A stretch of DNA of 64,000 nucleotides, taken from the NCBI GenBank assembly GCA_039621445.1, contig CP154954.1:17080589-17144588 (forward strand), read 5' to 3'. The position numbers and the translations under genes are program-made. Of this stretch, positions 1 to 64,000 are shown in pieces. The notes beneath the pieces were generated by a model. The model saw nothing but the letters and a program-made list of their open reading frames with translations, was not told the DNA's origin and did not search any database. This stretch comes from Euglena gracilis (Eukaryota). Numbering within the stretch: position 1 is the first letter of the stretch; each line of letters opens with the position of its first letter.

Positions 1-180
1 AAAAAATTGGTCGCTTTGTGCAAATCAACCAAAAAAAGTTTAAGTGCGAGATGCACCGCCTAAGTTCCATTCAGGCCGTTGGCCTCGCAATACATGTTTG
101 CCGATTATGAAGCACAGTTAATTGAATGCCTGCGCGATACCCTAAGTCTCCACCAGCCAAAAATGACTGATTGGCTGCTG

Positions 181-342
181 TTATATTATGTTATATTATA
201 CCATATTATATTATATTACATTACATCAATTGTATTACATTAATTATCTTACATTTTGTTATATTATATTATATTATATTACATTCTATTGTGTTATAGG
301 ATATTATATTATAGTATAGTATATTATATTATATTATATTGT
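181..342. repeat. AT-rich (TTATA)n-type degenerate microsatellite
   Basis: Repeated ttata/ttaca/atatt pentamers visible directly. Confidence 0.85.
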
Positions 343-401
343 GTGTTGTATTTTGTTGGCTGCCGCCACATAGTGTGGAAGTAAAACCATTTTTGCCCCA
401 G

Positions 402-580
402 GCCCACGCTTTGTGTTGAACTCCGTGCTTGACGCAATGGCCAAGACCCCCAACCTGGGGACGAAGACGGGCAAGGGTTTCTATTCTTATGACTCCAAGG
501 GCAAGCAGGGGGAGCTGGAGAAGGACACCCTCAAGAAGTTCGGTGCCTTGACAGGGGACGAGAAGTTCAACTATGATGAG
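402..580 (+). CDS. Internal exon of a 3-hydroxyacyl-CoA dehydrogenase / fatty-acid beta-oxidation multifunctional enzyme (FadB/FadJ/HADHA-like), C-terminal region
   Basis: Acceptor ttttgccccag|GC at 401/402 and donor GAG|gtgcga at 580/581. Translation (G)PRFVLNSVLDAMAKTPNLGTKTGKGFYSYDSKGKQGELEKDTLKKFGALTGDEKFNYDE contains the LGxKxGKGFYxY motif typical of the 3HCDH C-terminal domain. Codons are GC3-rich. Confidence 0.85.
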
Positions 581-910
581 GTGCGAACTGCTGCAGAGAT
601 TCCTTTTGGACAGAATATAATAGGCCGAAAACTGTTTCAAAAAAAGACAAATGGCAGTTGCATGGATGGGAGTAGAGGGTGACTACTCTGACAGCATTAT
701 TATCCATGACTAAAAGGTAGAGATACTGGCCGGAAAATGGGGCGAGATTGTGACGTGGATGTTTACATGAATGCAGAACAGCAATGGTGTCAACAAAGGT
801 GTCCACACGGGCCAAACTGGGTTTGGAGGGAGCCCAACCTGGGACGAAGGGTTGGGGGACGGGCAGTTGCTGAATTGGTGTTGGCGGGGGCGGACGGATG
901 GTGTCCTCCT

Positions 911-986
911 GGCAGCGGTGACGACCCCCAAGTCCCCAGAGTCATCGCATGATGGATGGTCAAACCTCAGAGAAGTCTGAGCTGCC
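911..986 (+). ncRNA. Box C/D snoRNA A (copy 1 of 22)
   Basis: Perfect terminal stem GGCAGC/GCTGCC. Box C GTGACGA at 918-924 (consensus GTGATGA in copies 2, 4, 5), D' CAGA 937-940, C' ATGATGG 949-955, D CTGA 977-980; 76 nt. Other copies start at about 1801, 2690, 3544, 4431, 5287, 6144, 7032, 7893, 8751, 9633, 10490, 11350, 12208, 13063, 13920, 14777, 15635, 16489, 17346, 18205, 19061. Confidence 0.88.
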
Positions 987-1169
987 CCCCGGAGGATTGT
1001 TCCCGGTTGGGTGGGGTGTGGGCTGGGCCGGGGTCGACATTGGTTTCGCTTTTAGCGCACACGAAATCGCACAGCACAACAGGTGCGCACGCACACGGGC
1101 GCAGAGACACAGACCGAGACCGAGGCGGGAAGGGGGGTTGGGGAGGAGGTGTGGTGACCAACCCGCATG

Positions 1170-1246
1170 GGGGCTCGATGATGCCAACCCACAAGTCTTC
1201 TGCTCTGTGATGCACATCTCAACTTGGTCGATGCTACTGAGGCCCC
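1170..1246 (+). ncRNA. Box C/D snoRNA B (copy 1 of 22)
   Basis: Terminal stem GGGGCT/GGCCCC (one G-U pair). Box C ATGATGC 1178-1184, degenerate D' CTGC 1200-1203, C' GTGATGC 1207-1213, D CTGA 1237-1240; 77 nt. Present once per unit. Confidence 0.8.
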
Positions 1247-1306
1247 TGGAACACCTGTTTGGTCGTGTTCCCGCACGACAGGTGATTTTTTTTCAGGGCT
1301 GATTGG

Positions 1307-1380
1307 GGCCCATCCATTTCTGTTACAGCCTGCGCATTGGACGGGTGACGTTGCTGGCTGGAAAATGGGGGTTGAGAGGG
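1307..1380 (+). ncRNA. Single-hairpin H/ACA-like (AGA box) guide RNA C (copy 1 of 22)
   Basis: Lower stem GGCCC..CCAT/ATGG.GGGTT, an internal loop, upper stem CAGCC/GGCTG. AGA at 1375-1377 lies 1 nt after the stem and 14 nt from the upper stem. Confidence 0.6.
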
Positions 1381-1457
1381 CTGGCCGCGGGGTGTGGCTG
1401 CGTGGAATGGCGGCTGTTTTGGCCGCAGTCACTCCAGTGAGCAGGAGGCAGGGCCAT

Positions 1458-1520
1458 GGGTGGTTGGCTCACCACCAGCTCCGTGTTGGTGGTAAGTTTT
1501 CTTCACGCAAAAAAACCACA
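1458..1520 (+). ncRNA. Possible additional hairpin guide RNA D (weak; AAA instead of AGA box)
   Basis: Strong upper stem ACCACCAGC/GTTGGTGGT flanked by unpaired arms TTGGCTC and AAGTTTTCT. Weak lower stem GTGG/TCAC. An A-run begins 15 nt after the upper stem. Confidence 0.3.
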
Positions 1521-1580
1521 TTCATCCACACCCACAAACACTGTGTGGTTGTGGGTTGGTGTGGGGGGGGGGGGGTGGCA

Positions 1581-1643
1581 GCCTTAATATCCTCCAGCAC
1601 GCCAATCCGATGGTGCTGCTGGCCGGAAAATGGGGCGAGATTG
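1581..1643 (+). ncRNA. Single-hairpin H/ACA-like (AGA box) guide RNA E (first of 21 complete copies)
   Basis: Lower stem GCCTTA/TGGGGC, pocket ATATCCT / CCGGAAAA, upper stem CCAGCA-CGCCA/TGGTG-C-TGCTGG. AGA at 1638-1640 lies 1 nt after the stem and 15 nt from the top of the pocket; ~63 nt. Confidence 0.75.
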
Positions 1644-4600
1644 TGACGTGGATGTTTACATGAATGCAGAACAGCCATGGTGTCAACAAAGGGTGCACGG
1701 GCCAAACTGGGTTTGGAGGGAGCCCAACCTGGGACGAAGGGTTGGGGGACAGGCAGTTGCTGAATTGGTGTTGGCGGGGGCGGACGGATGGTGTCCTCCT
1801 GGCAGCGGTGATGACCCCCAAGTCCCCAGAGTCATCGCATGATGGATGGTCAAACCTCAGAGAAGTCTGAGCTGCCCCGGAGGATTGTTCCCGGTTGGGT
1901 GGGGTGTGGGCTGGGCCGGGGTCGGCATTGGTTTCGCTTTTAGCGCACACGAAATCGCACAGCACAACAGGTGCGCATGCACACGGGCGCAGAGACACAG
2001 ACCCAGACCCAGGCGGGAAGGGGGTTGGGGAGGAGGTGTGGTGGCCAACCCGCATGGGGGCTCGATGATGCCAACCCACAAGTCTTCTGCTCTGTGATGC
2101 ACATCTCAACTTGGTCGATGCTACTGAGGCCCCTGGAACACCTGTTTGGTCGTGTTCCCGCACGACAGGTGATTTTTTTTCAGGGCTGATTGGGGCCCAT
2201 CCATTTCTGTTACAGCCTGCGCATTGGACGGGTGACGTTGCTGGCTGGAAAATGGGGGTTGAGAGGGCTGGCCGCGGGGTGTGGCTGCGTGGAATGGCGG
2301 CTGTTTTGGCCACAGTCACTCCAGTGAGCAGGAGGCAGGGCCATGGGTGGTTGGCTCACCACCAGCTCCGTGTTGGTGGTAAGTTTTCTTCACGCAAAAA
2401 AACCACATTCATCCACATCCACAAACACTGTGTGGTTGTGGGTTGGTGTGGGGGGGGGGGGGGGGGGCAGCCTTAATATCCTCCAGCACGCCAATCCGAT
2501 GGTGCTGCTGGCCGGAAAATGGGGCGAGATTGTGACGTGGATGTTTACATGAATGCAGAACAGCCATGGTGCCAACAAAGGGTGCACGGGCCAAACTGGG
2601 TTTGGAGGGAGCCCAACCTGGGACGAAGGGTTGGGGGACGGGCAGTTGCTGAATTGGCGTTGGCGGGGGCGGACGGATGGTGTCCTCCTGGCAGCGGTGA
2701 CGACCCCCAAGTCCCCAGAGTCATCGCATGATGGATGGTCAAACCTCAGAGAAGTCTGAGCTGCCCCCCGGAGGATTGTTCCCGGTTGGGTGGGGTGTGG
2801 GCTGGGCCGGGGTCGGCATTGGTTTCGCTTTTAGCGCACACGAAATCGCACAGCACAACAGGTGCGCACAGGCGGGAAGGGGGGTTGGGGAGGAGGTGTG
2901 GTGGCCAACCCGCATGGGGGCTCGATGATGCCAACCCACAAGTCTTCTGCTCTGTGATGCACATCTCAACTTGGTCGATGCTACTGAGGCCCCTGGAACA
3001 CCTGTTTGGTCGTGTTCCCGCACGACAGGTGTTTTTTTTTTTTTTTTTATTGGGGCCCATCCATTTCTGTTACAGCCTGCGCATTGGACGGGTGACGTTG
3101 CTGGCTGGAAAATGGGGGTTGAGAGGGCTGGCCGCGGGGTGTGGCTGCGTGGAATGGCGGCTGTTTTGGCCGCAGTCACTCCAGCGAGCAGGAGGCAGGG
3201 CCATGGGTGGTTGGCTCACCACCAGCTCCGTGTTGGTGGTAAGTTTTCTTCACGCAAAAAAACCACATTCATCCACATCCACAAACACTGTGTGGTTGTG
3301 GGTTGGTGTGGGGGGGGGTGGCAGCCTTAATATCCTCCAGCACGCCAATCCGATGGTGCTGCTGGCCGGAAAATGGGGCGAGATTGTGACGTGGATGTTT
3401 ACATGAATGCAGAACAGCCATGGTGTCAACAAAGGGTGCACGGGCCAAACTGGGTTTGGAGGGAGCCCAACCTGGGACGAAGGGTTGGGGGACGGGCAGT
3501 TGCTGAATTGGTGTTGGCGGGGGCGGACGGATGGTGTCCTCCTGGCAGCGGTGATGACCCCCAAGTCCCCAGAGTCATCGCATGATGGATGGTCAAACCT
3601 CAGAGAAGTCTGAGCTGCCCCGGAGGATTGTTCCCGGTTGGGTGGGGTGTGGGCTGGGCCGGGGTCGGCATTGGTTTCGCTTTTAGCGCACACGAAATCG
3701 CACAGCACAACAGGTGCGCATGCACACGGGCGCAGAGACACAGACCCAGACCCAGGCGGGAAGGGGGTTGGGGAGGAGGTGTGGTGGCCAACCCGCATGG
3801 GGGCTCGATGATGCCAACCCACAAGTCTTCTGCTCTGTGATGCACATCTCAACTTGGTCGATGCTACTGAGGCCCCTGGAACACCTGTTTGGTCGTGTTC
3901 CCGCACGACAGGTGATTTTTTTTTCAAGGCTGATTGGGGCCCATCCATTTCTGTTACAGCCTGCGCATTGGACGGGTGACGTTGCTGGCTGGAAAATGGG
4001 GGTTGAGAGGGCTGGCCGCGGGGTGTGGCTGCGTGGAATGGCGGCTGTTTTGGCCACAGTCACTCCAGTGAGCAGGGGGCAGGGCCATGGGTGGTTGGCT
4101 CACCACCAGCTCCGTGTTGGTGGTAAGTTTTCTTCACGCAAAAAAACCACATTCATCCACATCCACAAACACTGTGTGGTTGTGGGTTGGTGGGGGGGGG
4201 GGGGGTGGCAGCCTTAATATCCTCCAGCACGCCAATCCGATGGTGCTGCTGGCCGGAAAATGGGGCGAGATTGTGACGTGGATGTTTACATGAATGCAGA
4301 ACAGCCATGGTGTCAACAAAGGGTGCACGGGCCAAACTGGGTTTGGAGGGAGCCCAACCTGGGACGAAGGGTTGGGGGACGGGCAGTTGCTGAATTGGTG
4401 TTGGCGGGGGCGGACGGATGGTGTCCTCCTGGCAGCGGTGATGACCCCCAAGTCCCCAGAGTCATCGCATGATGGATGGTCAAACCTCAGAGAAGTCTGA
4501 GCTGCCCCCCGGAGGATTGTTCCCGGTTGGGTGGGGTGTGGGCTGGGCCGGGGTCGGCATTGGTTTCGCTTTTAGCGCACACGAAATCGCACAGCACAAC

Positions 4601-7600
4601 AGGTGCGCACAGGCGGGAAGGGGGGTTGGGGAGGAGGTGTGGTGGCCAACCCGCATGGGGGCTCGATGATGCCAACCCACAAGTCTTCTGCTCTGTGATG
4701 CACATCTCAACTTGGTCGATGCTACTGAGGCCCCTGGAACACCTGTTTGGTCGTGTTCCCGCACGACAGGTGATTTTTTTTCAGGGCTGATTGGGGCCCA
4801 TCCATTTCTGTTACAGCCTGCGCATTGGACGGGTGACGTTGCTGGCTGGAAAATGGGGGTTGAGAGGGCTGGCCGCGGGGTGTGGCTGCGTGGAATGGCG
4901 GCTGTTTTGGCCACAGTCACTCCAGTGAGCAGGAGGCAGGGCCATGGGTGGTTGGCTCACCACCAGCTCCGTGTTGGTGGTAAGTTTTCTTCACGCAAAA
5001 AAACCACATTCATCCACATCCACAAACACTGTGTGGTTGTGGGTTGGTGTGGGGGGGGGGGTGGCAGCCTTAATATCCTCCAGCACGCCAATCCGATGGT
5101 GCTGCTGGCCGGAAAATGGGGCGAGATTGTGACGTGGATGTTTACATGAATGCAGAACAGCCATGGTGCCAACAAAGGGTGCACGGGCCAAACTGGGTTT
5201 GGAGGGAGCCCAACCTGGGACGAAGGGTTGGGGGACGGGCAGTTGCTGAATTGGTGTTGGCGGGGGCGGACGGATGGTGTCCTCCTGGCAGCGGTGACGA
5301 CCCCCAAGTCCCCAGAGTCATCGCATGATGGATGGTCAAACCTCAGAGAAGTCTGAGCTGCCCCCCGGAGGATTGTTCCCGGTTGGGTGGGGTGTGGGCT
5401 GGGCCGGGGTCGGCATTGGTTTCGCTTTTAGCGCACACGAAATCGCACAGCACAACAGGTGCGCACAGGCGGGAAGGGGGGTTGGGGAGGAGGTGTGGTG
5501 GCCAACCCGCATGGGGGCTCGATGATGCCAACCCACAAGTCTTCTGCTCTGTGATGCACATCTCAACTTGGTCGATGCTACTGAGGCCCCTGGAACACCT
5601 GTTTGGTCGTGTTCCCGCACGACAGGTGTTTTTTTTTTCCGGGCTGATTGGGGCCCATCCATTTCTGTTACAGCCTGCGCATTGGACGGGTGACGTTGCT
5701 GGCTGGAAAATGGGGGTTGAGAGGGCTGGCCGCGGGGTGTGGCTGCGTGGAATGGCGGCTGTTTTGGCCGCAGTCACTCCAGCGAGCAGGAGGCAGGGCC
5801 ATGGGTGGTTGGCTCACCACCAGCTCCGTGTTGGTGGTAAGTTTTCTTCACGCAAAAAACCACATTCATCCACATCCACAAACACTGTGTGGTTGTGGGT
5901 TGGTGTGGGGGGGGGGGGTGGCAGCCTTAATATCCTCCAGCACGCCAATCCGATGGTGCTGCTGGCCGGAAAATGGGGCGAGATTGTGACGTGGATGTTT
6001 ACATGAATGCAGAACAGCCATGGTGTCAACAAAGGGTGCACGGGCCAAACTGGGTTTGGAGGGAGCCCAACCTGGGACGAAGGGTTGGGGGACGGGCAGT
6101 TGCTGAATTGGTGTTGGCGGGGGCGGACGGATGGTGTCCTCCTGGCAGCGGTGACGACCCCCAAGTCCCCAGAGTCATCGCATGATGGATGGTCAAACCT
6201 CAGAGAAGTCTGAGCTGAGCCCCCCGGAGGATTGTTCCCGGTTGGGTGGGGTGTGGGCTGGGCCGGGGTCGGCATTGGTTTCGCTTTTAGCGCACACGAA
6301 ATCGCACAGCACAACAGGTGCGCATGCACACGGGCGCAGAGACACAGACCCAGACCCAGGCGGGAAGGGGGCTGGGAGGAGGTGTGGTGGCCAACCCGCA
6401 TGGGGGCTCGATGATGCCAACCCACAAGTCTTCTGCTCTGTGATGCACATCTCAACTTGGTCGATGCTACTGAGGCCCCTGGAACACCTGTTTGGTCGTG
6501 TTCCCGCACGACAGGTGATTTTTTTTCAGGGCTGATTGGGGCCCATCCATTTCTGTTACAGCCTGCGCATTGGACGGGTGACGTTGCTGGCTGGAAAATG
6601 GGGGTTGAGAGGGCTGGCCGCGGGGTGTGGCTGCGTGGAATGGCGGCTGTTTTGGCCACAGTCACTCCAGTGAGCAGGAGGCAGGGCCATGGGTGGTTGG
6701 CTCACCACCAGCTCCGTGTTGGTGGTAAGTTTTCTTCACGCAAAAAAACCACATTCATCCACACCCACAAACACTGTGTGGTTGTGGGTTGGTGTGGGGG
6801 GGGGGGTGGCAGCCTTAATATCCTCCAGCACGCCAATCCGATGGTGCTGCTGGCCGGAAAATGGGGCGAGATTGTGACGTGGATGTTTATATGAATGCAG
6901 AACAGCCATGGTGCCAACAAAGGGTGCACGGGCCAAACTGGGTTTGGAGGGAGCCCAACCTGGGACGAAGGGTTGGGGGACGGGCAGTTGCTGAATTGGT
7001 GTTGGCGGGGGCGGACGGATGGTGTCCTCCTGGCAGCGGTGTGACGACCCCCAAGTCCCCAGAGTCATCGCATGATGGATGGTCAAACCTCAGAGAAGTC
7101 TGAGCTGCCCCCCGGAGGATTGTTCCCGGTTGGGTGGGGTGTGGGCTGGGCCGGGGTCGGCATTGGTTTCGCTTTTAGCGCACACGAAATCGCACAGCAC
7201 AACAGGTGCGCACAGGCGGGAAGGGGGGTTGGGGAGGAGGTGTGGTGGCCAACCCGCATGGGGGCTCGATGATGCCAACCCACAAGTCTTCTGCTCTGTG
7301 ATGCACATCTCAACTTGGTCGATGCTACTGAGGCCCCTGGAACACCTGTTTGGTCGTGTTCCCGCACGACAGGTGTTTTTTTTTCAGGGCTGATTGGGGC
7401 CCATCCATTTCTGTTACAGCCTGCGCATTGGACGGGTGACGTTGCTGGCTGGAAAATGGGGGTTGAGAGGGCTGGCCGCGGGGTGTGGCTGCGTGGAATG
7501 GCGGCTGTTTTGGCCGCAGTCACTCCAGCGAGCAGGAGGCAGGGCCATGGGTGGTTGGCTCACCACCAGCTCCGTGTTGGTGGTAAGTTTTCTTCACGCA

Positions 7601-10600
7601 AAAAAACCACATTCATCCACATCCACAAACACTGTGTGGTTGTGGGTTGGTGGGGGGGGGGGGGGGGTGGCAGCCTTAATATCCTCCAGCACGCCAATCC
7701 GATGGTGCTGCTGGCCGGAAAATGGGGCGAGATTGTGACGTGGATGTTTACATGAATGCAGAACAGCCATGGTGTCAACAAAGGGTGCACGGGCCAAACT
7801 GGGTTTGGAGGGAGCCCAACCTGGGACGAAGGGTTGGGGGACGGGCAGTTGCTGAATTGGTGTTGGCGGGGGCGGACGGATGGTGTCCTCCTGGCAGCGG
7901 TGACGACCCCCAAGTCCCCAGAGTCATCGCATGATGGATGGTCAAACCTCAGAGAAGTCTGAGCTGCCCCCCGGAGGATTGTTCCCGGTTGGGGTGGGGG
8001 GGGGCTAGGCCGGGGTCGGCATTGGTTTCGCTTTTAGCGCACACGAAATCGCACAGCACAACAGGTGCGCACAGGCGGGAAGGGGGGTTGGGGAGGAGGT
8101 GTGGTGACCAACCCGCATGGGGGCTCGATGATGCCAACCCACAAGTCTTCTGCTCTGTGATGCACATCTCAACTTGGTCGATGCTACTGAGGCCCCTGGA
8201 ACACCTGTTTGGTCGTGTTCCCGCACGACAGGTGATTTTTTTTCAGGGCTGATTGGGGCCCATCCATTTCTGTTACAGCCTGCGCATTGGACGGGTGACG
8301 TTGCTGGCTGGAAAATGGGGGTTGAGAGGGCTGGCCGCGGGGTGTGGCTGCGTGGAATGGCGGCTGTTTTGGCCGCAGTCACTCCAGTGAGCAGGAGGCA
8401 GGGCCATGGGTGGTTGGCTCACCACCAGCTCCGTGTTGGTGGTAAGTTTTCTTCACAAAAAAAACCCCCATTCATCCCCCCCCACAACCGTTGGGGGGTT
8501 GGGGGTTGGGGGGGGGGGGGGGGGGTGGCAGCCTTAATATCCTCCAGCACGCCAATCCGATGGTGCTGCTGGCCGGAAAATGGGGCGAGATTGTGACGTG
8601 GATGTTTACATGAATGCAGAACAGCCATGGTGTCAACAAAGGGTGCACGGGCCAAACTGGGTTTGGAGGGAGCCCAACCTGGGACGAAGGGTTGGGGGAC
8701 GGGCAGTTGCTGAATTGGTGTTGGCGGGGGCGGACGGATGGTGTCCTCCTGGCAGCGGTGACGACCCCCAAGTCCCCAGAGTCATCGCATGATGGATGGT
8801 CAAACCTCAGAGAAGTCTGAGCTGCCCCGGAGGATTGTTCCCGGTTGGGTGGGGTGTGGGCTGGGCCGGGGTCGGCATTGGTTTCACTTTTAGCGCACAC
8901 GAAATCGCACAGCACAACAGGTGCGCATGCACACGGGCGCAGAGACACAGACCCAGACCCAGGCGGGAAGTGGGGTGGGAGGAGGTGTGGTGACCAACCC
9001 GCATGGGGGCTCGATGATGACAACCCACAAGTCTTCTGCTCTGTGATGCACATCTCAACTTGGTCGATGCTACTGAGGCCCCTGGAACACCTGTTTGGTC
9101 GTGTTCCCGCACGACAGGTGATTTTTTTTCAGGGCTGATTGGGGCCCATCCATTTCTGTTACAGCCTGCGCATTGGACGGGTGACGTTGCTGGCTGGAAA
9201 ATGGGGGTTGAGAGGGCTGGCCGCGGGGTGTGGCTGCGTGGAATGGCGGCTGTTTTGGCCGCAGTCACTGCAGCGAGCAGGAGGCAGGGCCATGGGTGGT
9301 TGGCTCACCACCAGCTGCGTGTTGGTGGTAAGTTTTCTTCACGCAAAAAAACCACATTCATCCACATCCACAAACACTGTGTGGTTGTGGGTTGGTGTGG
9401 GGGGGGGTGGCAGCCTTAATATCCTCCAGCACGCCAATCCGATGGTGCTGCTGGCCGGAAAATGGGGCGAGATTGTGACGTGGATGTTTACATGAATGCA
9501 GAACAGCCATGGTGTCAACAAAGGGTGCACGGGCCAAACTGGGTTTGGAGGGAGCCCAACCTGGGACGAAGGGTTGGGGGACGGGCAGTTGCTGAATTGG
9601 TGTTGGGGGGGGCGGACGGATGGTGTCCTCCTGGCAGCGGTGACGACCCCCAAGTCCCCAGAGTCATCGCATGATGGATGGTCAAACCTCAGAGAAGTCT
9701 GAGCTGCCCCCCGGAGGATTGTTCCCGGTTGGGTGGGGTGTGGGCTGGGCCGGGGTCGGCATTGGTTTCGCTTTTAGCGCACACGAAATCGCACAGCACA
9801 ACAGGTGCGCACAGGCGGGAAGGGGGGTTGGGGAGGAGGTGTGGTGGCCAACCCGCATGGGGGCTCGATGATGCCAACCCACAAGTCTTCTGCTCTGTGA
9901 TGCACATCTCAACTTGGTCGATGCTACTGAGGCCCCTGGAACACCTGTTTGGTCGTGTTCCCGCACGACAGGTGTTTTTTTTTCAGGGCTGATTGGGGCC
10001 CATCCATTTCTGTTACAGCCTGCGCATTGGACGGGTGACGTTGCTGGCTGGAAAATGGGGGTTGAGAGGGCTGGCCGCGGGGTGTGGCTGCGTGGAATGG
10101 CGGCTGTTTTGGCCGCAGTCACTCCAGCGAGCAGGAGGCAGGGCCATGGGTGGTTGGCTCACCACCAGCTCCGTGTTGGTGGTAAGTTTTCTTCACGCAA
10201 AAAAACCACATTCATCCACATCCACAAACACTGTGTGGTTGTGGGTTGGTGGGGGGGGGGGGGGTGGCAGCCTTAATATCCTCCAGCACGCCAATCCGAT
10301 GGTGCTGCTGGCCGGAAAATGGGGCGAGATTGTGACGTGGATGTTTACATGAATGCAGAACAGCCATGGTGTCAACAAAGGGTGCACGGGCCAAACTGGG
10401 TTTGGAGGGAGCCCAACCTGGGACGAAGGGTTGGGGGACGGGCAGTTGCTGAATTGGTGTTGGCGGGGGCGGACGGATGGTGTCCTCCTGGCAGCGGTGA
10501 CGACCCCCAAGTCCCCAGAGTCATCGCATGATGGATGGTCAAACCTCAGAGAAGTCTGAGCTGCCCCCCGGAGGATTGTTCCCGGTTGGGTGGGGTGTGG

Positions 10601-13600
10601 GCTGGGCCGGGGTCGGCATTGGTTTCGCTTTTAGCGCACACGAAATCGCACAGCACAACAGGTGCGCACAGGCGGGAAGGGGGGGTGGGGAGTGGGTGTG
10701 GTGACCAACCCGCATGGGGGCTCGATGATGCCAACCCACAAGTCTTCTGCTCTGTGATGCACATCTCAACTTGGTCGATGCCACTGAGGCCCCTGGAACA
10801 CCTGTTTGGTCGTGTTCCCGCACGACAGGTGATTTTTTTTCAGGGCTGATTGGGGCCCATCCATTTCTGTTACAGCCTGCGCATTGGACGGGTGACGTTG
10901 CTGGCTGGAAAATGGGGGTTGAGAGGGCTGGCCGCGGGGTGTGGCTGCGTGGAATGGCGGCTGTTTTGGCCGCAGTCACTCCAGCGAGCAGGAGGCAGGG
11001 CCATGGGTGGTTGGCTCACCACCAGCTCCGTGTTGGTGGTAAGTTTTCTTCACGCAAAAAAACCACATTCATACACAGCCACAGAGACTGTGTGGTGTGT
11101 GTGGTTGGGTGGGGGGGGGGGGCGTGGCAGCCTTAATATCCTCCAGCACGCCAATCCGATGGTGCTGCTGGCCGGAAAATGGGGCGAGATTGTGACGTGG
11201 ATGTTTACATGAATGCAGAACAGCCATGGTGTCAACAAAGGGTGCACGGGCCAAACTGGGTTTGGAGGGAGCCCAACCTGGGACGAAGGGTTGGGGGACG
11301 GGCAGTTGCTGAATTGGTGTTGGCGGGGGCGGACGGATGGTGTCCTCCTGGCAGCGGTGACGACCCCCAAGTCCCCAGAGTCATCGCATGATGGATGGTC
11401 AAACCTCAGAGAAGTCTGAGCTGCCCCCCGGAGGATTGTTCCCGGTTGGGTGGGGTGTGGGCTGGGCCGGGGTCGGCATTGGTTTCGCTTTTAGCGCACA
11501 CGAAATCGCACAGCACAACAGGTGCGCACAGGCGGGAAGGGGGGTTGGGGAGGAGGTGTGGTGACCAACCCGCATGGGGGCTCGATGATGCCAACCCACA
11601 AGTCTTCTGCTCTGTGATGCACATCTCAACTTGGTCGATGCTACTGAGGCCCCTGGAACACCTGTTTGGTCGTGTTCCCGCACGACAGGTGATTTTTTTT
11701 TCAGGGCTGATTGGGGCCCATCCATTTCTGTTACAGCCTGCGCATTGGACGGGTGACGTTGCTGGCTGGAAAATGGGGGTTGAGAGGGCTGGCCGCGGGG
11801 TGTGGCTGCGTGGAATGGCGGCTGTTTTGGCCGCAGTCACTCCAGCGAGCAGGAGGCAGGGCCATGGGTGGTTGGCTCACCACCAGCTCCGTGTTGGTGG
11901 TAAGTTTTCTTCACGCAAAAAAACCACATTCATCCACATCCACAAACACTGTGTGGTTGTGGGTTGGTGTGGGGGGGGGGGGTGGCAGCCTTAATATCCT
12001 CCAGCACGCCAATCCGATGGTGCTGCTGGCCGGAAAATGGGGCGAGATTGTGACGTGGATGTTTACATGAATGCAGAACAGCCATGGTGTCAACAAAGGG
12101 TGCACGGGCCAAACTGGGTTTGGAGGGAGCCCAACCTGGGACGAAGGGTTGGGGGACGGGCAGTTGCTGAATTGGTGTTGCGGGGGGCGGACGGATGGTG
12201 TCCTCCTGGCAGCGGTGACGCCCCCCAAGTCCCCAGAGTCATCGCATGATGGATGGTCAAACCTCAGAGAAGTCTGAGCTGCCCCGGAGGATTGTTCCCG
12301 GTTGGGTGGGGTGTGGGCTGGGCCGGGGTCGGCATTGGTTTCGCTTTTAGCGCACACGAAATCGCACAGCACAACAGGTGCGCACAGGCGGGAAGGGGGG
12401 TTGGGGAGGAGGTGTGGTGACCAACCCGCATGGGGGCTCGATGATGCCAACCCACAAGTCTTCTGCTCTGTGATGCACATCTCAACTTGGTCGATGCTAC
12501 TGAGGCCCCTGGAACACCTGTTTGGTCGTGTTCCCGCACGACAGGTGTTTTTTTTTCAGGGCTGATTGGGGCCCATCCATTTCTGTTACAGCCTGCGCAT
12601 TGGACGGGTGACGTTGCTGGCTGGAAAATGGGGGTTGAGAGGGCTGGCCGCGGGGTGTGGCTGCGTGGAATGGCGGCTGTTTTGGCCGCAGTCACTCCAG
12701 CGAGCAGGAGGCAGGGCCATGGGTGGTTGGCTCACCACCAGCTCCGTGTTGGTGGTAAGTTTTCTTCACGCAAAAAAACCACATTCATCCACACCCACAA
12801 ACACTGTGTGGTTGTGGGTTGGTGTGGGGGGGGGGGGTGGCAGCCTTAATATCCTCCAGCACGCCAATCCGATGGTGCTGCTGGCCGGAAAATGGGGCGA
12901 GATTGTGACGTGGATGTTTACATGAATGCAGAACAGCCATGGTGTCAACAAAGGGTGCACGGGCCAAACTGGGTTTGGAGGGAGCCCAACCTGGGACGAA
13001 GGGTTGGGGGACGGGCAGTTGCTGAATTGGTGTTGGCGGGGGCGGACGGATGGTGTCCTCCTGGCAGCGGTGACGACCCCCAAGTCCCCAGAGTCATCGC
13101 ATGATGGATGGTCAAACCTCAGAGAAGTCTGAGCTGCCCCCCGGAGGATTGTTCCCGGTTGGGTGGGGTGTGGGCTGGGCCGGGGTCGGCATTGGTTTCG
13201 CTTTTAGCGCACACGAAATCGCACAGCACAACAGGTGCGCACAGGCGGGAAGGGGGGTTGGGGAGGAGGTGTGGTGACCAACCCGCATGGGGGCTCGATG
13301 ATGCCAACCCACAAGTCTTCTGCTCTGTGATGCACATCTCAACTTGGTCGATGCTACTGAGGCCCCTGGAACACCTGTTTGGTCGTGTTCCCGCACGACA
13401 GGTGTTTTTTTTCCGGGCTGATTGGGGCCCATCCATTTCTGTTACAGCCTGCGCATTGGACGGGTGACGTTGCTGGCTGGAAAATGGGGGTTGAGAGGGC
13501 TGGCCGCGGTGTGTGGCTGCGTGGAATGGCGGCTGTTTTGGCCGCAGTCACTCCAGCGAGCAGGAGGCAGGGCCATGGGTGGTTGGCTCACCACCAGCTC

Positions 13601-16600
13601 CGTGTTGGTGGTAAGTTTTCTTCACGCAAAAAAACCACATTCATCCACACCCACAAACACTGTGTGGTTGTGGGTTGGTGTGGGGGGGGGGGGGTGGCAG
13701 CCTTAATATCCTCCAGCACGCCAATCCGATGGTGCTGCTGGCCGGAAAATGGGGCGAGATTGTGACGTGGATGTTTACATGAATGCAGAACAGCCATGGT
13801 GTCAACAAAGGGTGCACGGGCCAAACTGGGTTTGGAGGGAGCCCAACCTGGGACGAAGGGTTGGGGGACGGGCAGTTGCTGAATTGGTGTTGGCGGGGGC
13901 GGACGGATGGTGTCCTCCTGGCAGCGGTGACGACCCCCAAGTCCCCAGAGTCATCGCATGATGGATGGTCAAACCTCAGAGAAGTCTGAGCTGCCCCCCG
14001 GAGGATTGTTCCCGGTTGGGTGGGGTGTGGGCTGGGCCGGGGTCGGCATTGGTTTCGCTTTTAGCGCACACGAAATCGCACAGCACAACAGGTGCGCACA
14101 GGCGGGGAAGGGGGGTTGGGGAGGAGGTGTGGTGACCAACCCGCATGGGGGCTCGATGATGCCAACCCACAAGTCTTCTGCTCTGTGATGCACATCTCAA
14201 CTTGGTCGATGCTACTGAGGCCCCTGGAACACCTGTTTGGTCGTGTTCCCGCACGACAGGTGTTTTTTTTTCAGGGCTGATTGGGGCCCATCCATTTCTG
14301 TTACAGCCTGCGCATTGGACGGGTGACGTTGCTGGCTGGAAAATGGGGGTTGAGAGGGCTGGCCGCGGGGTGTGGCTGCGTGGAATGGCGGCTGTTTTGG
14401 CCGCAGTCACTCCAGCGAGCAGGAGGCAGGGCCATGGGTGGTTGGCTCACCACCAGCTCCGTGTTGGTGGTAAGTTTTCTTCACGCAAAAAAACCACTTT
14501 CTTCTACACCTCCAAACACTGTGTGTTTGTGGGTTGGTGGGGGGGGGGGGGTGGCAGCCTTAATATCCTCCAGCACGCCAATCCGATGGTGCTGCTGGCC
14601 GGAAAATGGGGCGAGATTGTGACGTGGATGTTTACATGAATGCAGAACAGCCATGGTGTCAACAAAGGGTGCACGGGCCAAACTGGGTTTGGAGGGAGCC
14701 CAACCTGGGACGAAGGGTTGGGGGACGGGCAGTTGCTGAATTGGTGTTGGCGGGGGCGGACGGATGGTGTCCTCCTGGCAGCGGTGACGACCCCAAGTCC
14801 CCAGAGTCATCGCATGATGGATGGTCAAACCTCAGAGAAGTCTGAGCTGCCCCCCGGAGGATTGTTCCCGGTTGGGTGGGGTGTGGGCTGGGCCGGGGTC
14901 GGCATTGGTTTCGCTTTTAGCGCACACGAAATCGCACAGCACAACAGGTGCGCACAGGCGGGAAGGGGGGTTGGGGAGGAGGTGTGGTGACCAACCCGCA
15001 TGGGGGCTCGATGATGCCAACCCACAAGTCTTCTGCTCTGTGATGCACATCTCAACTTGGTCGATGCTACTGAGGCCCCTGGAACACCTGTTTGGTCGTG
15101 TTCCCGCACGACAGGTGTTTTTTTTCAGGGCTGATTGGGGCCCATCCATTTCTGTTACAGCCTGCGCATTGGACGGGTGACGTTGCTGGCTGGAAAATGG
15201 GGGTTGAGAGGGCTGGCCGCGGGGTGTGGCTGCGTGGAATGGCGGCTGTTTTGGCCGCAGTCACTCCAGCGAGCAGGAGGCAGGGCCATGGGTGGTTGGC
15301 TCACCACCAGCTCCGTGTTGGTGGTAAGTTTTCTTCACGCAAAAAAACCACATTCATCCACATCCACAAACACTGTGTGGTTGTGGGTTGGTGTGGGGGG
15401 GGGGGGGGGGGGCAGCCTTAATATCCCCCAGCACGCCAATCCGATGGTGCTGCTGGCCGGAAAATGGGGCGAGATTGTGACGTGGATGTTTACATGAATG
15501 CAGAACAGCCATGGTGTCAACAAAGGGTGCACGGGCCAAACTGGGTTTGGAGGGAGCCCAACCTGGGACGAAGGGTTGGGGGACGGGCAGTTGCTGAATT
15601 GGTGTTGGCGGGGGCGGACGGATGGTGTCCTCCTGGCAGCGGTGACGACCCCCAAGTCCCCAGAGTCATCGCATGATGGATGGTCAAACCTCAGAGAAGT
15701 CTGAGCTGCCCCCCGGAGGATTGTTCCCGGTTGGGTGGGGTGTGGGCTGGGCCGGGGTCGGCATTGGTTTCGCTTTTAGCGCACACGAAATCGCACAGCA
15801 CAACAGGTGCGCACAGGGGAAGGGGGTTGGGGAGGAGGTGTGGTGGCCAACCCGCATGGGGGCTCGATGATGCCAACCCACAAGTCTTCTGCTCTGTGAT
15901 GCACATCTCAACTTGGTCGATGCTACTGAGGCCCCTGGAACACCTGTTTGGTCGTGTTCCCGCACGACAGGTGTTTTTTTTTCAGGGCTGATTGGGGCCC
16001 ATCCATTTCTGTTACAGCCTGCGCATTGGACGGGTGACGTTGCTGGCTGGAAAATGGGGGTTGAGAGGGCTGGCCGCGGGGTGTGGCTGCGTGGAATGGC
16101 GGCTGTTTTGGCCGCAGTCACTCCAGTGAGCAGGAGGCAGGGCCATGGGTGGTTGGCTCACCACCAGCTCCGTGTTGGTGGTAAGTTTTCTTCACGAAAA
16201 AAAACCACATTCATCCACATCCACAAACACTGTGTGGTTGTGGGTTGGTGTGGGGGGGGGGGGTGGCAGCCTTAATATCCTCCAGCACGCCAATCCGATG
16301 GTGCTGCTGGCCGGAAAATGGGGCGAGATTGTGACGTGGATGTTTACATGAATGCAGAACAGCCATGGTGTCAACAAAGGGTGCACGGGCCAAACTGGGT
16401 TTGGAGGGAGCCCAACCTGGGACGAAGGGTTGGGGGACGGGCAGTTGCTGAATTGGTGTTGGCGGGGGCGGACGGATGGTGTCCTCCTGGCAGCGGTGAC
16501 GACCCCCAAGTCCCCAGAGTCATCGCATGATGGATGGTCAAACCTCAGAGAAGTCTGAGCTGCCCCCCGGAGGATTGTTCCCGGTTGGGTGGGGTGTGGG

Positions 16601-19600
16601 CTGGGCCGGGGTCGGCATTGGTTTCGCTTTTAGCGCACACGAAATCGCACAGCACAACAGGTGCGCACAGGCGGGAAGGGGGGTTGGGGAGGAGGTGTGG
16701 TGACCAACCCGCATGGGGGCTCGATGATGCCAACCCACAAGTCTTCTGCTCTGTGATGCACATCTCAACTTGGTCGATGCTACTGAGGCCCCTGGAACAC
16801 CTGTTTGGTCGTGTTCCCGCACGACAGGTGTTTTTTTTTCAGGGCTGATTGGGGCCCATCCATTTCTGTTACAGCCTGCGCATTGGACGGGTGACGTTGC
16901 TGGCTGGAAAATGGGGGTTGAGAGGGCTGGCCGCGGGGTGTGGCTGCGTGGAATGGCGGCTGTTTTGGCCGCAGTCACTCCAGCGAGCAGGAGGCAGGGC
17001 CATGGGTGGTTGGCTCACCACCAGCTCCGTGTTGGTGGTAAGTTTTCTTCACGCAAAAAAACCACATTCTTCCGCGCCCCCCAGCTCTGTGTGGTTGTGG
17101 GTTGGTGTGGGGGGGGGGGGTGGCAGCCTTAATATCCTCCAGCACGCCAATCCGATGGTGCTGCTGGCCGGAAAATGGGGCGAGATTGTGACGTGGATGT
17201 TTACATGAATGCAGAACAGCCATGGTGTCAACAAAGGGTGCACGGGCCAAACTGGGTTTGGAGGGAGCCCAACCTGGGACGAAGGGTTGGGGGACGGGCA
17301 GTTGCTGAATTGGTGTTGGCGGGGGCGGACGGATGGTGTCCTCCTGGCAGCGGTGACGACCCCCAAGTCCCCAGAGTCATCGCATGATGGATGGTCAAAC
17401 CTCAGAGAAGTCTGAGCTGCCCCCCGGAGGATTGTTCCCGGTTGGGTGGGGTGTGGGCTGGGCCGGGGTCGGCATTGGTTTCGCTTTTAGCGCACACGAA
17501 ATCGCACAGCACAACAGGTGCGCACAGGCGGGAAGTGGGGTGGGAGGAGGTGTGGTGACCAACCCGCATGGGGGCTCGATGATGCCAACCCACAAGTCTT
17601 CTGCTCTGTGATGCACATCTCAACTTGGTCGATGCTACTGAGGCCCCTGGAACACCTGTTTGGTCGTGTTCCCGCACGACAGGTGTTTTTTTTTCAGGGT
17701 TGATTGGGGCCCATTCATTTATGTTTAAGTCTGTGGATTGGAGGTGTGACGTTGCTGGCTGGAAATTGGGGGTTGTGATGGGTGGCAGGGGGGTGTGTGG
17801 CTGCGTGGAATGGCGGCTGTTTTGGCCGCAGTCACTCCAGCGAGCAGGAGGCAGGGCCATGGGTGGTTGGCTCACCACCAGCTCCGTGTTGGTGGTAAGT
17901 TTTCTTCACGCAAAAAAACCACATTCATCCACACCCACAAACACTGTGTGGTTGTGGGTTGGTGTGGGGGGGGGGGGGGGGGCAGCCTTAATATCCTCCA
18001 GCACGCCAATCCGATGGTGCTGCTGGCCGGAAAATGGGGCGAGATTGTGACGTGGATGTTTACATGAATGCAGAACAGCCATGGTGTCAACAAAGGGTGC
18101 ACGGGCCAAACTGGGTTTGGAGGGAGCCCAACCTGGGACGAAGGGTTGGGGGACGGGCAGTTGCTGAATTGGTGTTGGCGGGGGCGGACGGATGGTGTCC
18201 TCCTGGCAGCGGTGACGACCCCCAAGTCCCCAGAGTCATCGCATGATGGATGGTCAAACCTCAGAGAAGTCTGAGCTGCCCCCCGGAGGATTGTTCCCGG
18301 TTGGGTGGGGTGTGGGCTGGGCCGGGGTCGGCATTGGTTTCGCTTTTAGCGCACACGAAATCGCACAGCACAACAGGTGCGCACAGGCGGGAAGGGGGGT
18401 TGGGGAGGAGGTGTGGTGACCAACCCGCATGGGGGCTCGATGATGCCAACCCACAAGTCTTCTGCTCTGTGATGCACATCTCAACTTGGTCGATGCTACT
18501 GAGGCCCCTGGAACACCTGTTTGGTCGTGTTCCCGCACGACAGGTGTTTTTTTTTCAGGGCTGATTGGGGCCCATCCATTTCTGTTACAGCCTGCGCATT
18601 GGACGGGTGACGTTGCTGGCTGGAAAATGGGGGTTGAGAGGGCTGGCCGCGGGGTGTGGCTGCGTGGAATGGCGGCTGTTTTGGCCGCAGTCACTCCAGC
18701 GAGCAGGAGGCAGGGCCATGGGTGGTTGGCTCACCACCAGCTCCGTGTTGGTGGTAAGTTTTCTTCACGCAAAAAAACCACATTCATCCACACCCACAAA
18801 CACTGTGTGGTTGTGGGTTGGTGTGGGGGGGGGGGTGGCAGCCTTAATATCCTCCAGCACGCCAATCCGATGGTGCTGCTGGCCGGAAAATGGGGCGAGA
18901 TTGTGACGTGGATGTTTACATGAATGCAGAACAGCCATGGTGTCAACAAAGGGTGCACGGGCCAAACTGGGTTTGGAGGGAGCCCAACCTGGGACGAAGG
19001 GTTGGGGGACGGGCAGTTGCTGAATTGGTGTTGGCGGGGGCGGACGGATGGTGTCCTCCTGGCAGCGGTGACGACCCCCAAGTCCCCAGAGTCATCGCAT
19101 GATGGATGGTCAAACCTCAGAGAAGTCTGAGCTGCCCCCCGGAGGATTGTTCCCGGTTGGGTGGGGTGTGGGCTGGGCCGGGGTCGGCATTGGTTTCGCT
19201 TTTAGCGCACACGAAATCGCACAGCACAACAGGTGCGCACAGGCGGGAAGGGGGGTTGGGGAGGAGGTGTGGTGACCAACCCGCATGGGGGCTCGATGAT
19301 GCCAACCCACAAGTCTTCTGCTCTGTGATGCACATCTCAACTTGGTCGATGCTACTGAGGCCCCTGGAACACCTGTTTGGTCGTGTTCCCGCACGACAGG
19401 TGTTTTTTTTTCAGGGCTGATTGGGGCCCATCCATTTCTGTTACAGCCTGCGCATTGGACGGGTGACGTTGCTGGCTGGAAAATGGGGGTTGAGAGGGCT
19501 GGCCGCGGGGTGTGGCTGCGTGGAATGGCGGCTGTTTTGGCCGCAGTCACTCCGGTGAGCAGGAGGCAGGGCCATGGGTGGTTGGCTCACCACCAGCTCC

Positions 19601-21775
19601 GTGTTGGTGGTAAGTTTTCTTCACGCAAAAAAACCACATTTGCATATTTGTACCGGGTCTTCCCCCTCGGGACTGTACCCTGGCCTCCGCCCTGCGGCAC
19701 CCCACGTCGTCCTCCCTTCCTCCAGCCTCTTTGCACCAAGTGGAACGGGGTGCTTTGGGTTGGGGCTGGCCTCTTCTGGGGAGCGACCTTCTGGGGACTG
19801 CTGCGAGGCCACAGTTGACAGCCCTCGTCCGCTGCCGTTTTGAGGTGGTCGGGTGGTCGAGTGGTTGAAGTGGTTTTGAGGTGGTGTATATTGGTGCATA
19901 TGTGTATTTGGATGTGTACGTACCCAAACCGTGACCATCTAATTTTATTGAAAAAAATAAGCCCCCAAATGATATTCCCCCTCTGCCAAGGGATGATGAT
20001 ACCCCCATCTGGGAGGGGGTATTATTTGGCAAAGCATTTTGTCTGTTTGTTTTGGATGCAAAACTTTGGTCACGGAATGTGTTGCATCTATCTTGAACAG
20101 TTCCTCCACCTCCCCCGCCCCCCGGCGCTTGGCCCCCCTCCTCCTTACATGCAAACTTGGCTCCCCAAAGCTGCAAAGTTGGCCTTCATTCTTCATGGCC
20201 GCCAAACTTCTTAACAATGAAACTTGGCAACCATGGGCCTTACCTTCGCTTTGGTTCGAGCTTGGCCCGGGCCAAGCGCCCCAGGAGGGGGGAGGTATTA
20301 AAATCCATGGCAGGTGCAGTTTTTTGTCTCAGAAACGTGCAACACGGTGCAAACCGCATAACATTTGCACAAAAAATATGGTTCCTGTTCTTAGGATAAC
20401 TCGTTTTCTCTGCGGCGGTCAGTGAAAGAATGGATAACATGTTGAAAGTCGGGTCCCTGGGTGGGGGATGTTGCTTGGGGTAGGTGCGATTCGGGCAAAG
20501 GGGAGAAACTGAGTTGGTGCTGGGCTGAGAAGAGGTGGAAGGTCCCACCCACCGGATGGCTACCGCCCAGACAAGGTGGTCTCTGCCCCCCCTCCGTGCC
20601 CCTCCACCCCGTCGTACGAGTCGGCCCGCCAGTCGGGTACAGCTTCCGACGCACCGCCTCACAGCGATGCTGCCCCTGACCCTGTGGCGTGCGTGTGATG
20701 GGCTTCGATGGCCATGGTGTGCTGGGCCTTTGGGGTTGAGGTCCCCCCCCCCCCCCAAATGAACCCCCCAAAATAAGAGCCCCCCCCCCTTCCAGGTCCC
20801 CTGGTGCCTGAGACGGTGAAAGTTTTCCCTGAAAATTTACCTAAATCCTCAATTTCAGACAGATGTGATTTCCCAAACCTTAAGAATTTTTCAGTCGCAA
20901 AACACCATGGTAAATGTCAAATGGTGCCAATTTACAAATGACGCAAAGGTCCAAAGATAGAGTTTTGGTATTTTAGGAACCTGGAAAATGATGTTTTTTT
21001 TCGGGCCTAGGTCGATCAAGAAAGAATCCAAAAAATAACTCCCCAAAATACCCTCCCCCCCCTCCTGGAAGTTTCCAGCAATGGGCACAAGAATAAGGCC
21101 TGGGCCTTTTTTTTGGTGGGACTTATTTAAACTGAGCATCTTTGGATTTTCAAAGAATTTCAGGGATTTCCCAACAACTTTGACTTGGTATCCAGCCCTT
21201 TGACTGGCCACAGAGCTGGAAATTTTCCTGGACCTCTTTAAAAGCACCGCTCCTGAACATTTTGGGAGAAAAAAGTCACAGAAATCATTCAGTGGATCAG
21301 GAAAGATTCAAACCAAAAGGACCAAGGAATGAGATAAGCCACACGTCTGATTTTGATGCTCGAGTGCACAGCCGCCTCTGAGCACCACCTCAGGACAAAA
21401 CATGAAAGAAATTGGGACATTTTTCATAAGAAATCATGCATTTCAGGTGAAGTGTGCACATTTCAAGGGAAGCTAGGAGGCACAAAATACTTTTCTGTGG
21501 AATTGATGTTTGACTGCAGTTGATGGAAATGCAGGATCTTCGAAGCCCCCCAAAAGGCTGAAGTTCCCTAAACCCCCTCCTCCTTGGCAAAAAAAACAAC
21601 TAAAGTGACCTGGCGCCAAAGGAGCCGATTCTTTTGGCCGTTCTTTTTTTTCTGCGTTTGTGGGAGTGGCCCCCACCAGTGACTGATTGGGAAGGGTGGA
21701 AGTGAGCCCCCGGGGTCGGTAAAGGATGTGTGGTCTGGTATGTAGTAGGCTGCCCCATCCCCCCCCCCCCCACAG

Positions 21776-21903
21776 GGTTCTCCGGCTTGCCCTCGCCCAA
21801 CATGGCCACACCGTTCAGCCTCATGCAGCAGCTCCCCGGCAAGTCCGACCTGTGGCTGCAGCTGCACGGCTCCGAAGCAGCCCGGACCGCTCCCAGGCCA
21901 TAG
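21776..21903 (+). other. Coding-like segment (possible exon or TE-ORF fragment), paralogous to 54472-54609
   Basis: ccccacag acceptor, then FSGLPSPNMATPFSLMQQLPGKSDLWLQLHGSEAARTAPRP*. The second copy differs mostly at synonymous sites. Confidence 0.4.
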
Positions 21904-22633
21904 GGCCAGGCATCTCCTCCCCTCTGGGACCTGGGTGGTGGGGGGGGGGCGAAACCCCAACCCCCCCCCCACCAGGCCTTCCCACCCCCCGGGAAGGGGT
22001 GGTGGGGTAACCTGGGGTGGAAACCACCTCAGGTTAGGGAAGTGTTCCCTTCTCCCAACGAACATTTTGAGCCCCTGACCCACCCATCTTGGAACCATTC
22101 CCCTCCCTGCACCCAAAGCATGGGTAGATTGCCGCCTCAGGTTGTTGGGCCGGCAAGGTTGATTTGATCAATGTTTCCAGTGTGCTTGTATTGGATGGCT
22201 GCTTCTATGGTGCGGGTGCCCCTGCCGTGATTCAAAAAAATTCGAAAGTGATTCAAAAACACCTGATCTATGGTGCTGGAATACACGTGACCGTGATTTC
22301 GATACGGATTTACTCTTTCTCACTGTTGCCCCCCCCCCCCCCATCGCATCGGTTGGACACACCACCCCCTCTGGCCTGCTCCCGCTCTCCGTCTTGCAAG
22401 CCCACCACACTCAAGCAATGGTCCGGGACCTTATTGGCATTCAAAGGGAGGAGGGAATGCTCTTGATGGAGGCTGATGTGTGAGAGGATTGCAAGGTAAG
22501 AGTTTATTGTGTCAGTGTGGTGCTTCATGAGCTGCGGTTCGGTTCTTGAAATTAATTGATCCTTCTGCGTTTTTTGTTATCAGCTGTTTTTTTATTATCA
22601 GTTCCAGTTTTATTATTTTCGGGGGTGTGGGTC

Positions 22634-23674
22634 CAGACATTCATTTAGTGTGGTACACCAAGGGTGTCATTTTGTGGTTCACTGTGGACACCAAAATTTT
22701 TTTGTGGTTCACGTATGGACACCTTTTGGTACACCCCCAAAATTTTGTGGACCAAATTTTTTCGTAATTCACCCGTGGACACAAAAAATATTTGTGGTTC
22801 ACAGGTAGACACGAATTTTTTTTCCACCACCTGCTGGCATTTGCATTATTATCTTTCTCCTCAACAGCAATGAAGCAAGCTTCTTTGAACATTGTTTGCC
22901 CAACGGCGTCCTTGGGAGGAGCCGGAGAAAGCGGAGAGTGCAGCCTTTAAGTCCCCACTCGGTTGCTCTTCCAGCTCATCTGGAGACTCCCCTTCTCCAA
23001 AGAAAAACAAAATCTCTTTACCACATCGAAAAAGAAATCGGCATAAGTTTTGACCCACATGGCCAAATAACTGAGATTTGTTGAATTATGATCCAAAGAT
23101 TGGAGTGTGGTGTTCGATTTGTCATCTATTTCGGCAGCATCCAAAGGTTTCAGTTGCTGGGAAAAAAGGAATGTGCTTGCGATGCCAACTACTCAATACA
23201 GGACTCGCACTGTCGGAACACATGAGAATGGAGCATATCATATTTGTGCACAAACCATGTTGGCACAGGCGGATTCAGCTCTGTCTGTTTCTTTGATCCC
23301 CCTTTCGCCCGCAGTGATTCCCCAGGCAAGGATTTTGTTTGGGACCGTTTTGTGGATGGCCCAGCAAAAAACTTCGTGCTGCTTGACTGCTTGAGCTGCA
23401 GAAGTCCAATGGGGTGCCTTGTGCTATGGCTCGAAACATGCCCCGGTGGTGATCAAGTTTTTTGCAAACGCCTCCAGGGACCACTTTGGGGTGGCATGGC
23501 AGCTTGCCACAGCACGGGCCATCATGCTGGACAAAGTGAAAAAAGCGGGAAGACAATGGCCAGTGGTCGCTGCCCGAATGTTTTCACAAGGCAAGTCTCC
23601 TGCGTTCGTTACCTGTGGACACCAAATTTTTTTTTGTGGTTCACACGTCGTGAACCACACTAAATGAATGTTTG
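22634..23674 (+). mobile_element. Internally deleted hAT-like DNA transposon with TIRs and subterminal repeats
   Basis: TIR cagacattcatttagtgtggt (22634) / accacactaaatgaatgtttg (to 23674), one mismatch. Multiple gtggacacc..tttttgtggttcac subterminal repeats at both ends. Transposase remnant inside. Confidence 0.8.
23030..23590 (+). pseudogene. Decayed N-terminal part of a hAT-family (ZNF862/ZMYM-like, TTF-type zinc finger) transposase
   Basis: Across stops and frameshifts it reads HKF*PTW..LLNYDPKIGVWCSICHLF..NVLAMPTTQYRTRTVGTHENGAYHICA..LFGTVLWMAQQK..ELQKSNGVP..YGSKH..IKFFA. This fits the CxxC..HExxxxH finger and the ELQxxNG motif. The catalytic and dimerisation domains are absent. Confidence 0.7.
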
Positions 23675-24719
23675 GTCGTCTGGGTGTTGTGGAGTTCCTG
23701 TCTGCCCAAGCAGCCCCCCCCCCCCCCCAGTTGGTAATAGGGCACGGCCAAAAGTGCCTGTGGGCACTGGGCTCAGGCACCTTTGGTGCCTTCAGCGCTG
23801 GAACCCCAGAAAAAGCCCATTTTGTGGTCCTTTTTTTTACCAGTCACCGATCCCCCCCCACAGTCACCCAGTCACTTCCTGGGGAGGTATTACACCCCGG
23901 GGTGGACCTGCCTGCCTAGGAACTCCAGGGTGCTCCGACCCCCCAGGTTGGTTCAATTCAGCCTGCCTGGAATACCTCCATCAGGGGCGGGGCCGTTTCG
24001 GCAGCGGGCGTCCAACCCTCACGCCGTGGCCGAGGGGTGGGTTCGGTGTTGGGGGTGGGCGTCAGCCCGGCCAGCCTCGTTCCGCCGCCCAACCGATCCA
24101 AACGCGGCGCGCCGGAACCTCCCCTGCCGTACCCCCACGTCGCCGCGTGGCCCTTTCCTTCTCCGTTCGGAGGCACTCACTAAGAGTCCCTTGGGTTCCG
24201 AAAGGATCTGCTTTCGTTGGCAGGCCGATGTGTCATAAATTTGTTGGTCAAAACCTGACTCCAAATTTACCCATAATACCTCAAAATTTTCTATTTTTGA
24301 CAAATTCTGTCAAAATTGGTCAAAATGTTTTTTTTTCAGGATGGTCATTAACATAACCTTTGTGAAGAAATATTTTTGGAGTTTGCAAAATCTCAACCTA
24401 TACCAACTTACACCTGCCTTTGGGAACCAAAAATGACAAAAATGACAAAAACGACAGTTTTTTTTCTTGTCATTGGTCAAAAATGTTTCAAAATAAGACC
24501 CACCCAAAAAAAAGCCTAGACGTTTCCTGAAACGAACCTTAGTTTGTAGCTTCCCTTGTCCTTGGGAATTGGGACATTGTCTCCTAAGCGCGTACTTGCT
24601 GACTTGTCAACTTCTGGGGGAGGGTAATTTTATGGGAGAAACATTTCCGTAAAATAAAATTCCCTCCTTCCACCCTGGCATCATCAAAACAACAGCGATA
24701 AACCACCACCCCTGACGAG

Positions 24720-25007
24720 CAGGGCGGTCCTTTTTTTTGTAAAGGATCGCCGCCCTTTAAGGACCGCCCTCATGCCCGAGGACCAACCAGCGGCTGGTCC
24801 AGGTGTCGAATGGAGCCAAATTCAAAAAGTTGAAAATGCATTTTTTTCCTTGCTTTGGGTGGACAGGATATGGTTCAAGGATGCCAGATCCCCACCCCCT
24901 CTGTCAGTCTGTTTTTGCCAAAAATGGCCTTTTTTTTGAAGATTTTCCGGTGGATTTGGGATTGAATGTCCCAGAACGCAAATTTGTTTTGCTTAAGGAC
25001 CGTCCTC
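24720..25007. mobile_element. MITE family E, degenerate copy
   Basis: Ends cagggcggtcctt / aaggaccgtcctc. Flanks ctgacgag / tttacgag (6/8). Confidence 0.55.
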
Positions 25008-25079
25008 TTTACGAGGAAACCCGGCGAGGAACACAATTCCAAAAATGGAGTAGTCCGCAACAGTCGGTCCGACGACCAC

Positions 25080-26012
<933 letters not shown>

Positions 26013-28186
26013 CCAAAGCTGTTCTCCAAAGGAACAGGCCGGCGGTTACCTTCCCACCTTTCAATATGCGGCCCTGGGACTGACGGTGAAGGACCCTCCG
26101 CAGTGTGGTAGCCATAGATTCACCTTCTTCACTTCACCCCTGTGTGCCCCCCCCCAGGAAGCTCGGTGGCCGCGCATCCAAGATCGGGAGGTGCGTTTGG
26201 ACTTCCAAAGGAACATGCCTAGCGGTTTTTTTTACCCTTACCACCTTTTTCAATATCGGCCCCTTGTGAACTGACGGTGCCATAGCTTCACCCACCCACC
26301 GCCTGTGTGCCCAGGACGTTCGGTGCCCCGACACGCATCGGGGAGGTGGTGCGTTTGGGACCCCCCCAGAAGCTGACCTGGCCCCGCCGGCCCAACGTCC
26401 CAGTTCGTCTCCTCTCAGCCAGTCTCGACCCGCGAAGGCCGAGGCGGCCCTGATAGATATGTTCGACTGGGTCGTGGCCGCCGGCCGCCCATCTCCAAGC
26501 CAGGTCCAACACGCCCAGGCCGGCGTTCCACGATGTGTGGGACTCAAACGAGCCCAAAAAGCCATCACCCTTGTCAGTGATGTGATTCAGTTGTCTCCGC
26601 CATTTGGGTTTCATTGCCCTCCCCTTTGGACCACTCCGACCACCCCCCCTCAGGCTCAGCTTCCCCTTGCATTTCCTTTCCACGGACCAGAAGGTGGGAA
26701 GACGCCCAAACGAGCCCCCCGCCCCTGCACCGGCATTTGCTTGTTCAGGTTGCCTAATGAGCTTCTGCCTGCTGGCACACTGCTTCACAGCGGTCCCATG
26801 GGGCCTGCCGACTCCCCCGGACCGACGGAGGCGGTGGCCTGCACGGTGCACAACCCGTATTCCTTCGGCGGTGCTCTGGCCCATTCGGAGTCGCCACCCA
26901 CGGCCCACGGTTTGCTTTGGGGGGTCTCTTGATCTCTCGAGGCGCGTCGCACCAACGATCCTTTCGGCCCAGCCCAGCTGTGCCAGCCTGGCCCCGACTT
27001 TTCTTTCGGTGGACCCACCCTCCCGGGGGGGGGGGGGTGTAGACCCACCCACGGGAACCACCCCAACCACACAAGGTGAGTGTATGTCCCTACAGCGCTG
27101 GAATTACACCAGAGTTGCTCACCACACACACACACAACACACACACACACACACACCCACTCACCACACAGCAAGCTGGGCCAGAAGCGAAGTTGGCGCC
27201 GGTCATAAACAGACAAGAAGCCTTAGTGCAACTAAGGGGGGGGCAGTCCGGCAGGGAAGCCACCCCTCCATTGAAAGCGCCGATGAGCAAAAGTCGGGCA
27301 CGGGAACGCACAACGCTTAAAACACCTGGCAGTGATTTTCATCCCTCTCGAAAGACAACGGAAATCAAACCAGAAATTTTTCTGAAGACCCTGGGGGGTC
27401 CATCCTGCTGGCACAACAACAACCACCCCCCCCAAACCACACAAGGTGAGTGTATGTCCCTACACACACTGGAAAATTACACCAGTTGCTTCCGGCAACC
27501 TGGCACAGCACGGGCCGGGCCCCGCACCGACTGGGTCGGGCCCGGGCCCGCACACTCCACCACCCATGGCGGCTTCCAGTTTGGCCAAATTTGACTGCCT
27601 TTTTTCAAATGATTGGGGATTTGGCCCCCAGAGGGAGGGGTCCGACCAGCCAGCACATTTTTATTTGGTTTGCCACTGGGGCGTAGCTTAAGAAAACCTG
27701 ACCCCACCCCAGCCAGCAGCCTTTTTCCAGCCTGGACCCCTTCCCCCCCTCAACGGGTTTATTTATTTCCAGCCGCCCGAACGGTGGCTAGACGGTGACG
27801 GATATTTCGCTTTCGGGGGAGCAAAAATGGGCAAAAATGGCCAAAGATGGACAAATGTGTGTTGGAAAAAGGGCTGGCCAGGGCAAATTTGGGTCAATTT
27901 TTTTCTATTTTTTTTTTGCATCCTTAGTAGCTTTAAAATAGTTGGACATTTTGCAGTTTCGATGTTTTGCTTCTGGGTTCGACCCGGGTCGGCGCAGATC
28001 CAGCCTGGGATCCCCAGGGGGGGGGGATGGGGTCAGCCAGCAACCTTTTTCCAGCCAGCCCAAATTTTACAGCCTCTGAGTTGGACCCCCCGGGAGGGGG
28101 GCCATTAAACAACGCCCTGTTTGCCACATCAAAAGCCCTCCATGGAGGGGTTTATTTGTGGTCAGTTGATTCTGGCCCCACCCCAC

Positions 28187-28266
28187 CTTCGATTTCCTGG
28201 CTGGGCCAGAGGACGCCTGCGACGGTCCGCAGCGTGTTGTCCAGCCAGGGATGCCAGAACGTGTTC
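28187..28266 (-). CDS. Candidate exon of an unknown minus-strand gene
   Basis: gtcag|G..GAAG|gtgggg; NTFWHPWLDNTLRTVAGVLWPSQEIE; strongly GC3-biased codons. Confidence 0.5.
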
Positions 28267-29513
28267 CTGACTCCCCTTCTCGGAGGGCAAGGTGGGGGTT
28301 GGTTCAGACCCCCGGATATTGGGAAGACCAGCTGCAAGTTTTCTTTGGGACCCTGTGTGCTGGAGATGTCAAAAAAACCTATAAATGCATCCTTTTACAT
28401 GCAAAGCGGGACATGCTCGTGTTTTTCCACGTGCCTTGCATTCTTTCATTTTGAACGCACATTTTGTGATTTTTTTGTCTACCCACTCCAGGGGTCTTCA
28501 AAAGGAGCCTGGTCTAGTTCTAGCCCCGAACCCATGGGAGGGTGTCCAGCCACATTTAAAACCCGGAGAAAAAACCCCTGCACAACCCCCCAAAAACACA
28601 CTTTTACAAATCCCCCCCAACCTTTTTGGCCTCTCCCCCTCCCCCCCCTCAAAGGTTTCCCACCCCTCGGAACCAACAAAAACCCCCACTCAATCCCCCA
28701 AAATTAGAACCAGAAATCGAACCTAAATGCCATTTTTTGCTATTTTTTCATTATTTTTCCCCCTTCACATTTTTTTTTACCCATGCGCTTAAAACCTGAA
28801 CCCCCCCCCCAGCCAGCATTTTCCCACCCTGGACCCTCTCCCCCCGCCCCCGGGCTGGCAAACCTTCCAGCAGCCCAAAATTTACAGCAATCTGGGCAAA
28901 CCCCAAGGGGGGGTGGCAAAAAATCAATTTTTTTGCACATTTAAAAAGTTGGACATTTTGCAGTTTTTTTTGCTTCTTCGAGGGTCCCAATCCCCATATG
29001 ATCAGCCTTTCCCCCCATTTTCCCCACCCCCCATTAAACAACGCCCTGTTGCCACATCAAAAGCCCTCGGATTTATTCTGGCCCCACCCCACCTTCGATT
29101 TCAGGGGTGCCTTTCCCCACCCAGAGGGTTCCTGACTCCCCTTCTCGGAAAGGGGGGTTGGTTCAGACCCCCCTGCAAGTAGCTGCAAGTTTTCTTTGTA
29201 AACCCTGTCCCCTATAAATGCATCTTACATGCAAAAACCACTTTTTTTATTTTGTTTTTTTTTTGAACGCACATTTTGTGATTTTTTTGTCTACCCACCC
29301 TCGGGTCTTCAAAAGGCCTAGTTCTAGCCAGTTCAAATTTTCTAGCCTCTGAGCTGAACCCCCCCCCCCCCCAGGTGGGTAAGGAAAACGCTGGTTGGGG
29401 ATATTGATATTTCAATGGAAAATGTGGTGTGGAAAGCTTTGGAATGAGCGGTTGTTTTCAGGAACTCAAAGCAGTCGGACAAGCCAGCCGAAACAGTTTC
29501 CTTGTCGAATGGG

Positions 29514-29544
<31 letters not shown>

Positions 29545-29923
29545 TTCCTGCGTTTGAAGGTTGGTCTGACCCCCCCCCCCCTCCTCTGGGCTTCTCACAC
29601 ATCCCTGGGTCTGGCTGACCTCTTGACCGAGGCCAAGGGCCTGACACTGCATTGTATTGCCCCCCCCCCCCCTGGCGTAGCATGCCTCAATGGGACAGTA
29701 ACAACGACTATCAGTGTGCCACTGCAGTTCGTTGGGGGGAGGTGGGGGGGGGGGCTGGGATATGTCTTTTCCTTCGCAATGTTGTGCAACCTTTTGAGTA
29801 ATTTTTGGGCTGGTCAAGGTCCAACAGTTCCCCATTCTGCAGCCAAGCCATTCCGGGGCATGAGCCGATGGGGCCGGGGACATTGTTGTTTTGATGAGAA
29901 TGCTATGGCGGAAAATATGACAC

Positions 29924-29970
29924 CGAAAATGCGAGCCCGTCCATAGCGCATCCGATGGTCCTTCTCCTGC
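29924..29970 (-). CDS. Candidate exon of an unknown minus-strand gene
   Basis: tag|G QEKDHRMRYGRARIF G|gtgtc. Start phase is compatible with 31239-31310; the donor is uncertain. Confidence 0.3.
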
Positions 29971-30401
29971 CTACCTGTCCATAGCACACTCATGATGCAC
30001 TCTTTTAAAGAAGCCTGCTTTCCCTGAGCTGCCCCCTTCCACCTCCGCGATTAAGGCCTCCCAGGCAGGCTGTTTTTGGCAGGGGGGGGGAGAGGTTTCC
30101 TGAACTGGCAGCAGAAGGAGCAAACTGCATAAAAACGGGTACGAAAAACCAGCACTTCAAAAGAATGCATAGGAAACGAGACAAATCCAAAACTGCGAAA
30201 ATTTAAATGCCTGGCAACCGAATGCTGGACAGTTTCCCCCTCCTTGCAGGTAGGCTTTTTCTCCCTCCCGGGGGGGAGTCAGGGGCAGGCAAAAGGAAGT
30301 TCGCACCACCCTCCCCCTGGGGGTGATGTGGGCAGGCCAGGGGGGGGGCACTTTTGACCCCCGGGGGGGGGTTGGGTTGGGTTGTGGGGTGGGGTTGTGA
30401 G

Positions 30402-30862
30402 CAGGGTTTGATAAAAGGAGGGCGTACATGGTTTAGGTGGGGGGTGTCCCCCCCACCCCCCCACCCCTCCGGGCGTGCGGGGGGGGGGTCCGGACCATCC
30501 CCCCCCACCTGCCAGGGGGGTCCGGATCGACCCTGGGGGGGGGGTACCCGGCCCCCCCCAAAAGGGTCAATTTTTTCCTCCGGCGCTTTGCGCCGAATTT
30601 TTTTTTTGCATTTTGGCAAATTTTGGCCCCAAAAAGTGCCCAAAATGGCACTTTTGGTCGTTTTGGGGGGGTCAAAAATTTCCGGCCCGGCGCAAAGCGC
30701 CGGGCCGAAATTCGGTCCCTGGTCCGAAATTCGGTCAGTGGCGCGGTCACCCGGACCGCGCCACTGTTTAGGTGGGGGGGTGTCCCCCACCCCACCCCCC
30801 CCCCCCTCCCGGCCCGCAGGGGGGTCCGGACCCCCCCTCACCTGTCCTTATATCAAACCCTG
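30402..30862. mobile_element. hAT-like MITE family A
   Basis: TIR cagggtttgataaaagga / tccttatatcaaaccctg. Perfect 8-bp TSD gttgtgag. Second copy at 50062. Confidence 0.9.
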
Positions 30863-31238
30863 GTTGTGAGGTAGGCCTTGGGCAGCGCGATGGCACACCG
30901 CCCGCCTTCGGCACTGGGCCCCCAAAAGGCCAGTTTCAAGGGAAATCTGGCTTGGTCAGCAAGCATTGGGATCCTGTGGGGGGATGCCTGCTGTGGGCAG
31001 GCATCCCATAGCACAAGGCACCTCAGGTTTTTTTGTTGTTGAAAAAAGCATGGTTGGCGGTCTGGAATGGTATGCCAGAGGTAGGTGGTGTGAGGACCCT
31101 GTGGATTTCTCATCGGCTAACGAGTAATAGTACAAATGTGCATATTTGGGACCGCTTGGAGGGTGAGGTGAGGTGAGGTGAGGGTGCTTGGGTTCGATTG
31201 GAGGCGGGGGAGGGGGGGCCGGTGTGCGGCAAGCCCAC

Positions 31239-31310
31239 GTGGAGATGCGGCGGCGAAAGCCTCGAAAAGTGAACATCATGTACTTAATGGTCGTTGGTGG
31301 AAACACATAC
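31239..31310 (-). CDS. Candidate exon of an unknown minus-strand gene
   Basis: ttgcag|G YVFPPTTIKYMMFTFRGFRRRIS AC|gtgggc. Phase-compatible with 32039-32100. Confidence 0.4.
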
Positions 31311-32038
31311 CTGCAATATGGGCATGTGCCTGGGCATGGGGCTTCCATTAGGGGATGCGCTTGAACTGCACAACCGTTGGAGCTGATTGCACCATTCGAA
31401 CGCTGCACGCGAGTGTGCTGCTGCATGCCCACACGTCTGCACTTGCGTCCTCAGCCCAGGACAAACGCGTTCACTCATCCATTTGCCTGCCACACATGGG
31501 ACCACAAATCCTGTCTGTCTGGCACCACACATCCTGTCCGCTGCGGGGGGCCCCGGGGCTATGGGCGACGACCAGGGTTGTACCGGAATGCCCAAACCCC
31601 CAACCCCCCCCAAAAATAAGACCCTGGGTAGACTTTTTGGCGTCGGCGGGGGGGGTCTTATTTGGGGGGGGTCTCATTTTTGTGGGGGTTATGGGTGGCG
31701 GTGGGGGGTCGACCCTCCCCATCCTGGTCGGGGGTCTGACCCCCCCCCCCCAATTTCCGGGAGCGCCGATTTTCTGGTCAAAATTTTCCTTGAGCGGGTG
31801 CTGTGTGGTGGCTGGGGGGGGGTTGATCCCCCTACCTCCTGGGTGGAGATCCCCCCCACCAGACTTTCCTGTGCAGCCCTGGCACTGTCTAACGCCATCC
31901 CTGTCCCTCCTGGAGAATGGTTTGCGGGCCACCCATAAGCCTCTGTGCTCCGACTCGCTGCACCCAGCCTGAGCCTCCTGTGGGGCTGACATCCATCCAG
32001 TCTCCGTCGTGCTCTTGTTAGGGGTGGGTTCCAAGCAC

Positions 32039-32100
32039 CTTCGATGCTGCAGAAGGCGATACAGGGCGTTGCAGGATTTATGGAGGCCATAGATAGGCTT
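32039..32100 (-). CDS. Candidate exon of an unknown minus-strand gene
   Basis: caatag|KPIYGLHKSCNALYRLLQHR AG|gtgc. Confidence 0.4.
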
Positions 32101-32709
32101 CTATTGTTGAATATTTTCACACTTTTGGTCATTATTGGCCATTCTTCCTATTTATTTGCCAGGTTTGGCTGCTTTGGTCGCTTTCCCCCCCTTCGGCACA
32201 TTTTTGGACATTTTCTTTGATATTTTGACTTAGCATTTTTTTGGCCATTTTGGCTGCTTTTAGCCACTTTTGACGAATTTTGGTCATTTTTGGCTGTTTT
32301 TTTTTTCCCTGTCATTTTGGGCCATTGTTGCCCAGCTTTGACCAGTTTGGCTGCTTTTGGCTGCTTTTGACTGCTTTTTTTATGCTCTTTTTTGGTAATT
32401 TTTTTTGGTCACTTTTGGTCATATTTTGCCATTTTTTTTTAGCAGCGTTTGATATGCTTGCCTCCCAAAGAAGCCAAGATTGGGCTCAGAGTGTCAAATT
32501 CGCACAGAAGCAGCCAAAGGCAGCCCAAAAGCAGCCAAAGGCAGCCTAAACGCAAACAAAACTGGCCAAAAAAATGGGACAAAAGCTGAAAGGACCATTG
32601 AGGCCCTCAAACACCATTGAGGCTGATGGCGGGCGATGTGGACGGGATCGGGAGACAAAAGGGTGGTCGATCATGGATGTTCGGTGGGTCCTCTCTTCTT
32701 TTGCTCAAA

Positions 32710-33163
32710 AAAAAAATGCAAAAAAATGCAAAAAAAAGAAAAAATGCAACTTGCATATACCCCTGAGAAAAGGCTCGAATGTAGCAGAGTTTTGCTGCCT
32801 AAAATCCGTAAACATGTGACAATGCCGGTGCACCTGTCAATGATTCACAAAGAAGACCTCCTGGAAGACAACGGAAGCACTGAAGCTTTGAAAATCAACC
32901 TGAATGGCACCTGCACGTTCATTCTAAGCAAATCGTCCCTCCAGGTCACCATTGAACATCAATAAAGCGGACATTTAGGACATTTACGAAAATGGAGAGC
33001 ATACCTGATGCTAGGAATGCAGCACAAAAGTCCTTTTTTTTGCATAACATTTTTCCAGGGCAAAAAAAATTAAGCAAAAAATGCAAAAAAAATGCAAATT
33101 TCAAAAAAATCTGATTATGCAAAAAAATGCAAAGTATGCCAGTTGCATATTCCCCCCACCCCT
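32710..33163. mobile_element. MITE family D (tgcaaaaaaa-rich), interrupted copy
   Basis: Reverse-orientation similarity to 48291-48740. Ends agttgcatattcccccacccctg. About 190 bp of unrelated sequence at ~32818-33010. Confidence 0.6.
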
Positions 33164-36100
33164 GCGGCCGGGCTGGACCCAACTTTATTTCACTTGACCC
33201 GCTGGGGGGGGAGGCTCCCAGCCCGAATTTGGGCTGCTGGCTGGATTTGAGCAGGGGCAGGGAGATATTCTGGTCCGGAATAAACCGGAATAAACTGGAC
33301 TAGCGAAAACCGGAATAAGCCAGAAAAAACCGGAATAAACGGAATAAAAGTGCCAGCCAATAGGTTGAAAATTCTGCAAGACACAAAGGCAATGAAGGTG
33401 AAGTTTGATATATTTTCAGGTTTCAAAATCACAAGAGCAACAAAGAGCGCAAGTAGCACAATTGGCACTTGATATCAGGAGCACACCTTTACTTTGCCTA
33501 TTTCTTTCCCTGGTTGAATGCATTCTTTGTTTGGATTTTATCCCCACTTCTGGGGCTGCACTTAGTGAACGTTTGTCCCTGAGTTTTTTCTAAAGGGGCA
33601 TGGACTAGGACAATATCAACGCTGATTTTTGGGGGCAGGGATCCCATTGGCCAAAGCTAATCGTCCTTCAATCAGGGGGTAATAACACTTAGGCGGCCTA
33701 ACTTGCACTTAAGGTTTTGATTTTTGCATTGTGCTTAAGGGCAACGTTGCATTCTTTTTGAAGCCGGATGGTGAAACCCACCCTTTTGGCCCTCTGGTTC
33801 TGTGGGGACCCTCCACGGTGGCACATGCATCATTTGCTGATGTTGGGACCCAGGGAACAGCCACAACCTTGGTGTTTTTCCGCCTGTGCACCAGGTTAAA
33901 AAAGGTTCAAACCCCTGGGTTTGAACACCAGGACACGTGAATTTTCCCAAAAAGGGCCAACACTCCATTGTGTCTCCCTCATTTTTGAAGCCTTGACTGT
34001 GTTCCCCAGATGGTGCTACACAGGTTAGTTGACTTTTTGGCCCGTTTTGTTGCTTTTTAGGCTCTGCGATCTGTCCGTGAAGGTTTGCCTGCTGAGGTGT
34101 CCGCTTCGGCGGATGCGCAATGAAAACACATGTTGACGCATATGTTGTTGTTATTGTGCAAGTGCGCAATGATCCCCCACATTCAGAATTACAAAGAAAC
34201 ATCGCGCCAAAGCGCAATGTGTTTTTTTTGGAATGAAAAAAATTGTTGCGCTATGGCGCAACTGTGCAATGGTGTTCCCTCGTTTCATTACCCGGTGCTT
34301 TGGGGTCATGCACACTGGGCCCGGGGAGCGCTGTGCCCGTGCACCGTACAGTTCCAAGTTGTTACTTTTGTCCCCAGGCCCTGGGGGGGGGGGTGGTAGG
34401 AAGACACTAATTTGGATTGTCCTGAACCTCAGGCCTCGGTGTTCGAAAAGCGCGTCGGCGCAATTTTACACTTTCAAAGCTAAGTGCGAGTTAGGCCGCC
34501 CAAGACATTCGGTGAGACAATTTTTGGGAAGAAAAAAGACAGCGGTCTCAGGGACCCGCCTCAAGAGAAAAACCCTGGCACCAATTTTCATCGGCTTTTT
34601 TCCCAAAAAGGCCGCGGTCTGCTGTGGTGTGCAGACCCGCATCACCAAGTGCTAAGTGACGGGTGAACGCCTCGGCCCAATTGCACTTCAAAAAAATCCT
34701 GGGTCCATTCAGACAGAAATTGACCGGAATAAACCGGAATAAATTCCGGAATAAACCGGAATAAAACCCCGGAATAAAATCTTCGGCCGACCAGAATATC
34801 TCCCTGCCCCTGCTTTGAGCTGCTGGCTGGCTGGAGGTGAGCTGGGCAGCCCACTTGGCTGGCCAGCCTGCATCCGGCTGGCCCCCGGCCGGCAGGCAGG
34901 GGGGGGGATATGCAATTTGGCCCTTCAAATTATGCAAGTGCTAAAGAACATCCAATTTTCCAAGGGCTGTATAAGGATCCCCAAAACCCAATGGATGATG
35001 AATGGTCGACACCCCCCCCCCCATCCCGGTGGTTGGGTTTCCCATCCCCACCAGGCCTTCCTGTATTCAGCTGGTGCCGATGTTTGGTCAGTTCGATTCG
35101 AGGTTCTTTCAGCGCCTGGAGCGCCTGGTTTTCTTCTGGTCCATGGCGGGTGGGGGGTCGCCCCCCCCCCCCACCCTCTCCATCCCCCCCCCCCCCCGTC
35201 GTTGGCACACGTGTCGCTGGCATGCAGGGGTTTTCTTAAGCCGGAGGGTACCCCATCCCCGGGGGGGGGGTCATCCCTGCATTTTCCCCCCTCATCACAC
35301 CTTCCTCCATCACAGCCCCCCAGCCTTGATCTAGCTCCATCCATCAAAATGTCGAGAAGGCAAAAATGTTTTAGAATTTTTTGTCATCGACCCAGCCAAG
35401 CCCAGCCCCCTCCAGCCCCGGACCCCCCCCCCCCTATCCCCCGGAGGGGGGTCCAGCCTGCAGCTCATTTCCAGCCAGCAGCCTTTTTGCTGGACCACCC
35501 TGGGGGGTCCCTAAGAAAACCCCTGTTGGCATGCCCCCGTGTTAATGGAACTTTCCTGGAACATTTATTTTTATTATTCATTATTTATATTACAAAACTA
35601 ATTTTTTTTTTGCGCTGGCCATAGTTTCTAAGGAAATTCAGCCAAGAGATCTTCTTCCCAGCCGTTGGCCTCAAATTTCAAAGTTTTCCCTTTGAATTCA
35701 GTGATTTGGTGCAGTATGAGAGGCTAATGGTATAATTGGAGGCCAATCGTTGCTGGCACTGTCAGTTTTTTTCCCCCATAGTACTGTGTCGTCACACCCC
35801 CCTTCCCGTATCAACGGCACTTTCCTTGAACAGTGGCGTGTCAAACGACAAGGGGGGGGGAGGTAATGTTTCCCATGTAGCTTCCGTCCCCAAGCAATTT
35901 CATCTCTTGAGAACTTAACCTCCAGCCTGTCATCACCAATTGGCCGAGAAATTACCGCGAAAACATTTCCTGCTGCTTTTTTGGGAATTCATATATTTGC
36001 ATATATTTGATGGACTCCTCATGCAAAAAAAAATCGGAAAACCACACAATTTCCACCTTTCGAGGAAATGCAATAGTTTGTTCTCTTTGCTGGTGCGCCT

Positions 36101-36300
36101 TGGCAGAGCTAGCGGTGCAGCTGCGTCGGACAGGGGCCTACCCGTGTGCACAATATCACAGATATCAAATTTCAAACGAACCCCACCCTTTCAAAACGAC
36201 TGTTTGATTTATCCCCAACACTGCAGAAGTTGTTTGAGCATTTTTGAACTTGTTGTTGTTGAAGTTGTTTGAGCATTTTTGGAACGTGTGGCGTGTCGAC

Positions 36301-36384
36301 CCTGCTGCCCAAGGGGATGCCTCCCGGGTAACTCTGCGATAACTCTCTTGACGGCTTGGACCCCACTGAGGACCGAGGACCACT
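36301..36384 (-). CDS. Candidate exon of an unknown minus-strand gene
   Basis: ttctctctcag|AG WSSVLSGVQAVKRVIAELPGRHPLGQQ G|gtcgac. Phase-compatible with 36620-36695. Confidence 0.35.
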
Positions 36385-36619
36385 CTGAGAGAGAACCCCC
36401 TCCACCCCTGGGCCGAGTGACGCTGTTTTTAAGAACGCCCCCCCCCCCCCCATTGGCTCGCTGGCCTTCTGGGTGGTTGGAGCCAACACAGCCCCCGAGT
36501 CAGTTTGGCTGAGGACCTTGAGACGGGGAGGGGGGGTGGGTTTGACTGACTCCGCTTAGGTTTTTTGGGAAAGCGATTTCGAAGCCTCAGAGCCATTGGC
36601 TGCTCAGGGTCATGCCAAC

Positions 36620-36695
36620 CTTCCGTCTTCGATGCCTCCTTGAAGACGATCCAGGGGCGACCCGAGAGCGGCTTGGGCACTGGACCAGCTTTTTG
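36620..36695 (-). CDS. Candidate exon of an unknown minus-strand gene
   Basis: ctaacag|QKAGPVPKPLSGRPWIVFKEASKTE G|gttggc. Confidence 0.35.
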
Positions 36696-37206
36696 CTGTT
36701 AGACTGCTCCAGCGTAAAATTTTTTTGAGCTTTGGTTGGATGGACAATGTTCCAAGAATGTCAGAAATCAAAAATCAGAAATATTCCCCCCCCCCCGGGA
36801 AAGTTCTGCCAGTTCAAGTTTTTAGGGCGTTTTAAGACATTTAAGGTCTTATAAGGTGCTTTAAAAAATCCCAGTCTGGGAAGGGGGTTCTTGTGGACAG
36901 GATTTTTTTCCTCACTAAGTACCACCCTTTGACCTGAGGGCCGGCCAATGGCTGGTAAAGGAGTTTGAACGGGATCAAAAATCACAAAGCCAAAAAGCGC
37001 ATTTTTTGAAGGTTTGGGTGCATCTGCGATGCTCCAAGGATGCCAGAAATCGCCTTTTCCTCCGAAGTCGAGCTCTCCCCCCCAAAAAAATGTGGTGATG
37101 GTTTTGCGATAATTCCCGCCATTTTCTTCTCTGTTTTCCATTGGATATTTGGTTTTTTTCCCCTGAAGAGGATCAGTCCTGGGCAGGCTTTTTTTTAAGG
37201 TGGGGG

Positions 37207-37470
37207 GGTGCCTGCCTGGGCAGGCACTCCAAGGCACAAAAATCAACCCCCCCGGGGGGGGGGTAGGGCACACGTCCAAAAGTGCCCTAGCACAGACCCG
37301 GTGCCGAAGGCGCCAGGGAGCCAAAAATGGCCTATTTTCAAAGGAATGTGCCTGGGCACAGCCGAAATCCGACCCCCCCCCCCCGACATCCGACCTGGGG
37401 TAGTGCCTGCCTGGGCAGGCACTCATAGGCACTCCGGACCCCCCCCCCCTCCCCCCGGGGTTGGTAAAGA
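37207..37470. mobile_element. Dispersed repeat family C (uninterrupted copy)
   Basis: gcctgggcaggcactccaaggcac..tagggcaca..ccaaaaatggcctattttcaaagga..gtgcctgggcacag. The same sequence is split by an insertion at 51745-52998. Confidence 0.7.
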
Positions 37471-37760
37471 ACGGCCTGGTCCTGGGGTGGTGGAGGAAAG
37501 TGGTAGGAGGGGGAGCTGGTTGTTGGGTCGTGTGGCTGTCAAAGTCGGCTGGTGTGTAACTGGAGGCCCCACCGACCTTTGCCCCTGCCGTCTTGTCCTC
37601 TGGCTTTTTGCCTAGTGGTCGGCGGTCCTGTTGGTGGCTGGGATGGTCGGACCGGGGATTTTTCAAAGTTTGTGGGGGGGGGTGGGGAAGGTTTGGTTGG
37701 TGGGTGGTCCCTTTTTGTCTATGTGTGTTTGTGGTGTCCCTTTCTGTCTATTTGTGCGCA

Positions 37761-37796
<36 letters not shown>

Positions 37797-38826
37797 ATTT
37801 TGTGTGTGCCTGTCTGGCAGTCTTTCTGTTTCTGTGTGTGTTGCCGGCGAGCCAAGTTGCTGCCCCAAAGTGCCCCACTTGCTTTGCAGACGCACTGTCC
37901 CTGACACAGGTTCCAGGTTTCTCCCTGAGCTGTCGGTTTCACATCCCTTCCTGGCCACATAATCAGGACCACAGGGGTCCAGACCGACTATACTCCCCAT
38001 TGTACCCCCCCACATGCCCGGTGACCCCCCACTTTTGACCAATGGATGGGTCTGCCTGCGCATGGGTGCCTGCACGTTGGCCCATGTTTATCCATTGGGG
38101 ATGCCGACACACCATATGTATCACACCTTCTTTCAATGCCTGACTTTTTTGTCACTTTTTTTTTTAAAAAAAAGGTGACAAAACAATGCAAGAGACAAAT
38201 AATAGCAGGAAATCAAATTTTCAATGCCATTACTTTTCCAGTCAACTTTCATCGAAAGACACATGGTTGCGCACGGTGTGCCTCACACACCGTGTGTTGG
38301 CATCCCAATTTCTTCATGATTTGTTTAACATGGGAGACCCCGGACAGTGGTTTGTGGTTGATGGGATGAATGGGGGCCAACAGAAGTGGCGTTCCCATAA
38401 GAACCCAGACACATTTTCCGCCAGCACAAAAACCACAGGCGCAATTGTGAAAGCGGTTCTTGTTGGGGATGGTTGATGCTGATCCTGACGGTATCCAACC
38501 CACTCCCCCCCCAGCACTCTTCCTTTCTGGCCACTGTTTGTGGCGGTGCCATCGTCTGACCACCCATTGCGGTGGGATTTTGGCCAAGAAGGCCTCCAGA
38601 CCACCGGCGGCAACGTTCTGTGCGAATGAATGCAGAAATGGCCCCCACAATGAGACGGAAACCCCGATTTGGGACGGCGTGTGTGGGTTGGGGAGAGGCT
38701 GGCAACCAGGCACGAGGGGTTTATTTTTTTTACCAGGAGTGCCAGCCGACTGGTTTGATTGTTCCAATGTGGCTTTTCCCGGAACTGGAGCCCTCCAAAG
38801 TTTTTGCTGTGGTTGTCTATGATTAC

Positions 38827-38887
38827 CCCGAATTTATTACGTATTGTGGGCATGCACAGAATCCACCAGCACTGCCGCATGGTTTGT
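38827..38887 (-). CDS. Candidate exon of an unknown minus-strand gene
   Basis: ctgcag|A QTMRQCWWILCMPTIRNKFG|gtaatc. Phases are compatible with the neighbours on both sides. Confidence 0.3.
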
Positions 38888-39036
38888 CTGCAGTTTCCCA
38901 TTGATGTCTGTATTTGGAGGTTTTGTGCCTTTCTTTGTTTTATTTTCAGTGATTCATAAAAACACTGAATATTTATATGGTTAAATGCTTTCCTGCTCCA
39001 GTGACTGGACTCCTTTTAAGAGTTGGTATTGAAAAC

Positions 39037-39137
39037 CTGATTTCAATATTCCTCCAGCAATGCCCTCTTGCAAACATAGCCAAGGTGTCCTTGTAAACCC
39101 AATCAAAAATCCTGATCTTTGATGACCCATGGTAGTT
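39037..39137 (-). CDS. Candidate exon of an unknown minus-strand gene
   Basis: cagcag|NYHGSSKIRIFDWVYKDTLAMFARGHCWRNIEI AG|gttttc. Confidence 0.3.
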
Positions 39138-39205
39138 CTGCTGCATCATACACCATGGTATCGTGGTGCCATATAATGGACAGCACAAGTTGACTCTCCA
39201 AGCAC

Positions 39206-39532
39206 CGGGGCAGTCTTTAAGGGACGGGGAATTTTATTTTATTTCTCAAGGACCACCCCTCCTCTAAAGGCTAAAGGGCCGACCAAGGTCCAGTCTGGGC
39301 CTTGAATGAGGTCGAAAACCAAAAAGTTGAAAATTGCGTTTTTTGGTGTTTTGGCTGGTTTGGCAAAGGTCTAAAGATGCCAGAGACCAATTAAAAAATG
39401 TTTTCCCAATGGTGTCCACCTGTTTTCGCCGAAAATGCTAAATGCCTGTCCATTTTTTTTCCTGTGTTTTTTTTTTAGCTGCATGTGTTGGGACAGCAGA
39501 GTTGGTTTTTTTTTTATTTCCTTCAGGCCCTG
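39206..39532. mobile_element. MITE family E, degenerate copy
   Basis: Starts cggggcagtctttaaggga and ends gccctg. Flanks ccaagcac / acaagcat (6/8). Internal similarity to 40629-40934. Confidence 0.6.
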
Positions 39533-40628
39533 ACAAGCATTTGTGCCATTTACTCTCTTTGAGTGGATAGTTATTACAAACGAGCACGCAAGAGTTCTCG
39601 GAGGGACTTTGTGGGCAGGGGCTGGTTCATCGCAAACCGCCATGTCCTCCTTTTTTCGACCCTGGTGACCTTAGTCTCATTTTACTCCACTGTGGCCTCA
39701 CCACAGGTGGAGGTCCCCGTGTGGGGACGCACCGGTATGCACGTGTTGGGGATGCAATTGGGGGTGCACCAAAGGTATGTCTGGTCCGCAGGGCTGTGCG
39801 GGAATCCCCGAAACCCTGTGGATGGTGAGTGGGGTACCCCCACCCCTTCCCATATTTCGAAGGGGCGATTTTTGAGGGATACCCACACTTTTAAAAGAAA
39901 TCTCTCGGAGGGATTCTGCCGAGATAACGCCCACAACACGATGGGCAATGCATTGTTTTCGTCAGAGCTATTGGACACACACCATTGCTTACCGACTCCT
40001 GACGGTCGCCTCAATAGTATCATTTGACAACCCTCATTTTTTTTGGCCAAAATGCTTTAAAATACTAGAAACCCTAAAAAATTTATTCGGGCAAAATGAA
40101 ATTCACCCGAGCAAAAATGACGTCGCAAAAATCTCCGTTAACAAAAGCCCAACCCCAGAGAAAAAAACGATTCCTGGCATCGCAGGAACATTTCTGTCCC
40201 TCCCAACCCCCCAAAATGAGGCTTTTTCTTCTTCTTCAAGTTTTCGACCCCGTTTGATGCCGAGTGGGCCCTGGGACAAACCTTGAAAACAGAACCTTAA
40301 AAACAACTGTCAGAAACCTAATAAAAAGCAGTGAAAATGTCTTAAAAACCTTTGAATCCTTGCCGTCGAAAATTCCTTCGGTGCTGAATGGAAATTTTGC
40401 GGGGGGAGTGGGTGGTCCTATTCTTTGAAGGGTTTCCTCTCTCTCTATTTTCGGCGAAACACTGAAAAATTTTGGCCCCAAAATCGACACCCTAAGAGCC
40501 CCGAGAGCAGGTCCCCCGCCCCCCAAAGGGTGGAGGGTTGGGTGGGGGCCAACCCCCTCCTTCGGGTCCCTGCTTCTTTGCCCCCACAGCCAGCGGCCTG
40601 CTTTGGCCGACCGCCCTTCAGGCCACAG

Positions 40629-40934
40629 CAGGGCAGTCTTTAAGGGACAGGAAAGTTTTTTATTTCCTTAAGAGCCGCCCCCCCCCCCCCTTTCGGCCAA
40701 AGGGCCGGCCAAGGGCCAGACTGGGATTTGAACAGGTGCAGAAATTTAACAGTCGGAAATAACAGTTTTTGATGATTTGGGTGGATGGACGATGGTCCAA
40801 GGGTGCCAGGAATCAATTTTTTTCCCGATGTCGACCTGTTCTCGCCGAAAAATGCCAAAATTTCTTCTTGTGCATTTTTTACTGAGTGTGCTGGGACAGC
40901 GAAGTTGTTTTTCATTTGCTTAAGAACCGCCCTG
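40629..40934. mobile_element. hAT-like MITE family E
   Basis: TIR cagggcagtctttaag / cttaagaaccgccctg. Perfect 8-bp TSD ggccacag. Confidence 0.88.
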
Positions 40935-41357
40935 GGCCACAGAGGCCGGTACAACTGGCGCCCAGCCCCTCGTATTGCGCCAACGAAGGGGGCTCCGCAC
41001 CCGTCAGAGGCCCCCCGTACTCCTCAACGGATGGTTCTCGGCGATGGGCGGCGGCCTCTCTTTGAGGGCCGGTGGCGTCCTTCGCCGGGAACCGTCATGG
41101 GGCCTATTTTTATGCGACTGCAAAACGACTGCTTTTCCCCCGAGCTGTGTACCTCCCCCCTTGTGTCGTTGACTCAGGGTGCCATTGACACCTCCGTGTC
41201 AACGGCATTTTCTGGAACATAAATTTTATTTGCGCTGGCCTCGGTTTAGGAGGAAATTCAGCCAAACCACTTCAAAATTGTGTCGGATCTGCTTCCCAGG
41301 CATGGCCTCGAGTGCTTTCCCCGATGAATTTGGTGATTTGGTGCAGTCTTAGTGGTC

Positions 41358-41642
41358 GGCAGCCTCCAACTCAAGGGCCCCCCGGGGGGGGGGGGGGGGG
41401 CTTTAGTTGGATGGGGGGGGGGGGGAATTTTTTTTAGCGTTATTGAAGGAATAGGGTTAGGGTTACGACTTAGGGTTAGGGTTAGGCCAAACTTATAGAT
41501 TAGTGTTAGGTGCACAAGTTAGGCCTGAAGCTAGGCCAAATTCGTAACCCTAACCCTACTCCATCATTAACGCAATTTTTTTTTGCTGCCCCCGAATCCA
41601 ACTAAAGCCCCCTCCCCTGGGGCCCTTTAGTTGGAGGCTGCC
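41358..41642. mobile_element. Foldback MITE family F with telomere-like core
   Basis: TIR ggcagcctccaact / agttggaggctgcc. Flanks tagtggtc / aagtggtc (7/8). Internal tagggttaggg..accctaacccta. Confidence 0.8.
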
Positions 41643-42025
41643 AAGTGGTCAATGATACAGTGTGGAGGCCGATTGATGCTGGTCTGGTCTGTTTTTTTTC
41701 TCTCTCCAATGCTACCGTGCCGTTGAGACAGCGTGTCTTTGACCCCCCCCCCCGTGCCAACGACACTTTCCTGGAACATTGGCGTGCCAACGACAAGGGG
41801 GGGGGGTGTGGGTGCGGTGTGGGTATGTTAGCCGGTCTGAAGTTTCTATGCTGATACTCGATGCACCTCGTTCCCATTTGTTCAAGGAAAAGCAGCCTGG
41901 CTGCAACATCACTCCCCGCTCCGTTTTCCCCCCCTTCAGGTCCACAGGCTTCTTGGTGTGTTGGGCGCCTTTTGCAATGAGGCATGCACGCTGTGTTGTT
42001 GGGCATCATGGAAGGCAGGGCACAA

Positions 42026-42380
42026 AGTTAACCCCAGGTTAGGCCCAAAGGTTGGCCCAAAGTTAGGCCCAAAGTTAGGCCCAAACTAATTCCCAAACTT
42101 ACCTGAATCCTAAATTTGAGCCCTATTCTGAGGGCCAACCTTGATCCTAACCCTATCCCATAACTTTACACCCCATTCTTTTTTTGGAAACTTGGCCCTG
42201 ACTTTGGGTCTACTTTGGTTTGGCTGGCCTGATGGTTTGACCTAACTTTGGGCCTAACTTTGGGCTAAACTTTGGGTCTAACTTGGCTTACTTGGGCCTA
42301 ACTGTGGGGTTGACTTAGAGCCCAACTTTGGACATAATTTAAGGCTCAAGTTTGGGCCTGACGTTGGACCAAACTTCGAT
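42026..42380. repeat. Inverted blocks of a 12-bp telomere-like unit (gttaggcccaaa / tttgggcctaac)
   Basis: About 4 forward units at 42038-42085 and ~10 degenerate reverse units at 42195-42375. Confidence 0.7.
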
Positions 42381-43459
42381 AAGTTTTTTTCATCTGATCC
42401 CCAACCTATTCCCAAATAATAGCCCCAAATTTTATACCTGCTTTGAGGATGAAAATGGCGAAGACAACAACAACAGAAGTGGGACCCCACCCCCTGGTTT
42501 TTCTTGTGGGACCCCCTCGGGAGGACATAAGTCAAAGGCTGCCCATCAAAAATGAGAGATTAAAAAAAATATTGAGGCAAGATGCAGGTCCCAAGCGGGC
42601 AAACATGAAACATCAGGTGGGCGGTAGCTGTGGGAGTGCCTAACGCCATTTTACGCAATTGAGCATTTTTAGGCGATTCCAGAATGTTCTTCTTTGCAAG
42701 CTTCTGGACGTCTTCATCGTTGCTTGGTAGTCGCAGTTGCACTGTCCACTGACCCCCCCCCCCCATGTGCTTGCTTATTTATGAACCACGTTCGAATCGT
42801 CTGCCGCCTTTTGTTCTCCATTGCTTTCATAACAGCTGGCTGGTATGTCTGCAGACCAGACCTGACCACCACACCACACCCCCAAAGGGTTCGCGGCATG
42901 TCCTTCAGGAAAGGATTTTTGTCAACGTGGCCAAGCACCGATCACGCCTTTGAGCTGCTTGACAGTTCCCTTGCCATCTGCACAACGGATCTTCGTTCTA
43001 TGTTCCCCAGTGTGTTTCCACCCGTCTGTCTCCTCATCAGCCTGGGAGCTCTGACATTCCGGGAACAACCAGGTTTTTTTTGGTGCTTTCAGCCTCGCAC
43101 CATTGTTTCAACTCTGAAGCAGGAGGGGAAAATGGGCGACAGCCCCATGTCCAGACACACAGCGGAAAGCAAAGCGATGATGTCCAAGATCGTTGGAGAG
43201 GGAGAAGGGGAACAGCAAGGCAGCCTGCGAAATTGTGTTGGGACGGTAGCAACGCCAACTTCCTTCCCAAAATTGTCTTGGCATCTCGGCAACCACCGGC
43301 AGCATATCCACATTCCATATTTTTTTCTTCAAAGGCAGTAGTTAACTACTGCAGGCTTTAACTACTGCCCCCCCTCTCCCCCAGGCGGCAGTAGTTAAAT
43401 GAGGGGAGGTCCACCTTCTTGAACGCAAGCTGATGGGGTATCAACGGCAGTAATTTTTA

Positions 43460-43665
43460 GGGACAGGGTTAGGGTTACGGTTGCCGTTCCAAAGGGCATC
43501 CGGGTTAGGATTTGGCCGAAGTTAGGGAGTTTGGCCGAAATTCGGCCTGAACTCAGGCCTAAAATTTGGCCTAATTTTCGGCCCAACTTGCCCTGAATCC
43601 CAACCCTAACCCAATTTCCCTACCTTACCCTCACCCTAACCCTACCCCTAAACCCTAACCTTATC
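43460..43665. repeat. Degenerate telomere-like inverted repeat (agggtt..aaccct), related to the family F core
   Basis: cagggttagggttacgg.. at the left and ccctaaccctaccccta aaccctaacc at the right. Confidence 0.6.
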
Positions 43666-44051
43666 CCTGGCCCCTGTTCCATGTGGAGTCGGACTTCCGC
43701 CCTGCACATTTTTCCAGGACGTTTCCGGTGGGAAGTGTGAAAACACATGTGGATTGGGATTTTTTTTTAACGTGGGGGGGCTCCGAACCTCCCCCCTCGT
43801 TAAACTACTGGCCTCCTGCTGAACAACTGGGCCAGCAGTTGAAGGCTGCCAAGATTTTTTCCCCCAAGTCAACACAAACCGTGGTGCCGATGCGTCAGAG
43901 GATCAACACCATAGTGTCGGGGGTTGTGGGCACCAGATTGAACATTCTTGGTGCCCAAATCGTTTTTGAACTTTGTGAGCAGTAAATTGTTGCACAAATG
44001 CCCAAGCTGATCAATACTTTCAGATAGCTATTTCAAAGGCTGCAGCTTCAG

Positions 44052-44810
44052 CAGGGGGGAGATATGCAAGTTGTATAGGATACATTTGCCAGTGCAGATG
44101 CCAAAAAGAAATCAGAGAGAAAATATGCAAAATAAAAATGCAAAAATGTGACTTTCCAAAAAATTTTCATTATGCAAAAAAATGCAAATTCAGAAGCATT
44201 GAAGCGCACCCCAGCTTCCACTTTTTTTGGCAGAATGTGAACAGATGGACTGTTGTTTATTGGGTGGACGACGTAATGGGGGAGAGGATACTTTTCCCCC
44301 CAAACACACCCCCCCCAGCAATAGCTGCACATTTACATGTCCCAATGACCGTCCCCCCAAACTTTTTTTGGCTAAAGAAAAGTGGCCCCTCCCACAGCCG
44401 GCCATGGGAGGTTTCATTGTTGAGCCATGGAAAGTTTTGATTTATGGGGGCAGAGCAGACATCCAACGTTGCTTTCAATTTTCGTATGCCCCAGAACCAG
44501 CCCCTTTGCCCCCACATTGCTTCTTTTTTTTTTGGCCGTTCAGAGTGGATGAACGGATCTTGACCCCTTCACACCGATTGCCCTGACATGCCGACCCGTC
44601 AGTGTAAAAAAGTGGATGCAACTTGGTGAACCAACCACGTCACTTTGCAAGTTTGCACCACATTTTCCTTTGGTGTTGCATTTGAGCTGGTTAAATTTTT
44701 TCAGTCCTCCAGCAGAAAAGGGTACGTCAGAGCTCCAGAAGGAATTTTACACGCAACTGGCATTTTTTTCCATTGCATATTTCGAGGATCCTTGTTGCAT
44801 ATCCCCCCCG
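44052..44810. mobile_element. MITE family D, old interrupted copy
   Basis: Ends caggggggagatatgcaag / ttgcatatcccccccg, with family D-type tgcaaaa subrepeats near the ends. Confidence 0.5.
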
Positions 44811-44941
44811 TAAATTCAGCTTATAAACATATTCAGCTTCTGAATGTGCAGCAGTGCAGAATTTTTAGCAATGGCGAGTTTTTTTTTTTTGATATGAACG
44901 GATTGCAGATTGAACCAGGGCCGTCCGATTCCAGATTGATC

Positions 44942-45238
44942 CAGGGCGGTCCATAAGGGACGGGATGTTTCCCGCCTCTTAAGGACCTCCCTTGGGCTTA
45001 AGGGACGACCAAGGGACCAATGGACAACCAAGGGCCATCAAAAATTAATTTATTAAAGCTAAAAACGCATTTTTGACAAGTTGGGTGGATGGAGAATGGT
45101 GTGAAGGTGCCAGAAATCACCCCCCCCCCTTCGAAATTTTTTTTTTGTCGAAACATGGCCATTTTCTGGACCATTTCCTGTGGATTTTTCATTGAATCTG
45201 CTGGGACGGGAATTTTTTTTTGCTTAGGGACCGCCCTT
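44942..45238. mobile_element. hAT-like MITE family E
   Basis: TIR cagggcggtccataag / cttagggaccgccctt. Flanks gattgatc / gactgatc (7/8). Confidence 0.8.
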
Positions 45239-45334
45239 GACTGATCATATTTGGCAGCCGTTTTGTATAGCCTGACTGGACGAAAGGAAGCGTGTCGCAG
45301 TTGTGCGCGAGACGCCATGCCCAAATTATATGCA

Positions 45335-45601
<267 letters not shown>

Positions 45602-45604
45602 AGC

Positions 45605-45881
45605 GGCAGCCTCCCACTAAACGGCCCCCCCGGGGGGGGCCGGACAGTGGATCAGGGGCGGCAAATTTTTTTTGTGTTAATGATGGAATAGGGTTAAGGG
45701 TTAAGACTTAGGGTTAGGGTTAGGCCTAACTTATGGATTAGGGTTAGGTGCGCAACTTAGGCCTGAAGTTAGGCCGAACTCGCGCACCTAACCCTAATCC
45801 ATCATTAATGCAAATTTTTTTTGCCGCCCCCTAATCCCACTATCCGGCCCCCCGGGGGGGGCCGGATAGTGGGAGGCTGCC
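45605..45881. mobile_element. Foldback MITE family F with telomere-like core
   Basis: Long TIR ggcagcctcccacta.. / ..tagtgggaggctgcc extending ~90 bp with mismatches. Flanks atgtaagc / atataagc (7/8). Core contains ttagggttagggttagg. Confidence 0.88.
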
Positions 45882-48213
45882 ATATAAGCATACATATATA
45901 CATATACGCATATGTATATATGTATGCACATGTGTGCTGTCCTCGGTCGTCCCAGGAAATGGGGTTACAATAAAGTGGTTCTTTTGCACCTCTTGCTCAA
46001 CGGTTCAGTCAGCCTTCCTATAACACAAAGTGCCACAAATCCCAGCCCACCTCATCCCAGTATCCCATCAGCGAGCCTTGACCCGCTGATTTTCTGCCAT
46101 CTCTGAGGAAGCTCCCGGGAAGTGTTAGTTCATTTTTCCTCAGTATTTCTGACCCCCACCCCCGTACGTGTGTACCCTGTTTGTGTGCTCTTATAGTGGA
46201 CTTGTAGCAGATATTGAAGGACATTTCTTTCATTTGTGATGAAACAAAGCCTTTTTGGAATTGTGGAATGGGCCTTTTTGGAACGAGGAATCCTTGCTTT
46301 TATTTTGGTAAATCACAACTGGAAGTGTCGCACCTCTTTTAATGGTCACCCACATTGCTGCTTGGTTTACCAGGGAGTGGCGCTCTGATAATGGACGCTC
46401 AGGTGGGGTGCTTTCTCTTTGGAGCCTGCTGTTGCGGTTGCACCTTCCTATTTGTTTTTCGGGGTTAACCCTCTGGGAGGTGAAGGTATGTCCAATGTTG
46501 TTGAATTAAATCGTACAAATGGGCTTCGTCGTCTTTTTTTTTTAACCTTCGGTGCTTTTGTCAATTTCAGCAAACTCAAAATTTGGGTTATGGTAGCGTG
46601 GAAGGTCGGACAGCAGGGAAATTCTGGGACCTATTCAAATTGGTTCATCTTTCCCCTTTTCCAAACCCCAAACGTTCCTGAACTGCCACCGAACTGCAAC
46701 TGAACTGCTATTGAACTGCCACCATCCCTAATGGCATACACACCGGGTTGGCCAGAAAACACATTGAATTCTGGACTGGACGTTCATGCATAGGTTAGGA
46801 AACCCCCTGGCCCACTCCCCCCCCTGGTTGGCGGCTGCAGGGCTGCACAGGAATCCCTGCAACCCGATGGGTGGGGGGGGGCGACCCCCTCCCCCCCTCA
46901 CCATTCCTTCCCTTACAGGCCGGGGCGGGTGTCATAAAGGAACGTACAACAGCCGCCGGTTCTCTTTTCTCCTTCTTTCTGTTGTCCAGCACTGACGTTT
47001 TGCTTTAGAGACTTTCCAGAATGAACAGCGAGAACTGGTATGGAAACTTCCGGCTGTTGTCCCAATGAGATTTCACACCGCGTTCCATGTGCGTTTTGTT
47101 TGCATCCCGGACGAGGTTGTTGAACCTTTGCCATCTGCCCCCTGTGCCCGTCTGAATTTTGGCCGTGACGTATCTCGCGACCAGCCAGATCGGCGGGATT
47201 TTCCTCTTCCGCGTCACTTGGAAGCTGGCGATGCCTCGTCGTACGCTCAATGCCTGGTGCCAAATGCCCTCCCTCCCACTGTACAGTGGCTCGGGACAGG
47301 CAGTCCACCCGTCTGCTGCACACATGGGCTTTGTTGTTTTTGAAAACCCTTTCATTGTGCTCGGAATACAAAATATATAATACAGTCTGGCAAACCGACA
47401 AGTCTGGAAGCCTGTGTGGAAGGGCATCCTCATCCTTGGCAGTCCAATGAGGGACGGGATTCTTTTAAGGACCACCGTGCCCAGGGCCGGCCGGTCTGGG
47501 GTTCGAATGCGGTTCAAAATTATAAAACTGAAACAAATTGCATTTTTGGCCGTCTTTGTGAATGGTCGACGGTCCACGGATGCCGGAAATCATCCCCCCC
47601 CAGGGCAGAACGGGAATCGGCCAAACAGCCAGGGTGGTGGTGGTGGGGAGTCGACCCCCCCCCACCCCCTGCATGGTGGGTGGGGGGGGGTCGACCCCCC
47701 CACCACCTCTTCCCGTATTTCCGGGAGCACCAGTTTTTGGACCCGAAAAATTTTTTCCGGCGCTTTCGGCGCGGACGTTTTTTTTTTGGACCCATTTTGG
47801 GACCCGTATAGGGCCCCCCCCAAAGACCCCCAAAACCCCCATTTTTTTCACACCTTCCAAAAATTCAACATTTTCTCAAAATTTTTATTTTGAGAGGTTT
47901 TTGAAGAAAAACATGCCACTGAAAGTCCAAAGAATTTCAAAGAGAAAAAAATGTCAGTAAAATTTGAATGCGCCAAAATTTGGTCCAATTTTTTTTTGAC
48001 ATTCATTTTCTTCACCCAGGTGGGTTGACCCCCCCCACCACAGCATTTTCACCAATTTCGGGAAAACGAGGATTTTGGCCGGAAAATTTTTGATTTTTTT
48101 TTTTGGAAAAATGAACCCAAAATACATGATTTTTTTTGATGGAAACCCACATTTTTTCACAAAAAAATCTCAAAAATTTCAGGGTTAAAATTTGGCAGTT
48201 TTCAGGAGGGGGG

Positions 48214-48285
48214 TTAGGGTTAGGGTTAGGGTTAGGGTTAGGGTTAGGGTTAGGGTTAGGGTTAGGGTTAGGGTTAGGGTTAGGG
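48214..48285 (+). repeat. Interstitial telomeric repeat (TTAGGG)12
   Basis: 12 perfect TTAGGG units. Confidence 0.97.
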
Positions 48286-48290
48286 TCAGG

Positions 48291-48740
48291 CAGGGGGGGG
48301 AAATGCAACTTGCATAATTTGCATTTTTTTGCATAATCGGCTTTTCCCGAAATTTGCATTTTTTGCATTTTTTTGCATTTTTTTGCATAAAATATTTTGC
48401 CCTGGAAAAATTGTTTGTAGTTGGTTGCCATATGTTTGGATTTTTTTGCATATTCTTGCATTTTTTGCATAAAATATTTTGCCCTGGAAAAAATTTTTGT
48501 AGTTGGTTGTCATATGTTTGGATTTTTTTGCATTTTTTTGCATTTTTTTGCATAAAATATTTTGCCCTGGAATTTTTTTTTGATTTCAGGCAGCAAAGCT
48601 CTGTTATATTCCAGCTTTTTCTCAGGGTTTTCATGCAAGTTGCATTTTTTTTGCATTTTTTTGCATTTTTTTTGCATTTTTTTGCATTTTTTTGACTTGC
48701 ATAATTTGAAGGGCCAAGTTGCATTCCCCCCCCCCCCCTG
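48291..48740. mobile_element. MITE family D (intact copy)
   Basis: TIR caggggggggaaatgcaactt / aagttgcattcccccccccccctg. Direct repeat ggtcagg on both flanks. Internal (ttttttgca)n and a ~70-80-bp subrepeat present about 3 times. Confidence 0.85.
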
Positions 48741-49021
48741 GGTCAGGGTTAGGGTGGGGGTCGACCCCCCCCCACCAGTGCTTCCCGTTCTGCCCCCCCC
48801 CCAATCAAATACCTCAAAATGACTGGGCGTGACTGGACGCGACTGGGCATAACTGGGTCAAACTGAAAATTTTTACCACGCCTGGCCACTTTTGACCACC
48901 TTCGGCCTTTTTTTTGTCCGTCTTTGTCCGCTTCTAACCATCTTTGGCCGTTTGTAGCCTTTTTTTTAAACTTTCTTCAGGCATTTTTTTTCCATGTGGA
49001 TTTCTCATTGAACGTGGCGGA

Positions 49022-49064
49022 ATATATATATATATATGTATATGTATATGTATGCATATATGTG

Positions 49065-49096
<32 letters not shown>

Positions 49097-49147
49097 CATA
49101 CACAAACATATATACACACACATACATTGTATACATATGTATATATG

Positions 49148-49180
<33 letters not shown>

Positions 49181-49200
49181 GTATATGTATATGTTTATAT
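49022..49200. repeat. (TA)n-based compound microsatellite
   Basis: Directly visible. Confidence 0.93.
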
Positions 49201-50061
49201 TGGAATGATGTGTTTGGAGAGTTTGAATTTTCATACCTGCAGATATCCCCACCTTGTTTTCTCTTTTGCGTTGGCTTCCTGCTCCGAATCCAAAGCGGTT
49301 TCTTCATCCCTCGTTCACTCATCCATATATCAACAACTTTATATGTTTGATCTGGGTCTGTCCACTTGGGTGCCATCGGGAATAAATTTGATCTACAGCC
49401 AGGAGAACTCTTTACTGCACCTTTTGCCCTTGGATTCAATCTAATCTCATCGCACCAAACGATGAAATTGTCGGATTTCTATTGTGTCAAATGGTAACCT
49501 CTCCCCCAAATGTGCACGGGTGCTTTCATTTTAAGTGCATAGTTTCGGACCCCGCACTTCTTTGGGCAAAACACAAATTGTATAATTTACCACCACTCTT
49601 TTTCATTTTTGCACTGCGCACTCATTAGGGGGGTTTATTCCTTGTGTAGTTTTGTGCTTGTCAGCTTTTTTTCTCCTTTTTGCAGCTTTTTTGTGAGAAA
49701 AGCTGCATGAAATGAACTGCTGCACTTTCGAACCAATGTTTTTTCTGGTCCAAGTCTCACTCGATTTTTTGTCATTCTTGAGGCTTCTTTGCCAAAATAA
49801 TAAGCACGAACAAATGGTAAATTTAGGGATTTGGGATTCCCTCCGTTGGATTGCCAGTTAAGCGTTCCAAACTGGTCGTGTATGGGATTCGCCATTGTCC
49901 TCCTGAAATATTTGATCCTCTGTGGTGAGCTCCTATATGAAAAATGTTACCATTGCTTTTCTTTTGGTGGCGGGAAGAAATGTTGCCGATCGCTTTTTCT
50001 TGGCCCAAGCAGGAAGCCAGTGTTGACTTTTTTGGATCGTACCCCGTTTGAGTGGATGGGT

Positions 50062-50489
50062 CAGGGTTTGATATAAGGAGGGCGTACATGGTTTAGGTGG
50101 GGGGTGTCCCCCCCCCCCACCCCCCCCTCCTGGCCCGCAGGGGGGGTCCGGACCCCCCCCCCCCACCTGCCAGGGGGGTCCGGACCGACCCTGGGGGGCA
50201 CCCGGGACCCCCCCCCAAAAAAGGGTCATTTTTTTCCTCCGGCGCTTTGCGCCAAATATTTTTTTTGCATTTTTGGCACATTTTTGCCCAAAGAGTGCCC
50301 AAAATGGCACTTTTGGTTGTTTTGGGGGGTCAAAAATTTCCGGCCCGGCGCGAAGCGCCGGGCCGAAATTCGGTCACCCAGACCGCGCAACTGTTTAAGT
50401 GGGGGGGGGTCCCCCCCCCCCCCCCCCCCCCCTGGCCCGCAGGGGGGGTCCGGACCACCCCCCCCCACCTGTCCTTATATCGAACCCTG
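50062..50489. mobile_element. hAT-like MITE family A
   Basis: TIR cagggtttgatataagga / tccttatatcgaaccctg. Perfect 8-bp TSD ggatgggt. Confidence 0.9.
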
Positions 50490-51035
50490 GGATGGGTGCC
50501 ACCGTTAATCTCACCGAAAGACCCCCACCCAAGGCAATTTGCCAGCCCCCAGGAATGCCATGCGTGGCGGATGTTGGGTTTATTCAGGGGACCGGCCTTT
50601 TCGTGAAAAAATCTTTCGACGCCTGATAATTTTCCCTTGTATGGTGCAGGTCCGACCCCCCCCCCCCGGCCTCCCAGGTCGGTGCATGGAGTCATTAAAC
50701 CCTGGTGTGTCCCCCTGAAGTGGGTAGGACAGGACGTGCTTTTTTATTTTGCTCAGGACAGAGGCCCAAGGGCTGGCCAACGGCCGGTAAGGGCGAAATT
50801 TAAAAGGTGATAAACACATTTTTTTGATGTTCTGTTGGATGGACGGTGGTCTAAGGATGCCAGGAATCACCCCCCCCCCCAATAGCGACCCATTCATGCC
50901 AAACAAAATGCCATCTTTCTCCTGCCATTCTTTCTGTAGCTTTTCTTTGAATGTTGTGGGGTGTATTTTTTTTAACGTTCAGGACCGCCTTGACGTTTGG
51001 TTCTTGAGACTGGGAGTGTGGATTTGGGTTGGGGT

Positions 51036-51373
51036 CAGGGGTTCGATATAATGAGAGTTGGCGGCGTAAGGTGGGGGTGTACCCCCCACCCTCCCTGGAC
51101 TGGAGGGGGGCTCCGCTCGACTCAGGGGGGTTCCTGGGGCCCCTAAAAAGGTCATTTTTTTTCATTTTTCTTTCCGCCGTAAATTTTAGGCATTTTTACC
51201 TAACAGTGCCCAAAATGGCACTTTTGGCCGGCTTTGGGGCAATTTTCTGCCTGCCGCTTTGCACCGGGCCGAAAACCAGCCACCTGGACCATGGACGAAG
51301 TGTCCCCCCACCCGCTGCCCTGCTGGACCATGGATGGGTGGTCCGATCCCCCCCACCTGCCCTTCAAACCCTG
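51036..51373. mobile_element. Diverged family A-related MITE
   Basis: Ends caggggttcgatataa / tcaaaccctg. Shares gtgcccaaaatggcacttttgg with family A. TSD is not clean. Confidence 0.55.
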
Positions 51374-51808
51374 GGTGGGTGTGTCAGTCCAGCTCAGCAG
51401 ACAAGAGTTCTTTCCAGGATTTTTGGTGGATTTTTGGGGGGTTGGGGGGTCGCCCCCCCCCCCCCCCCGGTGTACTGTATGGGTGGGTCGGTGGGTTTGG
51501 GGAAGAAGTGCCCTTTGAGTGTCACTAAGTGGATTTTTGGTGGCGTTTCGACCCCTTCCTGTATGGCCGGAGGGTGCCTGGTGTGGAAGAGGACGTGGCT
51601 GGCAAACCCACTGCCACCCAATGCCGGCCACCCAGACCCAGGGTATTCTCTGCCAGCACCCCGCCCCACCTGTGCCCCCCCCCCCCCGTGGCGAGCAGGC
51701 CGTATTTTAGTCGGGTGCCAACCCCACCCGGGGGGGGGGGGGGGGCCTGCCTGGGGGGGCACTCCAAGGCACTCCCGATCCGACCCCCCCCCCCGGTGGG
51801 GGGGGGGG

Positions 51809-52823
51809 CAGGGCAGAACGGGAAGCGGCCAAACAGCCAGGGTGGGGGGGTCGACCCTCCCCACCACCTCTTCCCAAACTTCCGGGAGCACCAATTTTTT
51901 CGACCGGAAAATTTTTTTCCGGTGCTTTCGGCGCCAGGTGTTATTTTGACCCATTTTGGAACCCATAGAGCAGGGGGGGGGGAATTGCACCGTGCAATTT
52001 TTGCAATTTTGTGCAATTTTCGATTTTCCCGAAATGTGCAATTTTTTGCAATGTTGTGCAATTTATTGCACATGGCCCAGGACATTTTGTTTTGGAAAAT
52101 GTCAGTTTTTGATGCAATTGAGAACTTACGGGGTTTTTTTTTTTTTGCTGGGAAACTGATGTGTGTAGTGCAAATTTCCGTTCAAAGGCTGTTTATTGTT
52201 GGTTTACTCACTTTTCAAACCCAATCGGCCAAATTGGCAAAGGAGCAATAGGCGTTCTACAAACAGGTTTGTATTTTGTGCCTTGGTAATTTCTAATTGT
52301 GATTGTTGTGTCTTTCCGCTGGATGATGAACAAATTCAGATGAATGGCGCCATCGCATATTGCCACGGCTGGTTGGGTTGCAACTTTTTGGGCGGACCAT
52401 TTTTTCACACCTTCCAAAAATTCAACATTTTCTCAAAATTTTGATTTTGAGAGGTTTTTGAAGCAAAAAGTGCCATTGAAAGTCCAAAAAAATAAGAGAA
52501 AAATGTCAGTAAAATTTGATTATGCCAAAATTTGGTCCACTTCTTTGACGTTCGTTTTTTTTTTTACCCCCTCCTGAAAACTACCAATTTTTAAACCTGA
52601 AATTTTTGAGATTTTTTTTGTGAAAAAATGTGGGTTTCCATCAAAAATCATGTGTTTTTTGGGTTCATTTTTTCCAAAAAGATTCAAATTTTTTTTCTGG
52701 CCAAAATCCCCGTTTTCCCGAAATTGGTGAAAATGCTGTGGTGGGTGGGGGGGTGTCGACCCCCCCCCCCTCCCGGGTGGGGGGTCGACCCCTCTCCCCA
52801 CCAGGCCTTCCCGTTCTGCCCTG
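51809..52823. mobile_element. TIR element family B nested in a family C repeat
   Basis: TIR cagggcagaacgggaa / ttcccgttctgccctg. The flanks join up to rebuild the family C sequence seen intact at 37207. Confidence 0.82.
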
Positions 52824-53619
52824 CCGGGGGGGGGGGGTAGGGCACATGGCCAAAACTGCCCATGGTGCCACAGGCGCCGGGGATCCAAAAATGGCCTATT
52901 TTCAAAGGAGTGTGCCTGGGCACAGGCCGAAATCCCCCCCCCCCCGGGTGCCTGGGCAGGCACGCCAAGGCACTCCGGACCCCCCTCTCCCACGGGGGTG
53001 GTAAAAAAAACAGCCTGGTGGCGAGTCGGCCACCGGCCGTGGACGTGTGTTCCGGCACCGGAACACACGTGTTAGACGAGCATTCCTGCGCTGGAACTGG
53101 AGTGCAGTTCCGGTGCGCTTCGGCGATGCCGCACACACAGCGGTGGCGCACATTGGGCATTGACCGGCGTGCCCGTCCGGTGGCAGAATCCCAGCCAGCC
53201 ACCTTTTCATTGGCTTCAAAGGAAAGCGAGGATGACACAGCCAGACACCCAAACGGTTTTCCCGGGAAGGATTCAGTTATGCCTGCCATGTTTGGGTTTA
53301 ATTTACAGCGGCTGCATGTAGTCAGTGTATTTGTGCCCTCAAATGCCTCCCCCCCAGGAGTAAATATTTCCCCCCCAGGTATTCACCCCCTCCCCAACGT
53401 GCAAAAAGTGTCTCCAAGATCGACTCTGATCACCGTTTTGGGCTTTTCGATCTATTTAGCGTCTGGCCTGCCGAAATTTGTTACATGACCTGCCAGCTTG
53501 CCCATCCCGGTCTAACCTCATCACCAAGCGCTCCCCCAGGTCGTATTTTCGACCTAATTTGTACCTGATTTCAGCCGAACAGTCTTACCCGAACCCTAAC
53601 CTTTCCTTTTACCCAAACC

Positions 53620-53860
53620 CAGGGTAGAACGGGAATCGGCCAAACAGCCAGGGTGGTGGGTGGGGGGGGGTCGACCACCCCCCACCCCCTGCATGGTGGG
53701 TAGGGGGGTTGACCCCCCCACCTCTTCCCGTTGTTCTGGTGGCACAAGATTTTGGACCCCAAAATGTTTCCCCGGCACCTTCAGCGCGGGGTGTTTTTTT
53801 TTTGACCCATTTTGGAACCCATAGAGAAGAAGGCCCCCCCCCCCCCAAACCCCATTTCCA
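53620..53860. mobile_element. Family B 5' fragment
   Basis: cagggtagaacgggaatcggccaaacagccagggtgg.., nearly identical to 47601. Confidence 0.7.
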
Positions 53861-54099
53861 GGGCGGTCCAAGGCGGCATCAAACCAACGTTTTTGATTTT
53901 GCACGGGGCCCAAAATCAAAAAAGTCGCAACAGGTCGAAAAATGTGTAGATGGACAACGTTCCATCGATGCCAGAAATCATTTTTCTTCCCGGAGTTGGT
54001 TTGTTTTTGCCGGGACTTTGCACTTTTGCTCAGTTGAAGAAAAGTGCCCTTGAATGCCCCGAAAAAGCCAATGATTCAAAAAACAAGTGGTTTGACGGC

Positions 54100-54320
54100 C
54101 CGCAGTGCCGCGCAGTGCACGCAGTTCCATGGAGTGTCATGCAGTGCCACGCAGTGCACGCAGTTCCATGGGGTGTCACGCAGTGCCACGCAGTGCACGC
54201 AGTTCCATGGGGTGTCACGCAGTGCCACGTGGTGCCATGCAGCCACGCAGTGCCCACACAGTACCACGCAGTGCCACGCAGTGCACACGGACTGTACACG
54301 CAGTGCCATGCAGTGCCAAG
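54100..54320. repeat. Minisatellite of cacgcagtgc units with a 39-bp higher-order repeat (x3)
   Basis: cgcagtgcacgcagttccatgg(a/g)gtgtca(c/t)gcagtgcca occurs three times, followed by degenerate 10-11-mers. Confidence 0.88.
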
Positions 54321-54471
54321 CAGTACTAGCACTGCAGGGGTGGACATCCCCACAGTGTTCCGAATTCTTCATAACTTGGCAAAGCGGTGCATGGGGTGAG
54401 ACTTGGGCGCTGTGCCCTGCGCATCGGCTTCTGCAGAAATCACAGATACACCCCTGCTCTCCCCCTGACAG

Positions 54472-54609
54472 GATTCTCTGGCTAGCCTTTGCTCCCCCCC
54501 AAACATAAACATGGCCGCGCCGTTCAGCCTCTTGCAGCAGCTCCCCGGCAAGTCCGACCTGTGGCTGCAGCTGCGCGGCTCTGAAGCGGCTCGGACTGCG
54601 CCTAGACCA
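54472..54609 (+). pseudogene. Second, 5'-decayed copy of the coding-like segment at 21776-21903
   Basis: MAAPFSLLQQLPGKSDLWLQLRGSEAARTAPRP. The homologous upstream part has TTG>TAG and an insertion. Confidence 0.4.
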
Positions 54610-56614
54610 CATCATACGGTAGACCCTGAAGATCGTTGCCTGCCACCTCAACTGCCACCGCTTGTGTGTGTGTGTGCGCGCGCGCGCGTGTGTGTGTGCA
54701 TGCGTGCGCGCGTGCGTGCGTGTGCGTGTGTGCGGTGTATTCTTTCCCTTCAAAGGTGAACACTGGGTCGAAACGGGTAAAACGGGAAATTGGTAAAAAT
54801 CGGTCGGATAAAGACTGCCTAGCTCAAAATTTGGTCAAAATCGATGTTTGGTCGAGGTTGTGGAGAAATCAACCCACGTGGCCGGCTCTCCATATGCTCT
54901 GCCCCCCCTTTTTAAAAAAAGTTGGGTCATTGACAGACGTGGACAATTGAACACCTGACGAAGAATCAATTTTGTAAGAATAGTTCGGAATTTTGCCTGG
55001 TGGATGACATTTGACAAAAACATTTACCTCTCCCCCCCAGCAACAGCAACTGGGCTTGTCCAACGAACACCCCCTCAGGCCAGTTGTTGATTTCATAAGT
55101 TTCGGTATTTTTTTTTCAGCCCCACTCCCAAAAAACGGCAAAAGCAATCATGAACTGGCTGAAAATGCCAAAAACGTCGAAAAAAGGCCGATGCCCCAAA
55201 CGGAAACGGTTTACCCAAAATGGGTAAAAATTGACGTAAATGGACTTATTTTTCTAAAAGCTGCTATTCCTTCTGGATGTTTGTACATGTTGTGCATGAA
55301 GATTGTGATAACGGCCAAAAGTCTCCCAAAAGCTGGGCAAAATGGCCAACGGTGACTCTGTGACTAAACAATGGCAAAAGTGGCCAAAGAATGCCAAGAA
55401 AGTGGCCAAAGTGGCTGAAAATAGCCAAAGACAGTGGGGGAATAATGATGGTTGTTGGACGAGGGGTGGGGGGTTCAGAATTCATCACTAGTTTTCCCCT
55501 GGAAGGCATCGAATATGGGAAGCCTTCTCCCCGCAGTTCAACCACCTGCTTCCAGCGAACGAACCCCCCAATATCGGAGAAGCCACCCTCCCTGGCATTC
55601 TCGGCCAAAGTTGACTTGAGCATTGCCTGCTTTTGGCGTCAGGGAGCCCAGGTTGCTGGGGTGCAAACCTGCCCCGTCGATTCCAACAGCTCCCCGACTG
55701 GGTTGTAGACCCCCCCCCCCCGTATCAACGGCATATCCCTGGAACGTTGTTGGGCTGTGCTTCCGGGGAGGGGGTGGGGGGGTTAGGTATCGCGTTGCGC
55801 TGCAGGCATGCGACTTCGGAGGACAGGGCTGCCAGCTCCCTCCCTGCGCCGGAGTCCCCGGCCCCGGGGCTGCTGGACTGCGGCCCACTGCACAGCGGAG
55901 TTCGGCCCGCCGGGGGCCCCCGGGCTGACTGGGTGGTGGGCCCGTCGGCGCCACTTGCCCGCCCATCCCGCGCCATGCCATGGGATGTGGGGACATGCAA
56001 GGTTGCTGGTGTGTCCCCACCCCCCGACTGCTTTTTTGTTCTGGTGACTTGGGGAAGCCCTCAACCCCCTTTGGCAAGGCGATTCTTGGCCTCCTCCTGT
56101 CTTTTTGGGGGGGGCTTGCATTTTTGCCCAAACTTGTCCATCGTACCTCCTCAAGGAGTGCCTGCCACCAAATACCTATGAAATGACTGGGAGTGACCGA
56201 CATGACTGGCATGGCATGGACGTGAGTGATGGGCACGCTTGGGTCTGGGCTGGATGACCCTGGGTGCTTGCCTGCCACTCATTCAAGCTGAGCAACAGCA
56301 TGGGTGGGACTGACTCACCGGCAGAGCTCAGCATTGCCATCGCCGCGGCGGACGTGACGCGGACGCGGCACGTCCGCGTCCCACGCACGGCCTCCCACGC
56401 ACTCCTGCGGCCCGAGGTACATGGCGGCCAGGCAGATGCTCTGACAGACGGGCAACTGATGCCGCGGTGAGGGTCTGCCTGCCTCTGATCCCCCTCTGAT
56501 GGGTCCCAGCCTGCCTCCCCCCATGTCGCCGGGGAAGGTGGCAGCCCACCACCACATGGTGCACAATCCGTACTCCTTTGAAGGTCCTTTTGGCAATGTT
56601 CAGTTTGCTGTGCA

Positions 56615-56649
<35 letters not shown>

Positions 56650-56786
56650 CTGAAGGGGGGTGTTCACCTTTTCATCTGACTCCCAGAGGAAGCGAGGCGA
56701 GTCGAAGAAGGAAAGCGCTCGTTTTGCTATCCACCATTTCAATCATTGTTTTGTTCATTTCATTGGACGTCCCATGCATACTTAAT

Positions 56787-57257
56787 TAGTGCGACCGGAA
56801 AAAATGTTTCCGTGCGCCGCGACCACCGCGGAAATTTTTTTTGTAACCGGCAGCGCCGCGGCAAAAATTTTTCTGTGCGCCGCGAATGCCGTGGCACTGG
56901 TTTATGTGTGCGCCGCGACCGCCGCGGAATGTTTTTTTTGGAAACCTCAACGGGTGGGGTTGGTGCTGCCTTGGCAACACTTTGTTTTGCCAAAGCCCGG
57001 GTGAGCGCCTTCTATCAATGTAATTGTTTCCACCAAAAAATGTTGGGTGTTGTGTTGCTGCCAATACGTTTTTGAGCTCCGGGCAGAAATTTTTTTTTCG
57101 CCGCAACCACCGCGGAAAAATTTTCCGCTTGCGCCGCGACCACTGCGGCAATAAATTTTGCTTGTGCCGCGACAGCCGCGGCAAAAATCTTTCTGTGCGC
57201 CGCGACCACCGCGGAGAATCTTTTTTTGCGCCGCGGCAGGAGCGCCGCGGCGCACTG
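56787..57257. mobile_element. Probable non-autonomous TIR element made of ~31-bp palindromic subrepeats
   Basis: About 10 units of gcgccgcgaccaccgcggaaaaattttt in two blocks. Ends tagtgcgaccgg / ccgcggcgcactg. No TSD found. Confidence 0.55.
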
Positions 57258-59261
57258 ACTACAAGTATGGTCCCATGAAAATCCACCAGAATCGTACATT
57301 TCTCAGTTTTTGTCAGTTGGAAGTTGTTAAGATTGAGGACTGCATTTCAAGACGGACTATTTTCGTTGGTCCTCCAACGTTTAGGGCCAACAGCTGTTCC
57401 TCGTTTCCGAACCTGCCCCAGGACCCTTGCGATGGCCCTCAAAGTGTGGTCCAGGTGATCGACTCTAAAGACCAACAACCCGTATCCAGACTTTCCTCTT
57501 CCTCCCTCCCTCCCTCCCTCGCTACACTTTTTGTGCACCTGCGCACTTGGGCAGCCACCACCTAATGTACCGTGGCAGCATCTGTGGAGATGATTGGACT
57601 CATTGTCTTTTCCGTTTCAGATAGATGTTTCAGCCCCTCACAGCAGGCACCGCATTTGATTTTCATACATCACAGGTTTTGTAGGTCATCCACAACCCCA
57701 AGGCCCAGGCCCAAAGCCTCTGCCAGTTTTGTTGGGTTTTTACGCTAGGATTGGGAGGGTCGCAAATTGCAGAATTTTACTTTCACGTTCGTCCAATATC
57801 GCAAAACTTGCCTGACCCCAGTGTTTTTGTTCTGTGTCTACAGTAGCTACAGTCCAGCTACTGTAGCTGGACCGCTGCTGTGCCAGGCCGGATCATTCCA
57901 GTGTGCATACAACATCACCACAGCCTTCACGCTGACAGAGGATTTGAGATTAGAGGTTGGGTCCAATCACACAATTTGATGTGATGAAAATTTGCTCCAT
58001 GGTGTACACTGATGTGCACGGCAGTCCCTTATTTGGTTCTGAGGGCGTTGGTCTCTTAAAGGTTTTTAAAGCTCCTTAAGTCAGGAGTCATGTTGTCAAA
58101 GAGCCCATCATTCAGATGTGGTCCCCACTGTCCTCATTTGTCCCTTTGTTTGCTCTTCCATTGCTGTGACCCACCCTGGCATGCCGATACCATCCCCTCC
58201 TCCAAGAATAAAACCCTGGTCTGCTTTTTGGGTCAGTTGCTGAAAATCTTAAGGGGTCCTCTTTTTCGGGGTTTATTTTTTGGAATCCAAAAATATGTCC
58301 AAAAAAGAGTGACTCTTGCCAGTGAGCGAAAAATTACCTCAAAAAACTTGTGCATAGTGGGCAAATCAAACATGTTGCAATTTTTATGTGATGTGATTCC
58401 ATTTTTGACGAATTTGGCCAACAGCATGCCATCCACCAGCTGTATTTGGGGATTTTGGGGCTGGATTTTGAGGAACAATGCTGAACCTCCAATTCCCCAA
58501 GGAAATCCTATCAAAGTTGTGGGTTTAGAGGTGGGGGGAGGGATGGCAAAAAAATCCTCCACTTTGGGGGCATTTTCACAGTTTTTGGGGGTCCATTTTT
58601 GTATTTCCCCCAAACATCCCGACGGATTGTTTTTTTTGGGGGGGGGTTGGTTTTGAATTTTTGTTGAAAATCGACGGGGGGGGGTCTTTTTGGGGGGGGT
58701 TAGTCGGCCACAGCTGCCACAGGATGGTTGCTGCTACCGAGTCTACGCCACACGCACGCTGTGCCTATGGCGAAGAGGCAGTGTCCCACTGTGTGCAACC
58801 GCGACCCGGGCTCAGTGAGGGCTTTTGGGGCGTTGCCCGCCCTTCAACAACTCCCCCACCTCTGATAAGGAAAGTGAAGTCAGATGGAATAAGTTGACTG
58901 GACATGGCGTACGCCGACAAGCTTAACAAAATGCGAACCCTAACCCTGACCCTGACCTTCAAGCCAGGACCACCTGCTGAAGAGGGATCCAGCCAGCTGG
59001 CACCTTTTTTCTCTCTTTCCAAACGAAACAGTCAGGTCCGCAGATCTGGGGATTAACTTTCTTCCCAATATTTTTGAAAATTTCTTTTTGGGCATATTCC
59101 AGTTTTTTTTTGGATTTAGTGCTTGTTTGCCGCTTCTTGTGCTTTTTTTTGAGCTTAGTGAATAGGCTAGTGAACACTGGTCCCCGAACGAGCCTAGTGA
59201 ATGAGCCCAATGAATGGAGACATACTGACCAACAGATACCCAGACAGACAAACCTGTATAC

Positions 59262-59406
59262 AAGCAAACAAACAAACAAACAAACAAACAAACAAACAAA
59301 CAAACAAACAAACAAACACACAAACAAACAAACAAACAAACAAACAATCAACCAAACAACCAAGCAAGCAAGCAAGCAAGCAAGCCAGCCAGCAAGCCAG
59401 CCAGCC

Positions 59407-59443
<37 letters not shown>

Positions 59444-60077
59444 ACAACCAACCAACCAACCATCCAACCAACCAACCAACCAACCAACCAACCAACCAAC
59501 CAACCAACCAACCAACCAACCAACCAACCAACCAACCAACCAACCAACCAACCAACCAACCAACCAACCAACCAACCAACCAACCAACCAACCAACCAAC
59601 CAACCAACCAACCAACCAACCAACCAACCAACCAACCAACCAACCAACCAACCAACCAACCAACCAACCAACCAACCAACCAACCAACCAACCAACCAAC
59701 CAACCAGCCCCAACCAACCAGCCCCAACCAACCAACCAACCAACCAACCAACCAACCAACCAACCAACCAACCAACCAGCCCCAACCAACCAGCCCCAAC
59801 CAACCAACCAACCAACCAACCAACCAACCAACCAACCAACCAACCAACCAACCAACCAACCAACCAACCAACCAACCAACCAACCAACCAACCAACCAAC
59901 CATCCAACCAACCAACCAACCAACCAAACAAACAAAGAAACAAAGAAACAAACAAACAAACAAACAAACAAACAAACAAACAAACAAACAAACAAACAAA
60001 CAAACAAACAAACAAACAAACAAACAAACAAACAAACAAACAAACAAACAAACAAACAAACAAACAAACAAACAAAC
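59262..60077. repeat. Compound tetranucleotide microsatellite (CAAA)n-(CAAG)n-(CCAA)n-(CAAA)n
   Basis: Directly visible, ~815 bp. Confidence 0.97.
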
Positions 60078-60523
60078 AGGCAGACAGGCAGGCAGAAACA
60101 GGCAGAGGTGTTTGTTAACGAACAGTTAAGAGATTAGTGGTAATGCAAATGAACAAATGCCTGGGGGTGTCAACAAAAAATTCAGGCTTTTCAGGAAGGT
60201 CACACCCTCTTTTGACCCCCCCCCTCCCAAAGTTCCCTCTTCCCCTCCCTACAGAGTTGTAGAGCCGCGTGATTCTCTCCTTACACCTCAGTGGGGTGTT
60301 GCTGTGCCATATGTCCAACCCCCCCCCCGACGCGCGGCTCATTTCACAGGCAGTCCTGTTGTGGGCCTTGTTATACAATATCCTCTCCTGCAGAGCAGAG
60401 AACGGCGGGTGGGCAACCCAGCACGCCATTGGGCTCTCCTGCCCTGAAGCCAGACTTGACTGGGAGCAGTCTATGGAATGGTGGCAGCGCTAGCGCTAGC
60501 CACGCACAATTCCTTCTGCACCC

Positions 60524-61056
<533 letters not shown>

Positions 61057-64000
61057 CACACACATTTGGTTTCGCCGGACCCCTCCCCCCTGGGAGCACC
61101 CCAAGGTAGGGTTCAATATAAGCAATATAAGGAGGGTGTATGGGTTCAGGTGGGGGGTGCCCCCCCTCTTGGATTTGAGTGGGGGTACAGATCCCCCCAT
61201 CTTCCAAGGGAGGTTCAGACTGAATGCGGGGAGGGGGGCACCGGGGACCCCCTTAAAAGATCAAAATTTTCCCTCCAGTGATTTGCGCCATTTTTTTTTT
61301 TTGCATTTCTGCAGGGGTAAATTGATATCTGCAATTTTTCCGCACTTTCCGAATTCTTCCGAATTTTTTTTCCCGCAAGTTTTCCCCTTTCTGCAGTTTT
61401 TCCGTACAAATCTGAAATGGAAAAATGAGTTTCGGTAACGTACAAGGAACCCTGGTGTTCTTTTCGTTATTTTGTTGCAAATTTGCCAAATTTTAGAAAA
61501 TTTGTCAAAAATTTGCAATTTCTGGGCCTTTTAGATCTCCGCCCGTACACACCCCTTACCAGCAACCCCCAACTGGGGGGTGGCCGTTGTTTAGGAGTGG
61601 TCGGTGGGCAAAGGGGGGGGGTAAGGTAAGGATGCCAAAAAAAAGGTCATCATTTCCTGGAGTTTTTTGCCCGGCAGTAGCAGCACCGCACCCCCAAAAA
61701 CTGTGCGCCTTTGGAAAAAATCTGGTCGAAGATATGATGTTTTTTCTGTGGGAATTATTTCCAGCAACCTGGTCGGGGTTGTAGGTGGCTTTGAAAATTT
61801 GGCTGTTTTTGGCACCTGGCCGTACGACCACCTCCTGGTCGGGGGGGTTGCAGGAACCCAGTTGGTGGGCAAAGTGGGGGGGAACGTGGGCAAGGCCTTG
61901 TTTTTTGACTTTGGGTCCTTCTTTTAGGGTTTGGATGCCTTCTATTTTTGGCAAGTGTTCATGTTGTGTGCAATCTGGAAACCGGGTCTGTCTGGGGAGT
62001 ATCTCAAAATCTGGCCTTGCGACTGCCGTACCAATGTCAGCTGTCAGCCGTCGCAATAAATCAGAGCGCTTTGGGGTGTGTTTCAGAACCTGTTGGACGT
62101 TTCTACCGTGCAGCTCAATGAGGTTTAACCGCCCGTTCAGTGCGTTTTCAGACATGTGATTCTTTTCTCAGAGACCCCCCGTTGGGCGGACAGTCGCGTA
62201 ACCCCGGCCACCAAAACCCCTCTTCTGTGGCCACTTTTAAAGGCCTCAGCCACCGGGTGCTGTGCCTGGGGACAGTGGCTGCCTCCCTGCGTCGTGCTTG
62301 CTGGCAGGGGCCTCAAATAGGGGCCACGCAGACGAAGAGCTGAGGGGGCAGCAACGCGCGCACATGCGCACGACACTTGCGTCGTGAAGCATCACGTCTC
62401 TGCCTGGGTTTTCAACCGAGGCCACAGGTTCCCTCAACCAGCCCTCAACCTACACGAAGTGTGTATGTCCGCAGGCGGAGGTGTGCGTGCTTCGGTGCTG
62501 GGTGTGAGTCCATCTGGATTGGGATTTCCAACGCAGGCGGTGAAGGGCGTGCGTTCCTGTCATCCAGTGTGTGTCCCGCATATTTTCACGGCTGACTCGT
62601 GGCCCTGCAGTTAGCGGCGAAGACTCCATGTCACCGTTGGCCCTCTCAGTGTCGTCGCCGTGGTGCTGAGGCACACGCCACACTGTGGGGGTCGGATCGC
62701 GCCGAAATTTACCCTCCAATCGGGTGCACGTGCACGTGATTGTGGGTTCAAATCGTGCGAAAGTGTGCGCGAGAAGGGGGGTGTCTCTACGTGCACAGGT
62801 GTGCACGATCGTGCTGTGCGACGTGTACAGGTCTTTCTCGGTTGGTGGTTCAAGCACCGCCAGTCCACGGACCGCGAACGGTCCGGGGGTTTCTTTGGTG
62901 AAAGGCTAAAGTACCAATTTGGCTGTCTAAGTACAGTCCCGGAAAAAACTGCCCATACACCAGATGGGACATAACTACCCGTACCCCCCCCCCCCCAAAA
63001 TCACACGTGTTAGCCAGGCTCGCTGCAGGAAACCAGGAAGTGAGGCTTCAGGAATTCTGATGGTCCTCCTCGATACAAACATGTAAACAAGTGATAAACA
63101 GCCTCCAGGTTCGTAATACACGTGCACAATAGCTCTGCCAGGAAGGCTTGTTCCATTATTGTTTGCAGGTACACAGACAGGTTCAGGGGGTTCCTCCCCC
63201 CCCTCGCCGGTGGGCTCCGTCCAGATTTGGGTTGTGGAAATCCCACTGGACCACCTGAGGGGTTTGCCGGCAGCCAGAAAGTGGATATTTTCCCCCCAGC
63301 GACCTGCACAAGGCACCGAATTTTATGAAGCCTCAAAACCTGCCAAATAGCCGTTTTGGGCCATTTCTGGGATTTCTTTTGTGGAACAAAGTCAGCCAAA
63401 ATGCACATAAAACACCACGTTTCCACCACGACGCGCAGCGCCAAAGGAATTTTTTTTCCTGTCGGGGGGACCTCCAGACCGTCCCCTGGCTAGTGGCTTT
63501 TTCCAGTGGCTCCTTCCGTTTTGTCGGCCTCGGACTTGTGCTTTTGGGTGTTTGCCGGATCCTAGGGAACAAGGATGGCGGGTTTCGAGGAGGTCTCATC
63601 CGCGTCGCCTGGTCTTTTCAATGCAGTTCTGTTTGTTTTCAAAGGCTGCGTCGTAAAGCCTTTCCGGTCACTGTTGTTTAGAAAGACTCAGGAGCAAGGC
63701 CTGATTGTGAGCCGCAATGGATTGCATCCCTTTGCACAAGTGCACATGAGGTCGGTTTGCGCAAATGTGAACACCATGACGACCTGTGCACCTCAACCAC
63801 GATAGCCAAATTTTGCACAGCACACATCAAACACGATCCCAAACACCACCTGCAATGGCCCGTTTGGGGGGACAACTTCAGCTGCCACACACCTCCATTA
63901 TGGGGTTCTCAGGTGACGGTTCTGGCCCATTGACAGATCTGGGTGCATGTGGAGGCTGTGGCCTTCTTACAGGTGGCCCGCCGCAGCATCTCGCGGTACA

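What the first reader, a model, noticed from the sequence alone, without database searches (positions are those of the whole stretch)
726..19640. The 19-kb 'satellite' is a tandemly amplified polycistronic snoRNA cluster (2 box C/D + 2-3 AGA-box guides per unit, ~22 units)
Seen: each ~857/888-bp unit has, on the + strand, two ~76-nt segments with terminal stem, C, D', C' and D boxes in the right order (911-986, 1170-1246). It also has two ~63-74-nt single hairpins with an internal pocket and an AGA 1 nt after the stem (1307-1380, 1581-1643). Recurrent length variation sits in the spacers and homopolymers, not in these RNAs. Known: Euglena gracilis and trypanosomatids have mixed C/D and single-hairpin AGA-box guide RNAs in repeated, polycistronically transcribed clusters, so this type of organisation has precedent. 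Inference: this is such a cluster with about 90-110 genes, which ORF finders and repeat maskers would miss. These particular RNAs may be undescribed.
Basis: partly seen in the sequence, partly recalled or inferred. Interest (0 to 1): 0.9.

Follow-up and report, generated by a model that had tools for sequence, protein, structure and literature searches.

The report
Tandem snoRNA gene array in Euglena
A 19-kb block of 22 near-identical repeats in a Euglena genome most likely carries two box C/D guide RNA genes, and perhaps one or two pseudouridine-guide hairpins, per repeat, an arrangement already described for Euglena.

Summary
Window 728-19640 is a head-to-tail array of 22 units: 21 full units of 854-893 bp and one truncated unit, 98.5% alike on average.

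- **Box C/D RNAs.** Every unit has two complete box C/D architectures on the + strand: terminal stem, C, D', C', D. This is far above chance. None of 300 shuffled units gave two, and the other 44 kb of the window gave one candidate on both strands together.
- **Hairpins.** The 1581-1643 hairpin fits the published consensus for euglenozoan single-hairpin AGA-box pseudouridine guides, and only 1 of 200 shuffles folds as well. The 1307-1380 hairpin is weaker. I found no third AGA candidate.
- **Organism.** A flanking exon is 95% identical to a Euglena longa protein, so this is a Euglena.
- **Not shown.** I could not show discrete small RNAs, polycistronic transcription, or guide complementarity to the organism's own rRNA, which I could not obtain. 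rRNAs from other organisms gave nothing significant. One C/D RNA weakly resembles U61.

Clustered, tandemly repeated, polycistronic snoRNA genes are already reported for Euglena gracilis. This is therefore an ordinary example of a known kind. I could not check whether these RNAs are among the more than 200 described.

The parts
728..19640 (+). Tandem array of 22 units (21 full, 854-893 bp; the last is truncated at 19640). It starts inside the 3' half of hairpin 2.
   Evidence: Anchor spacing; unit alignment; junction sequences.
911..986 (+). CD1, a box C/D RNA (unit 1 copy; 22 copies). Layout: stem 911-916/981-986; C 918-924; D' guide 925-936; D' 937-940; C' 950-955; D guide 956-976; D 977-980.
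   Evidence: Sequence; motif scan against shuffles; 3 of 200 shuffles fold as well; weak snoU61 match at 24.6 bits.
1170..1246 (+). CD2, a box C/D RNA (unit 1 copy; 22 copies). Layout: stem 1170-1174/1242-1246, extendable by G-U pairs; C 1178-1184; D' guide 1185-1199; D' 1200-1203; C' 1208-1213; D guide 1214-1236; D 1237-1240.
   Evidence: Sequence; motif scan; only 2 of 77 columns vary among units.
1581..1643 (+). Hairpin 2, the better candidate for a single-hairpin AGA-box pseudouridine guide (21 copies). Layout: stem I 1581-1586/1631-1636; 5' pocket 1587-1593; stem II 1594-1599/1617-1622; 3' pocket 1623-1630; AGA 1638-1640.
   Evidence: Fold z -2.5, 1 of 200 shuffles as good; geometry search; consensus from PMC2613932; 1 of 63 columns varies.
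1307..1380 (+). Hairpin 1, the weaker AGA-box candidate (21 intact copies; the unit 20 copy is degenerate). Layout: stem I 1307-1311/1369-1373; stem II 1326-1330/1356-1360; AGA 1375-1377. It shares a 21-nt 3' half with hairpin 2 (20 of 21 identical).
   Evidence: Fold z -0.6; alignment A1; unit 20 copy has lost the AGA and stem II.
1516..1564 (.). CA/TG-rich palindromic spacer hairpin, followed by a G run of variable length (about 12-17) just upstream of hairpin 2. This is the most length-variable part of the unit.
   Evidence: MFE -26.7 kcal/mol; microRNA-like sub-threshold Rfam matches on both strands; variability line.
1252..1293 (+). Spacer hairpin (1252-1257/1279-1284) followed by a T8 run (1286-1293) just downstream of CD2. 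The T run varies in length among units.
   Evidence: Sequence; fold; variability.
1091..1122 (+). 32-nt spacer segment present only in units 1, 2, 4, 7 and 10. It causes the 888 versus 857 bp size classes.
   Evidence: Unit alignment.

Best explanation
This is a tandemly amplified snoRNA gene cluster of a Euglena species.

Each ~857-bp unit encodes two compact box C/D RNAs on the + strand, CD1 and CD2, each about 76 nt. It probably also encodes one single-hairpin AGA-box pseudouridine-guide RNA (hairpin 2), and possibly a paralogous second one (hairpin 1).

**Inferred mechanism (none of these steps was shown here).**
- The array is transcribed on the + strand into long precursors.
- Nucleases trim the precursors to the protein-protected RNAs.
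- In each C/D RNA the terminal stem brings the C and D boxes together into a kink-turn that recruits fibrillarin.
- The 12-23 nt upstream of D' and D then pair with rRNA and direct 2'-O-methylation of the nucleotide opposite the fifth guide position.
- The hairpin RNA would bind Cbf5 and position a uridine 15 nt upstream of its AGA box.

**Shown:** the array, the motifs and their excess over chance, their lower variability, and the Euglena origin.
For: - **Array.** 22 tandem units, 98.5% alike.
- **C/D architectures, shuffle control.** There are two per unit, with terminal stems of 6 or more pairs, both on the + strand and none on the - strand. Of 300 dinucleotide shuffles of a unit, 0 gave two or more and about 2% gave one or more.
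- **C/D architectures, real-sequence control.** The same scan found 1 candidate in 44,360 nt x 2 strands outside the array.
- **Within-array variation.** Among the 21 full units, 17 of 287 gap-free columns vary inside the four predicted RNAs against 70 of 555 in spacers (Fisher p 0.0026). Twelve of the 17 belong to one decayed hairpin 1 copy in unit 20.
- **Variation against public runs.** In contigs of four runs, 0 of 18 substitution sites fall in the predicted RNAs, which make up 290 of the 871 bases laid.
- **Hairpin 2.** It meets the geometry given for trypanosomatid H/ACA-like RNAs in PMC2613932 (sections read):
  - 63 nt long;
  - stem I of 6 bp;
  - 1 unpaired nt before the AGA;
  - 5' pocket of 7 nt;
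  - perfect 6-bp stem II;
  - 15 nt from stem II to the AGA;
  - an A just upstream of stem I.
  Only 1 of 200 shuffles folds as well.
- **Rfam below threshold.** 6 of 11 matches in one unit are snoRNA families, against 0 of 16 in 24 kb of control sequence. The best C/D match, snoU61, aligns the boxes and the D guide.
- **Organism.** A flanking exon is 95% identical to a protein with a GGOE01 accession. A preprint passage assigns that prefix to Euglena longa.
- **Literature.** Passages say Euglena snoRNA genes are clustered and polycistronically expressed.
Against: - **No target.** No target was found.
  - The organism's own rRNA could not be obtained.
  - Against E. coli rRNA the best contiguous pairing was 9 nt.
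  - Against five eukaryotic rDNA loci, only 1 of 20 guide-locus tests beat shuffles (CD2 D guide against L046, 1 of 500). The rest were ordinary.
  - A metagenome scan for the predicted CD2 D' target gave 6 hits, none of them rRNA.
  - The pocket scans for the two hairpins found no conserved target.
- **Rfam.** No family reaches its gathering score. snoU61 scores 24.6 against 55 bits. The control region gave chance matches with E-values down to 3.4e-07, so sub-threshold E-values are unreliable here.
- **CD1 C box.** It is GUGACGA in 19 of 22 units and the canonical GUGAUGA in only 3. D' (CAGA, CUGC) and C' are degenerate.
- **AGA-hairpin geometry is not specific.** 92 of 200 shuffled units gave at least one such hairpin. 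The scan also reported a spurious one overlapping CD1, and it missed hairpin 1.
- **Weak folds.** Hairpin 1 folds no better than 54 of 200 shuffles, and CD2 no better than 80 of 200.
- **Conservation.** Concerted evolution homogenises arrays, so low variation is weak evidence. The 0-of-18 count is also not independent of the within-array count, because the reference unit (unit 2) is itself a divergent unit.
- **Expression.** Not shown. No run holding the sequence is on record as RNA.
Confidence: 0.72

Rival explanations
1. Only the two box C/D RNAs are genes. The two 'AGA hairpins' are spacer structure, for example processing or recombination-prone elements that share a 21-nt motif, and not pseudouridine guides.
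For: - AGA-hairpin geometry arises by chance in 92 of 200 shuffled units.
- Hairpin 1 folds no better than 54 of 200 shuffles.
- Its 5' pocket strand (12-14 nt) exceeds the 5-11 nt of the published consensus, and a G precedes its stem I.
- No pocket-target match was found in any rRNA available.
- The spacers hold other strong hairpins that are clearly not guides.
Against: - Hairpin 2 meets every geometric criterion read in PMC2613932.
- It folds better than 199 of 200 shuffles.
- It is nearly invariant, with 1 of 63 columns varying.
- Mixed C/D plus H/ACA-like clusters are the rule in trypanosomatids.
Confidence: 0.3
2. The RNAs are the same, but they are expressed from a host-gene intron. The array would lie in the intron that follows the exon at 401-583 of an enoyl-CoA hydratase/3-hydroxyacyl-CoA dehydrogenase gene on the same strand. 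The RNAs would then be cut out of that gene's pre-mRNA and not from an independent transcript.
For: - The exon is on the + strand and ends at a GT 145 nt before the array.
- It is 95% identical over 61 residues to residues 607-667 of a 775-residue E. longa protein.
- That protein has 108 further residues, so at least one downstream exon must exist.
Against: - tblastn found none of residues 668-775 in the 63 kb downstream on either strand. The intron would therefore exceed 63 kb, or the exon is an isolated fragment, or the assembly is misjoined.
- The gene's upstream exons lie outside the window.
Confidence: 0.2
3. The array is an inert satellite: either an amplified block of decayed snoRNA pseudogenes, or a repeat whose box-like motifs arose by chance.
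For: - The CD1 C box is non-canonical in 19 of 22 units.
- No target was found.
- No RNA run is on record.
- One hairpin 1 copy is visibly decaying.
- Homogeneity can come from unequal crossing-over alone.
Against: - Two full C/D architectures per unit were never seen in 300 shuffles, and such candidates are about 100-fold rarer in the rest of the window.
- Substitutions avoid the predicted RNAs.
- All elements share one strand.
Confidence: 0.1

Closest known systems
Euglena gracilis modification-guide snoRNA gene clusters (Moore & Russell 2012, Mol Genet Genomics 287:55; Russell et al. 2004, RNA 10:1034). I saw only citing passages and reference lists. The papers themselves are not held.
   Same: - The genus is the same.
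- Box C/D and candidate single-hairpin guide genes sit close together on one strand in a repeated unit.
- The citing passages describe clustering, polycistronic expression and isoforms.
   Different: - Here a contiguous 22-unit, 19-kb array is seen in its chromosomal context, starting 145 nt after a protein-coding exon.
- I could not test whether CD1, CD2 and the hairpins match published Eg RNAs.
- That the published clusters are tandemly repeated is my recollection, not something I read here.
Trypanosomatid snoRNA clusters and single-hairpin AGA-box H/ACA-like RNAs (PMC2613932, sections read).
   Same: - Mixed C/D and H/ACA-like genes in repeated clusters, processed from polycistronic transcripts.
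- Hairpin 2 fits the stated consensus for size, stem I, spacing to the AGA, pocket and stem II.
   Different: - The lineage is different.
- Hairpin 1 breaks two consensus features.
- No target, Cbf5 dependence or transcript has been shown here.
SNORD61/U61 family (Rfam RF01170, clan CL00067).
   Same: - The CD1 boxes and D guide align to the family consensus.
- The CD1 D guide pairs at 11 of 12 positions with the conserved SSU site ACUUCUUAGAGG in 18 of 18 eukaryotic loci that carry it.
   Different: - The score of 24.6 bits is far below the gathering score of 55.
- The pairing is no better than shuffled guides achieve (134-183 of 500).
- The guide is 1 nt shorter next to box D, so the predicted target nucleotide would shift by one.
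- That U61 directs methylation at this SSU site is recalled, not read here.
Polycistronic and intronic snoRNA clusters of plants and Chlamydomonas (passage in PMC7671301).
   Same: Several guide RNA genes per transcription unit, released by processing.
   Different: - Those clusters are not 20-fold tandem amplifications of one unit.
- Their pseudouridine guides have two hairpins with H and ACA boxes (recalled).

Membership tests
Box C/D methylation-guide snoRNA | C box (RUGAUGA) near the 5' end and D box (CUGA) near the 3' end | tested here: met
   - CD1: GUGACGA in 19 units and GUGAUGA in 3 units, plus CUGA.
- CD2: AUGAUGC (6 of 7) plus CUGA.

Box C/D methylation-guide snoRNA | Terminal stem that brings C and D together | tested here: met
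   CD1 has 6 Watson-Crick pairs. CD2 has 5 Watson-Crick plus up to 3 G-U pairs. No shuffle out of 300 gave two such candidates.
Box C/D methylation-guide snoRNA | Internal D' and C' boxes in the right order | tested here: met
   CD1 has CAGA and UGAUGG; CD2 has CUGC and UGAUGC. Both pairs are degenerate. I ran no separate chance control for the internal boxes.
Box C/D methylation-guide snoRNA | Complementarity of 10 nt or more to rRNA or snRNA ending next to D or D', with a methylated nucleotide opposite guide position 5 | not testable with these tools
   The organism's own rRNA is not available. Other organisms' rRNAs gave no significant match, and the metagenome scan was negative.
Box C/D methylation-guide snoRNA | Stable RNA of about 60-100 nt bound by fibrillarin | not testable with these tools
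   Contigs cannot show RNA ends, and the run types are only guessed.
Euglenozoan single-hairpin AGA-box pseudouridine guide (consensus read in PMC2613932) | Single hairpin of 57-91 nt; stem I of 5-8 bp; 1-3 free nt, then AGA; 13-16 nt from the target site to the AGA; 5' pocket of 5-11 nt; perfect stem II of 3-7 bp | tested here: met
   **Hairpin 2 (1581-1643) meets all of these:** 63 nt, stem I 6 bp, 1 free nt, 15 nt to the AGA, 5' pocket 7 nt, stem II 6 bp.

**Hairpin 1 meets only part:** its distance is 14 nt and stem II is 5 bp, but its 5' pocket is 12-14 nt and stem I holds 2 G-U pairs.

The geometry alone is not specific, since 92 of 200 shuffles gave at least one such hairpin.
Euglenozoan single-hairpin AGA-box pseudouridine guide (consensus read in PMC2613932) | Pocket complementary to rRNA on both sides of a mapped pseudouridine; Cbf5 dependence | not testable with these tools
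   No conserved match was found in E. coli or 54 eukaryotic rDNA loci. The organism's own rRNA and modification map are unavailable.
Tandemly repeated polycistronic snoRNA cluster of Euglenozoa | Several guide RNA genes in one orientation within a unit that is repeated head to tail | tested here: met
   22 units. All candidates lie on the + strand, and there are no C/D candidates on the - strand.
Tandemly repeated polycistronic snoRNA cluster of Euglenozoa | Host is a euglenozoan | tested here: met
   The exon at 401-583 is 95% identical to a GGOE01 protein. That prefix is used for E. longa in a preprint passage.
Tandemly repeated polycistronic snoRNA cluster of Euglenozoa | Transcription across spacers and unit junctions | tested here: inconclusive
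   In four small runs, contigs cover genes and spacers, and one 598-nt contig crosses a unit junction. The runs are only guessed to be RNA, and a high-copy DNA repeat would look the same.
SNORD61/U61 (Rfam RF01170) | Score at or above the family's gathering threshold | tested here: not met
   24.6 bits against 55. There was no match at gathering thresholds anywhere in the window.

The most novel reading that the evidence does not exclude
A 19-kb, 22-unit snoRNA array lies inside a giant intron (over 63 kb) of a fatty-acid beta-oxidation gene, on the same strand. It would be expressed by processing of that host pre-mRNA. That would be an intron-hosted, massively amplified guide RNA factory, which to my recollection is not described for Euglena. 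Its RNAs would guide Euglena-specific modifications, for example a methylation one nucleotide away from the conserved U61 site.
Probability: 0.12. Interest if true: 0.55.

Novelty: new member of a known kind. Interest (0 to 1): 0.3.

Why it matters
Euglena rRNA carries the most modifications known, 349 according to a passage in PMC7672448, so the cell needs a very large supply of guide RNAs. This locus shows, in assembled chromosomal context, how that supply can be encoded: one four-element unit amplified 22 times.

It is also a practical caution for annotation. Repeat maskers would label the block a satellite, ORF finders see nothing, and Rfam finds nothing at its curated thresholds.

The organisation itself is already reported for this genus, so the value is in cataloguing and context and not in a new principle.

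Tried and rejected
1. **Whole genome or own rRNA.** None is held.
2. **Sequencing runs.** No RNA holder is listed. I laid four small runs guessed to be RNA. Whole-unit cover and a junction-spanning contig cannot distinguish RNA from high-copy DNA.
3. **Papers.**
   - Russell 2004, Moore & Russell 2012, Moore 2018 and Sogin 1986 are not held.
   - Supplements were not consulted.
   - Full-text searches for the guide sequences and their predicted targets found nothing relevant. One search gave 0 papers. One search gave 1 paper, an unrelated primer.
4. **Metagenome scan.** I searched for the predicted CD2 D' target followed by a conserved LSU pentamer. It gave 6 loci, none with an rRNA match.
5. 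**Viral-contig scan** with a conserved SSU 3'-end motif: 0 hits.
6. **Prokaryote-assembly scan.** The same motif in prokaryote assemblies gave 54 contaminant eukaryotic rDNA loci. Guide and pocket scans on them were not significant.
7. **CD2 D' guide against E. coli 23S.** The predicted target matches position 761 at 13 of 16 bases, but 9 of 200 shuffles do as well. Eukaryotic LSU at the same site pairs poorly.
9. **Earlier findings of this scan.** Nothing on this genome, and nothing relevant elsewhere.
10. **Copies outside the array.** Only low-complexity matches.
11. **Third AGA RNA or further C/D RNA in the 157-200-nt spacers.** None met the criteria.

Full report
**1. The observation**

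An exact 28-nt anchor occurs 22 times between 728 and 18881, at spacings of 854-893 bp. Aligning the units gives 21 full copies and a last copy cut off at 19640. Mean pairwise identity over gap-free positions is 98.5%, range 95.4-99.9%.

The two size classes come from a 32-nt spacer segment that only units 1, 2, 4, 7 and 10 carry. The other length variation sits in a T run, a G run and a CA-rich stretch. The array begins inside the 3' half of hairpin 2 and ends in the CA-rich spacer. Outside the array, the window has only low-complexity matches to the unit.

**2. The box C/D candidates**

| Element | CD1 (911-986) | CD2 (1170-1246) |
|---|---|---|
| Terminal stem | 911-916 / 981-986, 6 bp | 1170-1174 / 1242-1246, 5 Watson-Crick pairs, extendable by G-U pairs |
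| C box | 918-924 GUGACGA | 1178-1184 AUGAUGC |
| D' guide | 12 nt | 15 nt |
| D' box | CAGA | CUGC |
| D'-C' spacer | 9 nt | 4 nt |
| C' box | UGAUGG | UGAUGC |
| D guide | 21 nt | 23 nt |
| D box | CUGA | CUGA |

- A motif scan of one unit (C-like box, CUGA 40-110 nt downstream, flanking stem) found these two with stems of 6 and 8 pairs, plus one chimera of CD2's C' box with a downstream CUGA (5-pair stem). It found nothing on the - strand.
- Of 300 dinucleotide-preserving shuffles, none gave two candidates with stems of 6 or more, and about 2% gave one.
- In the real sequence right of the array, the same scan gave one candidate in 44,360 nt on both strands together.
- The CD1 C box is the canonical GUGAUGA in units 2, 4 and 5 only. 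The other 19 units have GUGACGA.

**3. The hairpins**

[quoted passage not shown] One free nucleotide then precedes the AGA, and 15 nt separate stem II from the AGA. Only 1 of 200 shuffles folds as well. These values fall inside the consensus for trypanosomatid single-hairpin AGA-box RNAs read in PMC2613932, including an A just upstream of stem I.

*Hairpin 1 (1307-1380).* It shares a 21-nt 3' half with hairpin 2, 20 of 21 identical, and has a 14-nt distance to its AGA. Against it:
- its 5' pocket strand is 12-14 nt;
- its stem I depends on G-U pairs;
- 54 of 200 shuffles fold as well.

*Specificity.* My geometric search for AGA hairpins is not specific. It found at least one in 92 of 200 shuffled units, reported a spurious one overlapping CD1, and missed hairpin 1. 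The hairpins therefore rest on fit and conservation, not on motif statistics. I found no third candidate.

**4. Variation**

- Among the 21 full units, 17 of 287 gap-free columns vary inside the four predicted RNAs, against 70 of 555 in spacers (Fisher p 0.0026).
- Twelve of the 17 are one patch in the unit 20 copy of hairpin 1. That copy has lost its AGA and stem II and folds at -14.8 against -28.4 kcal/mol.
- In contigs of four public runs laid on 1530-2400, 0 of 18 substitution sites fall in the predicted RNAs, which cover 290 of 871 bases. One of 4 indel sites touches the C run at the 3' edge of CD1.
- The second count is not independent of the first, because the reference unit is itself one of the divergent units.
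- Arrays are also homogenised by unequal exchange, so this evidence is supportive but not strong.

**5. Expression**

No run holding the sequence is on record as RNA. Four small runs (50-112 million letters), which the tool only guesses to be RNA, have contigs covering genes and spacers alike at word depths of about 5-41. One 598-nt contig crosses a unit junction. This fits either a polycistronic precursor or a repeat present in hundreds of DNA copies, and I cannot tell which.

**6. Targets**

No genome is held for this window, and I could not obtain Euglena rRNA from any collection or paper. I therefore tested stand-ins.

- **E. coli rRNA.** The best contiguous pairing next to a D or D' box was 9 nt. 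The CD2 D' target resembles 23S position 761 at 13 of 16 bases, but 9 of 200 shuffles do as well.
- **Metagenome scan.** A scan for that predicted target plus a conserved downstream pentamer gave six loci, none of them rRNA.
- **Eukaryotic rDNA.** A conserved SSU 3'-end motif pulled 54 contaminant eukaryotic rDNA loci out of prokaryote assemblies. On five loci with a full SSU and most of the LSU, 1 of 20 guide-locus tests beat shuffles: the CD2 D guide against L046, 15 pairs with 3 G-U, 1 of 500.
- **CD2 D guide.** In most loci it pairs at 13 of 15 positions, with 3-4 G-U pairs, to the conserved SSU stretch just upstream of GUCCCUGCCC.
- **CD1 D guide.** It pairs at 11 of 12 positions with ACUUCUUAGAGG in 18 of 18 loci that carry it. 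Neither this pairing nor the CD2 D pairing exceeds shuffled guides.
- **Hairpin pockets.** They found no conserved site.

**7. Rfam**

Nothing in the window reaches a gathering score. With permissive thresholds, one unit gave 11 matches, six of them to snoRNA families. The best C/D match is snoU61 at 24.6 bits (gathering 55, E 0.008), aligning the boxes and the D guide.

A 24-kb control stretch gave 16 matches, none to a snoRNA family. However, it included chance matches with E-values down to 3.4e-07. The enrichment for snoRNA families is therefore informative, while the E-value is not.

**8. Organism and context**

An open frame at 401-583 (+ strand, AG and GT at its ends) matches the end of the 3-hydroxyacyl-CoA dehydrogenase C-terminal domain. 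It is 95% identical to residues 607-667 of a 775-residue protein with a GGOE01 accession. A preprint passage uses that prefix for Euglena longa. The window is thus from a Euglena close to, but not identical with, E. longa.

The array starts 145 nt after this exon, on the same strand. The remaining 108 residues of the protein are not found in the next 63 kb. An intronic location is therefore possible but unproven.

**9. Comparison with what is known**

Passages I read say the following:
- Modification-guide snoRNA genes are clustered in trypanosomatids and Euglena (PMC2784804).
- Euglena snoRNA genes lie mainly in polycistronic clusters producing isoforms (PMC7671301; PMC8911436).
- More than 200 Euglena snoRNAs were found by RNA-seq (PMC6366073).
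- Euglena ribosomes carry 349 modifications (PMC7672448).

The primary papers are not held, so I could not compare sequences. That the published Euglena clusters are tandemly repeated is my recollection.

**10. Verdict**

- The array is real.
- The two box C/D genes per unit are well supported by anatomy and controls.
- One AGA hairpin is a good candidate and the other a weak one.
- Expression mode and targets remain inferred.

It is an ordinary example of an organisation already reported for this genus, so interest is modest.

Noticed in passing
window 401-583 (+): A single exon of an enoyl-CoA hydratase/3-hydroxyacyl-CoA dehydrogenase gene, 95% identical to residues 607-667 of a Euglena longa protein. 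The exons for residues 668-775 are absent from the 63 kb downstream, and the earlier exons lie left of the window.
   Followed up: partly
window 48211-48290: Thirteen perfect GGGTTA repeats, an interstitial telomere-like tract, next to AT-rich 10-82-nt tandem repeats (48310-48694).
   Followed up: no
window 25121-26013, 59261-60075, 60537-61064: Very long microsatellites: (CA)n of about 890 bp, (CAAC)n of about 815 bp, and (CACA)n of about 530 bp. They cause strong local GC and AT skew.
   Followed up: no
window 181-340: A TTATA pentamer array of about 32 copies, directly upstream of the exon.
   Followed up: no
window 17700-17786 (unit 20): A patch of about 17 substitutions confined to the hairpin 1 copy of one unit, while the rest of that unit stays close to the consensus. 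This could be local decay, or conversion from a diverged copy elsewhere.
   Followed up: partly
window units 1-10 versus 11-21: The long (888-bp) unit variant and most divergent units (44-49 differences from the consensus) lie in the first ten units. Units 11-21 are mostly 1-9 differences from the consensus, except units 12 (16) and 20 (25). This is a gradient of homogenisation along the array.
   Followed up: no
window about 41920-42009 (- strand): The only other C/D-like motif combination with a 6-pair flanking stem in the rest of the window. Its stem is rich in G-U pairs and it is probably chance.
   Followed up: no
runs X11, X12, X18, X20: The longest contig in each of the four small runs is 11.3-11.9 kb. 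That is close to the 11.3-kb size given for the Euglena rDNA circle in PMC7672448. It may hint at what kind of library these runs are.
   Followed up: no
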